IMG/VR virus record: IMGVR_UViG_3300002133_000084
Length of the DNA stretch: 28,839 nt
From: an uncultured virus (IMG/VR IMGVR_UViG_3300002133_000084)
Taxonomy: Duplodnaviria; Heunggongvirae; Uroviricota; Caudoviricetes
Strand: one strand, 5' to 3'
Of this stretch, positions 1 to 28,839 are shown piece by piece. A model generated the notes under the pieces. That model saw only the letters and a list, made by a program, of their open reading frames with translations, had not been told where the DNA came from and did no database searches. The translations under genes and the position numbers were made by a program. Positions within the stretch are counted from its first letter, which is position 1. Each line of letters begins with the position of its first letter.

Positions 1-5
1 GCCTC

Positions 6-278
6 TTAGTAGAAATCGCCTCGGATTTTTTTATCTTGCATTTTTCCGCAACCATTGCAAGTCCTCCTTTGGCGGACGTGGATTCCCGATGGCTTATCAT
101 CCAGCGTAAATTGAACACTATACGCCTCCCACTTTGCCCAATCATGCCCAAAGGGGCCAAAACAGCGGGGGAGTATCTGTGATCCTGTAACAATATTCGT
201 GACAATAGAAAATACGAATGCCACTGCCATACCTAGGCATGCCAATTTTACAATGCTGGGTATGTCCATTACTCCCAT
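6..278 (-). CDS. Small hypothetical protein with N-terminal transmembrane helix and C/H-rich Zn-ribbon-like tail
   Basis: Hydrophobic segment LACLGMAVAFVFSIVTNIV; C..GHDW..W...R.C..CG pattern typical of small phage proteins; overlaps the stop of the upstream kinase. Confidence 0.55.
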   Translation of the reverse strand: MGVMDIPSIVKLACLGMAVAFVFSIVTNIVTGSQILPRCFGPFGHDWAKWEAYSVQFTLDDKPSGIHVRQRRTCNGCGKMQDKKIRGDFY

Positions 279-811
279 CCTAGCTGGAATTTATGAGTCC
301 ATTTTTTGCTGCAGCGAAATGGGGTGGATCCATCGGAGTACACGCGCTGCGCGGCGGCCGTTGCCATCTCCGTGCACATAGGACAACGAACTATTGGCAG
401 CAGTAGACTTACTGGGTTTTCTGTTATATCCCACGGCCACAGCCACCACCGATCCCGCATTTGATCCAGCTTTTCTTCTGGGACATCGTGTATGGATCCG
501 AAGCTGTCGGTGCATTCCACGATCTCCCACCCTAATTCGTACTTGTGAATCAAATCGACGTAGGGGGCCATCTCTTTGAGGGTGGTGAATGTATTGGAGA
601 CAACGCAGTCGTCTCCGCGGCGTAAGGTGGCTTCTACCTGCATAATACACCACTGATGTCCGCGGCCCACCTCATCCATGGTGAATATGTATTCGCCATT
701 TATCTCGTGCCACATATCGGCCTCGAAGTGTGGCGTTCCGAAATACGCCTCTCGCGCGAGAGTACTTTTACCGGATCCCGGTAGTCCTCTGATGATCGTT
801 AGAGTAGGCAT
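269..811 (-). CDS. P-loop kinase (AAA_33 / N4BP2-like polynucleotide kinase family)
   Basis: N-terminal Walker A IIRGLPGSGKSTLA, VVSNTFT, SIHDVP motifs; GGAG RBS upstream; C-terminal CPMC. Confidence 0.85.
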   Translation of the reverse strand: MPTLTIIRGLPGSGKSTLAREAYFGTPHFEADMWHEINGEYIFTMDEVGRGHQWCIMQVEATLRRGDDCVVSNTFTTLKEMAPYVDLIHKYELGWEIVECTDSFGSIHDVPEEKLDQMRDRWWLWPWDITENPVSLLLPIVRCPMCTEMATAAAQRVYSDGSTPFRCSKKWTHKFQLGWE

Positions 812-820
812 CTATTCTCC

Positions 821-1066
821 CTATTTTCTGACTAAATAATCGGCGTCGTCATTATTTAGATTTAAGGTGGAAATCCTAGATACATATGCATTGCAGTTGG
901 CCTTCAGTATCTTAGCCAGAATATCAATCGGCGTATTGGGGTTTTCTATGATCGAATCCACTACGCCAACTGGCATTTTGACTATGCTCTGATCCATCAC
1001 CTCCCGTATCTGGCTCTCCGATAGGTGAGGATTCCGCCCTATCGCGTTGAGAATACTTCTGCTCAT
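821..1066 (-). CDS. Small helical-repeat (LRV/HEAT-like) protein
   Basis: Two NP-type repeats (IGRNPHLSESQI, IIENPNTPIDIL); strong RBS GAGGAGGGAG. Confidence 0.65.
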   Translation of the reverse strand: MSRSILNAIGRNPHLSESQIREVMDQSIVKMPVGVVDSIIENPNTPIDILAKILKANCNAYVSRISTLNLNNDDADYLVRK

Positions 1067-1583
1067 ACATCTCCCTCCTCACTCTATTGGGTGTCATGCC
1101 AAATTCGGCGCATAGTATGTTAAGGGAGGTTCCCAGAACATCGATGAGGCCCTCTGGATCGCCGCCCCCAATCTGCAGGGCGCCGTCCATCTCATCCAAG
1201 ATCCCCTGCAGCTCTTCGGATGTTATTGCCATAGGGCTCTTTGTATATGTGCCCTTGGCTGGAATGGGTGTCGATCGACGGGGGTTGAATCGCTTGATCT
1301 CAACCCCACAGGTGTCGCCAATAAACCTCACGGCCTCATGGAATGATACTCCCATCTGTTCCATGATGAACTTATAGAGATCGCCAGAGGCTCCACACCC
1401 AAAGCAGACATAGAACTTTCTCTCCTCATCCACAGAAAAAGAGGCTGTTTTTTCCGAGTGAAATGGACATAGCCCCTTCCACATACCCTTGCCATGAGGA
1501 TGTATCTGCGTATAGCCACCTACTATTTCGACGAAATTTGCGCGCGCGCGTATCTCCTCGATCTGCTCTTCTGGGATCAGCAT
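924..1583 (-). CDS. Stand-alone DnaG-type CHC2 zinc-binding domain protein (no TOPRIM domain)
   Basis: IPEEQIEEIRARANFVEIVG...GLCPFHSEKTASFSV...YVCFGCGASGD matches the DnaG N-terminus; ATG at 1583 has a GGAGG RBS. Confidence 0.85.
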   Translation of the reverse strand: MLIPEEQIEEIRARANFVEIVGGYTQIHPHGKGMWKGLCPFHSEKTASFSVDEERKFYVCFGCGASGDLYKFIMEQMGVSFHEAVRFIGDTCGVEIKRFNPRRSTPIPAKGTYTKSPMAITSEELQGILDEMDGALQIGGGDPEGLIDVLGTSLNILCAEFGMTPNRVRREMYEQKYSQRDRAESSPIGEPDTGGDGSEHSQNASWRSGFDHRKPQYAD

Positions 1584-2203
1584 ACAAACCTCCATCGAGC
1601 ATAGCCATATACACCATCACGCTCCACTATCTTCCACCCAGGCTCCTCCATCTTCTTGGCCGATATGTCTAGGGTTGCGATGGTGCCATCATCATTTATC
1701 CACTTAGTCTGCACAAAACTCTTAGACTTGTGGGAGATGAATCTGAAGGGGCCATATCCCATCTGGCATGATATTTGGACGTGATATATCGCGTGCCAGC
1801 AGGAGGGAATTTCAACTGGTGGGGTATCCATCTGATTAGCCCTTTTGCCATACAAATTCATTGCGAATTTGGGCATAGTGTCTATCCCTGCCTTTACAAT
1901 GTCCCCCCTGACTAGTCCTCCATTTAGGATCCATCGAAAGCAGTAGGCTCTCCACGCATCGGAGTCCCTCGCAGAGAGCTTCTTCCGAATGTCCTCGTTT
2001 TTCATGTGAGGAATCATAGTGGCTTCCTCTAGGGGATGGACATCCATATTGAAAATCTCTCTTCTAGACTCTTCTGTGTGGCTGTCATGGAAAAATGCCA
2101 ACATCCTTTCGGGAGGCCCGCCACTTCTTGCCAATCTCATTATATCCTCATTTTGGATATAAGGATTCCTTAGGAGGACTTCAGAAATCCTAGGAGCTTG
2201 CAT
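1577..2203 (-). CDS. Hypothetical protein with N-terminal LRV-like repeat
   Basis: Start moved to the ATG at 2203 (AGAGGA RBS), which removes most of the overlap with the upstream gene; ISEVLLRNPYIQNEDI resembles the neighbouring proteins. Confidence 0.6.
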   Translation of the reverse strand: MQAPRISEVLLRNPYIQNEDIMRLARSGGPPERMLAFFHDSHTEESRREIFNMDVHPLEEATMIPHMKNEDIRKKLSARDSDAWRAYCFRWILNGGLVRGDIVKAGIDTMPKFAMNLYGKRANQMDTPPVEIPSCWHAIYHVQISCQMGYGPFRFISHKSKSFVQTKWINDDGTIATLDISAKKMEEPGWKIVERDGVYGYARWRFVC

Positions 2204-2751
2204 TTGAATTCCTCTTCCTTCCTTAAGTAGCTCTTGTGGATTTTTTCCACAGAGCCAATATGATCGCAATCCATAATGGCTTGCTTTATTCCCTCCTCTG
2301 TAAATCCAAAGCGATTGGCCAGTTGTCTTATTTGCTCTGGCCGCTTCAGCTTTTTGAAGAGGGATATAAATTTCTTCGGGTGCTTCCATATGATGCCAGA
2401 GTCAAACATTGACATCACAATGTTCTCATTTTCTGATTCTGCCATCACATGGAAGGCCTCATCAGTCAATGCCTCATTGCGCGCTAAAAAAATCTTAGCC
2501 GCATCTATATCCCCGGTGGCTATTTGCATCATTAACTCCGGTGATATGTTGCTATTAGATGCCACCTCACAAACAATCGAGTTGGACATCTTGTGCTCTA
2601 TGAGCGCCTTAAACACGCGCTCAGTGGCAGACGGATTGCGCGCCAGAGATTTTAATACGTCCCACTCATTTCTCTGCGCCATGGCCAGCATTTTCTGCTC
2701 ATCTACATTGGGATTGGATCCCAATACAGATAGTATTTTAGCGTCACTCAT
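2170..2751 (-). CDS. Leucine-rich repeat variant (LRV/HEAT-like) helical repeat protein
   Basis: Repeats LGSNPNV, LARNPSA, VASNSNI, LARNEAL at about 24-aa spacing; ATG at 2751 with GGAG RBS (2763 also possible). Confidence 0.75.
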   Translation of the reverse strand: MSDAKILSVLGSNPNVDEQKMLAMAQRNEWDVLKSLARNPSATERVFKALIEHKMSNSIVCEVASNSNISPELMMQIATGDIDAAKIFLARNEALTDEAFHVMAESENENIVMSMFDSGIIWKHPKKFISLFKKLKRPEQIRQLANRFGFTEEGIKQAIMDCDHIGSVEKIHKSYLRKEEEFKCKLLGFLKSS

Positions 2752-2844
2752 TGTTTTCTCCATTAAAAAGAGGCTGATGTATGTATCACACCTCAGTTAA
2801 ATAATCAACTCTACACCCTAAAAAAATCCATGACATAACGGAGT

Positions 2845-2878
2845 GCGCCGGAAATACGATGATCTGTATTTCCGGCGC
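2845..2878. terminator. Perfect 13-bp stem-loop downstream of the 2885-3061 gene (terminator or RNA-stabilising hairpin)
   Basis: GCGCCGGAAATAC-8 nt-GTATTTCCGGCGC; no adjacent U-tract, so the function is uncertain. Confidence 0.45.
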
Positions 2879-2884
2879 CGAGGA

Positions 2885-3061
2885 TTAACCTAAGCCGGCG
2901 AAAAAGTACGCCGACTTTGTGTCCTCCAGTGTCACCTTTTGATCCCCAGCTTTATGCTGGGGATTAGAGAAGGTGCTGCCGTTGCGGGCGGCAGTGCTCA
3001 CGCCCGCGTGTTTTGCCACTTTATTTCCAGTGGCAACTTTAATGCTTCTTGTTTTTTTCAT
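2885..3061 (-). CDS. Small basic hypothetical protein (58 aa)
   Basis: ATG at 3061 (MKKTRSIKV) preceded by GGAGGAG; followed by a hairpin. Confidence 0.6.
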   Translation of the reverse strand: MKKTRSIKVATGNKVAKHAGVSTAARNGSTFSNPQHKAGDQKVTLEDTKSAYFFAGLG

Positions 3062-3082
3062 TTCTCCTCCCAGAGATATGTA

Positions 3083-3125
3083 AAATGAAAAGGGGCCCAA
3101 GAATCAGAAGTGATTCAAGGGCCCC
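3083..3125 (-). terminator. Rho-independent terminator
   Basis: GGGGCCC..GAATCA-loop-TGATTC..GGGCCCC stem followed on the minus strand by TTTTCATTTT. Confidence 0.65.
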
Positions 3126-3146
3126 GCCGATCAACTCAGCCAACAT

Positions 3147-3488
3147 TTAGTCGTCACCCCTTAGGCCATTTGCCATGGCCGCGAATGGGACTATCAACAG
3201 CATACTCCACCAGCTCCCCGTAAAGAAGAGCCCGGCAGATAGGACGAGGTTTCCCAGCGCAGCGCGCACGGAGGCATTAAATTCTGCCCCCCGTGTGCGC
3301 AAGTTAAACGCGCTCATGATGGTTAGCGGGAAGCCCACCAGGGTAGCAGCTATCACACCGTCCATTCCATTGCCAGCGATGATGGAGATGGCGACGCCGA
3401 ACATCATCACCATAGTGACGATGATTTGAAACACGGCAAGTTTGCCGCTCTTGAAACTTATTTCCAGTGCTTCGATTAGCATTTTCAT
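3147..3488 (-). CDS. Small multi-pass membrane protein
   Basis: About four hydrophobic segments; ATG at 3488 with GGGAGGAG RBS. Confidence 0.7.
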   Translation of the reverse strand: MKMLIEALEISFKSGKLAVFQIIVTMVMMFGVAISIIAGNGMDGVIAATLVGFPLTIMSAFNLRTRGAEFNASVRAALGNLVLSAGLFFTGSWWSMLLIVPFAAMANGLRGDD

Positions 3489-3524
3489 AATGAATCTCCT
3501 CCCAGAGATTAGCCCCTTGGGGCA

Positions 3525-3558
3525 TAAAGAAACCCCCACTCCGGAATTGGAGTGGGGG
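3525..3558 (-). terminator. GC-rich hairpin with U-tract in the leader of the minus-strand cluster
   Basis: CCCCCACTCC (3533-3542) pairs with GGAGTGGGGG (3549-3558); TTTCTTT follows on the minus strand. Confidence 0.5.
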
Positions 3559-3660
3559 CAGTATTACTTCTTCATAATGTTATACCAGAAAATAGACAAA
3601 AACGCACTGCTATTGGGATGGCCCTGGACGTATTCTTATGCCCTGCATTTCAGATGTTTC

Positions 3661-3690
3661 TTGAAAAAACACCACGCTATATCCTACTAT
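3661..3690 (+). promoter_or_regulatory. Sigma70-like promoter upstream of the RNAP beta gene
   Basis: TTGAAA-18 nt-TACTAT. Confidence 0.4.
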
Positions 3691-3742
3691 TTAAGTACGA
3701 TTATTTTCCAGTCTGTTTTTGAATTCTATACACACGAAGACT

Positions 3743-6700
3743 ATGCCAAACGCCCAGGATCCAGTTGTCCAGCACCAAATAATGAAGCAGAACGTCGCCG
3801 ACTCCATCGCGGCCCAGTTTCCCTTTGAGGGCAAGCAGAACAAGCTCGTCCTCAACAAGATCTGGACAGAAGACAAGCCCATCGATTTTGAGACAATGAA
3901 AGAGGCCCGATTAAACGATTCCACCATCGCGGCCCCTGTCTATGGAGATGTTTCCCTGTTAGATAAAAACGGCAAGGAGATGTCGCGCACGAAGAAGATG
4001 CGCCTCGCCCAAGTGCCCGTTCCAACACCCCATGGGACATTTCTGGTTAACGGCACGGAGTACCAAATCGCTCAGCAAGAACGACTTAAGCCGGGTGTCT
4101 ACGCTAGGACAACCGCTTCTGGACAGCTACAAGCACAAGTCAACTTGGCCAAGGGAATGAACTTCTCTGTGGGATTAAATCCCGAGCGCAGAAAGCTCGA
4201 AGCGAAGTTCGGCACCGCCAACGTAGGCTTATACGATCTGATGAAGATCATGGGCACTTCGGATGGGGAACTGCAGAAGGCCTGGGGCAAAGAGATCTTG
4301 GACGCCAACCAAGTCTCCAAAGAGAAAGTCAATCAGTCGGCCGCCAAGATTCACAAGGTATTATTTCGCAGGGATCACTCTAATGGAACGGCGCCGGATA
4401 CCGCTGAGGGAATGCAGAAGGAGCTGCGGGATTACTTCTCGGACACCGAGATCGATTCTAAAACTACTGAGCGAACTTTAGGCAAAGGCTTTAAGAAAGT
4501 AACCGCAGATCTATTGGGTAGGACTTCAGAGAAACTGTTAAACATTTCTCGTGGCGATGAAGAAGTCGACAATAGAAATGCGTTGATCTTTAAGAGCTTT
4601 CACGGCCCAGAAGATCAATTAAAGATAAAACTGGATCACTGGAAAACTAAAGGCCCTATTGCTAATACGGTGAAGTGGAAGGTTGATCAGAAGGACGACG
4701 TACGCAAAGTCATCAACAACAAAACCTTCGACAGGGGCGTCGAGGAGTTTTTCACATCGAGCTCACTATCCAATGCGACAGAACAAAACAACCCTCTATC
4801 GATTATTGGCGAAGCTACTAAAAGCACCGTGCTCGGAGAGGGAGGAATATCTAGCTCGCGAGCGGTGCCCGACGATGCGCGTAACCTCGAATCCACTAGC
4901 CTCGGATTCATGGATATGGTGCACACTCCTGAATCCGATCGTGTGGGTATTACTCTACACACTGGCGTTGATACTATTCGTGAAGGTAACATCCTAAAGA
5001 CGGCCGTAAGAGAAAGAGCTACTAATCGCGCGCGCCACATCGATCCCGAGGAGATGTTTGACTCTATTGTAGCCTTCCCCGATCAATTTACCGGCAACAA
5101 GGCTAAGTCTAGTGAAGTCAAGGGCATATACCAAGGACGAATGGGGACGTTCAAGGCTTCGGATGTAAAATTCATCTTGGACAGGGCGCAGGGCATGTTC
5201 GACATGTCCACTAATATGATTCCCTTTCTTGGCTCTACTCAGCCGACACGCGGGTTAACAGCTTCTAAGCAGTCTGAGCAATCGGTTTCTCTTATTGAGA
5301 GAGAAGCCCCCCTCGTACAGATTGCTACGGGCAAGGGTAAAACCTTCGAACAGGAAGTGGGTGAACAGTATTCCTGGCGTGCGCCTATTGATGGAGTCGT
5401 TGAGGAAATTAAAGATGGGATGATGGTAATAAAGAACGGGCGCAAGACGGAAAAGCTCGTCCTACCCAATAACTATCCCTTAAACCAGAAGACGTTCATC
5501 CACGCCGAGATGAAGGTGAATGTTGGGGATAAAATCAAGAAAGGCGATCTCCTAGCCGACACCAACCACACCAAGGATGGCGTGTTGGCTTTGGGAAGAA
5601 ACCTGTCTGTTGCCTATATGCCCTATAAAGGCCTCAACTTCGAAGATGCTGTCGTTATAAGCGAATCGGCCGCCAAGAAGATGACATCGGAGCATCTACA
5701 TCATAAAGATGTGGGCATCGATGAGAACTCGTCGACGGATCTCAAGAAGTTCAGAGCGCATGCGCCTGGCATAATTTCGGACAAGCACGCTGAGAACCTA
5801 ACGGCCGATGGGGTTATTAAGGTTGGGACGAGAGTGGAGCCCGGGGATGTGTTGGTTGCCCATTTACGCGAAGAAGCCATTACCCCAGAAGACAATATGA
5901 TGTCTCGCCTGATGAAGTCGCGCGCGCGTCCGTGGAAGGATCGCTCGGTGACGTGGGACAATGACTTTGGTGGGGTAGTCACAGATATAGCTAAGACTGG
6001 CTCCAAGATAAAGGTGTACGTCAAAACTGAAGAGCCCATGCGTGAGGGTGATAAGATTGTGGGCCGTCATGGTAATAAGGGTATCGTCTCTAAGATTATA
6101 CCCGATGTGGATATGATTAAAGATGAGGCGGGTAATCCGATCGATCTGATCATGGATCCACACGGCGTTCCATCCCGTATCAATGCCGGGCAGATATTAG
6201 AGACGGCCGCAGGCAAAGCGGCTCGCAAGAAGGGTGAGATCTTTGAGGTGGAAAACTTCAAGGGAGATATATCCAATTGGCTCGGAAACGTTAAGGACTA
6301 CCTGAAGGATGCCGGCGTAAAGGATAAGGAGGATGTCTTCGATCCAACTACTAATAGAACGATTCCTGGGATATTAGTGGGAGATCAATATATCACCAAG
6401 CTCAAGCATCAGGTGGAACGCAAGTTTGGCGCGCGTAATATAACAGGCCACGACATCAACTTGCAGCCTAAGGGTGGTAAGTACGGCGCCCAGAGCCTTG
6501 ATCACCTTACACTCTACACCATGCTGGCTCACGATGCGCGCGCGAACATACGAGAAATGAACTCATCTATTAAGTCGGAAAAAAACGACGAGCTATGGCT
6601 GAGATTGCAATCAGGTATGTCTCTACCCAAACCTCAGCCAACCTTCGCCTGGGATAAATTTAAAGGCATGATGACGGGCATGGGGGTAAAGGTGATTCAC

Positions 6701-7009
6701 GAAGGAAATAAGATGGGGCTCACCCCATTGACTGATAGGGATATCGAAAACATATCGCGCGGCGCCATTGAAAATCCCACTAGGGTTGTTGGCCGAGGCG
6801 ATATGCGCCCAGAAAAAGGTGGGCTATTTGATCCAGAGATAACCGGTGGGCTATCTGGCGATCGATGGAGTCATATTGATCTAGCTGAGCCTCTACCCAA
6901 TCCAGTACTGGAAAAGGGGATACTCAGTCTAACGGGGCTGAAGAAGAAGGATTTTGACTCTCTCATATCGGGCGAGCGGCATATAAATGATAAGGGAGAA
7001 TTCGTATGA
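3743..7009 (+). CDS. rpoB: Phage multi-subunit RNA polymerase: beta subunit fused to the N-terminal segment of beta-prime
   Basis: Beta motifs GTFLVNGTE, EQNNPLS, HTPES, MIPFL, ALGRNL, GLNFEDAVVISE, GDKIVGRHGNKG, GVPSRINAGQILE, YITKLKH; the C-terminal ~95 aa (PEKGGLFDPEITG...SHIDLAEP) match the start of beta-prime. ATG 3743 preferred over TTG 3719. Confidence 0.95.
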   Translation: MPNAQDPVVQHQIMKQNVADSIAAQFPFEGKQNKLVLNKIWTEDKPIDFETMKEARLNDSTIAAPVYGDVSLLDKNGKEMSRTKKMRLAQVPVPTPHGTFLVNGTEYQIAQQERLKPGVYARTTASGQLQAQVNLAKGMNFSVGLNPERRKLEAKFGTANVGLYDLMKIMGTSDGELQKAWGKEILDANQVSKEKVNQSAAKIHKVLFRRDHSNGTAPDTAEGMQKELRDYFSDTEIDSKTTERTLGKGFKKVTADLLGRTSEKLLNISRGDEEVDNRNALIFKSFHGPEDQLKIKLDHWKTKGPIANTVKWKVDQKDDVRKVINNKTFDRGVEEFFTSSSLSNATEQNNPLSIIGEATKSTVLGEGGISSSRAVPDDARNLESTSLGFMDMVHTPESDRVGITLHTGVDTIREGNILKTAVRERATNRARHIDPEEMFDSIVAFPDQFTGNKAKSSEVKGIYQGRMGTFKASDVKFILDRAQGMFDMSTNMIPFLGSTQPTRGLTASKQSEQSVSLIEREAPLVQIATGKGKTFEQEVGEQYSWRAPIDGVVEEIKDGMMVIKNGRKTEKLVLPNNYPLNQKTFIHAEMKVNVGDKIKKGDLLADTNHTKDGVLALGRNLSVAYMPYKGLNFEDAVVISESAAKKMTSEHLHHKDVGIDENSSTDLKKFRAHAPGIISDKHAENLTADGVIKVGTRVEPGDVLVAHLREEAITPEDNMMSRLMKSRARPWKDRSVTWDNDFGGVVTDIAKTGSKIKVYVKTEEPMREGDKIVGRHGNKGIVSKIIPDVDMIKDEAGNPIDLIMDPHGVPSRINAGQILETAAGKAARKKGEIFEVENFKGDISNWLGNVKDYLKDAGVKDKEDVFDPTTNRTIPGILVGDQYITKLKHQVERKFGARNITGHDINLQPKGGKYGAQSLDHLTLYTMLAHDARANIREMNSSIKSEKNDELWLRLQSGMSLPKPQPTFAWDKFKGMMTGMGVKVIHEGNKMGLTPLTDRDIENISRGAIENPTRVVGRGDMRPEKGGLFDPEITGGLSGDRWSHIDLAEPLPNPVLEKGILSLTGLKKKDFDSLISGERHINDKGEFV

Positions 7010-7206
7010 GTGCAGAAAGATTTTTTATGGGGATGCAAAAGGTGGCAGACGATCGCCTTACACTCGTGACAAGCGGCGAGGCTACGAAGAAGCTTAAAGA
7101 GTTTCACGGCGATAATATGGTTCCTTATACAGAGGAAGAGACTAGGGAATTCTGGAAGCAGTGGGCAAAAGATCAAGAAACCAAAAAGACAAAACCAACT
7201 AAATAA
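7006..7206 (+). CDS. Small hypothetical protein, candidate virion internal protein
   Basis: ATGA overlap with the RNAP stop; N-terminal RFFMGMQKVA motif; no Cys. Confidence 0.6.
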   Translation: MSAERFFMGMQKVADDRLTLVTSGEATKKLKEFHGDNMVPYTEEETREFWKQWAKDQETKKTKPTK

Positions 7207-7220
7207 TAAAATAAATCACA

Positions 7221-7916
7221 ATGAATGTGACTGATATGAGCAAAGCTATAAGATTTTATGATGGAATGTCAAAGATTGCCGGTGTTGGCTGGGATATTCA
7301 TGGGTACGCCATGCCGCACAAAGAAGAATCCTCCCTGCGGGAAAGAATTGAATTGGCGAGCCAGAAAGAGGATGAACATTTCAATAGTAAGATACTTCCA
7401 GAAGTCGGCAGATCTCCATCGAGAGATTCATTTATGGAGAGGAAGAAGATTCTCGGGCTAATACCCTGGGGATCCAAGTCTATCAATCGGGATAGATTTG
7501 CAGAGGCGATGAATGCATATAGGGAAAAGGTAAGATCGGCGCAGGATAGGCACCCGTTCGACGGTGAGGGATCAGTAGATCTACAAGATAAGATAATGGC
7601 GTCAAAAATAAGGACGCCCTACGACAGGGATTCGAATTATAAGCTCAATGCCAATGTCCAATTTATGTCCAGCGATGCTCAAGGGATAGATGACATGACA
7701 AGCGATTTCGGCTTAGGGGATAAAATAAGGGATCGCCCAATGAGCAGGGAGGATCTCATATCATTCAAAGAGCGATGGAATAGGGCAGCGGAAGCATATG
7801 CCAAGGGGAATCCAGACAGTCCGCATTTGCAATCAGGTGTACGTGGGTTCAACAACAAAATAGATAGCTTGCTGGCAAACGAAAAAGCTCAGTTTTACAG
7901 AGCTGAATGGGAATAG
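7221..7916 (+). CDS. Hypothetical protein, candidate virion internal/ejected protein
   Basis: 231-aa ORF, RFYDGMSKIA motif, no Cys. Confidence 0.7.
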   Translation: MNVTDMSKAIRFYDGMSKIAGVGWDIHGYAMPHKEESSLRERIELASQKEDEHFNSKILPEVGRSPSRDSFMERKKILGLIPWGSKSINRDRFAEAMNAYREKVRSAQDRHPFDGEGSVDLQDKIMASKIRTPYDRDSNYKLNANVQFMSSDAQGIDDMTSDFGLGDKIRDRPMSREDLISFKERWNRAAEAYAKGNPDSPHLQSGVRGFNNKIDSLLANEKAQFYRAEWE

Positions 7917-7923
7917 GATTTTT

Positions 7924-8211
7924 ATGGACACCTCAAAGAGGGATGGATTCGCTAGAGATATGGGCCCAGCTGGAGAGTCTGCCCTTATAGGCGTCGTAAA
8001 AACAAAGCCATGTCTGGTGTTGGCCTTTCCAGATCAAGATGTATTCGATCAGGATAAAGATCCAGATGAATTGGTAGAAATAAAGATCGATGTCTATAGT
8101 AAGGAGCTAGATGTGGAATCCAAAACTGGAAGACATGCCTTAGTGCGATGGCTGCAAAGCCTCATAGCCACTCTTGAAGATGATAACACTGGACTACCTG
8201 GAGGATTTTAA
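7924..8211 (+). CDS. Hypothetical protein
   Basis: 95-aa ORF tightly packed between its neighbours. Confidence 0.65.
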   Translation: MDTSKRDGFARDMGPAGESALIGVVKTKPCLVLAFPDQDVFDQDKDPDELVEIKIDVYSKELDVESKTGRHALVRWLQSLIATLEDDNTGLPGGF

Positions 8212-8787
8212 GTGGCAATAGGTGGATACTCCTATGCATCTACGCAGATCAATCTTCCGGCTGATATCACAGAGAGGATACAGGAGTGGAGTCGCGAGTT
8301 TATACCAGACTCTCATTTGTATCACAGTGATGACGATACGCATGGCCGCCGCCCGGATAGTCATGTAACCGTTCTGTATGGACTGGAATCAGATAACTCT
8401 GGCGATGTAGCGGAAAAACTTAAGGGATTCGGCCCCATATCTTTCAATTTGGGTAAGATTTCCACATTTGAATGTGAAAAGTACGATGTGGTTATCATCG
8501 AGGTGGACGGGGAGAGGTTACATAAAGCCAACAGTATTCTACGTGAGCTGCCCAATCAAAACACCTTCCCGGACTATAAGCCACACGTTACTATAGCCTA
8601 CGTAAAAAAGGGGCTTGGATCTAAGTATTTAGGCAATGAAACGTTTGCTGGCACCAAAATAGAGTCGAGTGGCATTGTGTTTTCTGGATCTGATGGCGGC
8701 AAGGTAGTCATACACATCGATCCCCCAGATGGGTTTGACATGTTCTCCTCTGCATTCTCCAGGGAATTAGAATCCTCCTTGAAATAA
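8212..8787 (+). CDS. 2H phosphoesterase (T4 gp57B / Acb1-like, 2'-5' RNA ligase superfamily)
   Basis: Two HxT motifs, SHVTVLYG and YKPHVTIAYV, about 73 aa apart; GGAGG RBS before the GTG. Confidence 0.85.
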   Translation: MAIGGYSYASTQINLPADITERIQEWSREFIPDSHLYHSDDDTHGRRPDSHVTVLYGLESDNSGDVAEKLKGFGPISFNLGKISTFECEKYDVVIIEVDGERLHKANSILRELPNQNTFPDYKPHVTIAYVKKGLGSKYLGNETFAGTKIESSGIVFSGSDGGKVVIHIDPPDGFDMFSSAFSRELESSLK

Positions 8788-8867
8788 AATATAGACAAAT
8801 AGTGCCTACTACTGTACATAGAACTGCATTTTTGTTATATTTAGGTGACATATAGGAGGGCGTTAAT

Positions 8868-9110
8868 CTGGGACAGGCACAAATATTATATGATAATTCG
8901 ACAGATTTAAACTATTCTGAGCTGGCCGAATCTTCAGAGAGTATTCGAATATGCGGAGATAGGGTATTTGTAGACGGTGGACTTGAGTTGCGGGACATCG
9001 CCTCCGCTTCTATATCTGGATCGTCCGACGCATATCTGGGGATATTAACTTTTAATAATGGCTCCCAGGTTATATGCAATATATCATCTATTGAGATTGA
9101 TATTAAATGA
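8868..9110 (+). CDS. Hypothetical 80-aa protein with CTG start (missing from the ORF track)
   Basis: Open frame 8868-9110; AGGAGG RBS 8 nt before the CTG; in-frame TAG at 8853 excludes an upstream start; stop overlaps the next ATG (ATGA). Confidence 0.55.
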   Translation: MGQAQILYDNSTDLNYSELAESSESIRICGDRVFVDGGLELRDIASASISGSSDAYLGILTFNNGSQVICNISSIEIDIK

Positions 9111-9391
9111 CTGAAAATATTAGCCTTACAGCACTGATGGAGGGGGATGACATTATTCCCTACTACTCTGATTTACTCGGAGAAGAAGTTATGTTAGCTG
9201 GCAATAAAGCTGACATACCCGATGATGGTAAGGTTTATTATCGAGTCTCCGAATTGCAACAATTAAAGGGAATGGATCCAGATCATGTGAAAAAAATACA
9301 CATGGTAAAGAGAGTATTTTCTGGATCCATCGCACTATTTGCATCATGTATTCCCATGTACTATACTGTTGGTGCATGCTTTAATGTTTAA
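9107..9391 (+). CDS. Hypothetical phage protein
   Basis: S.LLGEEV....Y..SEL..L....IH.VKR.F.G pattern resembles small phage proteins; translationally coupled. Confidence 0.65.
   Translation: MTENISLTALMEGDDIIPYYSDLLGEEVMLAGNKADIPDDGKVYYRVSELQQLKGMDPDHVKKIHMVKRVFSGSIALFASCIPMYYTVGACFNV
9339..9367 (+). promoter_or_regulatory. Sigma70-like promoter, ATGTAC-TATA class
   Basis: TTGCAT-17 nt-TATACT with ATGTAC immediately 5' of the -10. Confidence 0.6.
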
Positions 9392-9405
9392 TGTCTCTTT
9401 TGGTT
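9390..9405 (+). promoter_or_regulatory. Operator-like 16-mer AATGTCTCTTTTGGTT (copy 1)
   Basis: Identical copies at 11978-11993 (-) and 27857-27872 (+), each next to a promoter. Confidence 0.65.
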
Positions 9406-10113
9406 CACATGAATATAATTGGTATAGGACATAAGGCGCGGCGCGGTAAAGATGCCGCCGCTATATATCTGAGCAAAAAATATGAACTGGCACATCTATC
9501 GTTTGCTGCTAGCGTATACGATGAGTGCAGATCTGTTTTTGTTCACTATAAAACATATTTGCCGGATATAGAGATGCTGTCCATCTTCTGCCCATCGGTT
9601 GACTTGGCCCCCAATGTATATGTCAGAGGGGGACATACCTCTATTGAGGGTAATATTCACAATCTGTTAGATTTAGTCTTGGCGTGGATAACTGATGTGG
9701 GCGAGTTGACTCATTTTTCTGGCGGCTGCGAGCAGTGGGATTACCGCGGTATGAAGCAGAAGGACAGCAGGCTATTGCAGTGGTATGGCAATGATTACCG
9801 CAGGGAATTGTTTGGGCACGACTACTGGATTAATAAGGTGGACGCCCAGATCAATGAATTGAGTGGGGCTGTAAATGGTGTGGTTCTAGCCGACATGCGC
9901 TACAAGAACGAGGCTCGCTACATCAAATACAAGGGTGGAACGTGCTGGAAGGTGCATAGAGATGAGCCACTGGAGGACACAGGCCGCGATCCCAACCACA
10001 TCTCTGAGATAGATTTGGATAATTGGAACTTTGATTATGTAATACACAATGACAAAGATCTGATCAACCTATATGTGCGAGCAGATGAGTGCTATTTGAA
10101 GGCGACTAAATGA
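9391..10113 (+). CDS. Deoxynucleoside monophosphate kinase (T4 gp1 / T5 dnk-like)
   Basis: IIGIGHKARRGKD P-loop, LSFA, RLLQWYGNDYRR, VLADMRYKNE, HISE..LD; the true start may be ATG 9409. Confidence 0.88.
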   Translation: MSLLVHMNIIGIGHKARRGKDAAAIYLSKKYELAHLSFAASVYDECRSVFVHYKTYLPDIEMLSIFCPSVDLAPNVYVRGGHTSIEGNIHNLLDLVLAWITDVGELTHFSGGCEQWDYRGMKQKDSRLLQWYGNDYRRELFGHDYWINKVDAQINELSGAVNGVVLADMRYKNEARYIKYKGGTCWKVHRDEPLEDTGRDPNHISEIDLDNWNFDYVIHNDKDLINLYVRADECYLKATK

Positions 10114-10667
10114 GTTCCACCTACTCACAGCTCGCCAGTATGATGTCTGGTAAAAAAGTAAAGGCGGCGGCCAAGCCGACAAGGGTTGGAAAGAAGGTGG
10201 ATGTCACAGTGGGAGAGGATGTATTTCCACTCTTTTTAGAGATTCCGTTAGCGCCTATCGTCAAAAAGAATAGTCGCCCAATTTTTATAAATAAAACAAC
10301 GGGCAAGCCATTTATAGGTAAATCTGACGAACTGAGGGATTGGGAGAAGGATGCAGAGGATCACCTTAGATCTCAGTTGGCTAAAAAGGGGCTGGCAGAT
10401 CTAAAGTTAGATATACCACTTCTGTGCACCATGTTCATTTATAGGGCGCAGTCTTCCTCTAGTCCGGGGGATCTATCGAACTACGTTGAAGCCCCTCAGG
10501 ATGCAATGGAAAAGGCTGGGGTAATGGATAACGATCGCCGCATTCGTAGCCTGGATGGTACTCGATTATTGCAGGACAAGCGCCCGCGCATAGAAATACT
10601 ACTATGGCCCCTGGAGAAATGTCCATACGCAATTGACGTGGAGGAGCATTTCGATGGAGCTCGGTGA
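10110..10667 (+). CDS. rusA: RusA-family Holliday junction resolvase
   Basis: KKNS motif; GDLSNYVEAPQDAMEKAGVMDNDRRI matches the RusA DxDN...D.L...G...DD pattern; PRIEI at the C-terminus. Confidence 0.85.
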   Translation: MSSTYSQLASMMSGKKVKAAAKPTRVGKKVDVTVGEDVFPLFLEIPLAPIVKKNSRPIFINKTTGKPFIGKSDELRDWEKDAEDHLRSQLAKKGLADLKLDIPLLCTMFIYRAQSSSSPGDLSNYVEAPQDAMEKAGVMDNDRRIRSLDGTRLLQDKRPRIEILLWPLEKCPYAIDVEEHFDGAR

Positions 10668-10854
10668 TCATCACGATTTGGCAAATCGATTATTAGAGAG
10701 AAGATTGCGATTATTAGAGAGAAGATTGAGGAAAAAGGCCGCCAGTAATTCAGTTCCTGAGTGTAATAAAGTTGAGCTACCCATATCGGCAGAATTTACC
10801 GTCGACGGAGGAGAACCACAAACAGCTCCCATTATAAGGGCAGAAGCAAAGTGA
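10654..10854 (+). CDS. Small hypothetical protein
   Basis: ATG 10654 after GGAGGAG; contains a duplicated RLLERRL; stop overlaps the next GTG. Confidence 0.5.
   Translation: MELGDHHDLANRLLERRLRLLERRLRKKAASNSVPECNKVELPISAEFTVDGGEPQTAPIIRAEAK
10687..10728 (+). repeat. Exact 21-bp tandem duplication
   Basis: CGATTATTAGAGAGAAGATTG x2. Confidence 0.9.
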
Positions 10855-11402
10855 ACGATATGTTCGACGAATCATTTGAATATCAATTGAAAATTGCAGC
10901 CTCTTTTGGCAAGGGAATATTAGCCGGGGCCGATATTACCGGCGAGATGCCGCTAGAAATGGGCGTTGATGCGCGCCGCTCAGATAATGGCGATATGAAG
11001 AATATTGCAATTGGCGGTGGAATACTGGGAGGGCTTGTAACTGGGCCAGCTACCCCCGCCTTGGTTCATGGAACCAATAAAATGAATAGGGCGGCCAATA
11101 GTCTTCCAAAAGGTACCAGCATGTCAAAAAGGCTTAGTGTTCGTGCGAAGGCCTTTGCCAATGGAACCGTGGATGGATTTAAGGATGCATACAAGGCTCC
11201 ATTTAAAAAGGGCATTGGCAAGGGTGGCAGAATAGAAGCCCTGGTTCCATTTATACTTGGCGCGGCAAGTCAGGCTGCCATGTCTGCCAATCAATATCGC
11301 CTAGGGAGAAAGATGCGCAATAAAGTAGAGTCTGATGTTGCAGCTAAGGGGTTTTCTGGGTGGTGGAGACGACAGATGGAAGCTGTTCCAAAAATAGATT
11401 AG
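10851..11402 (+). CDS. Gly/Ala-rich basic protein with glycine-zipper-like segment, candidate ejected virion protein
   Basis: SFEYQLKIAA N-terminal motif; IAIGGGILGGLVTG; no Cys. Confidence 0.7.
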   Translation: MNDMFDESFEYQLKIAASFGKGILAGADITGEMPLEMGVDARRSDNGDMKNIAIGGGILGGLVTGPATPALVHGTNKMNRAANSLPKGTSMSKRLSVRAKAFANGTVDGFKDAYKAPFKKGIGKGGRIEALVPFILGAASQAAMSANQYRLGRKMRNKVESDVAAKGFSGWWRRQMEAVPKID

Positions 11403-11411
11403 GGGGGCACA

Positions 11412-11897
11412 ATGATTCCTTGGCGGTATTCGATTTCTAGGGGTGAAGGGCATTGCGATCCTATTTCCCTGGAGAAAACAGACGACTATTTCCCCAGATT
11501 TTATGAGTGGATGACATTCTTCTCATCGTGTGAGTTTGTGAAAATGATACCCGGCATGTATGCCAGATGTATGGTTGTGTCGGATGATATGTGTGTGAAA
11601 TTTGATCCATCTGGAGAGATAACACGTCCAGAAATAAAATTTGGCGAATATTTTGTATATCAGGCCGTGGTTGCCCTGTCTTCTCCTGATGACGATTGGC
11701 AGAAGAGGATGCATAGCATGGGATACCATTATATGATGGACGGGGGCGATGTAAATAAGACGGCTGCCATAGTTATGCTGGAGGGCGATCTAAACTGCGA
11801 GGTTCTGGGAGACACGGTAGTGGTGTGTGGCCCGCGCGCGGAGCAGGATAGAAGTAAATACGATAAGATATCTAAGAAAAGTATCGCCCCAGAGTAA
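11412..11897 (+). CDS. Hypothetical protein
   Basis: 161-aa ORF with G-rich RBS. Confidence 0.65.
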   Translation: MIPWRYSISRGEGHCDPISLEKTDDYFPRFYEWMTFFSSCEFVKMIPGMYARCMVVSDDMCVKFDPSGEITRPEIKFGEYFVYQAVVALSSPDDDWQKRMHSMGYHYMMDGGDVNKTAAIVMLEGDLNCEVLGDTVVVCGPRAEQDRSKYDKISKKSIAPE

Positions 11898-11914
11898 AAA
11901 AGTGCTCAATCATG

Positions 11915-11943
11915 TTGCAATCAGTTCACATATGTACTATATA
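11915..11943 (+). promoter_or_regulatory. Sigma70-like promoter, ATGTAC-TATA class
   Basis: TTGCAA-17 nt-TATATA with ATGTAC directly upstream of the -10. Confidence 0.6.
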
Positions 11944-11972
11944 TGTAGGTACTGGTTTGCTTTTACCTTTTA

Positions 11973-12629
11973 ATGTTAACCAAAAGAGACATTATGAAGC
12001 CAGGTGCTCGTAGAACATACAATGATGACGATTTTACTAAGGGTGGATTCGGCGAGCGGCTTTTTGAGCTCGATCTCGAGCGACAAAACGCCAACTACCT
12101 CCCTTTCCATATGTACACACAAGACGGTGCTCCTTTAGCCATTATAAATGGAAAAAAATACATAGCACCCGACTTCTTTCTATTTCGATCGGATAAGAAA
12201 GAGATTGCGCGCTGGGTTGAAGTAAAAACCAAGATGTCTGCAGACTACACGCGCAAAGAAAAGAGATACGATCATGGTGTGGACGCATACAACGTAGAGC
12301 AGTACATGCAGGTGGCGCGCGCATCGGGCAAAGAGGTGTACTTAGCCGTATTCGAACTTAAGCCCACCCTAACCCTCCTTATTCGCAAGCTGTCTACCCT
12401 GATGAATCTAGAGGGGACATTGGCGCCGCGCCGCGGATACACGATTAGGCGGGATGACGAGGATCAAATCAAGACTCCTATGATCTACTTCCCAAGGGAT
12501 GGCTTTAAGGAAGTAGATCCACCTAATCCAGGGGTATTAAATGAGAATGACTACGACAACAAAGAAGTAAAGCGGATTATCATAGAAGGCCGCAGCACAC
12601 TAAAACAGGGAGAGTTGTTTAATGCCTAA
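11973..12629 (+). CDS. PD-(D/E)XK superfamily nuclease
   Basis: G..GE helix, IAPDFFLF, WVEVKTK; the start may be ATG 11994. Confidence 0.75.
   Translation: MLTKRDIMKPGARRTYNDDDFTKGGFGERLFELDLERQNANYLPFHMYTQDGAPLAIINGKKYIAPDFFLFRSDKKEIARWVEVKTKMSADYTRKEKRYDHGVDAYNVEQYMQVARASGKEVYLAVFELKPTLTLLIRKLSTLMNLEGTLAPRRGYTIRRDDEDQIKTPMIYFPRDGFKEVDPPNPGVLNENDYDNKEVKRIIIEGRSTLKQGELFNA
11978..11993 (-). promoter_or_regulatory. Operator-like 16-mer (copy 2, inverted)
   Basis: AACCAAAAGAGACATT is the reverse complement of AATGTCTCTTTTGGTT. Confidence 0.65.
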
Positions 12630-13107
12630 AATTGGAAGCGCCGTAAAGTGGGGCGGAATAGATGCCCTTGTCATTGGTGAAAATGACGACGGCACCGTAG
12701 ATGTATCAGCAGTAGCAAAAGTCCTAAACGATAGTTGCGAAACGCACATTACGATCGTGGGGCGCACCCAGGACTTGAAGGACGGCCCGAAGGAGATGCA
12801 GGTAATCGATCAGAGAAAGGGTGCTCCGATTGAAAAAACGGAAGAAGAGCCCGCGGCCGAAGAGGCTAAATTGGATACAGAGGTGGAAGAAGCAGGGGAG
12901 CCTGAGGGCGATAGTACATCTTCCGAGTCAGACGGAGCGCAAGTTGTCGTCGGGGGAGAAGATGACGAAGCTGGAGCGGACACACCTGAAGAGGGTGAAA
13001 CTGCGAGCGAGGTTGGCTCCGCTAAGCCATTGGAGCCCATGGAAGACACGCTCAACGACAATGTCGAACCGGTAAGTAAGAGCGGACGCCGGAAGAAGAA
13101 TAAGTAA
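12622..13107 (+). CDS. Hypothetical protein, small beta domain plus acidic disordered tail
   Basis: E/D-rich low-complexity C-terminal half ending in a basic tip; GGGGAG RBS. Confidence 0.7.
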   Translation: MPKIGSAVKWGGIDALVIGENDDGTVDVSAVAKVLNDSCETHITIVGRTQDLKDGPKEMQVIDQRKGAPIEKTEEEPAAEEAKLDTEVEEAGEPEGDSTSSESDGAQVVVGGEDDEAGADTPEEGETASEVGSAKPLEPMEDTLNDNVEPVSKSGRRKKNK

Positions 13108-13535
13108 TGATTCCCGAAGAATACCCCCTCTTATCGGTGGGGAGTAAAAATGACATCGACACCATTCTGGGTGAGCGCAAAAAAGTTATTGCGCGCCAGA
13201 TGGATCACCTAATTGTCATGTGGGACAAGGTGAAGATTCATATGCTGGCAAATGAGCAGTCTGGACAACTAGTTTACAGCTCAGTCGATAGTGTGGGATT
13301 TATTGCACTCCTTGAGGTTGACTTAACATTCAAGGTTGGCAAGCTACTTTGGAAGACTGATAAGGATGGCTTCATTGAGCCCGGAGAGCACATTAACATA
13401 TTCTTCAAATTGATACGGAATCAGCAAGACGAGCATTTCTTGGGATGGCTGGCCGATCTTTACTCCCAGATAGCGATAAACGCCCTGATGGGGAATAATC
13501 AGGTAAACGCTCGATTTGTATTCGAGGATAGATAA
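13107..13535 (+). CDS. Hypothetical protein
   Basis: 142-aa ORF coupled by a TAATG overlap. Confidence 0.7.
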   Translation: MIPEEYPLLSVGSKNDIDTILGERKKVIARQMDHLIVMWDKVKIHMLANEQSGQLVYSSVDSVGFIALLEVDLTFKVGKLLWKTDKDGFIEPGEHINIFFKLIRNQQDEHFLGWLADLYSQIAINALMGNNQVNARFVFEDR

Positions 13536-13910
13536 GGCGGGAACCGAATCTCTCGCCCAACTGAACGCCGTGATTCGGAGTGGGGAATCAGCCAGTATTC
13601 CCCGGGTGGCCAACATAATAGAGAAGCACAATTCTGGCCTAGTTACACAAAGTTGTTGCATCGTCGGATAGCACTGGAAGTGCACCACACACGGGCCGAC
13701 GCTCAAGTATGCGAAGTATCGTTAGCGGTTCTGGGAGACTGATCTAGGAGCTGGGGTTAGAAGGGCATATGAGCCCACCCCTTTGGGATATAAACACTTG
13801 GTAACAGGTGTACCATTGCTGAGCTGGATACCAATCGCGGGGGAACTGAAAGTGTGGATGCGGGTAGCTGGGCCCGGGGAAAGCCCAGACAACTGTGTGT
13901 AACTAGAATA
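13536..13910 (+). ncRNA. Candidate large structured non-coding RNA (unassigned)
   Basis: No credible CDS; 17/18-bp closing helix 13639-13656/13889-13906; internal hairpins incl. ACACTTG-GTAA-CAGGTGT (GNRA loop) and CTGGGC/GCCCAG; directly precedes tRNA-fMet. Confidence 0.55.
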
Positions 13911-13915
13911 ATTTT

Positions 13916-13990
13916 CGCGGGGTGGCGCAAAGGTAGCGCGTCGGGCTCATAACCCGAAGGTTGGCGGTTCAAGTCCGCTCCCCGCTTCCA
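13916..13990 (+). tRNA. tRNA-fMet (initiator, anticodon CAT)
   Basis: CGCGGGG acceptor with unpaired C1, anticodon arm TCGGG-CTCATAA-CCCGA with three G-C pairs, GGTTCAAGTCC T-arm, encoded CCA. Confidence 0.95.
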
Positions 13991-13993
13991 TAT

Positions 13994-14157
13994 GCCAACA
14001 GCTTACGAGCACCGCACAGATAAAGCGGGTTGGCGGAGGGGCACTCTCCTCTCATTAAACAATCGCTCGGGACAGAGAACTCCGATGGCAAGGCCATTGA
14101 AATATGAGGTTAAAATCCTCTCGGCAAGTGGCGGTATGCGAAATCCCGAAGTGCCCT
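13994..14157 (+). ncRNA. Structured inter-tRNA element (unassigned)
   Basis: GCCAAC/GTTGGC; GGGCAC/GTGCCC; TCGGGA/TCCCGA; internal GAGG-TTAAAAT-CCTC T-arm-like hairpin. Confidence 0.4.
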
Positions 14158-14162
14158 TTAAT

Positions 14163-14237
14163 GCCGGTATAGCTGAGTTGATTTAGCACTCCCCTTGTAA
14201 GGGAGATACGGGGGTTTGAATCCCTCTACCGGCTCCA
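14163..14237 (+). tRNA. tRNA-Thr (anticodon TGT)
   Basis: GCCGGTA/TACCGGC acceptor, CTCCC-CTTGTAA-GGGAG anticodon arm, encoded CCA; T-loop is TTTGAAT. Confidence 0.9.
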
Positions 14238-14243
14238 AGATTG

Positions 14244-14545
14244 ATGCGTCCTCTTAGTGGTTCTGCAGTCGGGGTTTCATCGCCTCGTTAGTACTCCTAC
14301 CACGATCAGGTGGCCACTGCAGGCTTCCCGGTTATCAGGGGCACATCATACCGGAAGGCCCTGTGCAACTATGTCGTCGAGGGGTCAACGACTGTGCAAG
14401 GCCTTCCGGACACAAATTGCCGAACAGATATGGCAACCAACCATCGGAAAGAGTCGGCCATAGGCGCAGCGAGTGAAGGGAATAAGCGATTGGGCCGGTA
14501 CCCTGATTGCCCTGCAAACACACATGTAGCTCGCCCGCCTTGATA
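14244..14545 (+). ncRNA. Candidate structured non-coding RNA (unassigned)
   Basis: CTGCAGT/ACTGCAG; perfect CCGGAAGGCC (14351-60)/GGCCTTCCGG (14400-09); long-range ATCAGGG/CCCTGAT; no credible CDS. Confidence 0.5.
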
Positions 14546-14614
14546 ACTAACCCACCCCAAATAGGGTGGAGACAGAAGAACTGATATCACCTACTCTAAA
14601 AGGATATAGCTATC

Positions 14615-15241
14615 ATGGCTTGGGGTGATAAACATATGCGCTATCAGCGCATGGAAGAAGTATTGGGAGTTGACGATCTGGCCAGTGGCTTGATCACTCC
14701 CGCAGTAAACGAAGGTGGCGCTGCCACATTCGCCGCAGGTGCTTTGTTGGTTGATTCGCTCGCCGGCAATGTCATCACCAAAGAGATTGGCACCTTGGGT
14801 ATTCAGGGCCTTTCGTTTGAAGCTGCGGGCGCGCACTTGCGCTTCGCATGGGATGTCCCCAGTTACGTCGACACTCAGAGAAATCTCGGTATCAAAGTAC
14901 GCTGGGCGACGAATTCGGTTACGGATGCCGACGACATTCACTGGGTTGCACTGCATGGCATGATCGCCGACGGCGAAGCATTGGCTGCTCCGGCAACCGT
15001 GCTCGACACGGCTATCGCCGCTGAGACGGTGGGTGCGGGCGCTGCATTGGCTCGCCACACAAGCCCCCGTGGTGTCATTTTAGCTTCGAAGATCAGCGCT
15101 GGCGATACGGCCATCTTTGATCTCGAGCTCGATGTCTGCGATGCAGACGTTGGTGCAACGGAAAGCGTCTGGCTGACAGGCGTAGTCTTGGACTTCGTGC
15201 CCCGTTTTATGAAGGGTGACGCGCGCTCCACGTTAGTGTAA
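14615..15241 (+). CDS. Probable virion structural protein (beta-rich, decoration-like)
   Basis: Ala/Val/Thr-rich with beta-strand pattern (LRFAWDVP, IKVRW, VWLTGVVLDF); AGGA RBS; followed by a strong terminator. Confidence 0.6.
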   Translation: MAWGDKHMRYQRMEEVLGVDDLASGLITPAVNEGGAATFAAGALLVDSLAGNVITKEIGTLGIQGLSFEAAGAHLRFAWDVPSYVDTQRNLGIKVRWATNSVTDADDIHWVALHGMIADGEALAAPATVLDTAIAAETVGAGAALARHTSPRGVILASKISAGDTAIFDLELDVCDADVGATESVWLTGVVLDFVPRFMKGDARSTLV

Positions 15242-15244
15242 AAG

Positions 15245-15287
15245 AATAGCCCGGGCGCTAATGTGGCGTCCGGGCTATTTCCTATTT
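15245..15287 (+). terminator. Rho-independent terminator
   Basis: AATAGCCCGGGCGCTA-ATG-TGGCGTCCGGGCTATT then TCCTATTT. Confidence 0.7.
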
Positions 15288-15336
15288 AAGAAAACAACAA
15301 CGATAGAAGCCGTAACCGGCGGAACGTATACATATA

Positions 15337-18156
15337 ATGGCCGAAGATCTAAAAACTGGTGGCGCAGCCATCCAACACCTCCTATCCAAAATCGACACCA
15401 ACAGTCGTATAGGGGAGATCGAGGGCGAATTAAAAACTGCCCGCGGCACTAATCGTACTAAGCTTAATCGTGAGCTAGGATACCTAAAGGCCCTCAAGGA
15501 ATCTGGCGACACAGCAGACAAAGCATACATCATTAATAAGGTTCCCGTACTTCCCCCTTCTATGCGCCCCGTCTATACAAATGAGAAGGGGCAGCTTGTC
15601 GTATCAGACGTCAATGAGCTCTATCAGGGCATGGGCGCCGTTAATGAGCAGCTTACCAGCTTAAAGGACTTACCCGATTCAGAAAAGAAGGCCCTTAGAA
15701 AAGATTTGTATGATGGACTCAAGGCTATTCAAGGCCTGGGCGATCCCATATCCCACAAACAATCCCTCAAGGGTATCTTCCGCCAAATTGCCGGCACTAA
15801 TAGTCCGAAGGGTGGCTACTTTCAGCACCGGTTGACGCGCCGCCGGCAGAATGTATCCGGCCGATCGACAATCACCCTGGGTGAAGATTTAGATATTGAT
15901 CAGGTAGGACTGCCGGAAGAAATGGCGTGGACGCTGTTTCGTGATTTTACCGTAAAAGAACTGGTGTCTAATGGACACACCAAGGCGGATGCGCTCGAGC
16001 AAATAAAAGATCGCACATCCACAGCAGAGAAGGCGCTGCAGCACGCAATGAATCAGCGCCCAGTATGGCTTAATAGATCACCATCCCTGCATCGCCATTC
16101 TATCATGGCGTTCAATCCCGTATTAACACCGGGGAGAGATATAAAGATTAATCCACTCGTCGTAAAAGGCTTCAATGCCGACTTCGACGGCGATAGTATG
16201 TCTGTCCATGTACCCGTCACAAGAGAGGCGGTGGATGAGGCTAAAGTGCGAAAGCCAACGGATATCTTATTCTCGGCTGGTACGGAAAAACTAATGCTCG
16301 TGCCAGGCCAAGCTTCCGCCTTGGGCCTCTACCTAATGTCCAACACAGACGGAGAGGTAGTGGGTGAATTCAAAAATGAGAAAGAGGCGCTTGCAGAGAG
16401 CAGGGCTAATACCATACGCGATGAAGACACGATTCTCGTTAATGGCAAGAAGACTACTGCGGGACGCATTAAAATTGATGAGCAAATCCCAGAAGGATTC
16501 CGGGAATACGGAACATTAAACAAAAAGAATCTGGAAAAGATGCTTTCTGATATTGCCGTGTCCCGCCCAAAGGATTATGGTGGCATCGTTGGCAAGCTGC
16601 GCAAGATGGGCGATGAGTATGCCACTAATAGGGGATTTTCCATTGGACTAGACGATTTGGATCCCCTAACTGGAATGCGCGATCAGATGTTATCTGATGC
16701 AGACAAAAAGATCCAAAAAGGTTCGATTGGGAAGACAGAGAAAGAAAAGGATGCCCTATTCTCTGAGGTATATGGGGAAGTGGCATCCAAGATGGAGGAT
16801 GAGATTGGCAAGACACTAGCCAACTCAGATAACTCTGTTGGGCACATGCTCATCTCTGGATCCAGAGGATCCGCTGCGCAGGCGCGGCAAATCTTCGCTG
16901 CTCCCCTACTTGCCCAGGATGCATCAGGTAGGCCTATCCCCATTCCTATTAAGAACTCTTATATGGAGGGATTAGATACACAGGAATACTTCGCCGCCGG
17001 CTATGGCGCGCGCGCTGGTGCTGTGGGTAGATCACATCAAACTGCTCTACCTGGAGCCTTGGCAAAAGAGGTTCTAGCCTCTGTTGTGGATTCTGTAGTT
17101 ACAGAACACGAGTCCGAAGACATGCCATCTCTAAAGATGAGCACCAAGCGACAGGATGATGATTTAGTAGATCGATTCCTGGCCGCCGATGTCAGCGGCA
17201 AGGGAGGCAGGAAGGTTGCCAAGAAGGGAGATCTGCTCACCTCCGCAAAGTTATCTAGGCTGCGGGAGGAGGGCGTATCTGATGTCGACGTCTACACTCC
17301 ATTAAATGCTGAATTACCTGGAGGCGGCATACCCGCCAAGGCGTTTGGACTAGATGAGAATGGCAAGATTCCTGACATAGGCACCAACCTTGGATTACTG
17401 TCTGGCCACTCCATGACGGAACCGATCAGCCAAATGACATTGGACGCATTTCACTCTGGCGCTACCGGTGGAACGAAGGGGCGCGTATCCAAGTTCGATC
17501 GCATCCAGCAGTTATTCCAATTGCCCAAAGCTCTTCCCGGGAAAGCTACCCTAGCAAAGAAGGATGGGCGGATTGGTGCAGTAAGGGATTCTCCTGCTGG
17601 CGGCTGGGATGTAGAGATAGGCGGAGATACTCACTATGTGCCCAAGGGCAATCCACTCAAGATAAAAGAGGGTGATGCAGTAAGGGCTGGCGAAGCTATA
17701 TCAGATGGCCCAATACAGCCACATGAACTCTTGGAGATCAAAGGGCTGCCGGCCGTACAAGAATACCTTACGGACGAAATCCAAAAAGAAACAGGCGTCA
17801 AGCGTCGCTGGGTGGAAACAGTGGTGGGCGCTATGACGAGTATGTCCGAAGTAGATGATCCGGGCGATTCTGAATTTTACCCCGGAGACTCAGTGCCCAA
17901 TTGGGCTATCCGCAAGCACAACAAAGATCCACAAACAACCAACATACAAGCCAAGCCCATCTTCAAGGGCGTCAATATGCTTCCACTAGTAAAGGCGGGA
18001 GACAACTGGCTGGCAGGCATGGATTTCAGGCGCCTAAAGGACGTCATATCGGAAGGAGCCCTAAATAACAAGTGGAGCGAGCTGAGTAGTGTGAACCCCA
18101 TACCAGCAGTTGCATACGGAGCCGATTTTGGCCTCGGAGAAAAAGGGAGGTACTAA
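15337..18156 (+). CDS. rpoC: Phage multi-subunit RNA polymerase, beta-prime subunit lacking its N-terminal segment
   Basis: Catalytic FNADFDGD (NADFDGD at 16174-16194), VPVLPPSMRP, SGRSTI, LNRSPSLHR, SGSRGS, YGARAG bridge helix, EPISQMTLDAFHSG trigger loop. Confidence 0.96.
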   Translation: MAEDLKTGGAAIQHLLSKIDTNSRIGEIEGELKTARGTNRTKLNRELGYLKALKESGDTADKAYIINKVPVLPPSMRPVYTNEKGQLVVSDVNELYQGMGAVNEQLTSLKDLPDSEKKALRKDLYDGLKAIQGLGDPISHKQSLKGIFRQIAGTNSPKGGYFQHRLTRRRQNVSGRSTITLGEDLDIDQVGLPEEMAWTLFRDFTVKELVSNGHTKADALEQIKDRTSTAEKALQHAMNQRPVWLNRSPSLHRHSIMAFNPVLTPGRDIKINPLVVKGFNADFDGDSMSVHVPVTREAVDEAKVRKPTDILFSAGTEKLMLVPGQASALGLYLMSNTDGEVVGEFKNEKEALAESRANTIRDEDTILVNGKKTTAGRIKIDEQIPEGFREYGTLNKKNLEKMLSDIAVSRPKDYGGIVGKLRKMGDEYATNRGFSIGLDDLDPLTGMRDQMLSDADKKIQKGSIGKTEKEKDALFSEVYGEVASKMEDEIGKTLANSDNSVGHMLISGSRGSAAQARQIFAAPLLAQDASGRPIPIPIKNSYMEGLDTQEYFAAGYGARAGAVGRSHQTALPGALAKEVLASVVDSVVTEHESEDMPSLKMSTKRQDDDLVDRFLAADVSGKGGRKVAKKGDLLTSAKLSRLREEGVSDVDVYTPLNAELPGGGIPAKAFGLDENGKIPDIGTNLGLLSGHSMTEPISQMTLDAFHSGATGGTKGRVSKFDRIQQLFQLPKALPGKATLAKKDGRIGAVRDSPAGGWDVEIGGDTHYVPKGNPLKIKEGDAVRAGEAISDGPIQPHELLEIKGLPAVQEYLTDEIQKETGVKRRWVETVVGAMTSMSEVDDPGDSEFYPGDSVPNWAIRKHNKDPQTTNIQAKPIFKGVNMLPLVKAGDNWLAGMDFRRLKDVISEGALNNKWSELSSVNPIPAVAYGADFGLGEKGRY

Positions 18157-18157
18157 G

Positions 18158-19066
18158 ATGGATGAAGTATCTATTTACATGCATGATCTAGGGCGCATGC
18201 CCGTCATGTCCTCCAAGGACGAGACGACAGCATTTAGTGCTCTTCGCGAAGGCGATGATTCAATGCGCGAAAAGATAGCGCGCGCGAATCTCAGGTTTGT
18301 TGTCAGCGTGGCGGGGGACTATGCATCAGACTCCTCGTCATTTATGGATCTAGTGCAAGATGGAAACATGGGCCTACTCAAGGCCATTGATAAATTCGAT
18401 CACAATAAAGGGTTCAAGTTTATCACCTATGCCGTGTGGTGGATCCGGAGAAGCATCTTGGATGCCATCCAGAGAGACAGGACGATACGCCTGCCAAAAC
18501 ACGCATATGAGGATATGCGCAGGTGCTCCATCGCCCTCAACGAATACAATAGAGACATACTCAGGGCGGCCAGGGAATCGGTTGAATTATCCGATCAGCG
18601 CGTAGATAATGTGCGCCAGCTATCCAACAATATTATGTCCATCGATTACAATAATGTGGATGACGAGGCGTCCCAATCCAATACCTGGCTTCGCGATGAC
18701 AGCGCCGCCAGAGACATGGAGTATGGGATAGAGATGGATGAGCTTAGGGACAAATTTACAGAGTGCTTTAATCATCTAGATAAGCGCGCATCCTATATCA
18801 TCAAGTCGTATTATGGGCTATGCGGGCATGACGCTTGCACCCTGGAGGCTATTGGCGAGAGGATGAATTTGACGCGCGAGCGCGTTCGGCAAATTAAAAA
18901 GATTGCCCTGCGTCGACTCAAATTGATGATACCTGAGTCGTATCACATCAACTCAGATGAGGCCGAGGTGGACGTCGATGAGCTATTAAAAATCGTCCAA
19001 ATAAATGCCCGTCGCATGGAAAATTACACTGAGGGCTGGGAAGATAAGTCAGCCATAAATGCATAA
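18158..19066 (+). CDS. RNA polymerase sigma factor, RpoD/RpoS-like (sigma70 group 1/2, no region 1.1)
   Basis: Region 1.2 YMHDLG, ANLRFVVSVA, DLVQDGNMGLLKAIDKFD..KGFKFITYAVWWIR, region 4 TLEAIG.RMNLTRERVRQI; ATG 18158 with GGGAGG RBS. Confidence 0.93.
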   Translation: MDEVSIYMHDLGRMPVMSSKDETTAFSALREGDDSMREKIARANLRFVVSVAGDYASDSSSFMDLVQDGNMGLLKAIDKFDHNKGFKFITYAVWWIRRSILDAIQRDRTIRLPKHAYEDMRRCSIALNEYNRDILRAARESVELSDQRVDNVRQLSNNIMSIDYNNVDDEASQSNTWLRDDSAARDMEYGIEMDELRDKFTECFNHLDKRASYIIKSYYGLCGHDACTLEAIGERMNLTRERVRQIKKIALRRLKLMIPESYHINSDEAEVDVDELLKIVQINARRMENYTEGWEDKSAINA

Positions 19067-19078
19067 CAATAATACAAC

Positions 19079-19232
19079 AATGAAACATAGCACACAAAAA
19101 AACGTTACCTATAAATCGCATACCATACAAAAAAATGTAGAGTATGTTTCATTATGGAATACATTTATACAATTATGAAACATAGACGACGTTTTTTCGT
19201 CAAAAAAGGGGCGATAGACGACGTTTTTTCGT
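19079..19232. repeat. Iteron-like direct and inverted repeats in an AT-rich intergenic region
   Basis: ATGAAACATA at 19080 and 19175, inverted at 19143; ATAGACGACGTTTTTTCGT at 19182 and 19214. Confidence 0.8.
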
Positions 19233-19384
19233 ATGCTATTTCACTCTAAGTCAGGCTCCTAAGTTGCTCTCTTGCAACAAAATAAAACGCATGGCACGAT
19301 TTTTGCGTTTTTTAAAGATAAAAGATATAAAGAAGAGAGAGATACTCTCTTAAAAATCAAAACCCAAATCATCGGAGAAAAAAA

Positions 19385-19834
19385 ATGGCACAGAAGAAAA
19401 GGGGTATCCCAAGAAGCGGTGGAGTAAATCCATCGGTATTGGCCCTCCAAGTGGACAGACTCAAATCCGTAGTGGATGCGCAGAGTAAGATAATCGACGA
19501 GCAGAAGGAAACCATCTTCTCACTGTTCGGGCGCCTTGGCGAGCGCACCACCAATCTAGAGCTCGCCTTTCTTGGCCTGTCGTACCTGATCGAGAACAAG
19601 GGTGTCGGCACTATGGCTGAGGTGGATGAGATTCTCGAAAATAAGCGCGAGGATCGCCGGCGCATGGAAGAGGCGGAACTCGAAGAGGATGCCGCCAGAG
19701 AAAAGAAGGCCATAGAGATGCTGCAGGAGAATATCGAAGATCGCTATTTTCCGCGCGACATAGACGACACGGAAGAAGACTCAGCTGAAGAGGCTGAAGA
19801 GCGGACACCAGAAACAGAACCCGTAGAAGTTTAG
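19385..19834 (+). CDS. Coiled-coil protein with acidic tail
   Basis: Heptad pattern, E-rich C-terminus, GGAG RBS. Confidence 0.75.
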   Translation: MAQKKRGIPRSGGVNPSVLALQVDRLKSVVDAQSKIIDEQKETIFSLFGRLGERTTNLELAFLGLSYLIENKGVGTMAEVDEILENKREDRRRMEEAELEEDAAREKKAIEMLQENIEDRYFPRDIDDTEEDSAEEAEERTPETEPVEV

Positions 19835-19849
19835 GAAATTCCAAACACT

Positions 19850-20758
19850 ATGAGCAAGTCACTATCCATAAGCAGCAAGGCGATTGTACTGAACACCGGA
19901 GAGTCACTATCCAGCTATGATCCCATGCGCATTGATCTAAGCCAGCCGGTAGAGGAGGTTCGTCGCTTTGTTGTGTCCATAGATCAGGCCGCATCAGATC
20001 AACAGTTGGATATAGGCCTACTGGATTTCGCGCGCTACCTCATCATCAAGTCTGATGTGTCTTTAGGCTTGAAGTTGAATGGCGCCGGGCAAGATGCCAT
20101 CTATGGAACCGAGTTTATGTTTTTTAATTCGGACGCCAGGACAATCCACGTTACCAACAAGGGATTGATATACGACTGTGGCGTTGTAACGGCCGCCGGA
20201 GCTTCCACTCTATCTGATTCTTCGAAGTCGTGGGCATATACCACACTGACTGGCGGGATTACAATAGAAAACTTCGATATGACGGATATGAGCTTCTGGC
20301 TGGATGTCAATGGGCACCTGGACTTGATAGAGCTGTCTGGCGCAGATCAAACGGGGACACAGGTGGCCGCGGCCATTCAGGCCGGTATCGATTCATCGGC
20401 TATTGGATCTGGGCAGGTGACAGTTTCATGGGATGCAACCAACAAGCGTTTTGTTTTTGTAAACGACAAGATCGGGGCCAACCCCATATCTATATCCGCC
20501 AACAAGCTGGATAACTACACCCTAATAAACCTGGGGCTTTATGCGCCAAATGAGGTTTTGGGCGACGTGACGATGGAGGGGATGACAGTTGAGGTGTTAA
20601 CTGGCACCGGTGTAGGTGAGTCGAATACGGTGTCTGCTACATTTACCAGCACCCAATTAACGATGGACGGCGCCTGGGGAACACAGCCGGTTGCCGGAGA
20701 CGAGTATCGCATATATAAGCCACAGGCTGGAACCATTGAGGTTTTAGCCGCGCGCTAA
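19850..20758 (+). CDS. Probable tail/neck/baseplate structural protein
   Basis: T/S/G-rich beta pattern; VAAAIQAGI...VTVSWDATNKRFVF resembles sheath/baseplate insertion domains; ends W...PVAGDEYRI. Confidence 0.6.
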   Translation: MSKSLSISSKAIVLNTGESLSSYDPMRIDLSQPVEEVRRFVVSIDQAASDQQLDIGLLDFARYLIIKSDVSLGLKLNGAGQDAIYGTEFMFFNSDARTIHVTNKGLIYDCGVVTAAGASTLSDSSKSWAYTTLTGGITIENFDMTDMSFWLDVNGHLDLIELSGADQTGTQVAAAIQAGIDSSAIGSGQVTVSWDATNKRFVFVNDKIGANPISISANKLDNYTLINLGLYAPNEVLGDVTMEGMTVEVLTGTGVGESNTVSATFTSTQLTMDGAWGTQPVAGDEYRIYKPQAGTIEVLAAR

Positions 20759-20785
20759 CCATACCCTCATTACGGGGATAGAAAA

Positions 20786-21466
20786 ATGAGTGAAGTACAG
20801 CAAATGATGGCACCTCCAAACTTGGCAACCTTCCAGCTCGACAATCGAGATATCGAAGGTGTGCACGGCGTCAACTTCGACTACAACGAAGAAACGCAAC
20901 AATGGGAGGGCGATATCCTATACGCCGCCCCCGATGTTATTCAGCGTCGGTTCTGGAAGGAGCGCAAGGAAGAGGGAGTCAATGAGCTTCGGTGCACTCC
21001 ACGAGGGGACATTGGCCCACCCCTTATTCTGCGCGGCCTTGAAATAAAGTCCCTCTCTTACTCCATGGGCAGTCGATCGCTCCCCGGCATCACGGTGAGA
21101 TTTACAGCCAAAGAGCTTATCGATATCCCAGAAGTTGGCGAGATCGATAAAGATGCCTCTTACGAGATTATGGAAAAAATCCGTAGGCTGTGGCAAGACA
21201 TCGAAGAGCGCGCTGAAAACTTTTCTGAGTTGGGTAGGGCGACAAGGGGGCAAGTTGATCTAGCTGGTATTAAGCGGGGCGACTTGATCGTCTCTGTGAA
21301 AGAAGATGCCAGCGATGTCGATATTTCTATTGCCCCTCAATATTCCATTCTTGATGACATCGCCGCGGTATACGCTCAGTCCATCGAGGAAGTCTATGGA
21401 TACCGATTTCGCGTGAGCGCCTACTGGATGTCAGAGCTTCTAGAAAAACTGAGAGAGGCCAAATAG
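20786..21466 (+). CDS. Hypothetical protein
   Basis: 226-aa ORF with GGGGA RBS. Confidence 0.7.
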   Translation: MSEVQQMMAPPNLATFQLDNRDIEGVHGVNFDYNEETQQWEGDILYAAPDVIQRRFWKERKEEGVNELRCTPRGDIGPPLILRGLEIKSLSYSMGSRSLPGITVRFTAKELIDIPEVGEIDKDASYEIMEKIRRLWQDIEERAENFSELGRATRGQVDLAGIKRGDLIVSVKEDASDVDISIAPQYSILDDIAAVYAQSIEEVYGYRFRVSAYWMSELLEKLREAK

Positions 21467-21673
21467 ATGTCTTGGGAGCAACTCATTCAACTGGATCGCA
21501 AGGAGATCCATTCTCATTACCTGAAGGGGGGATGTGCCGATGCTGGCGCCGGCGCTCGAATCGGGATTTCCACAGGGGCTTTCAGGTTATTGCGATGGCT
21601 CAATCGGATTCCCGAGCGAGTCTTTACTGGAATACCTGCCGCTCGTAGACACGATAGTACACGGCGACTTTAA
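21467..21673 (+). CDS. Possible small helix-turn-helix protein overlapping the sigma gene
   Basis: Starts right after the previous stop with GAGAGG RBS; D......IGIS...F...R....IP is HTH-like; 140-bp overlap with the sigma ORF. Confidence 0.4.
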   Translation: MSWEQLIQLDRKEIHSHYLKGGCADAGAGARIGISTGAFRLLRWLNRIPERVFTGIPAARRHDSTRRL

Positions 21674-22055
21674 ACACGTCCCGTCGTACATCGATCGCAG
21701 CGACATGATTCAGGATGGCACCGTAGGCCTCCTGGAAGCCGCCAGGACGTACAATCCCGATTACGGGGTACCTTTCCCCTCCTGGGCTCGTACAAAGATC
21801 AGGAGCGGCGTTTACGACGGCTTACGGCGCATGGACAGTCGAAGGCTTGAGTGGGAAGAGGATGAAGTTTTTGCCACATCAGAAGAATTGGTGGCCAACC
21901 TTCCTTGGGAGGAATTAACAGATCGCGAGTATTGGGTGGTGTATCTGTCCTACCTAGAAGGATTTGAGTTGAGTGAGGTGGCGATGACGATGGGCATAAC
22001 AGACAACCAGGTTAAGTGGGCCAGACAAGTAGCCTTACAGAAACTGAGGGGATGA
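21534..22055 (+). CDS. Compact sigma70-family factor, FliA/WhiG-like region 2 plus region 4
   Basis: EYLPLV, DRSDMIQDGTVGLLEAARTYNPDYGVPFPSWARTKIRSGVYDGLR; LTDRE..VVYLSYLEG..LSEVA..MGIT; start uncertain. Confidence 0.88.
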   Translation: MPMLAPALESGFPQGLSGYCDGSIGFPSESLLEYLPLVDTIVHGDFKHVPSYIDRSDMIQDGTVGLLEAARTYNPDYGVPFPSWARTKIRSGVYDGLRRMDSRRLEWEEDEVFATSEELVANLPWEELTDREYWVVYLSYLEGFELSEVAMTMGITDNQVKWARQVALQKLRG

Positions 22056-22192
22056 TGAACCTTACTAAGCTGATTGGCGCATTTGCATTCTTTTTTTTAG
22101 GCGGCCTTAGGATAATCTACGCCGCGGATAACATGGACATCTTTTTTGGGGTTCTATTGTTGGCGGTAGCACATAAGTTGGGCGATCACTAA
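22052..22192 (+). CDS. Small membrane protein (46 aa, missing from the ORF track)
   Basis: MMNLTKLIGAFAFFFLGGLRIIYAADNMDIFFGVLLLAVAHKLGDH; overlaps both neighbours (ATGA, TAATG). Confidence 0.55.
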   Translation: MMNLTKLIGAFAFFFLGGLRIIYAADNMDIFFGVLLLAVAHKLGDH

Positions 22193-22425
22193 TGGAGGGA
22201 ATAAAAACAGTAGACGAAGCGCTTTCTTGGGCTGCGCACTACATAAAGACTGCCAAGATTAAGCCTGGACTGTTGATGGATGATAATATTACACTCCGCA
22301 ACAACAATCTCATCTATGTCATCACCAGTGCTTCGGAAAGGTTTATTGGTTTCTGGGGCAGTATTTCCCATAGCGAGTTAGCGGTGATCTTGGAGTGCTG
22401 GCTAACGGACAAGGGATACAATTGA
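22192..22425 (+). CDS. Hypothetical protein
   Basis: 77-aa coupled ORF. Confidence 0.6.
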   Translation: MEGIKTVDEALSWAAHYIKTAKIKPGLLMDDNITLRNNNLIYVITSASERFIGFWGSISHSELAVILECWLTDKGYN

Positions 22426-22426
22426 C

Positions 22427-23017
22427 ATGGCTGATAATGGCTTTACACCAATTGAGTCACATGCAGTAATACCCCATATGGGAGAGAACATGGCCACTGA
22501 AGAAGATATGATCAAAGTGATGAATACGATGGTTCATCATCGCCTAAGAGTACAGGAGGGGCTGCAGAGCATAACGCACGATCTCGAGCGCCGGGCTTTA
22601 GTGCACGATGAGTCGAAGTTTCGTTCAGATGAGTTCAACGGATTCGCCAACATCAACAAGATAGCGCGCGATTTCGTATATGGATCAGATGAGTACAAGG
22701 CATCCCTTAGAGAAGAGGGTGCCGTTCAGTTACACTACTCCAGAAACTCTCATCACCCAGAATACTATGAGCAGGAGTTGGAATCATCAGCTCCCGGCGA
22801 CAGGCAGTGGGGATCGGCCCACAATATGAGCTTCCTCGATATAATCGAGATGGTGTGCGATTGGCATGCGGCGTGGAAGGTGTACAATGGGCAGCAGGAA
22901 CGAAAGATCCCATGGATGGACAACGTAGACATGCAGGAAAAACGCTTCGGCAGTCGACTCAATGAGGGACAGTGGTGGATGGTGGAGCAGGTAGCTAACT
23001 ATTTGGAGAATAAATGA
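22427..23017 (+). CDS. DUF5662-like HD-type metal-binding protein
   Basis: H...V, HDESKF..E, HY..NSHHPE, DIIEMVCDW motifs. Confidence 0.8.
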   Translation: MADNGFTPIESHAVIPHMGENMATEEDMIKVMNTMVHHRLRVQEGLQSITHDLERRALVHDESKFRSDEFNGFANINKIARDFVYGSDEYKASLREEGAVQLHYSRNSHHPEYYEQELESSAPGDRQWGSAHNMSFLDIIEMVCDWHAAWKVYNGQQERKIPWMDNVDMQEKRFGSRLNEGQWWMVEQVANYLENK

Positions 23018-24504
23018 ACGAGCAATTCAAAAGATTCGTAATAAAAGAATCAAAGTCGGTAGCGAAGACGGTGGGTAAAGCGGCGGCAGCCGCCACTATC
23101 ACATGGGCCCTGCGCAAGATGGTTACTAAAACCCCATTGCGGCATGTGGCTGACAATGAGCTGGGTAGAGATGCCGTCAACATTGCAACCAGTAAAGTAG
23201 TCGATGGGCTGATGTCTGATAGGCAGAAGTGGGATGCGCGCGATAGATCAGATCAATATATCGCCAAGGAAAGATGGCTCGCCACTGAGAATGATGATGT
23301 CTTTGATGACGCCAGGGAATTCTCCCCCCAGATGATCCCAATGGTTCAAGTCATGTTCGATAGATTCGTCAAAGAGTTCATCAAAGTTAAATCCGAAAGC
23401 AATTGGTTGGCAGGCAAGCCCGCCGATATAGAATATTGCCTCGTTGGAGTGGGCGGCGGCGAGGTGGATCGCGTGCGCAAGGAAGGCAGTGTGTATGGCT
23501 ACTACAAGGGGCGCAGAGTTGTCATTTCCATGGAATTCAATGGACTTAATGGCCGGTGGGGAACTCTCGTCATCGCCTCAGACTCCAGCCCGGACAATGT
23601 CAATGAGCTGATGAATGATTTTATGGACTACATGTCCAGCAATAATTACCTCAAGGGGCAGCAGGTTGGAATTGATGGTAAGATAATTGAAAATGGCAAT
23701 GAGGTTAAGTGGGAAGATGTCATTTTGCCTGACAGCCTGAAGGGTGACATCTATAGCAATACAGTTGGATTCATCAACAACATCGATAAGATGAAGGATT
23801 ATGGCATCCGCCCAACCAGGGGACTGTTATGGGAGGGAAGCCCGGGTGTCGGTAAAACGATGTCATCGCTGGCCATTGCCAATGAGCTGAGGGGCAAAGC
23901 CACCTTCATATCAGTATCCTCTGCGTCATTGGTGGAGCCGGAGCATTTGGATATGTATTTCAAGATGGCTAGATGGATGGCGCCCACCGTTTTGATGTTC
24001 GACGATATACATCATATGGATGAGGATATACAGTCCTGCATGTTATATCAGATGGATGGGGGCAATAACAATGATGGCCTAGTGATCATTGGGACGGCAA
24101 ACGATATCAGCGGGATGGATAAAGCACTATCTAATCGTCCTAATCGCTTTGATGTGGTGATGAGGTTCCCCGATCCCGATCTGGAAACCCGTAAAACCTT
24201 TCTCTGCTCCTTGCTGTCGTTTATTGACAGTGATGACAAGCGCATAGAGATCGTCAATGACGTGGCAAATAGAACAAATGGGCTGTCTATGGTGCACCTA
24301 GAAGAGATCGTTCGCCGTGCGCGCATCAATGAGATTGTCATTGGGAATGATTATGTGGGCTACGACTCGATTCTTTCCGCCTGTGATGAGGTGGTGGTAT
24401 CGTACGAGAGTCTCAATAAGTTATACGATCAACAAACGGAACATACCCGTAATAGGGGCATGAATGTCCATCGGCCACTATTAACAAGAGCCATAGGGGT
24501 TTAG
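23014..24504 (+). CDS. AAA+ ATPase (classical clade) with N-terminal extension
   Basis: WEDVIL, RGLLWEGSPGVGKT Walker A, VLMFDDI Walker B, IIGTAN...DKAL.NRPNRFD second region of homology. Confidence 0.9.
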   Translation: MNEQFKRFVIKESKSVAKTVGKAAAAATITWALRKMVTKTPLRHVADNELGRDAVNIATSKVVDGLMSDRQKWDARDRSDQYIAKERWLATENDDVFDDAREFSPQMIPMVQVMFDRFVKEFIKVKSESNWLAGKPADIEYCLVGVGGGEVDRVRKEGSVYGYYKGRRVVISMEFNGLNGRWGTLVIASDSSPDNVNELMNDFMDYMSSNNYLKGQQVGIDGKIIENGNEVKWEDVILPDSLKGDIYSNTVGFINNIDKMKDYGIRPTRGLLWEGSPGVGKTMSSLAIANELRGKATFISVSSASLVEPEHLDMYFKMARWMAPTVLMFDDIHHMDEDIQSCMLYQMDGGNNNDGLVIIGTANDISGMDKALSNRPNRFDVVMRFPDPDLETRKTFLCSLLSFIDSDDKRIEIVNDVANRTNGLSMVHLEEIVRRARINEIVIGNDYVGYDSILSACDEVVVSYESLNKLYDQQTEHTRNRGMNVHRPLLTRAIGV

Positions 24505-24505
24505 G

Positions 24506-24700
24506 GTGATTTTAAGAAAGATACAATCTATGCAATACCCATGGAAAATAGACAACTCGAACCTTCATCCTGTCACAATTGTACGTCAATATGTCACAGC
24601 CGTTAAATTGGCCATCCGTAAATTGAAGTGCAGCAACGTGTTAGCGGTGATACTCCTACTTGGTACCATTTATACTTGGGCCACTCGAAAGGATAAATAA
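24506..24700 (+). CDS. Small hypothetical protein with C-terminal hydrophobic helix
   Basis: Fills the gap exactly; VLAVILLLGTIYTW. Confidence 0.4.
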   Translation: MILRKIQSMQYPWKIDNSNLHPVTIVRQYVTAVKLAIRKLKCSNVLAVILLLGTIYTWATRKDK

Positions 24701-24879
24701 TGGGCGTTAAATACACAGTCGACGAGTCTAATTTAGAGAAGACGGCAGCCGAAGAAGATCGCATTAAGGATGACGAGGAGCTTGAAGAGCAGCTTGAGAA
24801 GTCTGCCAAGAAGAGCAGCGTCACCGTGACGGGCGCACTGTTCCCCGTGGGGGTGAGCTTGGGCGTAGATAGAAAATGA
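24700..24879 (+). CDS. Small acidic protein (59 aa, missing from the ORF track)
   Basis: MGVKYTVDESNLEKTAAEEDRIKDDEELEEQLEKSAKK...; AAGGA RBS; ATGA overlap with the spike gene. Confidence 0.6.
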   Translation: MGVKYTVDESNLEKTAAEEDRIKDDEELEEQLEKSAKKSSVTVTGALFPVGVSLGVDRK

Positions 24880-26357
24880 AATCGCTGTCCAAGAACCAAG
24901 CGGCGCCACATTCTGATTCACAGGGATCTCCCGTCCGCGTAGAGGGGTGCACAGTAATCTCCGTCCAGAATAAGCGTTGGACTGTGTCCGTTATGCCCGA
25001 TGCGCGCGATAAGGCAATCACCAATGTGCCCGTCTCATCACTCTATGAAAACCCAGATGGCTCTGGTGTATACTTCCTGCCAGATGTTGGAGCGCATGGA
25101 TACCTGATGTATGTAGGTAAGGGCTCTCCGATATTCTTCATGGGTAGCGTGGACACAATAGGGGAGATTGGATACAGGGGTAATAAGAGAGACTTACGCG
25201 CCGGCGACATTGCACTAGTATCGTCGTCTGGATCTCGATTAATTATGCGCAAGGGTGGAGTCATTGAATTAGTCTCCACCTCTCAGCTATTCCAGCAGAT
25301 GCTCCCATCTACCGACAAGCTGTTCACTCGAGCTGAGAACGAAGAGAAGCAGCTGATGGGGTTCACGCATATATGGGCACATAATCGAGATGATGGCATA
25401 GTTATCGGCAGTCAAAAGTTCAAGGACAATCTTGGCGATCCGTACAAGCTCTATATATCTGAGGGCTATCACGAAGATGGCGATCTACTCAATATCCTCT
25501 ACACCGATCCCACTGTGGAAGCTCTTACCTACACTGGGCATGAGGAGACTCGCAAGGTTTTTATCCAAATAGGAGACTTGGGCAGGGGAACCGGCCGTCG
25601 ATTTAAGATGGATATCGATGATGGCATGTTCGTCCAGTCTATAGGCGAGAAGACGGATGGCACGGTATTGCGCCAGGAGATTACCGATCATAAGGATAGG
25701 GACTGGCGCGAGACTACTGACATTGGATTGCAGGCGGATGGGGTTGTTCTGTCTAGAGTCACGGAGGTGGATGATGATTGGACAAAGACAGAGAAGCTCG
25801 GCCTGCAGACTTCTGGGGTGGTGCACTCGGAGGTTGTCGAGAAGAAGACATCTGATTGGACGATAACGCGCGAACTGGGCCGGCAGTCCGGTGGTGAGAT
25901 ATTCCACGAAAAGATAGAGTCCATATCTGGCAGTAATGTAGTAGAGACTAAGATTGGTGATATGGCGGCCGGCGTCTTAGAGATGCTGCTTAATACAGAT
26001 AAGTTCGCCCTTACCATAAAAGATGATGGCCAGTTGGACATGTCCATCAATGCAGGCGCGCTAACCATTCAGATCGATGCCGCGGGTAATATGACAATGA
26101 GTGCGGATGGGAATGTAGAAGCTACAGTGACTGGGCACACCCATTTGACGTGCTCGGATATTAAACTGGGCAGTGGCAGCAGTGGACAGCAATTGGTATT
26201 GGGAAACCTATGGATGGCGCATTACAATGCATTCATTGCAGTATTTAATGCACACCAGCATGTAGGTAACATGGGCGCTCCAACTGGCCCACCATTAACG
26301 CCGGGCACAAATATGACAACGGCTCAATTAAGCGATAAGTCGAGGACGGAGAAGTGA
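24876..26357 (+). CDS. Baseplate spike/hub protein (gpV / gp5 / gp138-like)
   Basis: N-terminal OB-fold pattern (VISV...WTVSV...NVPV...GSGVYFLPDVG), beta-repeat shaft, C-terminal FNAHQHVG..GAPTGPP HxH apex. Confidence 0.8.
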   Translation: MKSLSKNQAAPHSDSQGSPVRVEGCTVISVQNKRWTVSVMPDARDKAITNVPVSSLYENPDGSGVYFLPDVGAHGYLMYVGKGSPIFFMGSVDTIGEIGYRGNKRDLRAGDIALVSSSGSRLIMRKGGVIELVSTSQLFQQMLPSTDKLFTRAENEEKQLMGFTHIWAHNRDDGIVIGSQKFKDNLGDPYKLYISEGYHEDGDLLNILYTDPTVEALTYTGHEETRKVFIQIGDLGRGTGRRFKMDIDDGMFVQSIGEKTDGTVLRQEITDHKDRDWRETTDIGLQADGVVLSRVTEVDDDWTKTEKLGLQTSGVVHSEVVEKKTSDWTITRELGRQSGGEIFHEKIESISGSNVVETKIGDMAAGVLEMLLNTDKFALTIKDDGQLDMSINAGALTIQIDAAGNMTMSADGNVEATVTGHTHLTCSDIKLGSGSSGQQLVLGNLWMAHYNAFIAVFNAHQHVGNMGAPTGPPLTPGTNMTTAQLSDKSRTEK

Positions 26358-26438
26358 GAATGTTTGATTGGAGAAGATTAGTCGAGATAATGGATCGCAC
26401 CAATGATAAAATACTTGAAGATATGAGATAGGAGTCTT

Positions 26439-26466
26439 ATTCAGTTAAAACCTCCAAAAGCGAGGA
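26439..26466 (+). repeat. 28-bp direct repeat, copy 1
   Basis: ATTCAGTTAAAACCTCCAAAAGCGAGGA; 27/28 identical to 27089-27116. Confidence 0.9.
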
Positions 26467-26480
26467 CGGAGAAATAATAT

Positions 26481-27089
26481 ATGAATGCTGAAATGTTTTA
26501 TGGCGGGATAAGAAAGATTGCAAGTACTCGCGTTATAAATGGGCCTGAGGCGATGCATGTAACGCGCGAATACCTGGGGTTTACGCCAGGGAATAAGGAT
26601 CCTAGTAAAAAATACACCAAGCCTGGATTCTTTTCAATGCAGGGGCAATTTACTAGGGGAACAGTAAATGATGTTATAAGATCCAGACGCCTAGGGAAAC
26701 CTAAGTCGGAGAGATTGGATTACGTTACCAGTAAGCTCAGCAGAAGAGCTGACTACAATGTTCATCCAGCCACCCAGGTTGCTGGATTTGGTGCAACTGG
26801 CGCACTTATATCTGGCGCTGGTGGCAAGTTTACTGGCAAGGGTGCCCTAATTGGCGCCGGGATTGGCGCACTTGCCGGAGCTGGTAATCATGAGTTGTGG
26901 AAGGGGCATCAGGAGCGCGCGAAGAACCTGATCACTGCAGGGGGGAAAACGGAAGACACTGGATACAGGAGGCGCTTAGTGTCGGCCTTAATTATGAAGG
27001 GCTTAGACTTCACTGCGTCGGGTGGGAAGATTGAGCCTACCCCCACTATGACGGCTGCAAACAGTAAGGGTGATAGGATAATAATATAA
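26481..27089 (+). CDS. Basic glycine-zipper protein, candidate ejected virion protein
   Basis: MFYGGIRKIA N-terminal motif; GALISG..GKGALIGAGIGALAGAG glycine zipper; no Cys; GGAG RBS. Confidence 0.75.
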   Translation: MNAEMFYGGIRKIASTRVINGPEAMHVTREYLGFTPGNKDPSKKYTKPGFFSMQGQFTRGTVNDVIRSRRLGKPKSERLDYVTSKLSRRADYNVHPATQVAGFGATGALISGAGGKFTGKGALIGAGIGALAGAGNHELWKGHQERAKNLITAGGKTEDTGYRRRLVSALIMKGLDFTASGGKIEPTPTMTAANSKGDRIII

Positions 27090-27116
27090 TTCAGTTAAAA
27101 CCGCCAAAAGCGAGGA
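27089..27116 (+). repeat. 28-bp direct repeat, copy 2
   Basis: ATTCAGTTAAAACCGCCAAAAGCGAGGA. Confidence 0.9.
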
Positions 27117-27143
27117 ACGACACCTATGACATAGGCGGTTACA

Positions 27144-27503
27144 ATGGAGCCCATACCAAGCTCTGCAGCAATTGAACAGTTTCTCGGAGCTAACATGTGG
27201 ATCATTATTGGCTTGTTCGTTGCCAATCTATTCAGAAGTACGCTCGACAGTGCCATAGCCGGCCTTATGGTGTTTATGGGCAACGATTACAATGAGGACG
27301 ATCGGGTATTCATTGACGGCAAGCCCGGATGCATTGTTCGAGTAAACCTCTGGAAGACTACGTTTTATATGTATGACGTAGACGAGGATGGGGTTGTAAC
27401 TAGTGGCCGTAAAATGTCCATCGACAATACAGAGCTCAAGTCGGTAAGAATTTCTAAGCCGTTGGGCAAACTAGACTTAACGCCACATAATTGGGAAAAA
27501 TGA
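27144..27503 (+). CDS. Minimal MscS-like membrane protein
   Basis: TM helix, then AIAGLMVFMGNDYNEDDRVFIDGKPGCIVRVNLWKTTF matching the MscS TM3/beta-domain pattern. Confidence 0.65.
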   Translation: MEPIPSSAAIEQFLGANMWIIIGLFVANLFRSTLDSAIAGLMVFMGNDYNEDDRVFIDGKPGCIVRVNLWKTTFYMYDVDEDGVVTSGRKMSIDNTELKSVRISKPLGKLDLTPHNWEK

Positions 27504-27691
27504 AACACAAAGTAACCATCACGGAGACGGATGAGGGATATATACTGGAGGCTGAGGGTAAAACAGAGCACCATCTATTGTTCAATACTCTGCAGCACGG
27601 AAATAAAGATCTAACCTTTGGCATTGTTTTATTGGGGGTTAGGCAGATCATGGCGCCCAATTCTCCAGTGGATGTGGTTATACCAGAATGA
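27500..27691 (+). CDS. Hypothetical protein
   Basis: ATGA overlap at 27500; HKVTITETDEGYILE. Confidence 0.6.
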   Translation: MKHKVTITETDEGYILEAEGKTEHHLLFNTLQHGNKDLTFGIVLLGVRQIMAPNSPVDVVIPE

Positions 27692-27856
27692 CAAATTTAA
27701 TGGCTGATAATTGTTATCCTGTGGCCATTATGACAATTTTTTAGCCCATAAATTGCCATGGTGCATTTTTGTGTACCAGTATACCTTGGAATACTAGGGT
27801 AGTATACCTACGTATACCCTAACTATATATAACTAATAAGATAATAATTATATATC

Positions 27857-27872
27857 AATGTCTCTTTTGGTT
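27857..27872 (+). promoter_or_regulatory. Operator-like 16-mer (copy 3), with a degenerate copy at 27888-27903
   Basis: AATGTCTCTTTTGGTT exact; AATGTCTCTATGGGTG (13/16) overlaps the -35. Confidence 0.65.
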
Positions 27873-27901
27873 GTCTTTCTGTAAAAAAATGTCTCTATGG
27901 G

Positions 27902-27930
27902 TGGACAATATACTTCTTATGTACTATAAT
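27902..27930 (+). promoter_or_regulatory. Sigma70-like promoter, ATGTAC-TATA class
   Basis: TGGACA-17 nt-TATAAT with ATGTAC upstream of the -10; GAGGGAG RBS downstream. Confidence 0.75.
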
Positions 27931-27971
27931 GTTACTAGTTGGCAATAATTGATAACTGAGGGAGACGTCAA

Positions 27972-28322
27972 TTGTCCGAACGCAGCAAAGACATACGATT
28001 CCATGTAGCGCGCGTAACCAAGAGCGCAGACTCATCGCGTGTGTTTGTCGTTGCAGATCGCGACAATGTTTGGTTTGAGCGATCCACCCGTAAAGAGGCC
28101 ATTGAGATCGCCGCTAAAGTGAACACGCTCAATAGGGAATTGAATGAATTGCGGGAGCTGAAGACGCACCTAGTAGCTAGAGCGCTAACTGGGAATGAGC
28201 ACCTTGATAGACGAATAGATTATATCGCCAACGAATCCAGTGAGTTCTATGGGCCGGCATATGATCCATCTGACGCCTGGGGTTATGATGAGGATGTTAT
28301 ATCCCTGTTTAGTAACAGTTAA
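27972..28322 (+). CDS. Hypothetical protein, paralogue 1 of a tandem family
   Basis: TTG start with GAGGGAG RBS; VWFERSTRKEAIEIAAKVN motif. Confidence 0.7.
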   Translation: MSERSKDIRFHVARVTKSADSSRVFVVADRDNVWFERSTRKEAIEIAAKVNTLNRELNELRELKTHLVARALTGNEHLDRRIDYIANESSEFYGPAYDPSDAWGYDEDVISLFSNS

Positions 28323-28648
28323 TGGCTCCCTCTGATTACATCCCAACGGAGGCATTCTATAAAGTTGAAGCCATTCCAAAGAAATTAGCACTAATAACTA
28401 AGATATCCCAAGATTCTGATGAATACTCAGTGTCTGTTATGGGCAAGATTTGGGCTAAGCGATCAAGTGTTGAGAGTGCGAAAGATCTTGCATTGGCCAT
28501 CGATCTCGAGCTCTCTAAAATGCAGGATACCTATAGAGAGATATACGAAGATGTTAAAGACTTTCAATCTTTGGCTGGCGATTTTATGAGGGCCAAATTG
28601 AGAGAACAGAGTTTTATGGATGCCATTATATCGCCGGAGCCGGTATGA
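28322..28648 (+). CDS. Hypothetical protein, paralogue 2
   Basis: IWAKRSSVESAKDLALAIDLE; TAATG coupling. Confidence 0.7.
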   Translation: MAPSDYIPTEAFYKVEAIPKKLALITKISQDSDEYSVSVMGKIWAKRSSVESAKDLALAIDLELSKMQDTYREIYEDVKDFQSLAGDFMRAKLREQSFMDAIISPEPV

Positions 28649-28839
28649 CAGATACAGTAGGAACCTTCCGAAATCGCGATGCGATCCGCGTATTTAATGT
28701 ATCCAAGAAGGATGGCAAATACCGAGTCGTTCGCTCTGACTTCCTAGTGGATGAGGTGTGGGCTGAAAGGGACAACGAGGGGGATGCCAACGACTTGGCT
28801 AGTGCGCTCAACTTGGAGATGGATCGACTCATGTCCAGG
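28645..28839 (+). CDS. Hypothetical protein, paralogue 3 (runs off the window)
   Basis: MTDTVGTFRNRDAIRVFNVSK...VWAERDNEGDANDLASALNLE; ATGA overlap; frame open to the window end. Confidence 0.7.
   Translation, partial: MTDTVGTFRNRDAIRVFNVSKKDGKYRVVRSDFLVDEVWAERDNEGDANDLASALNLEMDRLMSR

Follow-up and report, generated by a model that had tools for sequence, protein, structure and literature searches.

The window analysed here, the whole 28,839-nucleotide stretch of an uncultured aquatic phage (IMG/VR record IMGVR_UViG_3300002133_000084), carries two RNA polymerase (RNAP) genes separated by 8.3 kb, followed by two sigma factor genes. The chain 1 and chain 2 proteins are referred to as P0001 and P0002. 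P0001 is numbered from a TTG at 3719, hence the ATG at 3743 is residue 9; this ATG as the start of chain 1 agrees with the conserved N-terminus of the clade members described below. The features were recorded as follows.

3743..7009, plus strand: chain 1, 1088 aa, read as a complete beta fused to the N-terminal ~130–150 positions of beta-prime without its zinc ribbon
6728..6964, plus strand: beta-prime-derived tail of chain 1 (P0001 1004–1082), assigned by profile alignment to bacterial beta-prime
6965..7006, plus strand: last 14 residues of chain 1, poorly conserved (31% identity in the clade)
7006..15241, plus strand: intervening region of 8.3 kb, with 15 plus-strand ORFs of at least 60 aa, mostly of unknown function
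8212–8787, plus strand: 2H phosphoesterase/Acb1-like protein
9391–10113, plus strand: dNMP kinase
10110–10667, plus strand: RusA-like resolvase
13916..13990, plus strand: tRNA-Met (CAT)
14163..14237, plus strand: tRNA-Thr (TGT)
15244..15280, plus strand: GC-rich hairpin of 17 bp (-29.6 kcal/mol, z -6.6) with ATTTCCTATTT after it, 57 nt upstream of chain 2
15337..18156, plus strand: chain 2 (939 aa), the part of beta-prime from ~177 in E. coli numbering through the C-terminus
18110..19066, plus strand: sigma-70 family factor with regions 2 and 4, RpoS/RpoD-like; the ORF as listed shares 47 nt with the end of chain 2
21534..22055, plus strand: second, small sigma-70 family factor, FliA/ECF-like, with regions 2 and 4

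A preliminary description had placed about 14 genes, two tRNAs and a terminator between the two chains. The tRNAs and a terminator-like hairpin were recovered, and the gene count was revised to 15 ORFs, one or two of which are doubtful. None of the intervening genes is held in common with the 82 related loci that were compared. The TGA stop of chain 1 overlaps the start codon (ATG) of the small ORF that follows. Neither chain 1 nor chain 2 has a recognisable portal or head gene beside it; the neighbours are replication, nucleotide and accessory genes.

The hairpin at 15244–15280 resembles a terminator and is absent from the listing of a simple terminator scan; lying 5' of chain 2, it suggests that chain 2 probably opens a new transcription unit. 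Scanning for sigma-70-type promoters gave 18 sites, below the shuffle mean of 24.7. A metatranscriptome run (X15) yielded small contigs on 5970–6150 and 15513–15690 only, which could be DNA carry-over.

Identity of the two chains

Chain 1 was identified as RpoB using the Pfam profile Rpb2_6 (PF00562, E 9.9e-62), Thermus beta (E 7e-80, aligned up to query residue 972) and the NCBIfam rpoB profile, in which the match reaches position 1050 of 1096. The double-psi barrel region of beta (Rpb2 domain 6) is present, including the GNKG lysine motif GRHGNKGIVSKI. The NCBIfam equivalog cut-offs were missed by both chains, with 359 bits vs 896 for rpoB on chain 1 and 462.6 bits vs 963.5 for rpoC on chain 2.

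Past the beta C-terminus, chain 1 reads LTDRDIENISRGAIENP...RPEKGGLFDPEITGG...WSHIDLAEP. To characterise this tail, a profile of the last ~106–114 residues from eight clade members was compared with a profile of 54 bacterial beta-prime N-termini from genome loci; these N-termini and the outgroups of the trees were taken from a genome-collection scan, which gave almost only ordinary bacterial rpoC. P0001 1004–1082 was aligned to bacterial beta-prime positions 25–138 (hhalign probability 95.9%, E 5.1e-9, 78 columns), and the 32-residue gap in the alignment falls exactly on the CxC...CxxC zinc ribbon of beta-prime. Pfam alone gave no match on the chain 1 tail, and on fused relatives it covered only Rpb1_1 profile positions 162–276. 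Judged by this one profile–profile comparison and by collinearity, the tail is the N-terminal segment of beta-prime, as the preliminary description had proposed.

Chain 2 begins with MAEDLKTGGAAIQHLLSKID, and an in-frame stop lies 7 codons 5' of its ATG. Residue 4 onward aligns from position 177 of E. coli beta-prime, 453 of Thermus and 170 of B. subtilis, and residues 5–917 correspond to rpoC profile positions 160–1124 of 1147, which confirms the ORF as the remainder of beta-prime. Pfam matches were PF00623 (E 5.8e-30) and PF04998 (E 5.7e-17). Besides the clamp helices region where sigma docks, the chain carries the bridge helix, the trigger loop and the NADFDGD magnesium loop (P0002 280–286, nt 16174–16194).

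Neither ORF is truncated, the catalytic motifs are intact in both, and alignment found both homologous to, and collinear with, RpoB/RpoC and the fused phage RNAPs. There are 0 cysteines in the 2027 aa of the two chains, and both beta-prime zinc clusters are missing; the absence of cysteine is common to these chains and the phage fused-RNAP family. E. coli beta and beta-prime together amount to roughly 2750 aa.

The tail could be a tolerated vestige on a working enzyme made of beta and a truncated beta-prime, or the core could need host subunits. Many bacterial insertions and both zinc sites have already been lost from the family, matches of other phage RNAP lineages to chain 2 start only at residue ~50–70, and no alpha or omega gene was found among the 36 window ORFs scanned. 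Set against a vestige is the conservation of the tail, which equals that of the catalytic core: mean identity within the clade is 62% in the tail vs 60% in the beta core, and 19 tail positions in the 1031–1062 motif block are invariant across eight sequences. A complex model of the tail (990–1096) with chain 2 residues 1–420 also speaks against it, by pairing the WSHIDLAEP strand of the tail with the INKVPVLPP strand of chain 2 at low error and placing the two new termini side by side. The model scored 0.76 (best of three controls, 0.00), a mark that 116 of 157 solved complexes attained, as did 2 of 215 mismatched pairs, with runs agreeing in at least 57% of contacts and a partner pLDDT of at least 58. 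As solved structures of bacterial RNAPs exist, the result may stem from resemblance to these and may not amount to independent support. On balance, a vestigial tail or a dependence on host subunits is considered improbable.

Abutment, cut site and integrity of the assembly

The earlier claim that the two pieces abut in protein space was upheld by mapping both onto the single-chain relative P0011: P0001 799–1096 covers residues 1–333 and P0002 2–939 covers residues 336–1287, leaving 2 residues over between them. The spacing from PEKGGLFD to VLPP is 134 residues, both chains summed, vs 135 in P0011. A split intein or trans-splicing found no support, with only these 2 residues of the fused form missing and the two tRNAs as the only Rfam matches in the window. 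No HNH, LAGLIDADG or GIY-YIG match indicative of a homing endonuclease was found in the ORFs flanking the break, and the Atlas matches of 7221–7916 and 14615–15241 were to unnamed phage clusters only.

The cut lies in the clamp of beta-prime, within a variable loop at its surface (E. coli ~150 to 177), and the last 14 residues of chain 1 are a frayed remnant of the former linker. The extra ~290 residues of Thermus beta-prime fall somewhere within the same interval, which, together with the recurrence of cuts in separate lineages, points to a permissive loop.

A misassembled or chimeric origin of the gene separation was also considered, as was the decay of either ORF into a pseudogene fragment after a fused state. 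In favour are the metagenomic nature of the window assembly, a variant joint from 7002 to 7945 in one run, and the related locus L003, where two N bases at the junction imitated the same split. Contigs from the runs of two further studies, however, span both gene ends: position 7009 is covered by X2 (6940–7986) and X5 (6079–7216), and position 15337 by X2 (11348–19500) and X5 (14403–17028), with the X2 contigs tiling 3000–19500. The stop of chain 1 is kept in eight and the start of chain 2 in ten diverged relatives, and full-length ORFs with intact motifs and a tail conserved like the core argue against decay. Since independent contigs bridge both gene ends and the termini are kept in relatives, an artefact, the concern raised in the preliminary description, is largely refuted and retains hardly any weight. 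L003 itself was rejected as a second case of the cut, as it continues in another frame beyond the NN.

Relatives and phylogeny

Searching with the tail of chain 1 returned 18 matches, eight of them 1088–1102 aa long (one a 774-aa fragment) and ending 0–8 residues from the P0001 end. With the head of chain 2, ten of 20 matches were 882–987 aa long, and in eight of these ten M1, G8, G9 and A11 are invariant in alignment with P0002. The eight beta-plus-tail and ten beta-prime-rest proteins are 56–100% identical and have common termini; among the clade members, P0006 lies on an ENA contig of 151 kb and P0023 on one of 169 kb. The 107-residue tail was matched by 982 representative clusters (E <= 0.001). 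Neither an IMG/VR search with P0001 or alignment A1 nor a search of cultured phages with two other window proteins gave close relatives, and relatives in a metagenome scan were at 39% identity or less only. In Rhizobium phage RHph_TM30 a beta-prime-like gene (1127 aa) stands alone and belongs to another lineage.

Phylogenies were calculated from the beta part. The window type formed one clade in the FastTree phylogeny (8 of 83 rows, support 100) and in the IQ-TREE mixture-model tree (7 of 39 rows, SH-aLRT 100), and all other rows of both trees are fused or cut elsewhere. The mixture-model tree places the window clade amid at least five fused lineages, with a backbone that is not resolved; P0041/P0042 appeared as its sister with a FastTree support of only 86. 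Phage rows were separated from bacterial RpoB with support 100 in both trees, using three outgroup rows only.

At 76 of the 82 related loci one ORF reads through the site, and this cut is found at 0 of 77 informative loci. The usual family cut falls after P0002 residue ~366–375 (51 of 82 loci), a position lacking from the list of known RNAP splits in the preliminary description; the window cut lies ~365 residues earlier. Single-chain forms of ~2000–2900 aa are widespread, with 17 proteins in one search and 22 of the 82 loci.

Three proteins of an Arash-like lineage (P0092, P0163 and P0190) also have the beta-prime N-terminal segment left on beta and are cut in the same loop. Rows of the P0092 type form a four-row clade inside the Arash-like clade (support 100), so this cut arose independently. 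They differ from the window in that the usual second cut is also kept, resulting in three pieces, and in that their chain 1 carries an acidic extension at its end. With the single cut only, the window enzyme keeps all 939 aa of its beta-prime body in a single polypeptide.

The beta/beta-prime joint of P0001 matches the P0011 joint without a gap (42% identity, 333 columns), which argues for a covalent fusion first and a cut second. Alternatively, the phage had two genes throughout and recombination joined the 5' end of a separate rpoC to the 3' end of rpoB; the state of the tree backbone does allow a basal position of the clade. This is contradicted by the gap-free joint, which also aligns to the Arash/D69 type with 98% of the query covered, and by the mere 2 residues of the fused form missing between the pieces. 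One fusion followed by one cut is favoured because fewer events are needed, and a history without a fused intermediate is judged highly improbable. The proposal that a fused ancestor was split again at a new site in the clamp is accordingly supported by the joint, the abutment, the fused relatives and the clade.

Comparison with known systems and proposed history

The RNAP of Salmonella phage Arash consists of gp206 (1525 aa) and gp216 (606 aa), and Vibrio phages D69, D148 and D181 are of the same type. These resemble the window in 33–34% identity over 97–98% of chain 1, tail included, in the same fusion joint and in encoding a sigma factor. They differ in being continuous through the window's cut site and cut after the catalytic domain, at P0002 ~360–375, and their RNAP genes adjoin portal/head genes and have no neighbour in common with the window. 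According to the available part of PMC10585845, Arash virions contain RNAP subunits, a sigma and a helicase, as detected by mass spectrometry.

The single-chain phage RNAPs (P0011, P0041–P0057, L004–L011) show 36–42% identity to both window chains and are collinear with them, as one polypeptide that in some cases holds inteins or LAGLIDADG inserts. They come from uncultured phages, probably the 'mReC' Caudovirales of PMC7481178, the accessible sections of which mention neither fusion nor split of these enzymes.

Cellular fused rpoBC genes (Helicobacter, Wolinella, Wolbachia, Ca. Adlerbacteria) likewise join beta covalently to beta-prime, and the BLASTP match between P0001 and the fused ORF of Helicobacter rodentium (L121) extends through the tail to P0001 residue 1089. 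Unlike the window genes, they are uncut and full-size, keep the zinc ribbon and fall in the outgroup of the trees. Fusions in Wolinella and Adlerbacteria are reported in the excerpted text of PMC11515920, which also places the cyanobacterial cut between beta'-uD3 and uD4. Cyanobacterial/plastid rpoC1–rpoC2 and archaeal A'/A'' are natural two-chain forms of beta-prime that assemble non-covalently, cut elsewhere than in the window; chain 2 extends across the gamma profile (residues 4–342, positions 185–528 of 626) as well as the beta'' profile (416–710).

RNAPs of the phiKZ/AR9 type are, as in the window, phage-encoded two-barrel enzymes in non-canonical pieces, but with 24–30% identity over 10–27% of chain 1 and another split pattern; they use no sigma factor, as stated in the portion of PMC7824862 available to us.

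A clamp cut as in the window's clade was present in no cultured phage record or paper searched, and no description of the architecture of this phage RNAP family was found in the literature searched. To that extent the boundary is indeed an unrecognised one, as first suggested; it is not unique, being clade-wide and matched by the independent Arash-like cut.

From these results, the slimmed, bacterial-type RNAP core of this marine/aquatic tailed phage very probably consists of two chains with a shifted boundary, derived from a fused gene that was cut again in the clamp. In the ancestor, beta and beta-prime would have been one fused gene, as in many living relatives. In the window lineage this gene would have been cut within the variable surface loop of the clamp, giving a chain 1 with all of beta and the N-terminal clamp segment of beta-prime and a chain 2 with the rest, including the NADFDGD loop. 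The two chains are expected to reassemble non-covalently, and the phage sigma factors encoded after chain 2 may direct the enzyme to phage promoters. After fission, the halves may have become separated by 8.3 kb while tRNAs and small accessory genes were gained between them, presumably later than the cut. The intervening region still differs among strains.

The cut may also be more than neutral. Cutting of the same clamp loop at least twice independently would suit a modular reading, in which beta plus beta-prime 1–150 is a natural assembly module, and the strong terminator-like hairpin 5' of chain 2 with the overlapping sigma gene 3' would suit a regulatory device. If true, the active polymerase would be timed by expressing 'beta-prime body + sigma' apart from 'beta + clamp base'. 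Such a role is rather unlikely on the present evidence.

To our knowledge, the beta | beta-prime boundary is kept by cellular RNAPs almost without exception, and the few natural deviations known to us are fusion of rpoBC and the cuts of cyanobacteria and archaea. In the phage family this boundary can apparently be erased and redrawn. As far as sequence comparison can tell, the window enzyme is a real variant within a large, barely described phage RNAP family, and what is new is that the boundary falls within the clamp and the catalytic beta-prime body stays undivided. This could be useful for understanding RNAP assembly and for the design of split or minimal polymerases, at 2027 residues with no cysteine and no zinc. 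Annotation pipelines miss the shifted boundary because the ORFs are named simply 'beta' and 'beta-prime'.

Identity and fit of the two polymerase pieces

On its plus strand the window carries two long ORFs that are homologous to RNA polymerase, 3743-7009 (chain 1, protein P0001) and 15337-18156 (chain 2, protein P0002). Chain 1 resembles RpoB along almost all of its length (Pfam Rpb2_6, E 1e-61; Thermus beta, E 7e-80; NCBIfam rpoB profile positions 325-1050 of 1096), has no stop at the end of beta and reads on via LTDRDIENISRGAIENPTRVVGRGDMRPEKGGLFDPEITGGLSGDRWSHIDLAEPLPNPVLEKGILSLTGLKKKDFDSLISGERHINDKGEFV. Chain 2 begins with MAEDLKTGGAAIQHLLSKID, and an in-frame stop lies 7 codons upstream of its ATG. 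The alignment of chain 2 opens at its residue 4, opposite position 177 of E. coli beta-prime (453 in Thermus, 170 in B. subtilis), and continues to the C-terminal region; in the NCBIfam rpoC profile chain 2 covers positions 160-1124 of 1147.

The C-terminal segment of chain 1 (the tail) gave no Pfam match in P0001, and in fused relatives PF04997 reached only profile positions 162-276, not the tail region. Because the tail was invisible to Pfam, two profiles were compared instead, one built on the final 106-114 residues of 8 window-type proteins, the other on 54 beta-prime N-termini of bacteria that were obtained by translating genome loci. P0001 1004-1082 was aligned by hhalign with bacterial beta-prime positions 25-138 over 78 columns (probability 95.9%; E 5.1e-9, for a single comparison), with the CxC...CxxC zinc ribbon exactly spanned by a single 32-residue gap. 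Using phmmer, the fused metagenomic relative P0011 was compared with Thermus and LKPEKGGLFDEEITG was paired with LKPERDGLFDERIFG at residues 34-51, though this match is not long enough to be significant by itself; the BLASTP alignment of P0001 to the Helicobacter rodentium rpoBC fusion extended as far as P0001 residue 1089. Both results agree with hhalign, and judged by sequence the tail is the start of beta-prime. Chain 1 therefore passes the beta C-terminus into beta-prime and chain 2 is the later beta-prime, as the preliminary description had proposed.

P0011 runs in one chain from beta through all of beta-prime. Its residues 1-333 were matched by P0001 799-1096 (42% identity) and residues 336-1287 by P0002 2-939 (36% identity), leaving 2 residues between the window proteins, and the spacing of the PEKGGLFD and VLPP motifs was 134 residues when summed over the two proteins versus 135 in P0011. 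The pieces thus abut in protein space, also as first described. Split-intein halves at the break were ruled out, as 2 residues leave no room for them.

Neither chain contains cysteine: there are 0 in their 2027 aa, and the other 34 ORFs have 60 in 6359 aa (0.94%; simple binomial P 4.5e-9). Both beta-prime zinc sites are thus gone. All 4 clade members checked also lack cysteine; the fused P0011 has 4.

Distribution of the cut among relatives

Searching with P0001 residues 930-1096 returned 18 proteins. Eight (P0003-P0010) measure 1088-1102 aa, bar one 774-aa fragment, with tails 57-97% identical to that of P0001 and ends 0-8 residues from its end; the other 10 carry Rpb1 domains or read on. P0002 residues 1-220 returned 20 proteins, 10 of which (P0021-P0030) measure 882-987 aa at 56-100% identity, and M1, G8, G9 and A11 were invariant in an alignment of P0002 with 8 of them. 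Mean identity to the window within the clade was 62% for the tail and 60% for the beta core; the last 14 residues of chain 1 were not conserved (31%). The window's enzyme is confirmed as a real, conserved two-chain form of the phage beta/beta-prime fusion enzyme.

A search for longer relatives found 17 proteins of 1975-2861 aa, several with intein or LAGLIDADG families: 15 are single beta/beta-prime chains and 2 (P0043, P0055) have the relatives' usual cut, here called site B. Related loci, 82 in all (80 metagenomic, Vibrio phage D69 and Salmonella phage Arash) were classified.

Classification of the 82 related loci
Fully fused: 22
Site B, cut after P0002 residue ~366-375, Arash/D69 type, 1525-1546 aa + ~606 aa: 51
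Window's site read through, otherwise truncated or frame-shifted: 3
Junction not within the locus: 5
Apparent cut at the window's site, with NN there and another frame reading on (L003): 1

The metagenomic locus L003 (7735-7819) was rejected as a second case, since its frame break comes from two N bases at the junction; the gene itself is of the ordinary fused kind, and its beta carries an insert of ~350 residues. The window's cut was thus found in 0 of the 77 informative loci. In the cultured-phage collection 32 records match P0001, most of which is covered only in D69, D148, D181 and Arash (4/32), and D69 and Arash are site-B forms. No cultured-phage record or searched paper shows the window's cut; its being common in described phages would have spoken against the preliminary description.

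The 107-residue tail matched 982 representative clusters at E <= 0.001 (599 at E <= 1e-10); among the best 150, those with at most ~145 residues after the match were inspected. P0008 and P0009 are members of the window's clade. P0079 (complete, 1095 aa) and the fragments P0059 and P0133 end within ~6 residues of the window's cut point, P0092, P0163 and P0190 end after a ~45-residue acidic extension with no beta-prime body, and the others inspected read on into GGxAI. P0031, a more distant protein with the rest of beta-prime (43% identity), starts ~25 residues before GGxAI. In a 47-row FastTree P0079 did not join the window's clade but stood as an unresolved lineage of its own, and P0092 fell within site B, in a 4-row subclade of Arash-like type (support 100). 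Since P0092 stands there, apart from the window's clade, the same loop was cut independently at least twice. The earlier reading of a new split site in the clamp is supported, but the boundary is not unique to this phage.

LAGLIDADG or intein Pfam families were detected in P0042, P0044, P0048, P0053, P0054 and other fused relatives, with lengths reaching 2400-4700 aa, and the beta part of D148 and D181 contains a homing endonuclease gene; selfish elements often target the polymerase gene in this phage family. One member of the family, P0046, is a single beta/beta-prime chain of 2045 aa whose record places it on a 13.6-Mb contig from a myxobacterium, Pendulispora rubella; it may be a prophage or captured gene.

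Origin of the cut and its place in the enzyme

The beta part was analysed with FastTree in 83 rows, 3 of them bacterial, 4 rows having been dropped as duplicates or fragment. The phage family was separated from the bacterial rows with support 100, the window's type formed one clade of 8 (support 100) and site B one clade of 40 (support 97), with fused rows at all remaining positions; nearest to the window's clade were the fused P0041 and P0042 (support 86). Both cut clades were kept under an IQ-TREE mixture model of 39 rows (100 for the window's type, 96 for site B), which left the seven backbone lineages, of which five are fused, in a polytomy. A fused ancestor followed by two separate fissions is the simplest history. 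The case for fusion first does not lie in the tree alone, because the beta/beta-prime joint in chain 1 is that of the family and must stem from fusion; this joint and the trees with fused lineages support the original proposal of an ancestral fused gene broken again in the clamp.

By alignment, the end of chain 1 falls ~14 residues past bacterial beta-prime position 138, and chain 2 takes up the sequence at about 174-177. P0002 residue 4 corresponds to E. coli 177 but to Thermus 453, and the N-terminal motif to Thermus 34-51, so that ~290 extra Thermus residues fall somewhere in the interval; these are probably the non-conserved domain at about 158-452. The cut lies in a permissive clamp loop.

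The complex prediction suggested earlier was run on the P0001 tail (990-1096) and chain 2 residues 1-420 with 3 controls, and scored 0.76 against 0.00 for the best control; of 157 solved complexes, 116 attained the score mark, as did 2 of 215 mismatched pairs. Agreement between runs was at least 57% of contacts, with partner pLDDT of at least 58. The firmest modelled contacts join P0001 1049-1061 with P0002 64-73, and as the interface also takes in P0002 3-19 and P0001 1082-1096, the new termini are predicted to be neighbours. The pass may reflect likeness to bacterial RNAP, structures of which are solved; the model shows that tail and chain 2 would be compatible, not that they bind.

Gene surroundings, known systems and strain variation

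Between the chains lie two tRNAs and 15 plus-strand ORFs of at least 60 aa, among which a 2H phosphoesterase, a dNMP kinase and a RusA-like resolvase were recognised and the others could be given no function; Rfam over the window returned two tRNAs and nothing else. Of the about 14 genes, 2 tRNAs and terminator first counted there, the tRNAs were upheld, the ORFs number 15, and a 17-bp hairpin precedes chain 2.

3532-3559, minus strand: hairpin ranked strongest among the terminator-like ones scanned, with 11 pairs, 8 of them GC, before a T-rich run; located 5' of chain 1 in a divergent intergenic region
8212-8787, plus strand: 2H phosphoesterase/2'-5' RNA ligase superfamily ORF, 191 aa (superfamily E 1.4e-9)
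14615-15241, plus strand: GC-rich (0.568) ORF, 208 aa, just 5' of the 17-bp hairpin
57 nt before chain 2: 17-bp hairpin, -29.6 kcal/mol, z -6.6
18110-19066, plus strand: RpoS/RpoD-like sigma ORF (TTG start as listed), overlapping the end of chain 2 by 47 nt

ORF 8212-8787 also passed the cut-off of PF23474, the family of anti-CBASS Acb1 (E 1.6e-7), and is a possible cyclic-nucleotide-degrading counter-defence gene between the polymerase genes. ORF 14615-15241 is a member of an unnamed but widespread family of phage proteins (nearest Atlas clusters unnamed in 30/30, mostly Uroviricota; feature score 0.97, three clusters shown). NCBIfam matches of the sigma ORF include one to MzaA, which serves an anti-phage system as its sigma (E 4.9e-52, but well short of the cut-off), and a second, small sigma gene lies 3.4 kb beyond the first. 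The 8.3-kb separation of the chains and the coupling of chain 2 to sigma could have regulatory meaning.

No portal or head gene flanks the polymerase in the window, whereas such genes adjoin that of Arash; the cut also differs, lying in the clamp loop here and at site B (1525-1546 aa + ~606 aa) in D69 and Arash. None of the window's other genes was found in the 82 related loci, bar a primase zinc ribbon in metagenomic locus L020 and a sigma match to Arash gp196 (26%), and two other window proteins gave no close matches in cultured phages. Caudovirales encoding beta and beta-prime are described in the mReC paper (PMC7481178), the available portion of which mentions fusion only for crAss phage and no split of the Caudovirales enzymes. 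According to the accessible text of PMC10585845, Arash virions contain gp206, gp216, sigma gp10 and helicase gp217, and the polymerase proteins are annotated simply as beta and beta-prime. Excerpts of a jumbo-phage overview (PMC7824862) treat phiKZ-type enzymes, and those of PMC11515920 cellular split and fusion cases. The literature search, whose coverage leaves out most subscription papers and ~1.7 million articles in PubMed Central, found no description of the window's architecture.

The region was recovered in Logan contigs of sequencing runs from other studies at 95-99% identity, and contigs of run X2 tile 3000-19500. There are single contigs across the end of ORF 1 (X2 6940-7986; X5 6079-7216) and across the start of ORF 2 (X2 11348-19500; X5 14403-17028), and an assembly artefact, for which a check had been advised, was rejected on these grounds. 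A minority joint 7002->7945 in X2 (depth 9.4 versus 17-20), together with the loose end that X5 shows at 7945, indicates that the first cassette after ORF 1 varies between strains, and ORFs 7006-7206 and 7221-7916, the first two after chain 1, seem to form it. If the joint is direct, the last residues and stop of chain 1 would also be replaced. Contig depth over tRNA-Met (13469-14019) was raised 4- to 15-fold in runs X5 and X6, which probably reflects identical tRNA sequence of other organisms and not a change in copy number.

Follow-up and report, generated by a model that had tools for sequence, protein, structure and literature searches.

Why would a tailed virus encode a bacterial-type RNA polymerase (RNAP) from which every cysteine (Cys) and both zinc sites of the β′ subunit have disappeared? 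The question is raised by two open reading frames (ORFs) in a 28,839-nt stretch of uncultured-virus DNA, the whole of which is referred to here as the window:

3743..7009, + strand: RNAP β with the N-terminal part of β′ at its C-terminus; 1088 aa, 0 Cys
15337..18156, + strand: remainder of β′ (C-terminal to about E. coli residue 177); 939 aa, 0 Cys
16174..16194, + strand: catalytic NADFDGD loop, residues 280–286 of the β′ ORF, intact

The β ORF gives 1088 aa from ATG 3743, and its open frame gives 1096 aa from TTG 3719 (3719–7009, + strand); the 1088-aa protein P0123 is 99% identical to it. This ORF matches Pfam Rpb2_6 (9.9e-62) and PDB β chains (E 7e-80). The β′ ORF matches Pfam Rpb1 domains 2, 5 and 4 (Rpb1_2 5.8e-30) and PDB β′ chains (E 1.7e-99), and in the PDB search its residue 4 aligns with residue 453 of the Thermus chain and residue 177 of the E. 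coli chain. Judged by this Rpb2/Rpb1 architecture and by PDB homology, the two ORFs are the catalytic core of a bacterial-type multisubunit RNAP. Residues A281, D282, F283, D284, G285 and D286 are invariant among 27 aligned sequences, as are dozens of other positions family-wide, and the window RNAP looks like a functional enzyme because its catalytic loop is intact and conserved. Pfam revealed no α-like domain among the window ORFs, and the α domain PF01193 was detected in none of 5 related, near-complete genomes but in 14 of 14 control genomes; host α may be a partner of the enzyme.

In a FastTree phylogeny of 83 viral and 3 bacterial rows, the viral side, window included, is separated with support of 100, and the window lies in a 13-row Cys-free clade, also with support of 100. 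This placement assigns the window to the RNAP-encoding Caudovirales (mReC), whose bacterial-type β and β′ form a viral clade apart from cellular homologues, as described by Weinheimer and Aylward 2020 (PMC7481178); the words cysteine, zinc, sigma and virion do not occur in the text of that paper. Megablast of window positions 3000–20000 against phage records gave no match. A viral scan with a single window protein returned two distant loci, and a metagenome scan only relatives of 37% identity or less. A genome scan seeded with P0011 yielded bacterial rpoC alone, at 25–30% identity, and thus no prophage copy.

The two zinc sites were lost in different ways and map to the following segments:

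6713..6967, + strand: segment homologous to bacterial β′ 10–129 (hhalign), zinc ribbon missing
17113..17343, + strand: former second zinc site (alignment), ligand positions now S593, A658, P666 and A669

An earlier note, written from the letters of this DNA, had described the N-terminal ribbon of β′ as deleted and every ligand of the second site as replaced, and both descriptions are borne out. For the first site, we compared profiles of 76 family tails and of the N-termini of 96 bacterial β′ chains by hhalign. Residues 999–1083 of P0001 align to bacterial β′ 10–129 with a probability of 96.8% (E 2.7e-10), and the single 32-column gap in this alignment exactly covers the bacterial CxC...CxxC ribbon, which is missing between GGL and SGD, near 6851–6856. 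The tail's homology to β′ is a result of profile comparison, since phmmer, run on the 131-aa tail as a single sequence, retrieved no β′ from the PDB. For the second site, the four Cys columns read S, A, P and A in the window; these columns hold Cys in 12 of the 27 aligned sequences (3 bacterial, 9 viral). Among 83 family rows, 57 have all four Cys (CCCC), 2 are partial and 24 have none, a distribution that takes seven changes on the tree, at least five of them forced by well-supported branches, and the replacement residues differ from loss to loss. The absence of both β′ zinc sites sets the window apart from all cellular enzymes compared. The strings quoted in the earlier note, GLFDPEITGGLSGDRWSHIDL, TEHESED and TPLNAELPGGGIPAKAFG, were all found in the translations.

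The organization of the chain is also unusual. Of 68 related viral loci, 52 encode RNAP as one fused chain of ~2050 aa, in which the four Cys of the zinc site are usually the only ones, and just 5, the window included, are clearly split. Some bacteria, such as Helicobacter and Wolbachia, likewise join β and β′ in one polypeptide, and their rpoB-rpoC fusions retain zinc sites and cysteines. Unlike in those fusions, the chain in the window is re-split at a new site, so that the β chain still bears the first part of β′. The window clade splits the enzyme at about β′ residue 175, with the halves 8.3 kb apart, and has lost both zinc sites, whereas most mReC relatives are fused and keep the second site. 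Judged by chain lengths (1088–1105 aa; 929–987 aa), the split is kept in homologues down to ~45–50% identity. The suggestion that two ~1000-aa chains would aid ejection finds no support, since the split is the rarer form; the fused ~2050-aa chains carry the same Cys purge as the split ones.

Upstream of both halves lies a shared short sequence:

3687..3695, + strand: CTATTTAAG, candidate shared promoter element, 48 nt upstream of the β start codon
15282..15290, + strand: second copy of CTATTTAAG, exact 9-mer match, 47 nt upstream of the β′ start

These are the only two exact copies of the 9-mer on either strand of the window, each 47–48 nt before an RNAP ORF, which makes it a candidate promoter element shared by the two halves. 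A GC-rich hairpin lies at the end of the upstream gene, just before the second copy. The longer motif CCTAYTATTTAAG, with mismatches allowed, was not enriched, and a scan of the window for sigma-70-type promoters was uninformative (19 sites versus 25.3 expected). Could the two ORFs be decaying remnants of a split, inactive polymerase, with the zinc sites lost along with function? An ancestral single gene now in two pieces with 8.3 kb between them, and the loss of both zinc sites, would fit such decay, but neither frame is interrupted or shortened, the family shows no variation in NADFDGD or at dozens of other positions, homologues down to ~45–50% identity have the same split, and the same 9-mer precedes both halves. 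We regard decay as very improbable.

The Cys content of the window confirms what had been noticed at first: both RNAP chains are Cys-free (0 Cys in 2027 aa), whereas other window proteins contain four to six Cys each (adjacent sigma factor, 4; dNMP kinase, 5; AAA ATPase, 4; kinase-like ATPase, 6). In the other 27 window ORFs, counted together, 52 of 5818 aa are Cys (0.89%), and at this background the probability of finding no Cys in 2027 aa is 1.2e-8; a value of ~1e-9 had been put forward for an assumed 1%. Chance or composition could still be invoked, on the grounds that Cys is rare in this phage, that most Cys in bacterial β′ are zinc ligands and that zero is unremarkable once the zinc sites are gone. 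Bacterial β chains average only 0.59% Cys, and several small ORFs of the window, 8 of the other 27, also lack Cys. These eight are unexceptional, since about six would be expected from ORF lengths at the window background, by a rough estimate.

Three lines of evidence from the wider family already contradict an origin by chance, which we consider hardly credible. First, the count in homologues that the earlier note had proposed gave zero Cys in the 14 closest β′ homologues (P0003–P0016, 43–99% identity) and in the 14 closest β homologues (P0123–P0136), although these chains have diverged to ~40% identity; nine more distant β′ homologues have exactly the four zinc-site Cys and at most one other. 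Second, all bacterial chains compared have at least four Cys: 96 β′ chains average 1.04% (minimum 4) and 59 β chains average 7.6 Cys, or 0.59% (minimum 4). Third, outside the zinc site, 66 of 83 β′ rows have no Cys at aligned positions, and the site itself was lost at least five times. Across 71 viral loci (68 of mReC type and 3 without a called RNAP ORF), 410 Cys were counted in the 143,629 aa of RNAP (0.285%, inteins included) and 3464 in the 292,331 aa of neighbouring ORFs (1.185%). A few family members tolerate more Cys, namely L047 (13) and L053, L056 and L028 (8 each), which weighs against the packaging model proposed below; Pfam, run on L047, detected no intein in it. The purge is family-wide, specific to RNAP and a few neighbouring enzymes, and not due to chance. 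Halophily or a general proteome bias was also considered as a cause and rejected because neighbouring proteins have a normal Cys content.

What, then, has removed Cys and zinc from this enzyme in particular? We think that the loss is best explained if RNAP is virion cargo ejected with the DNA, an explanation that we hold to be probable, short of confident. RNAP would be synthesized late, packaged and delivered together with the DNA; it would be threaded in unfolded form through the tail channel and across the oxidising envelope, regain its fold in the cytoplasm and start transcription of the earliest phage genes with no need of the host polymerase. Along such a path, thiols and folds that depend on zinc would be a disadvantage, an argument already made in print for the ejected N4 virion RNAP. 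A Cys-free sigma factor of the Gp10 type (see below), of which the window has none, would probably travel with RNAP, and the Cys-containing sigma factors next to β′, produced once the cell is infected, would turn this one core towards later genes. The window's own surroundings are as follows:

7006..15336, + strand: 8.3-kb block between the two RNAP genes (Pfam, PHROGs, ARAGORN)
8212–8787: 2H phosphoesterase/Acb1-like (Pfam/PHROGs)
9391–10113: dNMP kinase (Pfam/PHROGs)
10110–10667: RusA (Pfam/PHROGs)
13916–13990: tRNA-Met (ARAGORN)
14163–14237: tRNA-Thr (ARAGORN)
18110..19066, + strand: sigma-70-family factor, 318 aa, 4 Cys (Pfam Sigma70_r2 7.7e-21, r4 3.2e-11)
21534..22055, + strand: second, ECF-like sigma factor, 173 aa, 1 Cys (Pfam Sigma70_r2 1.3e-10, r4 7.4e-7)
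24876..26357, + strand: gp5-like spike homologue, 493 aa, 2 Cys (family cluster c2 profile, E 1.7e-71)

The first sigma ORF overlaps the 3′ end of the β′ ORF, and the block between the RNAP genes also contains ORFs without an assigned function. Phage-type genes in the window include RusA, the dNMP kinase, a primase zinc ribbon and the c2 spike homologue; the c2 representative has weak matches to the T4 gp5 C-terminal domain and baseplate hub. The RNAP genes lie amid nucleotide-metabolism genes and tRNAs, outside any structural module, with a divergent primase/ATPase block upstream, and no capsid, portal or terminase gene was found in the window's 28.8 kb; a T4-type capsid (PF07068) and TerL on the same contig are the tailed-phage markers of mReC. 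The Cys in both window sigma factors and the position of RNAP outside a structural module count against the cargo model. The position amid replication and nucleotide-metabolism genes would suit an ordinary intracellular enzyme that is never packaged and whose Cys and zinc were removed by another pressure, for which oxidative or thiol-reactive stress within the infected cell, zinc independence and escape from a host or phage factor targeting host β′ zinc domains are candidates. We consider this second explanation unlikely, though it deserves serious weight.

The gene context of relatives points the other way. In most of them the order on one strand is portal, RNAP, gp5-like spike (directly after the RNAP gene), two unknown proteins and large terminase (TerL), a position that fits a late, packaged product. 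The portal assignment comes from an AF2 model (pLDDT 68) with Foldseek matches to lambda and HK97 portals (E 1e-8 to 3e-7), and TerL matches phrog_675 at 3e-61; a conserved 670-aa neighbour, c1, had no PDB sequence match and no Foldseek match at E ≤0.001. A general cytoplasmic pressure is disfavoured, since it would also have purged TerL, primase, helicases and DNA polymerase, all of which keep at least 1–2% Cys in the same genomes. Family TerL has 1.97% Cys; the portal, at 0.99%, has a conserved CxxC..CxxC, and a tail sheath has 19 Cys. The purge is shared instead by proteins whose presence in the particle is expected or has been reported, namely SNF2 helicase, a sigma factor of the Gp10 type and polyvalent proteins. 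RNAP is one of a class of Cys-free proteins: of 337 neighbours of at least 300 aa, 41 have no Cys versus 2.3 expected, and these 41 include the SNF2 helicase, a LigD-like ligase and polyvalent proteins of several domains (C39 peptidase with InPase; C92 peptidase with GNAT and SET), a class described as injected with DNA in the account of Iyer et al. (PMC7824862).

A cultured relative, Salmonella phage Arash (OQ632216), offers the closest view of particles. Its Gp206 aligns with P0001 over 97% of the length at 33% identity (E 4e-171), and its portal, RNAP and helicase genes are syntenic with those of other relatives. In sucrose-gradient-purified particles, Gp206 was reported as the most detected protein, with 3516 spectra, alongside β′ Gp216 (1210), helicase Gp217 (1148) and sigma factor Gp10 (467) (PMC10585845). 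By our count, Gp206 has 1 Cys (1525 aa), Gp216 has 4 (606 aa), and Gp217 and Gp10 have none; the second Arash sigma factor, Gp196, has 3 and TerL has 13, and the virion table of that paper lists neither of the latter two (PMC10585845). That the table contains the Cys-free sigma factor and not the Cys-bearing one argues against the intracellular-enzyme explanation. In blastp, the window sigma factor at 18110..19066 matches Gp196 at E 4e-15 versus 0.004 for the virion-detected Gp10. In favour of an intracellular enzyme, the Arash proteome is broad, comprising 116 of 272 annotated proteins with ribonucleotide reductases and RNA ligases among them, so that detection of RNAP could be carry-over, and the authors themselves give carry-over of abundant proteins as an alternative (PMC10585845). 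The word cysteine does not occur in the text of the Arash paper (PMC10585845). Arash resembles the window in having RNAP in two nearly Cys-free chains with other genes between them; it differs in keeping the four Cys of the second zinc site, in splitting near profile position 370 of β′ and in having the portal directly upstream of RNAP.

How does the proposed cargo compare with other phage polymerases? Virion-packaged, ejected RNAPs occur in N4, phiKZ (vRNAP), crAss-like phages and P23-45. Within this class, Cys suppression has been described for the N4 group only, and the window shares the trait. The N4 precedent to which the earlier note had appealed stands in print: N4 virion RNAP is Cys-free (PMC11445570, PMC2784036), gp50 and other Schitoviridae ejection proteins have 0.00075% Cys versus 0.865% in the proteomes (PMC11445570), and passage through the periplasm is the explanation given (PMC11445570, PMC2784036). 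N4 gp50 is carried in the particle and ejected, with conserved Cys suppression; the window has the suppression, and we infer the packaging. Unlike the window enzyme, gp50 is a single-subunit, T7-like polymerase of ~3500 aa from a podovirus, with no β/β′ homology. Our literature search, limited to the article text for the papers on mReC, Arash and YerA41, returned no Cys-free multisubunit phage RNAP; all of its Cys-free matches were N4-like single-subunit enzymes. The Vibrio-phage preprint 10.1101/2024.12.24.630238 does not cover phage D181.

PhiKZ and AR9 are closer in architecture, with phage relatives of β and β′ in several chains, and one of their RNAP sets is injected with the DNA (PMC8287921, PMC7598289, PMC7824862). 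Like the mReC genomes, they have no α homologue in these accounts. PhiKZ has two RNAP sets, whereas each of the five near-complete mReC genomes has one (a single β′ locus); phiKZ-type enzymes have diverged strongly and work without a sigma factor, whereas the window encodes sigma-70-family factors. In phiKZ, 16 of the 2614 residues of the virion RNAP are Cys (0.61%), and the non-virion paralogue has 33 in 2850 (1.16%). Since the virion enzyme is injected and yet has Cys, a full purge is no general requirement for injection. YerA41-type RNAPs, also reported in virion preparations (PMC7354516), have 31–33 Cys. That both types keep Cys though packaged or virion-associated again favours an ordinary intracellular enzyme. 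As supporting proteomics YerA41 was set aside, since its RNAP is distant (24–26% identity) and Cys-rich and its virion list is rich in replication enzymes. The original proposal of a virion-packaged, injected polymerase is therefore upheld in part: the family-wide purge, the portal-spike/terminase position in relatives and the Arash particles argue for it, and the window's own context and the phiKZ Cys against.

If ejection is the force behind the loss, the rule of no cysteine in ejected proteins would extend from N4-like podoviruses to a multisubunit RNAP of large contractile-tailed phages, and the proteins that uncultured phages inject could be predicted from sequence alone. It would also suggest a strategy based on a single polymerase, with a packaged sigma factor for early genes and newly made ones for later genes. 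A wider reading, which we advance tentatively and hold to be somewhat doubtful, is that Cys absence marks the whole ejected proteome and that a complete, host-independent, bacterial-type transcription kit is injected. The kit would comprise a single- or two-chain core without α or zinc, a Cys-free sigma factor, SNF2 helicase, and repair and effector enzymes, all purged of thiols for unfolded threading through the tail and the oxidising envelope and for unaided refolding thereafter. Were this true, the ejected cargo of uncultured phages could be recognized by sequence, and, with at least five separate losses, there would be a first instance of the otherwise universal β′ zinc sites being dispensable.

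The loss of Cys and zinc indicates that selection on this RNAP has been strong and of an unusual kind, and its repetition suggests that a bacterial-type enzyme can fold and work without zinc or thiols. The naturally Cys-free, zinc-free, α-less core could serve as a minimal model enzyme. The second β′ zinc site is present in all cellular RNAPs compared.

Neither RNAP chain of the window contains a cysteine. The absence reported in the earlier note holds for all 2027 residues, and at the background of the remaining 27 window ORFs (52 Cys in 5818 aa, 0.89%) zero Cys over that length has P = 1.2e-8. The deletion of the N-terminal β′ zinc ribbon (CxC...CxxC) is also real: profile–profile alignment (hhalign) of 76 family tails with 96 bacterial β′ N-termini gave a probability of 96.8% and E 2.7e-10, and its single gap (32 columns) coincides exactly with the ribbon. 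The deletion rests on this profile comparison because a single-sequence search with the window tail alone returned no β′ match. At the second zinc site, the four-Cys site of β′, all ligands are replaced as had been claimed (S593, A658, P666, A669), and the NADFDGD catalytic loop is intact.

The purge is common to the whole family, which makes the Cys loss a much stronger observation than the earlier note could know. All 14 β′ homologues at 43–99% identity lack Cys, and the next nine (33–38% identity) retain all four Cys ligands at the second zinc site, with no more than one further Cys; 96 bacterial β′ chains average 1.04% Cys, with a minimum of 4 Cys. The 14 closest β homologues are likewise all Cys-free, versus a mean of 7.6 Cys in 59 bacterial β chains. 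A profile scan of IMG/VR gave 502 relatives, from which 71 loci were kept; L068, L072, and L073, a separate Cys-rich group (31–33 Cys), were excluded from the family counts. Of the 68 loci with RNAP ORFs, 52 encode a fused β–β′ chain, five (including the window) are clearly split, and 11 are incomplete. Where the fused chain is of ordinary length (44 cases), it contains exactly 4 Cys in 23, 5 in eight, none in five, and 13 in one; a few family members have 8–13. Across loci, Cys content is 0.285% in RNAP versus 1.185% in neighbours. A FastTree phylogeny (83 viral and three bacterial rows) places seven losses of the second zinc site, at least five of them forced by well-supported branches, and the replacing residues vary from loss to loss. 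The family is the mReC lineage of RNAP-encoding Caudovirales (PMC7481178), and a term search of the text available from that source found no mention of cysteine, zinc, sigma, or virion. The RNAP family itself and its virion detection in Salmonella phage Arash are already published; our literature search did not find the Cys/zinc purge of a bacterial-type RNAP, or its repeated evolution, in print.

The earlier note had attributed the purge to a virion-packaged, injected polymerase. There are precedents: N4 gp50 and Schitoviridae ejection proteins are described as Cys-free (PMC11445570), and the rationale given in print is passage through the periplasm (PMC11445570, PMC2784036). In most relatives, genes on one strand run in the order portal, RNAP, gp5-like spike, two unknown proteins, and large terminase (TerL); this location of the polymerase gene among morphogenesis genes is consistent with an enzyme made late and packaged. 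Neighbours of at least 300 aa lack Cys in 41 of 337 cases versus 2.3 expected, as do 14 of 65 proteins of at least 250 aa in one complete 181-kb genome versus 0.91 expected. This Cys-free class includes SNF2 helicase, LigD-like ligase, multidomain polyvalent proteins, and divergent sigma. Cys is retained in TerL, portal, spike, and tail sheath, so the purge marks a subset of proteins rather than virion proteins generally. Only one RNAP set is present in each of five near-complete genomes, and a search of them for alpha-like genes found none.

Arash is the measured relative. Its Gp206 shares 33% identity with the window β chain across 97% of its length, and Arash matches the family profiles for portal (E 4.7e-146), β (1.4e-269), and helicase (9.6e-129). 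According to PMC10585845, Gp206 was the most detected protein in the sucrose-gradient proteome of Arash particles, and the table also holds Gp216, helicase Gp217, and sigma Gp10. The Cys counts of Gp206 and these three are 1, 4, 0, and 0, in that order. The second sigma, Gp196, and TerL, with 3 and 13 Cys, are absent from that protein table (PMC10585845). The window sigma adjoining β′ resembles Gp196 (E 4e-15), not Gp10, and its Cys are therefore expected under the packaging model. The preparation comprised 116 proteins, and its authors name carry-over as an alternative (PMC10585845).

Cys is kept in other polymerases reported from virions. Over its 2614 aa, the phiKZ virion RNAP contains 16 Cys (0.61%), in contrast to none in the window RNAP, and the phiKZ non-virion RNAP has 33 in 2850 aa (1.16%); injection therefore lowers Cys without demanding zero. 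Annotated phiKZ structural proteins average 0.52% and larger non-structural proteins 0.87%; the effect in this control is weaker. YerA41-type RNAPs, unlike that of the window, are rich in Cys, yet a virion preparation in which many replication enzymes also occurred was reported to contain them (PMC7354516).

The gene layout of the window stands against packaging:

3719–7009, + strand: RNAP β subunit (likely start ATG 3743, 1088 aa); the final ~100 residues run on into the β′ N-terminus
7006–15336: block between the RNAP halves, with dNMP kinase, RusA, unknown ORFs, tRNA-Met, tRNA-Thr, and 2H phosphoesterase
8212–8787, inside this block: 2H phosphoesterase, Acb1-like (anti-CBASS) Pfam match
15337–18156, + strand: remainder of β′ (939 aa), beginning at about E. 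coli residue 177
overlapping the end of the β′ gene: sigma-70-family gene
downstream of this first sigma: second sigma (ECF-like), AAA ATPase, and spike-like gene
upstream of the β gene, opposite strand: kinase-like ATPase and primase zinc-ribbon protein

The RNAP genes, 8.3 kb apart, thus lie among nucleotide-metabolism genes and tRNAs, not in a structural module, and the portal linkage is gone. The packaging claim is partly supported, by the family-wide purge, the gene context of relatives, and the Arash detection, but not by the window's own gene order. On balance, packaging in the virion is the best explanation of the purge, and we consider it somewhat probable for the window phage.

The suggestion that two ~1000-aa chains ease ejection is not borne out, since the fused chain is commoner and carries the same purge. 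Split sites differ within the family (three pieces in Vibrio phage D181, near profile position 370 in Arash, at about residue 175 in the window), often beside homing endonucleases or inteins. The split seems better explained by gene insertion and the traffic of selfish elements than by ejection. Inteins and LAGLIDADG homing endonucleases insert frequently into the family RNAP gene and were detected in six of eight over-long chains checked; insertion-bearing ORFs include the fused L046, L060, L054, L039, L017, and L057, as well as P0137 and P0139, and one ORF, 3591 aa long, contains two or more insertions. The additional Cys of longer chains are located in these elements, and the inserted parts hold nearly all Cys of the long ORFs. 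In D181 (L074, OZ196140, 13766–23626), ‘hypothetical proteins’ 0261, 0263, 0267, and 0271 are the portal and three RNAP pieces (6 Cys in 2129 aa) separated by homing endonucleases, all overlooked by the annotation.

Several further proteins of the relatives were noted. Arash Gp4 (L187:2528–5821), the second most detected in virions, has 0 Cys in 1097 aa, and the 181-kb genome (G005) encodes a Cys-free 1372-aa protein (174259–178377) directly ahead of the tail lysin; both may be ejected. Directly 3′ of RNAP lie two candidate injected effectors: a 1710-aa protein (L029:12927–18059; papain-like C92/NlpC peptidase, GNAT, SET, and Gly-zipper; 2 Cys) and a 758-aa protein (L008:17485–19761; C39 peptidase and InPase; 1 Cys). 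In six family loci, a reverse-transcriptase-domain protein (cluster c17; RVT_1, 8.4e-19; L009:5736–6665, − strand) is encoded immediately ahead of the RNAP gene. The portal cluster (c0, alignment A4, e.g., L007:2883–4910) has an invariant CxxC...CxxC motif (C135, C138, C160, and C163 in the first sequence) that, judged from sequence, looks like a zinc ribbon within a portal.

At the DNA level, no phage record matched the window (megablast of positions 3000–20000). About 1 kb poor in ORFs (13536–14614) surrounds its tRNAs. An exact 9-mer, CTATTTAAG, occurs on the + strand at 3687–3695 and 15282–15290, with no further copies in the window; the first copy precedes the β start codon by 48 nt and the second the β′ start codon by 47 nt. 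Chance alone would give roughly 0.2 exact matches over the two strands (our own calculation), and the element may be a shared promoter co-regulating both RNAP halves.

What the first reader, a model, noticed from the sequence alone, without database searches (positions are those of the whole stretch)
13534..14541. About 1 kb of ornate non-coding RNA with two embedded tRNAs
Seen: 13536-14614 has no credible CDS but is densely base-paired on both sides of and between tRNA-fMet and tRNA-Thr. AAGGCGGG (13534-41) is complementary to CCCGCCTT (14534-41), which could close the whole region. Known: GOLLD and ROOL RNAs are large phage-associated RNAs found near tRNAs, and some GOLLD RNAs contain tRNAs. 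I cannot match a consensus by eye. Inference: this is one giant RNA or a cluster of three novel RNAs released by tRNA processing.
Basis: partly seen in the sequence, partly recalled or inferred. Interest (0 to 1): 0.72.

Follow-up and report, generated by a model that had tools for sequence, protein, structure and literature searches.

The report
Transcribed tRNA island in a phage
A 1.1-kb gene-free stretch of an uncultured aquatic phage carries two transfer-RNA genes separated by long transcribed spacers, one of which seems to persist as a cut-off leader RNA, but nothing shows that it is one giant ornate RNA.

Summary
The gap 13536-14614 is real. It has no coding signal in any of six frames. 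It holds an initiator-like tRNA-Met(CAU) and a tRNA-Thr(UGU). The 'ornate RNA' reading is not supported. No Rfam family other than tRNA matches, even at E<=10 on short stretches, so no GOLLD or ROOL. The three spacers fold little better than shuffles (z -1.55, -2.44, -1.24). Local folding equals that of the flanking genes (mean z -0.59 against -0.59). The proposed 8-bp closing helix is at chance level. Three helices are non-random: an 18-nt long-range inverted repeat at 13639-56/13889-906 and hairpins at 14351-14409 and 14551-14570. The 232 nt inside the repeat fold like random sequence (z -0.19). Metatranscriptome contigs cover the region. In 2 of 3 RNA runs the left spacer forms a contig at depth 16-21, against about 3 for neighbouring pieces. 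One such contig ends at 13915, the base before tRNA-Met, which is the RNase P site. Best reading: a co-transcribed phage tRNA island whose 5' leader survives processing. No homologues could be fetched, so covariation is untested.

The parts
13107..13535 (+). Upstream ORF (142 aa, no family). Its 3' part (from 13294) lies in the same high-depth RNA contig as the left spacer.
   Evidence: Positive in-frame codon score. Only identical proteins found. Run X9 has a contig at 13294-13877.
13523..13915 (+). Left spacer, the tRNA-Met 5' leader. It appears as a discrete 393-nt metatranscriptome contig that ends at the base before the tRNA.
   Evidence: run X15 record 18, depth 16, 0 differences. Run X9 record 21 covers 13294-13877 at depth 21.1. 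Fold z is -1.55.
13639..13656 (+). 5' arm of the 18-nt long-range inverted repeat (helix I1).
13889..13906 (+). 3' arm of helix I1. It ends 9 nt before tRNA-Met.
   Evidence: The enclosed 13657-13888 has z -0.19.
13916..13990 (+). tRNA-Met(CAU), initiator-like. C1 faces U72, the anticodon stem has three G-C pairs, and CCA is encoded.
   Evidence: 63.2 bits. The features were read from the sequence.
13991..14162 (+). Spacer between the two tRNAs (172 nt).
   Evidence: z -2.44, 3 of 200 shuffles as good. No Rfam match. Partly covered by an RNA contig at 14028-14167.
14163..14237 (+). tRNA-Thr(UGU), with CCA encoded.
   Evidence: 62.3 bits.
14238..14614 (+). Right spacer, which is the trailer of tRNA-Thr and the 5' UTR of the next ORF.
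   Evidence: z -1.24. No Rfam match. An RNA contig at 14156-14495 spans tRNA-Thr and this spacer at depth 4.1.
14351..14409 (+). Long near-perfect hairpin (about 23 bp).
   Evidence: I3; z -4.14. It folds at least as well on the - strand.
14551..14570 (.). Short G+C-rich hairpin. The scan flags it as terminator-like on the - strand only.
   Evidence: window 14521-14640: z -3.37 on +, -4.70 on -.
13534..13541 (+). It is present but at chance level.
14534..14541 (+). It is present but at chance level.
14615..15241 (+). Downstream ORF (208 aa). It belongs to an unnamed family of about 200-aa proteins.
   Evidence: 273 representatives at E<=0.001. No Pfam or PHROG match. Positive in-frame codon score.

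Best explanation
The gap is a tRNA island inside a + strand operon of an uncultured marine or aquatic large phage that encodes its own RNA polymerase beta and beta' subunits and two sigma factors. It is transcribed together with its neighbours. No sigma-70-type promoter or intrinsic terminator was found on the + strand within the gap. Host RNase P cuts at the 5' ends of an initiator-like tRNA-Met and a tRNA-Thr(UGU).

The cut at 13915/13916 releases the upstream RNA, which is the 3' part of the preceding mRNA plus the 380-nt leader. This fragment then outlasts its neighbours. The most likely reason is that an 18-bp long-range helix ends 9 nt from its new 3' end and blocks 3' exonucleases. The other two spacers are ordinary transcribed spacer or 5' UTR sequence with a few strong hairpins.

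Shown here: no coding signal, two tRNAs, no known RNA family, the three non-random helices, and RNA contigs over the region. Inferred: the strand of the RNA, RNase P as the cause of the contig end, stabilisation by the helix, and any function of the released leader beyond being a stable by-product.
For: The phage context is RNAP beta at 3719-7009, beta' at 15337-18156, and sigma factors at 18110-19066 and 21534-22055. The stretch was found in 20 listed runs of 7 studies labelled marine or aquatic.

All long ORFs from 3719 onward are on the + strand. The scan of 12500-15500 found no + strand promoter-like site. Its only + strand terminator-like site lies inside the downstream ORF.

Both tRNAs score well and encode CCA. 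RNA contigs cover the region. The X15 contig at 13523-13915 (depth 16) ends one base before the tRNA, with no loose end listed there. The X9 contig at 13294-13877 has depth 21.1. Other phage pieces in the same runs have depth 2.7 (X15) and 3 and 3.9 (X9). The DNA run X10 shows no raised depth on the parts it covers, at 2.6-4.

Helix I1 is far above chance and has probability about 0.99 in the ensemble. The domain 13636-13909 has z -3.43. There is precedent in print. T4 makes two small RNAs of unknown role from its tRNA region (passage read in PMC3014915). Spacers of E. coli tRNA operons act as sRNA sponges (passage read in bioRxiv 10.1101/2021.04.25.441314).
Against: All laid runs are assembled contigs. 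The tool itself states that contigs cannot show a start, an end, the strand or the level of an RNA, and that depth is a poor measure.

The third RNA run (X12) has no cover at 13257-13931, although it has five other phage pieces at depth 2.6-4.1. All three RNA runs come from one study. No silent stretch was laid as a control for DNA carry-over. 34 pieces were not shown.

The X9 contig ends at 13877 with adapter sequence, not at 13915. The X12 contig at 14156-14495 spans tRNA-Thr unprocessed.

The one variant seen in the leader (13584 G>A, in X9) breaks a predicted G-C pair and shows no compensating change. The interior of the I1 domain folds like random sequence. The helix could therefore be a DNA-level repeat rather than an RNA element.
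Confidence: 0.5

Rival explanations
1. At least one spacer, most likely the left one, is a functional structured non-coding RNA of a new class. A neighbouring tRNA serves as its 3'-end processing signal. It would be functionally comparable to the large phage RNAs found beside tRNA islands.
For: There are 929 nt of non-tRNA, non-coding sequence in a tightly packed phage. Its G+C is 51-53%, while the other three gaps over 300 nt have 32-38%. Contig depth is raised in 2 of 3 RNA runs, and one contig ends at the RNase P site. A highly significant long-range helix closes a 268-nt domain. GOLLD and ROOL lie near phage tRNA islands, and tRNAs sometimes sit inside GOLLD (passages read in bioRxiv 10.1101/2024.12.08.627333).
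Against: Folding shows no excess except for three helices. No homologue is available, so covariation is unknown. The depth ratio is only 4-8 fold. The high-depth contig in X9 includes 240 nt of coding sequence. The adjacent downstream genes have the same high G+C of 0.53. An uncompensated stem-breaking variant was seen.
Confidence: 0.2
2. The spacers are functionless. They would be decayed remains of earlier tRNA genes or ORFs, or imported filler, transcribed only because they lie in an operon. The depth differences would be assembly noise.
For: Folding equals that of coding flanks. The I1 interior has z -0.19. X12 lacks the left spacer. Contig depth is unreliable, as the tool warns. Short tRNA-like word matches occur (D4, D6 and D10).
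Against: No further tRNA-like hit appears, even at E<=10. No residual coding signal appears in any frame. The three spacers share no similarity with each other or with the rest of the window. Two independent RNA runs agree on raised depth over the same part. An 18-bp near-perfect repeat would not survive neutral decay for long (inference).
Confidence: 0.17
3. The 18-nt inverted repeat acts at the DNA level. It could be the ends of a small mobile insertion or invertible segment, or paired protein-binding sites around the tRNA-Met promoter region. It would not be an RNA helix.
For: A near-perfect repeat flanks an interior with no folding excess. The fold is equally good on both strands (z -3.43 and -3.63). 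The right arm overlaps a TAGAAT word 7 nt upstream of the tRNA (read).
Against: The repeat is unique in the window, with only the 2 arms matching at <=3 mismatches. I saw no target-site duplication when reading the flanks. No recombinase or transposase turned up among 35 ORFs scanned with Pfam. Both RNA contigs that cross it show the reference orientation, and no joint was reported there. Both arms lie on one abundant RNA, so they will pair in any case (inference).
Confidence: 0.08
4. The region is a divergent GOLLD or ROOL RNA with tRNAs in its linker.
For: The setting fits: a phage, beside a Met-tRNA, in a marine sample. This resembles the GOLLD env-38 described in the passage read.
Against: No GOLLD or ROOL hit appeared in four Rfam searches. 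Two of them were on stretches of 416 and 646 nt at E<=10 with the most permissive filters. The same kind of E-value search recovered a group I intron at 57.7 bits in locus L003.
Confidence: 0.02
5. The gap hides small protein genes.
For: ORFs of 64, 68 and 77 aa exist on the + strand.
Against: They use GTG starts and have odd composition. None matches a family. The codon score is <= +0.06 in all frames. They overlap the tRNA-Thr gene or the long hairpin.
Confidence: 0.03

Closest known systems
Phage T4 tRNA region with the small stable RNAs RNAC and RNAD
   Same: Both are phage tRNA clusters that also give non-tRNA RNAs of unknown role (passage read in PMC3014915). That those RNAs are released by tRNA-processing enzymes is recalled, not read here.
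   Different: As recalled, the T4 RNAs are only about 120-140 nt. Here the candidate is 390-620 nt and includes mRNA sequence. No T4 sequence was on hand, so similarity was not tested. The phages database search gave only tRNA matches.
Spacer-derived RNAs of bacterial tRNA operons (3'ETS-leuZ and ITS sponges)
   Same: A transcribed tRNA spacer persists after processing and may act in trans (passage read in bioRxiv 10.1101/2021.04.25.441314).
   Different: Those RNAs are short, are cut by RNase E and bind Hfq. Here the surviving piece is a long 5' leader, and no target or partner is known.
GOLLD and ROOL large phage RNAs
   Same: They occur in phages beside tRNA islands, and tRNAs are sometimes embedded in them. 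One GOLLD lies downstream of a marine Met-tRNA.
   Different: No covariance-model match was found. There is no overall folding excess and no family of relatives.
MALAT1/MEN-beta 3'-end formation by RNase P at a tRNA-like element (recalled knowledge)
   Same: RNase P cleavage at a tRNA-shaped element creates the 3' end of an upstream long RNA. A nearby structure then protects that end.
   Different: That system is eukaryotic, uses a tRNA-like decoy and is protected by a triple helix. Here the element is a real tRNA gene and the protection would be a plain 18-bp helix. This is an analogy only. The mascRNA Rfam hit (15.1 bits) only reflects the tRNA shape of tRNA-Thr.

Membership tests
tRNA (Rfam RF00005) | Cloverleaf scoring above the gathering score of 29 bits, with an anticodon called | tested here: met
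   63.2 and 62.3 bits. ARAGORN calls Met(cat) and Thr(tgt).
Bacterial initiator tRNA | Unpaired 1:72 and three consecutive G-C pairs in the anticodon stem (rule recalled) | tested here: met
   The sequence shows C1 opposite U72 and GGG/CCC next to the anticodon loop. The 11:24 pair is C-G, which is the elongator type (the rule for this pair is recalled). I therefore call it 'initiator-like' only.
GOLLD RNA | Match to the Rfam covariance model, in particular to the conserved 3' domain | tested here: not met
   No GOLLD row at the gathering threshold or at E<=10 on 1501, 416 and 646 nt.
GOLLD RNA | Location in a phage or prophage near tRNAs | tested here: met
   Phage gene content and tRNAs inside the region. 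The feature is as described in the passages.
GOLLD RNA | Extensive secondary structure supported by covariation | not testable with these tools
   No homologue was retrievable. Single-sequence folding shows no excess.
ROOL RNA | Match to the Rfam covariance model | tested here: not met
   No ROOL row.
Group I intron (RF00028) | Match to the Rfam model | tested here: not met
   No row for the window. The same search type finds one in L003 at 57.7 bits, which serves as a positive control.
Cyano-2 RNA (RF01702) | Score at or above the gathering score of 40 bits | tested here: not met
   14 bits, E 0.46-1.1, with only the first hairpin aligned.
Stable spacer RNA of a tRNA operon (the T4 RNAC/RNAD or 3'ETS kind) | Transcribed together with the tRNAs | tested here: inconclusive
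   RNA-library contigs cover the spacers, and one spans tRNA-Thr plus its trailer. The strand is unknown and DNA carry-over is not excluded.
Stable spacer RNA of a tRNA operon (the T4 RNAC/RNAD or 3'ETS kind) | Discrete ends made by tRNA-processing nucleases | tested here: inconclusive
   One contig ends at 13915, the base before the tRNA. Contigs cannot prove an RNA end.
Stable spacer RNA of a tRNA operon (the T4 RNAC/RNAD or 3'ETS kind) | Accumulates above the level of neighbouring transcript parts | tested here: inconclusive
   Depth 16 and 21.1 against 2.7-3.9 in 2 of 3 RNA runs, and no cover in the third.

The most novel reading that the evidence does not exclude
The left spacer, about 390-620 nt and ending at 13915, is the first seen member of a new class of phage long non-coding RNA. 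Its 3' end would be made by RNase P cutting at a downstream genuine tRNA and then be locked by a long-range helix. That would be a bacterial-virus counterpart of MALAT1-type 3'-end formation. The RNA would have a trans-acting role during infection, for example as a sponge or decoy.
Probability: 0.15. Interest if true: 0.65.

Novelty: new variant of a known kind. Interest (0 to 1): 0.33.

Why it matters
If the leader is a stable, deliberately made RNA, phages could use their own tRNA genes as processing signals to make long non-coding RNAs. That would add a route of ncRNA biogenesis beside the GOLLD and ROOL type, in a little-known lineage of marine or aquatic phages that carry their own RNA polymerase and sigma factors. 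As the evidence stands, the result is mainly corrective. A long ORF-free, G+C-rich tract around phage tRNAs is not in itself evidence of an ornate RNA. Here, single-sequence folding does not separate the tract from coding sequence.

Tried and rejected
Homologue searches were all empty for the spacers.
- blastn of 13400-14750 against 50,697 phage records hit 28 records, all on the tRNAs only.
- The flanking 208-aa protein found no loci in viral contigs or metagenome contigs.
- Its 48%-identical relative P0005 found none in viral contigs.
- A 20-mer of tRNA-Thr had 0 hits in viral contigs, metagenome contigs and genome contigs.
- A 24-mer of tRNA-Met had 0 hits in genome contigs.
- The upstream 142-aa protein finds only itself.
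- The beta' subunit gave two distant loci, L001 (37%) and L002 (30%). Neither has tRNAs beside the gene.
- Vibrio phage D181, the best named relative at 29%, has no tRNA annotated within 9 kb either side of its match.
- BLAST of the region against the two whole IMG/VR records matched only a tRNA-Met.
- No whole genome is held for the window.
- The earlier-findings index had nothing.

Alternative genetic codes (TAG=Q, code 4) gave no convincing ORF.

The three spacers are not paralogues of each other or of anything else in the window or the loci.

The 9-mer core of the repeat is not a recurrent motif. It has 8 matches at <=1 mismatch against 3.8 expected, and 5 of 100 shuffles reach 8.

The stretches without RNA cover are not used as evidence. 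These are X12 at 13257-13931 and all three RNA runs at 13257-13293. The same holds for the runs with small shares.

The Cyano-2, mir-140, SprD, TCV_H5, IS009, U6atac and Plastid-ycf2 rows are all far below their gathering scores and were rejected as chance or tRNA look-alikes.

I did not consult any paper's supplements.
Full report
WHAT THE WINDOW IS

The 28.8-kb window looks like part of a large uncultured phage. It encodes a bacterial-type RNA polymerase beta subunit (3719-7009; Rpb2 domain 6, E 1e-61) and a beta' subunit (15337-18156). It also encodes two sigma-70-family proteins (18110-19066 and 21534-22055), a dNMP kinase, a RusA resolvase, a primase zinc ribbon, a 2H-phosphoesterase/Acb1-like protein and an AAA ATPase. 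From 3719 onward the long ORFs are on the + strand and often overlap by a few bases. No whole genome is held. The upstream protein occurs on contigs of up to 152,839 bases. The stretch occurs nearly identically in 20 listed public runs from 7 studies labelled marine or aquatic metagenome. The closest retrievable relatives are distant. Their beta' identity is 37% for IMG/VR locus L001, where beta and beta' are fused into one 2040-aa ORF. It is 30% for L002 and 29% for Vibrio phage D181.

THE OBSERVATION

The gap 13536-14614 (1079 nt) is real. ARAGORN and Rfam agree on tRNA-Met(CAT) at 13916-13990 and tRNA-Thr(TGT) at 14163-14237, at 63.2 and 62.3 bits. Both genes encode CCA. The Met tRNA has C1 opposite U72 and three G-C pairs next to the anticodon loop. 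By the recalled rule these are initiator features.

The rest of the gap is non-coding by every test I could run:
- The longest + strand ORFs are 51-77 aa.
- TAG=Q and code 4 open nothing convincing.
- Of 12 small ORFs, 0 match Pfam at E<=1, and the best PHROG E-value is 0.26.
- A codon-usage log-odds score trained on 24 other ORFs of the window is positive in the right frame of both held-out flanking ORFs. It is <= +0.06 in all six frames throughout the gap.

IS IT ORNATE?

No known RNA family matches. At Rfam gathering thresholds only the two tRNAs appear. At E<=10, on 1501 nt and again on 416 and 646 nt where the filters are most permissive, the extra rows fall into two groups. Some are tRNA look-alikes on the tRNAs themselves. 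The others score 10.8-15.7 bits against gathering scores of 33-117. GOLLD and ROOL do not appear at all. The same kind of search found a group I intron at 57.7 bits in another locus, so weak sensitivity is not the reason.

Folding energies are unremarkable. The left spacer has z -1.55 (8 of 100 shuffles as good). The middle spacer has z -2.44 (3 of 200). The right spacer has z -1.24 (12 of 100). I also folded 120-nt windows every 60 nt over 9001-18960 on both strands, with 25 shuffles each. The 16 + strand windows inside the gap have mean z -0.59. That is exactly the mean of the 145 windows in flanking coding sequence (Mann-Whitney p 0.43). The five windows wholly in the left spacer range from +2.16 to -0.85.

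However, the region contains 16 perfect complementary 8-mer pairs, and shuffles give 8.6 on average. The helix is not in the minimum-energy fold. It would also have to hold together pieces that tRNA processing separates.

Three elements are above chance:
1. An 18-nt inverted repeat at 13639-13656 and 13889-13906, with 17 of 18 positions complementary. It is unique in the window, and 0 of 100 shuffles gave two copies. Its pair probability is about 0.99. It gives the domain 13636-13909 a z of -3.43 on the + strand and -3.63 on the - strand. The 232 nt it encloses fold like random sequence (z -0.19; 91 of 200 shuffles as good). The helix ends 9 nt before tRNA-Met.
2. A hairpin of about 23 bp at 14351-14409 (z -4.14).
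3. A short G+C-rich hairpin at 14551-14570.

Composition gives a mixed signal. The three spacers have 51-53% G+C. The other three gaps over 300 nt have 32-38%, and the genes average 47%. The genes just downstream are equally G+C-rich at 0.53.

IS IT TRANSCRIBED, AND AS WHAT?

Of the 20 listed runs, four are on record as RNA (X9, X12, X15, X17). All four belong to one study. I laid three of them (X9, X12, X15) plus one DNA run (X10) on 11000-17000. All are assembled contigs. The tool warns that contigs cannot show ends, strand or level, and that DNA may be present in RNA libraries. With that caveat:

- X15 holds a 393-nt contig that matches 13523-13915 without a difference, at depth 16. Its only other phage piece (13088-13256) has depth 2.7.
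- X9 holds a contig over 13294-13877 at depth 21.1, followed by adapter sequence. Its other phage pieces have depth 3 and 3.9.
- X12 has five phage pieces at depth 2.6-4.1. One of them spans tRNA-Thr and the right spacer (14156-14495). X12 has nothing over 13257-13931.
- The DNA run has depth 2.6-4 on the pieces it covers and shows no excess.

The X15 contig stops at 13915, the base before the tRNA's first base. By my reasoning about 31-mer assembly, which is inference, sharing of tRNA sequence with other organisms would end a contig inside the tRNA and not before it. A real shortage of reads crossing 13915/13916 is therefore the simplest cause. That is what RNase P cleavage would produce.

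Against over-reading this evidence: it is one contig in one run. The X9 contig ends elsewhere. The high-depth RNA in X9 includes 240 nt of the upstream ORF. The single variant in the leader (13584 G>A in X9) breaks a predicted G-C pair and shows no compensating change.

HOW IT MOST LIKELY WORKS

I read the gap as a tRNA island inside a polycistronic + strand transcript. The scan of 12500-15500 found no + strand sigma-70-type promoter. Its only + strand terminator-like site lies inside the next ORF. The phage's own sigma factors may use other promoters.

RNase P cuts at the tRNA 5' ends. The fragment upstream of tRNA-Met then carries an 18-bp duplex 9 nt from its 3' end, which should slow 3' exonucleases. 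This would explain why that fragment, including the 3' part of the upstream mRNA, is over-represented. Whether the fragment does anything further is open. It could act as a sponge, a decoy or an RNase III substrate.

There is precedent for both outcomes. T4 makes two small RNAs of unknown role from its tRNA region (passage read in PMC3014915). E. coli tRNA-operon spacers act as sRNA sponges (passage read in bioRxiv 10.1101/2021.04.25.441314). I give this reading 0.5.

The rivals are:
- a genuinely new structured ncRNA (0.2);
- functionless filler with noisy depth (0.17);
- a DNA-level role for the repeat (0.08);
- small proteins (0.03);
- a divergent GOLLD or ROOL (0.02).

COMPARISON WITH WHAT IS KNOWN

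The setting resembles that of GOLLD and ROOL. Those RNAs lie near phage tRNA islands, tRNAs sometimes sit in the GOLLD linker, and one marine GOLLD lies downstream of a Met-tRNA (passages read in bioRxiv 10.1101/2024.12.08.627333). Membership fails on the one defining feature I could test, the covariance model. The closest functional analogues are tRNA-region stable RNAs and spacer-derived RNAs. MALAT1-type 3'-end formation by RNase P is a recalled analogy only.

WHAT IS MISSING

Covariation could not be tested. Every route to homologous loci came back empty, and the tool that would fetch the contigs of the 48-58% identical relatives of the downstream protein is closed. Raw-read end mapping was not available because all the runs laid were kept as contigs.

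VERDICT

The feature is real. Interest is moderate to low unless end mapping and homologues show a discrete, conserved leader RNA.

Noticed in passing
L003 875-1167 (- strand), flanks about 1170-1200 and 800-875: A complete 171-kb IMG/VR phage (G002, beta' 30% identical) has a tRNA cluster Pro, Thr(TGT), Met(CAT), Asn. After it comes a group I intron (RF00028, 57.7 bits against a gathering score of 50). The flanks of the intron read like the two halves of a further tRNA that ARAGORN did not call. About 430 ORF-free bases and a strong terminator-like hairpin follow.
   Followed up: partly
L001 2683-8805: In the closest retrievable relative, the RNA polymerase beta and beta' subunits are one 2040-aa ORF. 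In the window they are separate genes 8.3 kb apart, with the tRNA island and about 15 ORFs between them.
   Followed up: no
window 13958-14028: One RNA contig of run X9 (depth 3.9) joins 13958 to 14028. It skips 69 nt, which are the 3' half of tRNA-Met plus 37 nt, at a 9-nt direct repeat. The DNA run laid is continuous there. It could be a reverse-transcriptase template switch or a deletion variant.
   Followed up: no
window 13256-13294: Contigs of two RNA runs (X12, X15) both end at 13256, and the high-depth X9 contig begins at 13294. A DNA contig runs through this stretch. It is either an RNA boundary inside ORF 13107-13535 or a strain-variable spot that breaks assemblies. All these runs come from one study.
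   Followed up: no
window 8212-8787 and 269-811 (-): One ORF is a 2H-phosphoesterase that matches the 2'-5' RNA ligase superfamily and the anti-CBASS Acb1 family (E 1e-9 and 2e-7). Another ORF is an AAA_33 kinase-like protein. They may be RNA-repair or anti-defence genes.
   Followed up: no
window 18110-19066 and 21534-22055: The window has two separate sigma-70-family genes (regions 2 and 4) downstream of beta'.
   Followed up: no
window 9121-9240 (+): This is the strongest local fold in the 10 kb scanned (z -4.92, + strand only). It lies at the start of ORF 9107-9391, just after an AT-rich 319-nt gap.
   Followed up: no
window 14615-15241: The 208-aa protein downstream of the island belongs to a sizeable unnamed family of about 200-aa proteins. 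It has 273 representatives at E<=0.001 and 81 at E<=1e-10. Neither the window protein nor any of the 26 aligned members matches PHROGs, and the window protein has no Pfam match.
   Followed up: partly
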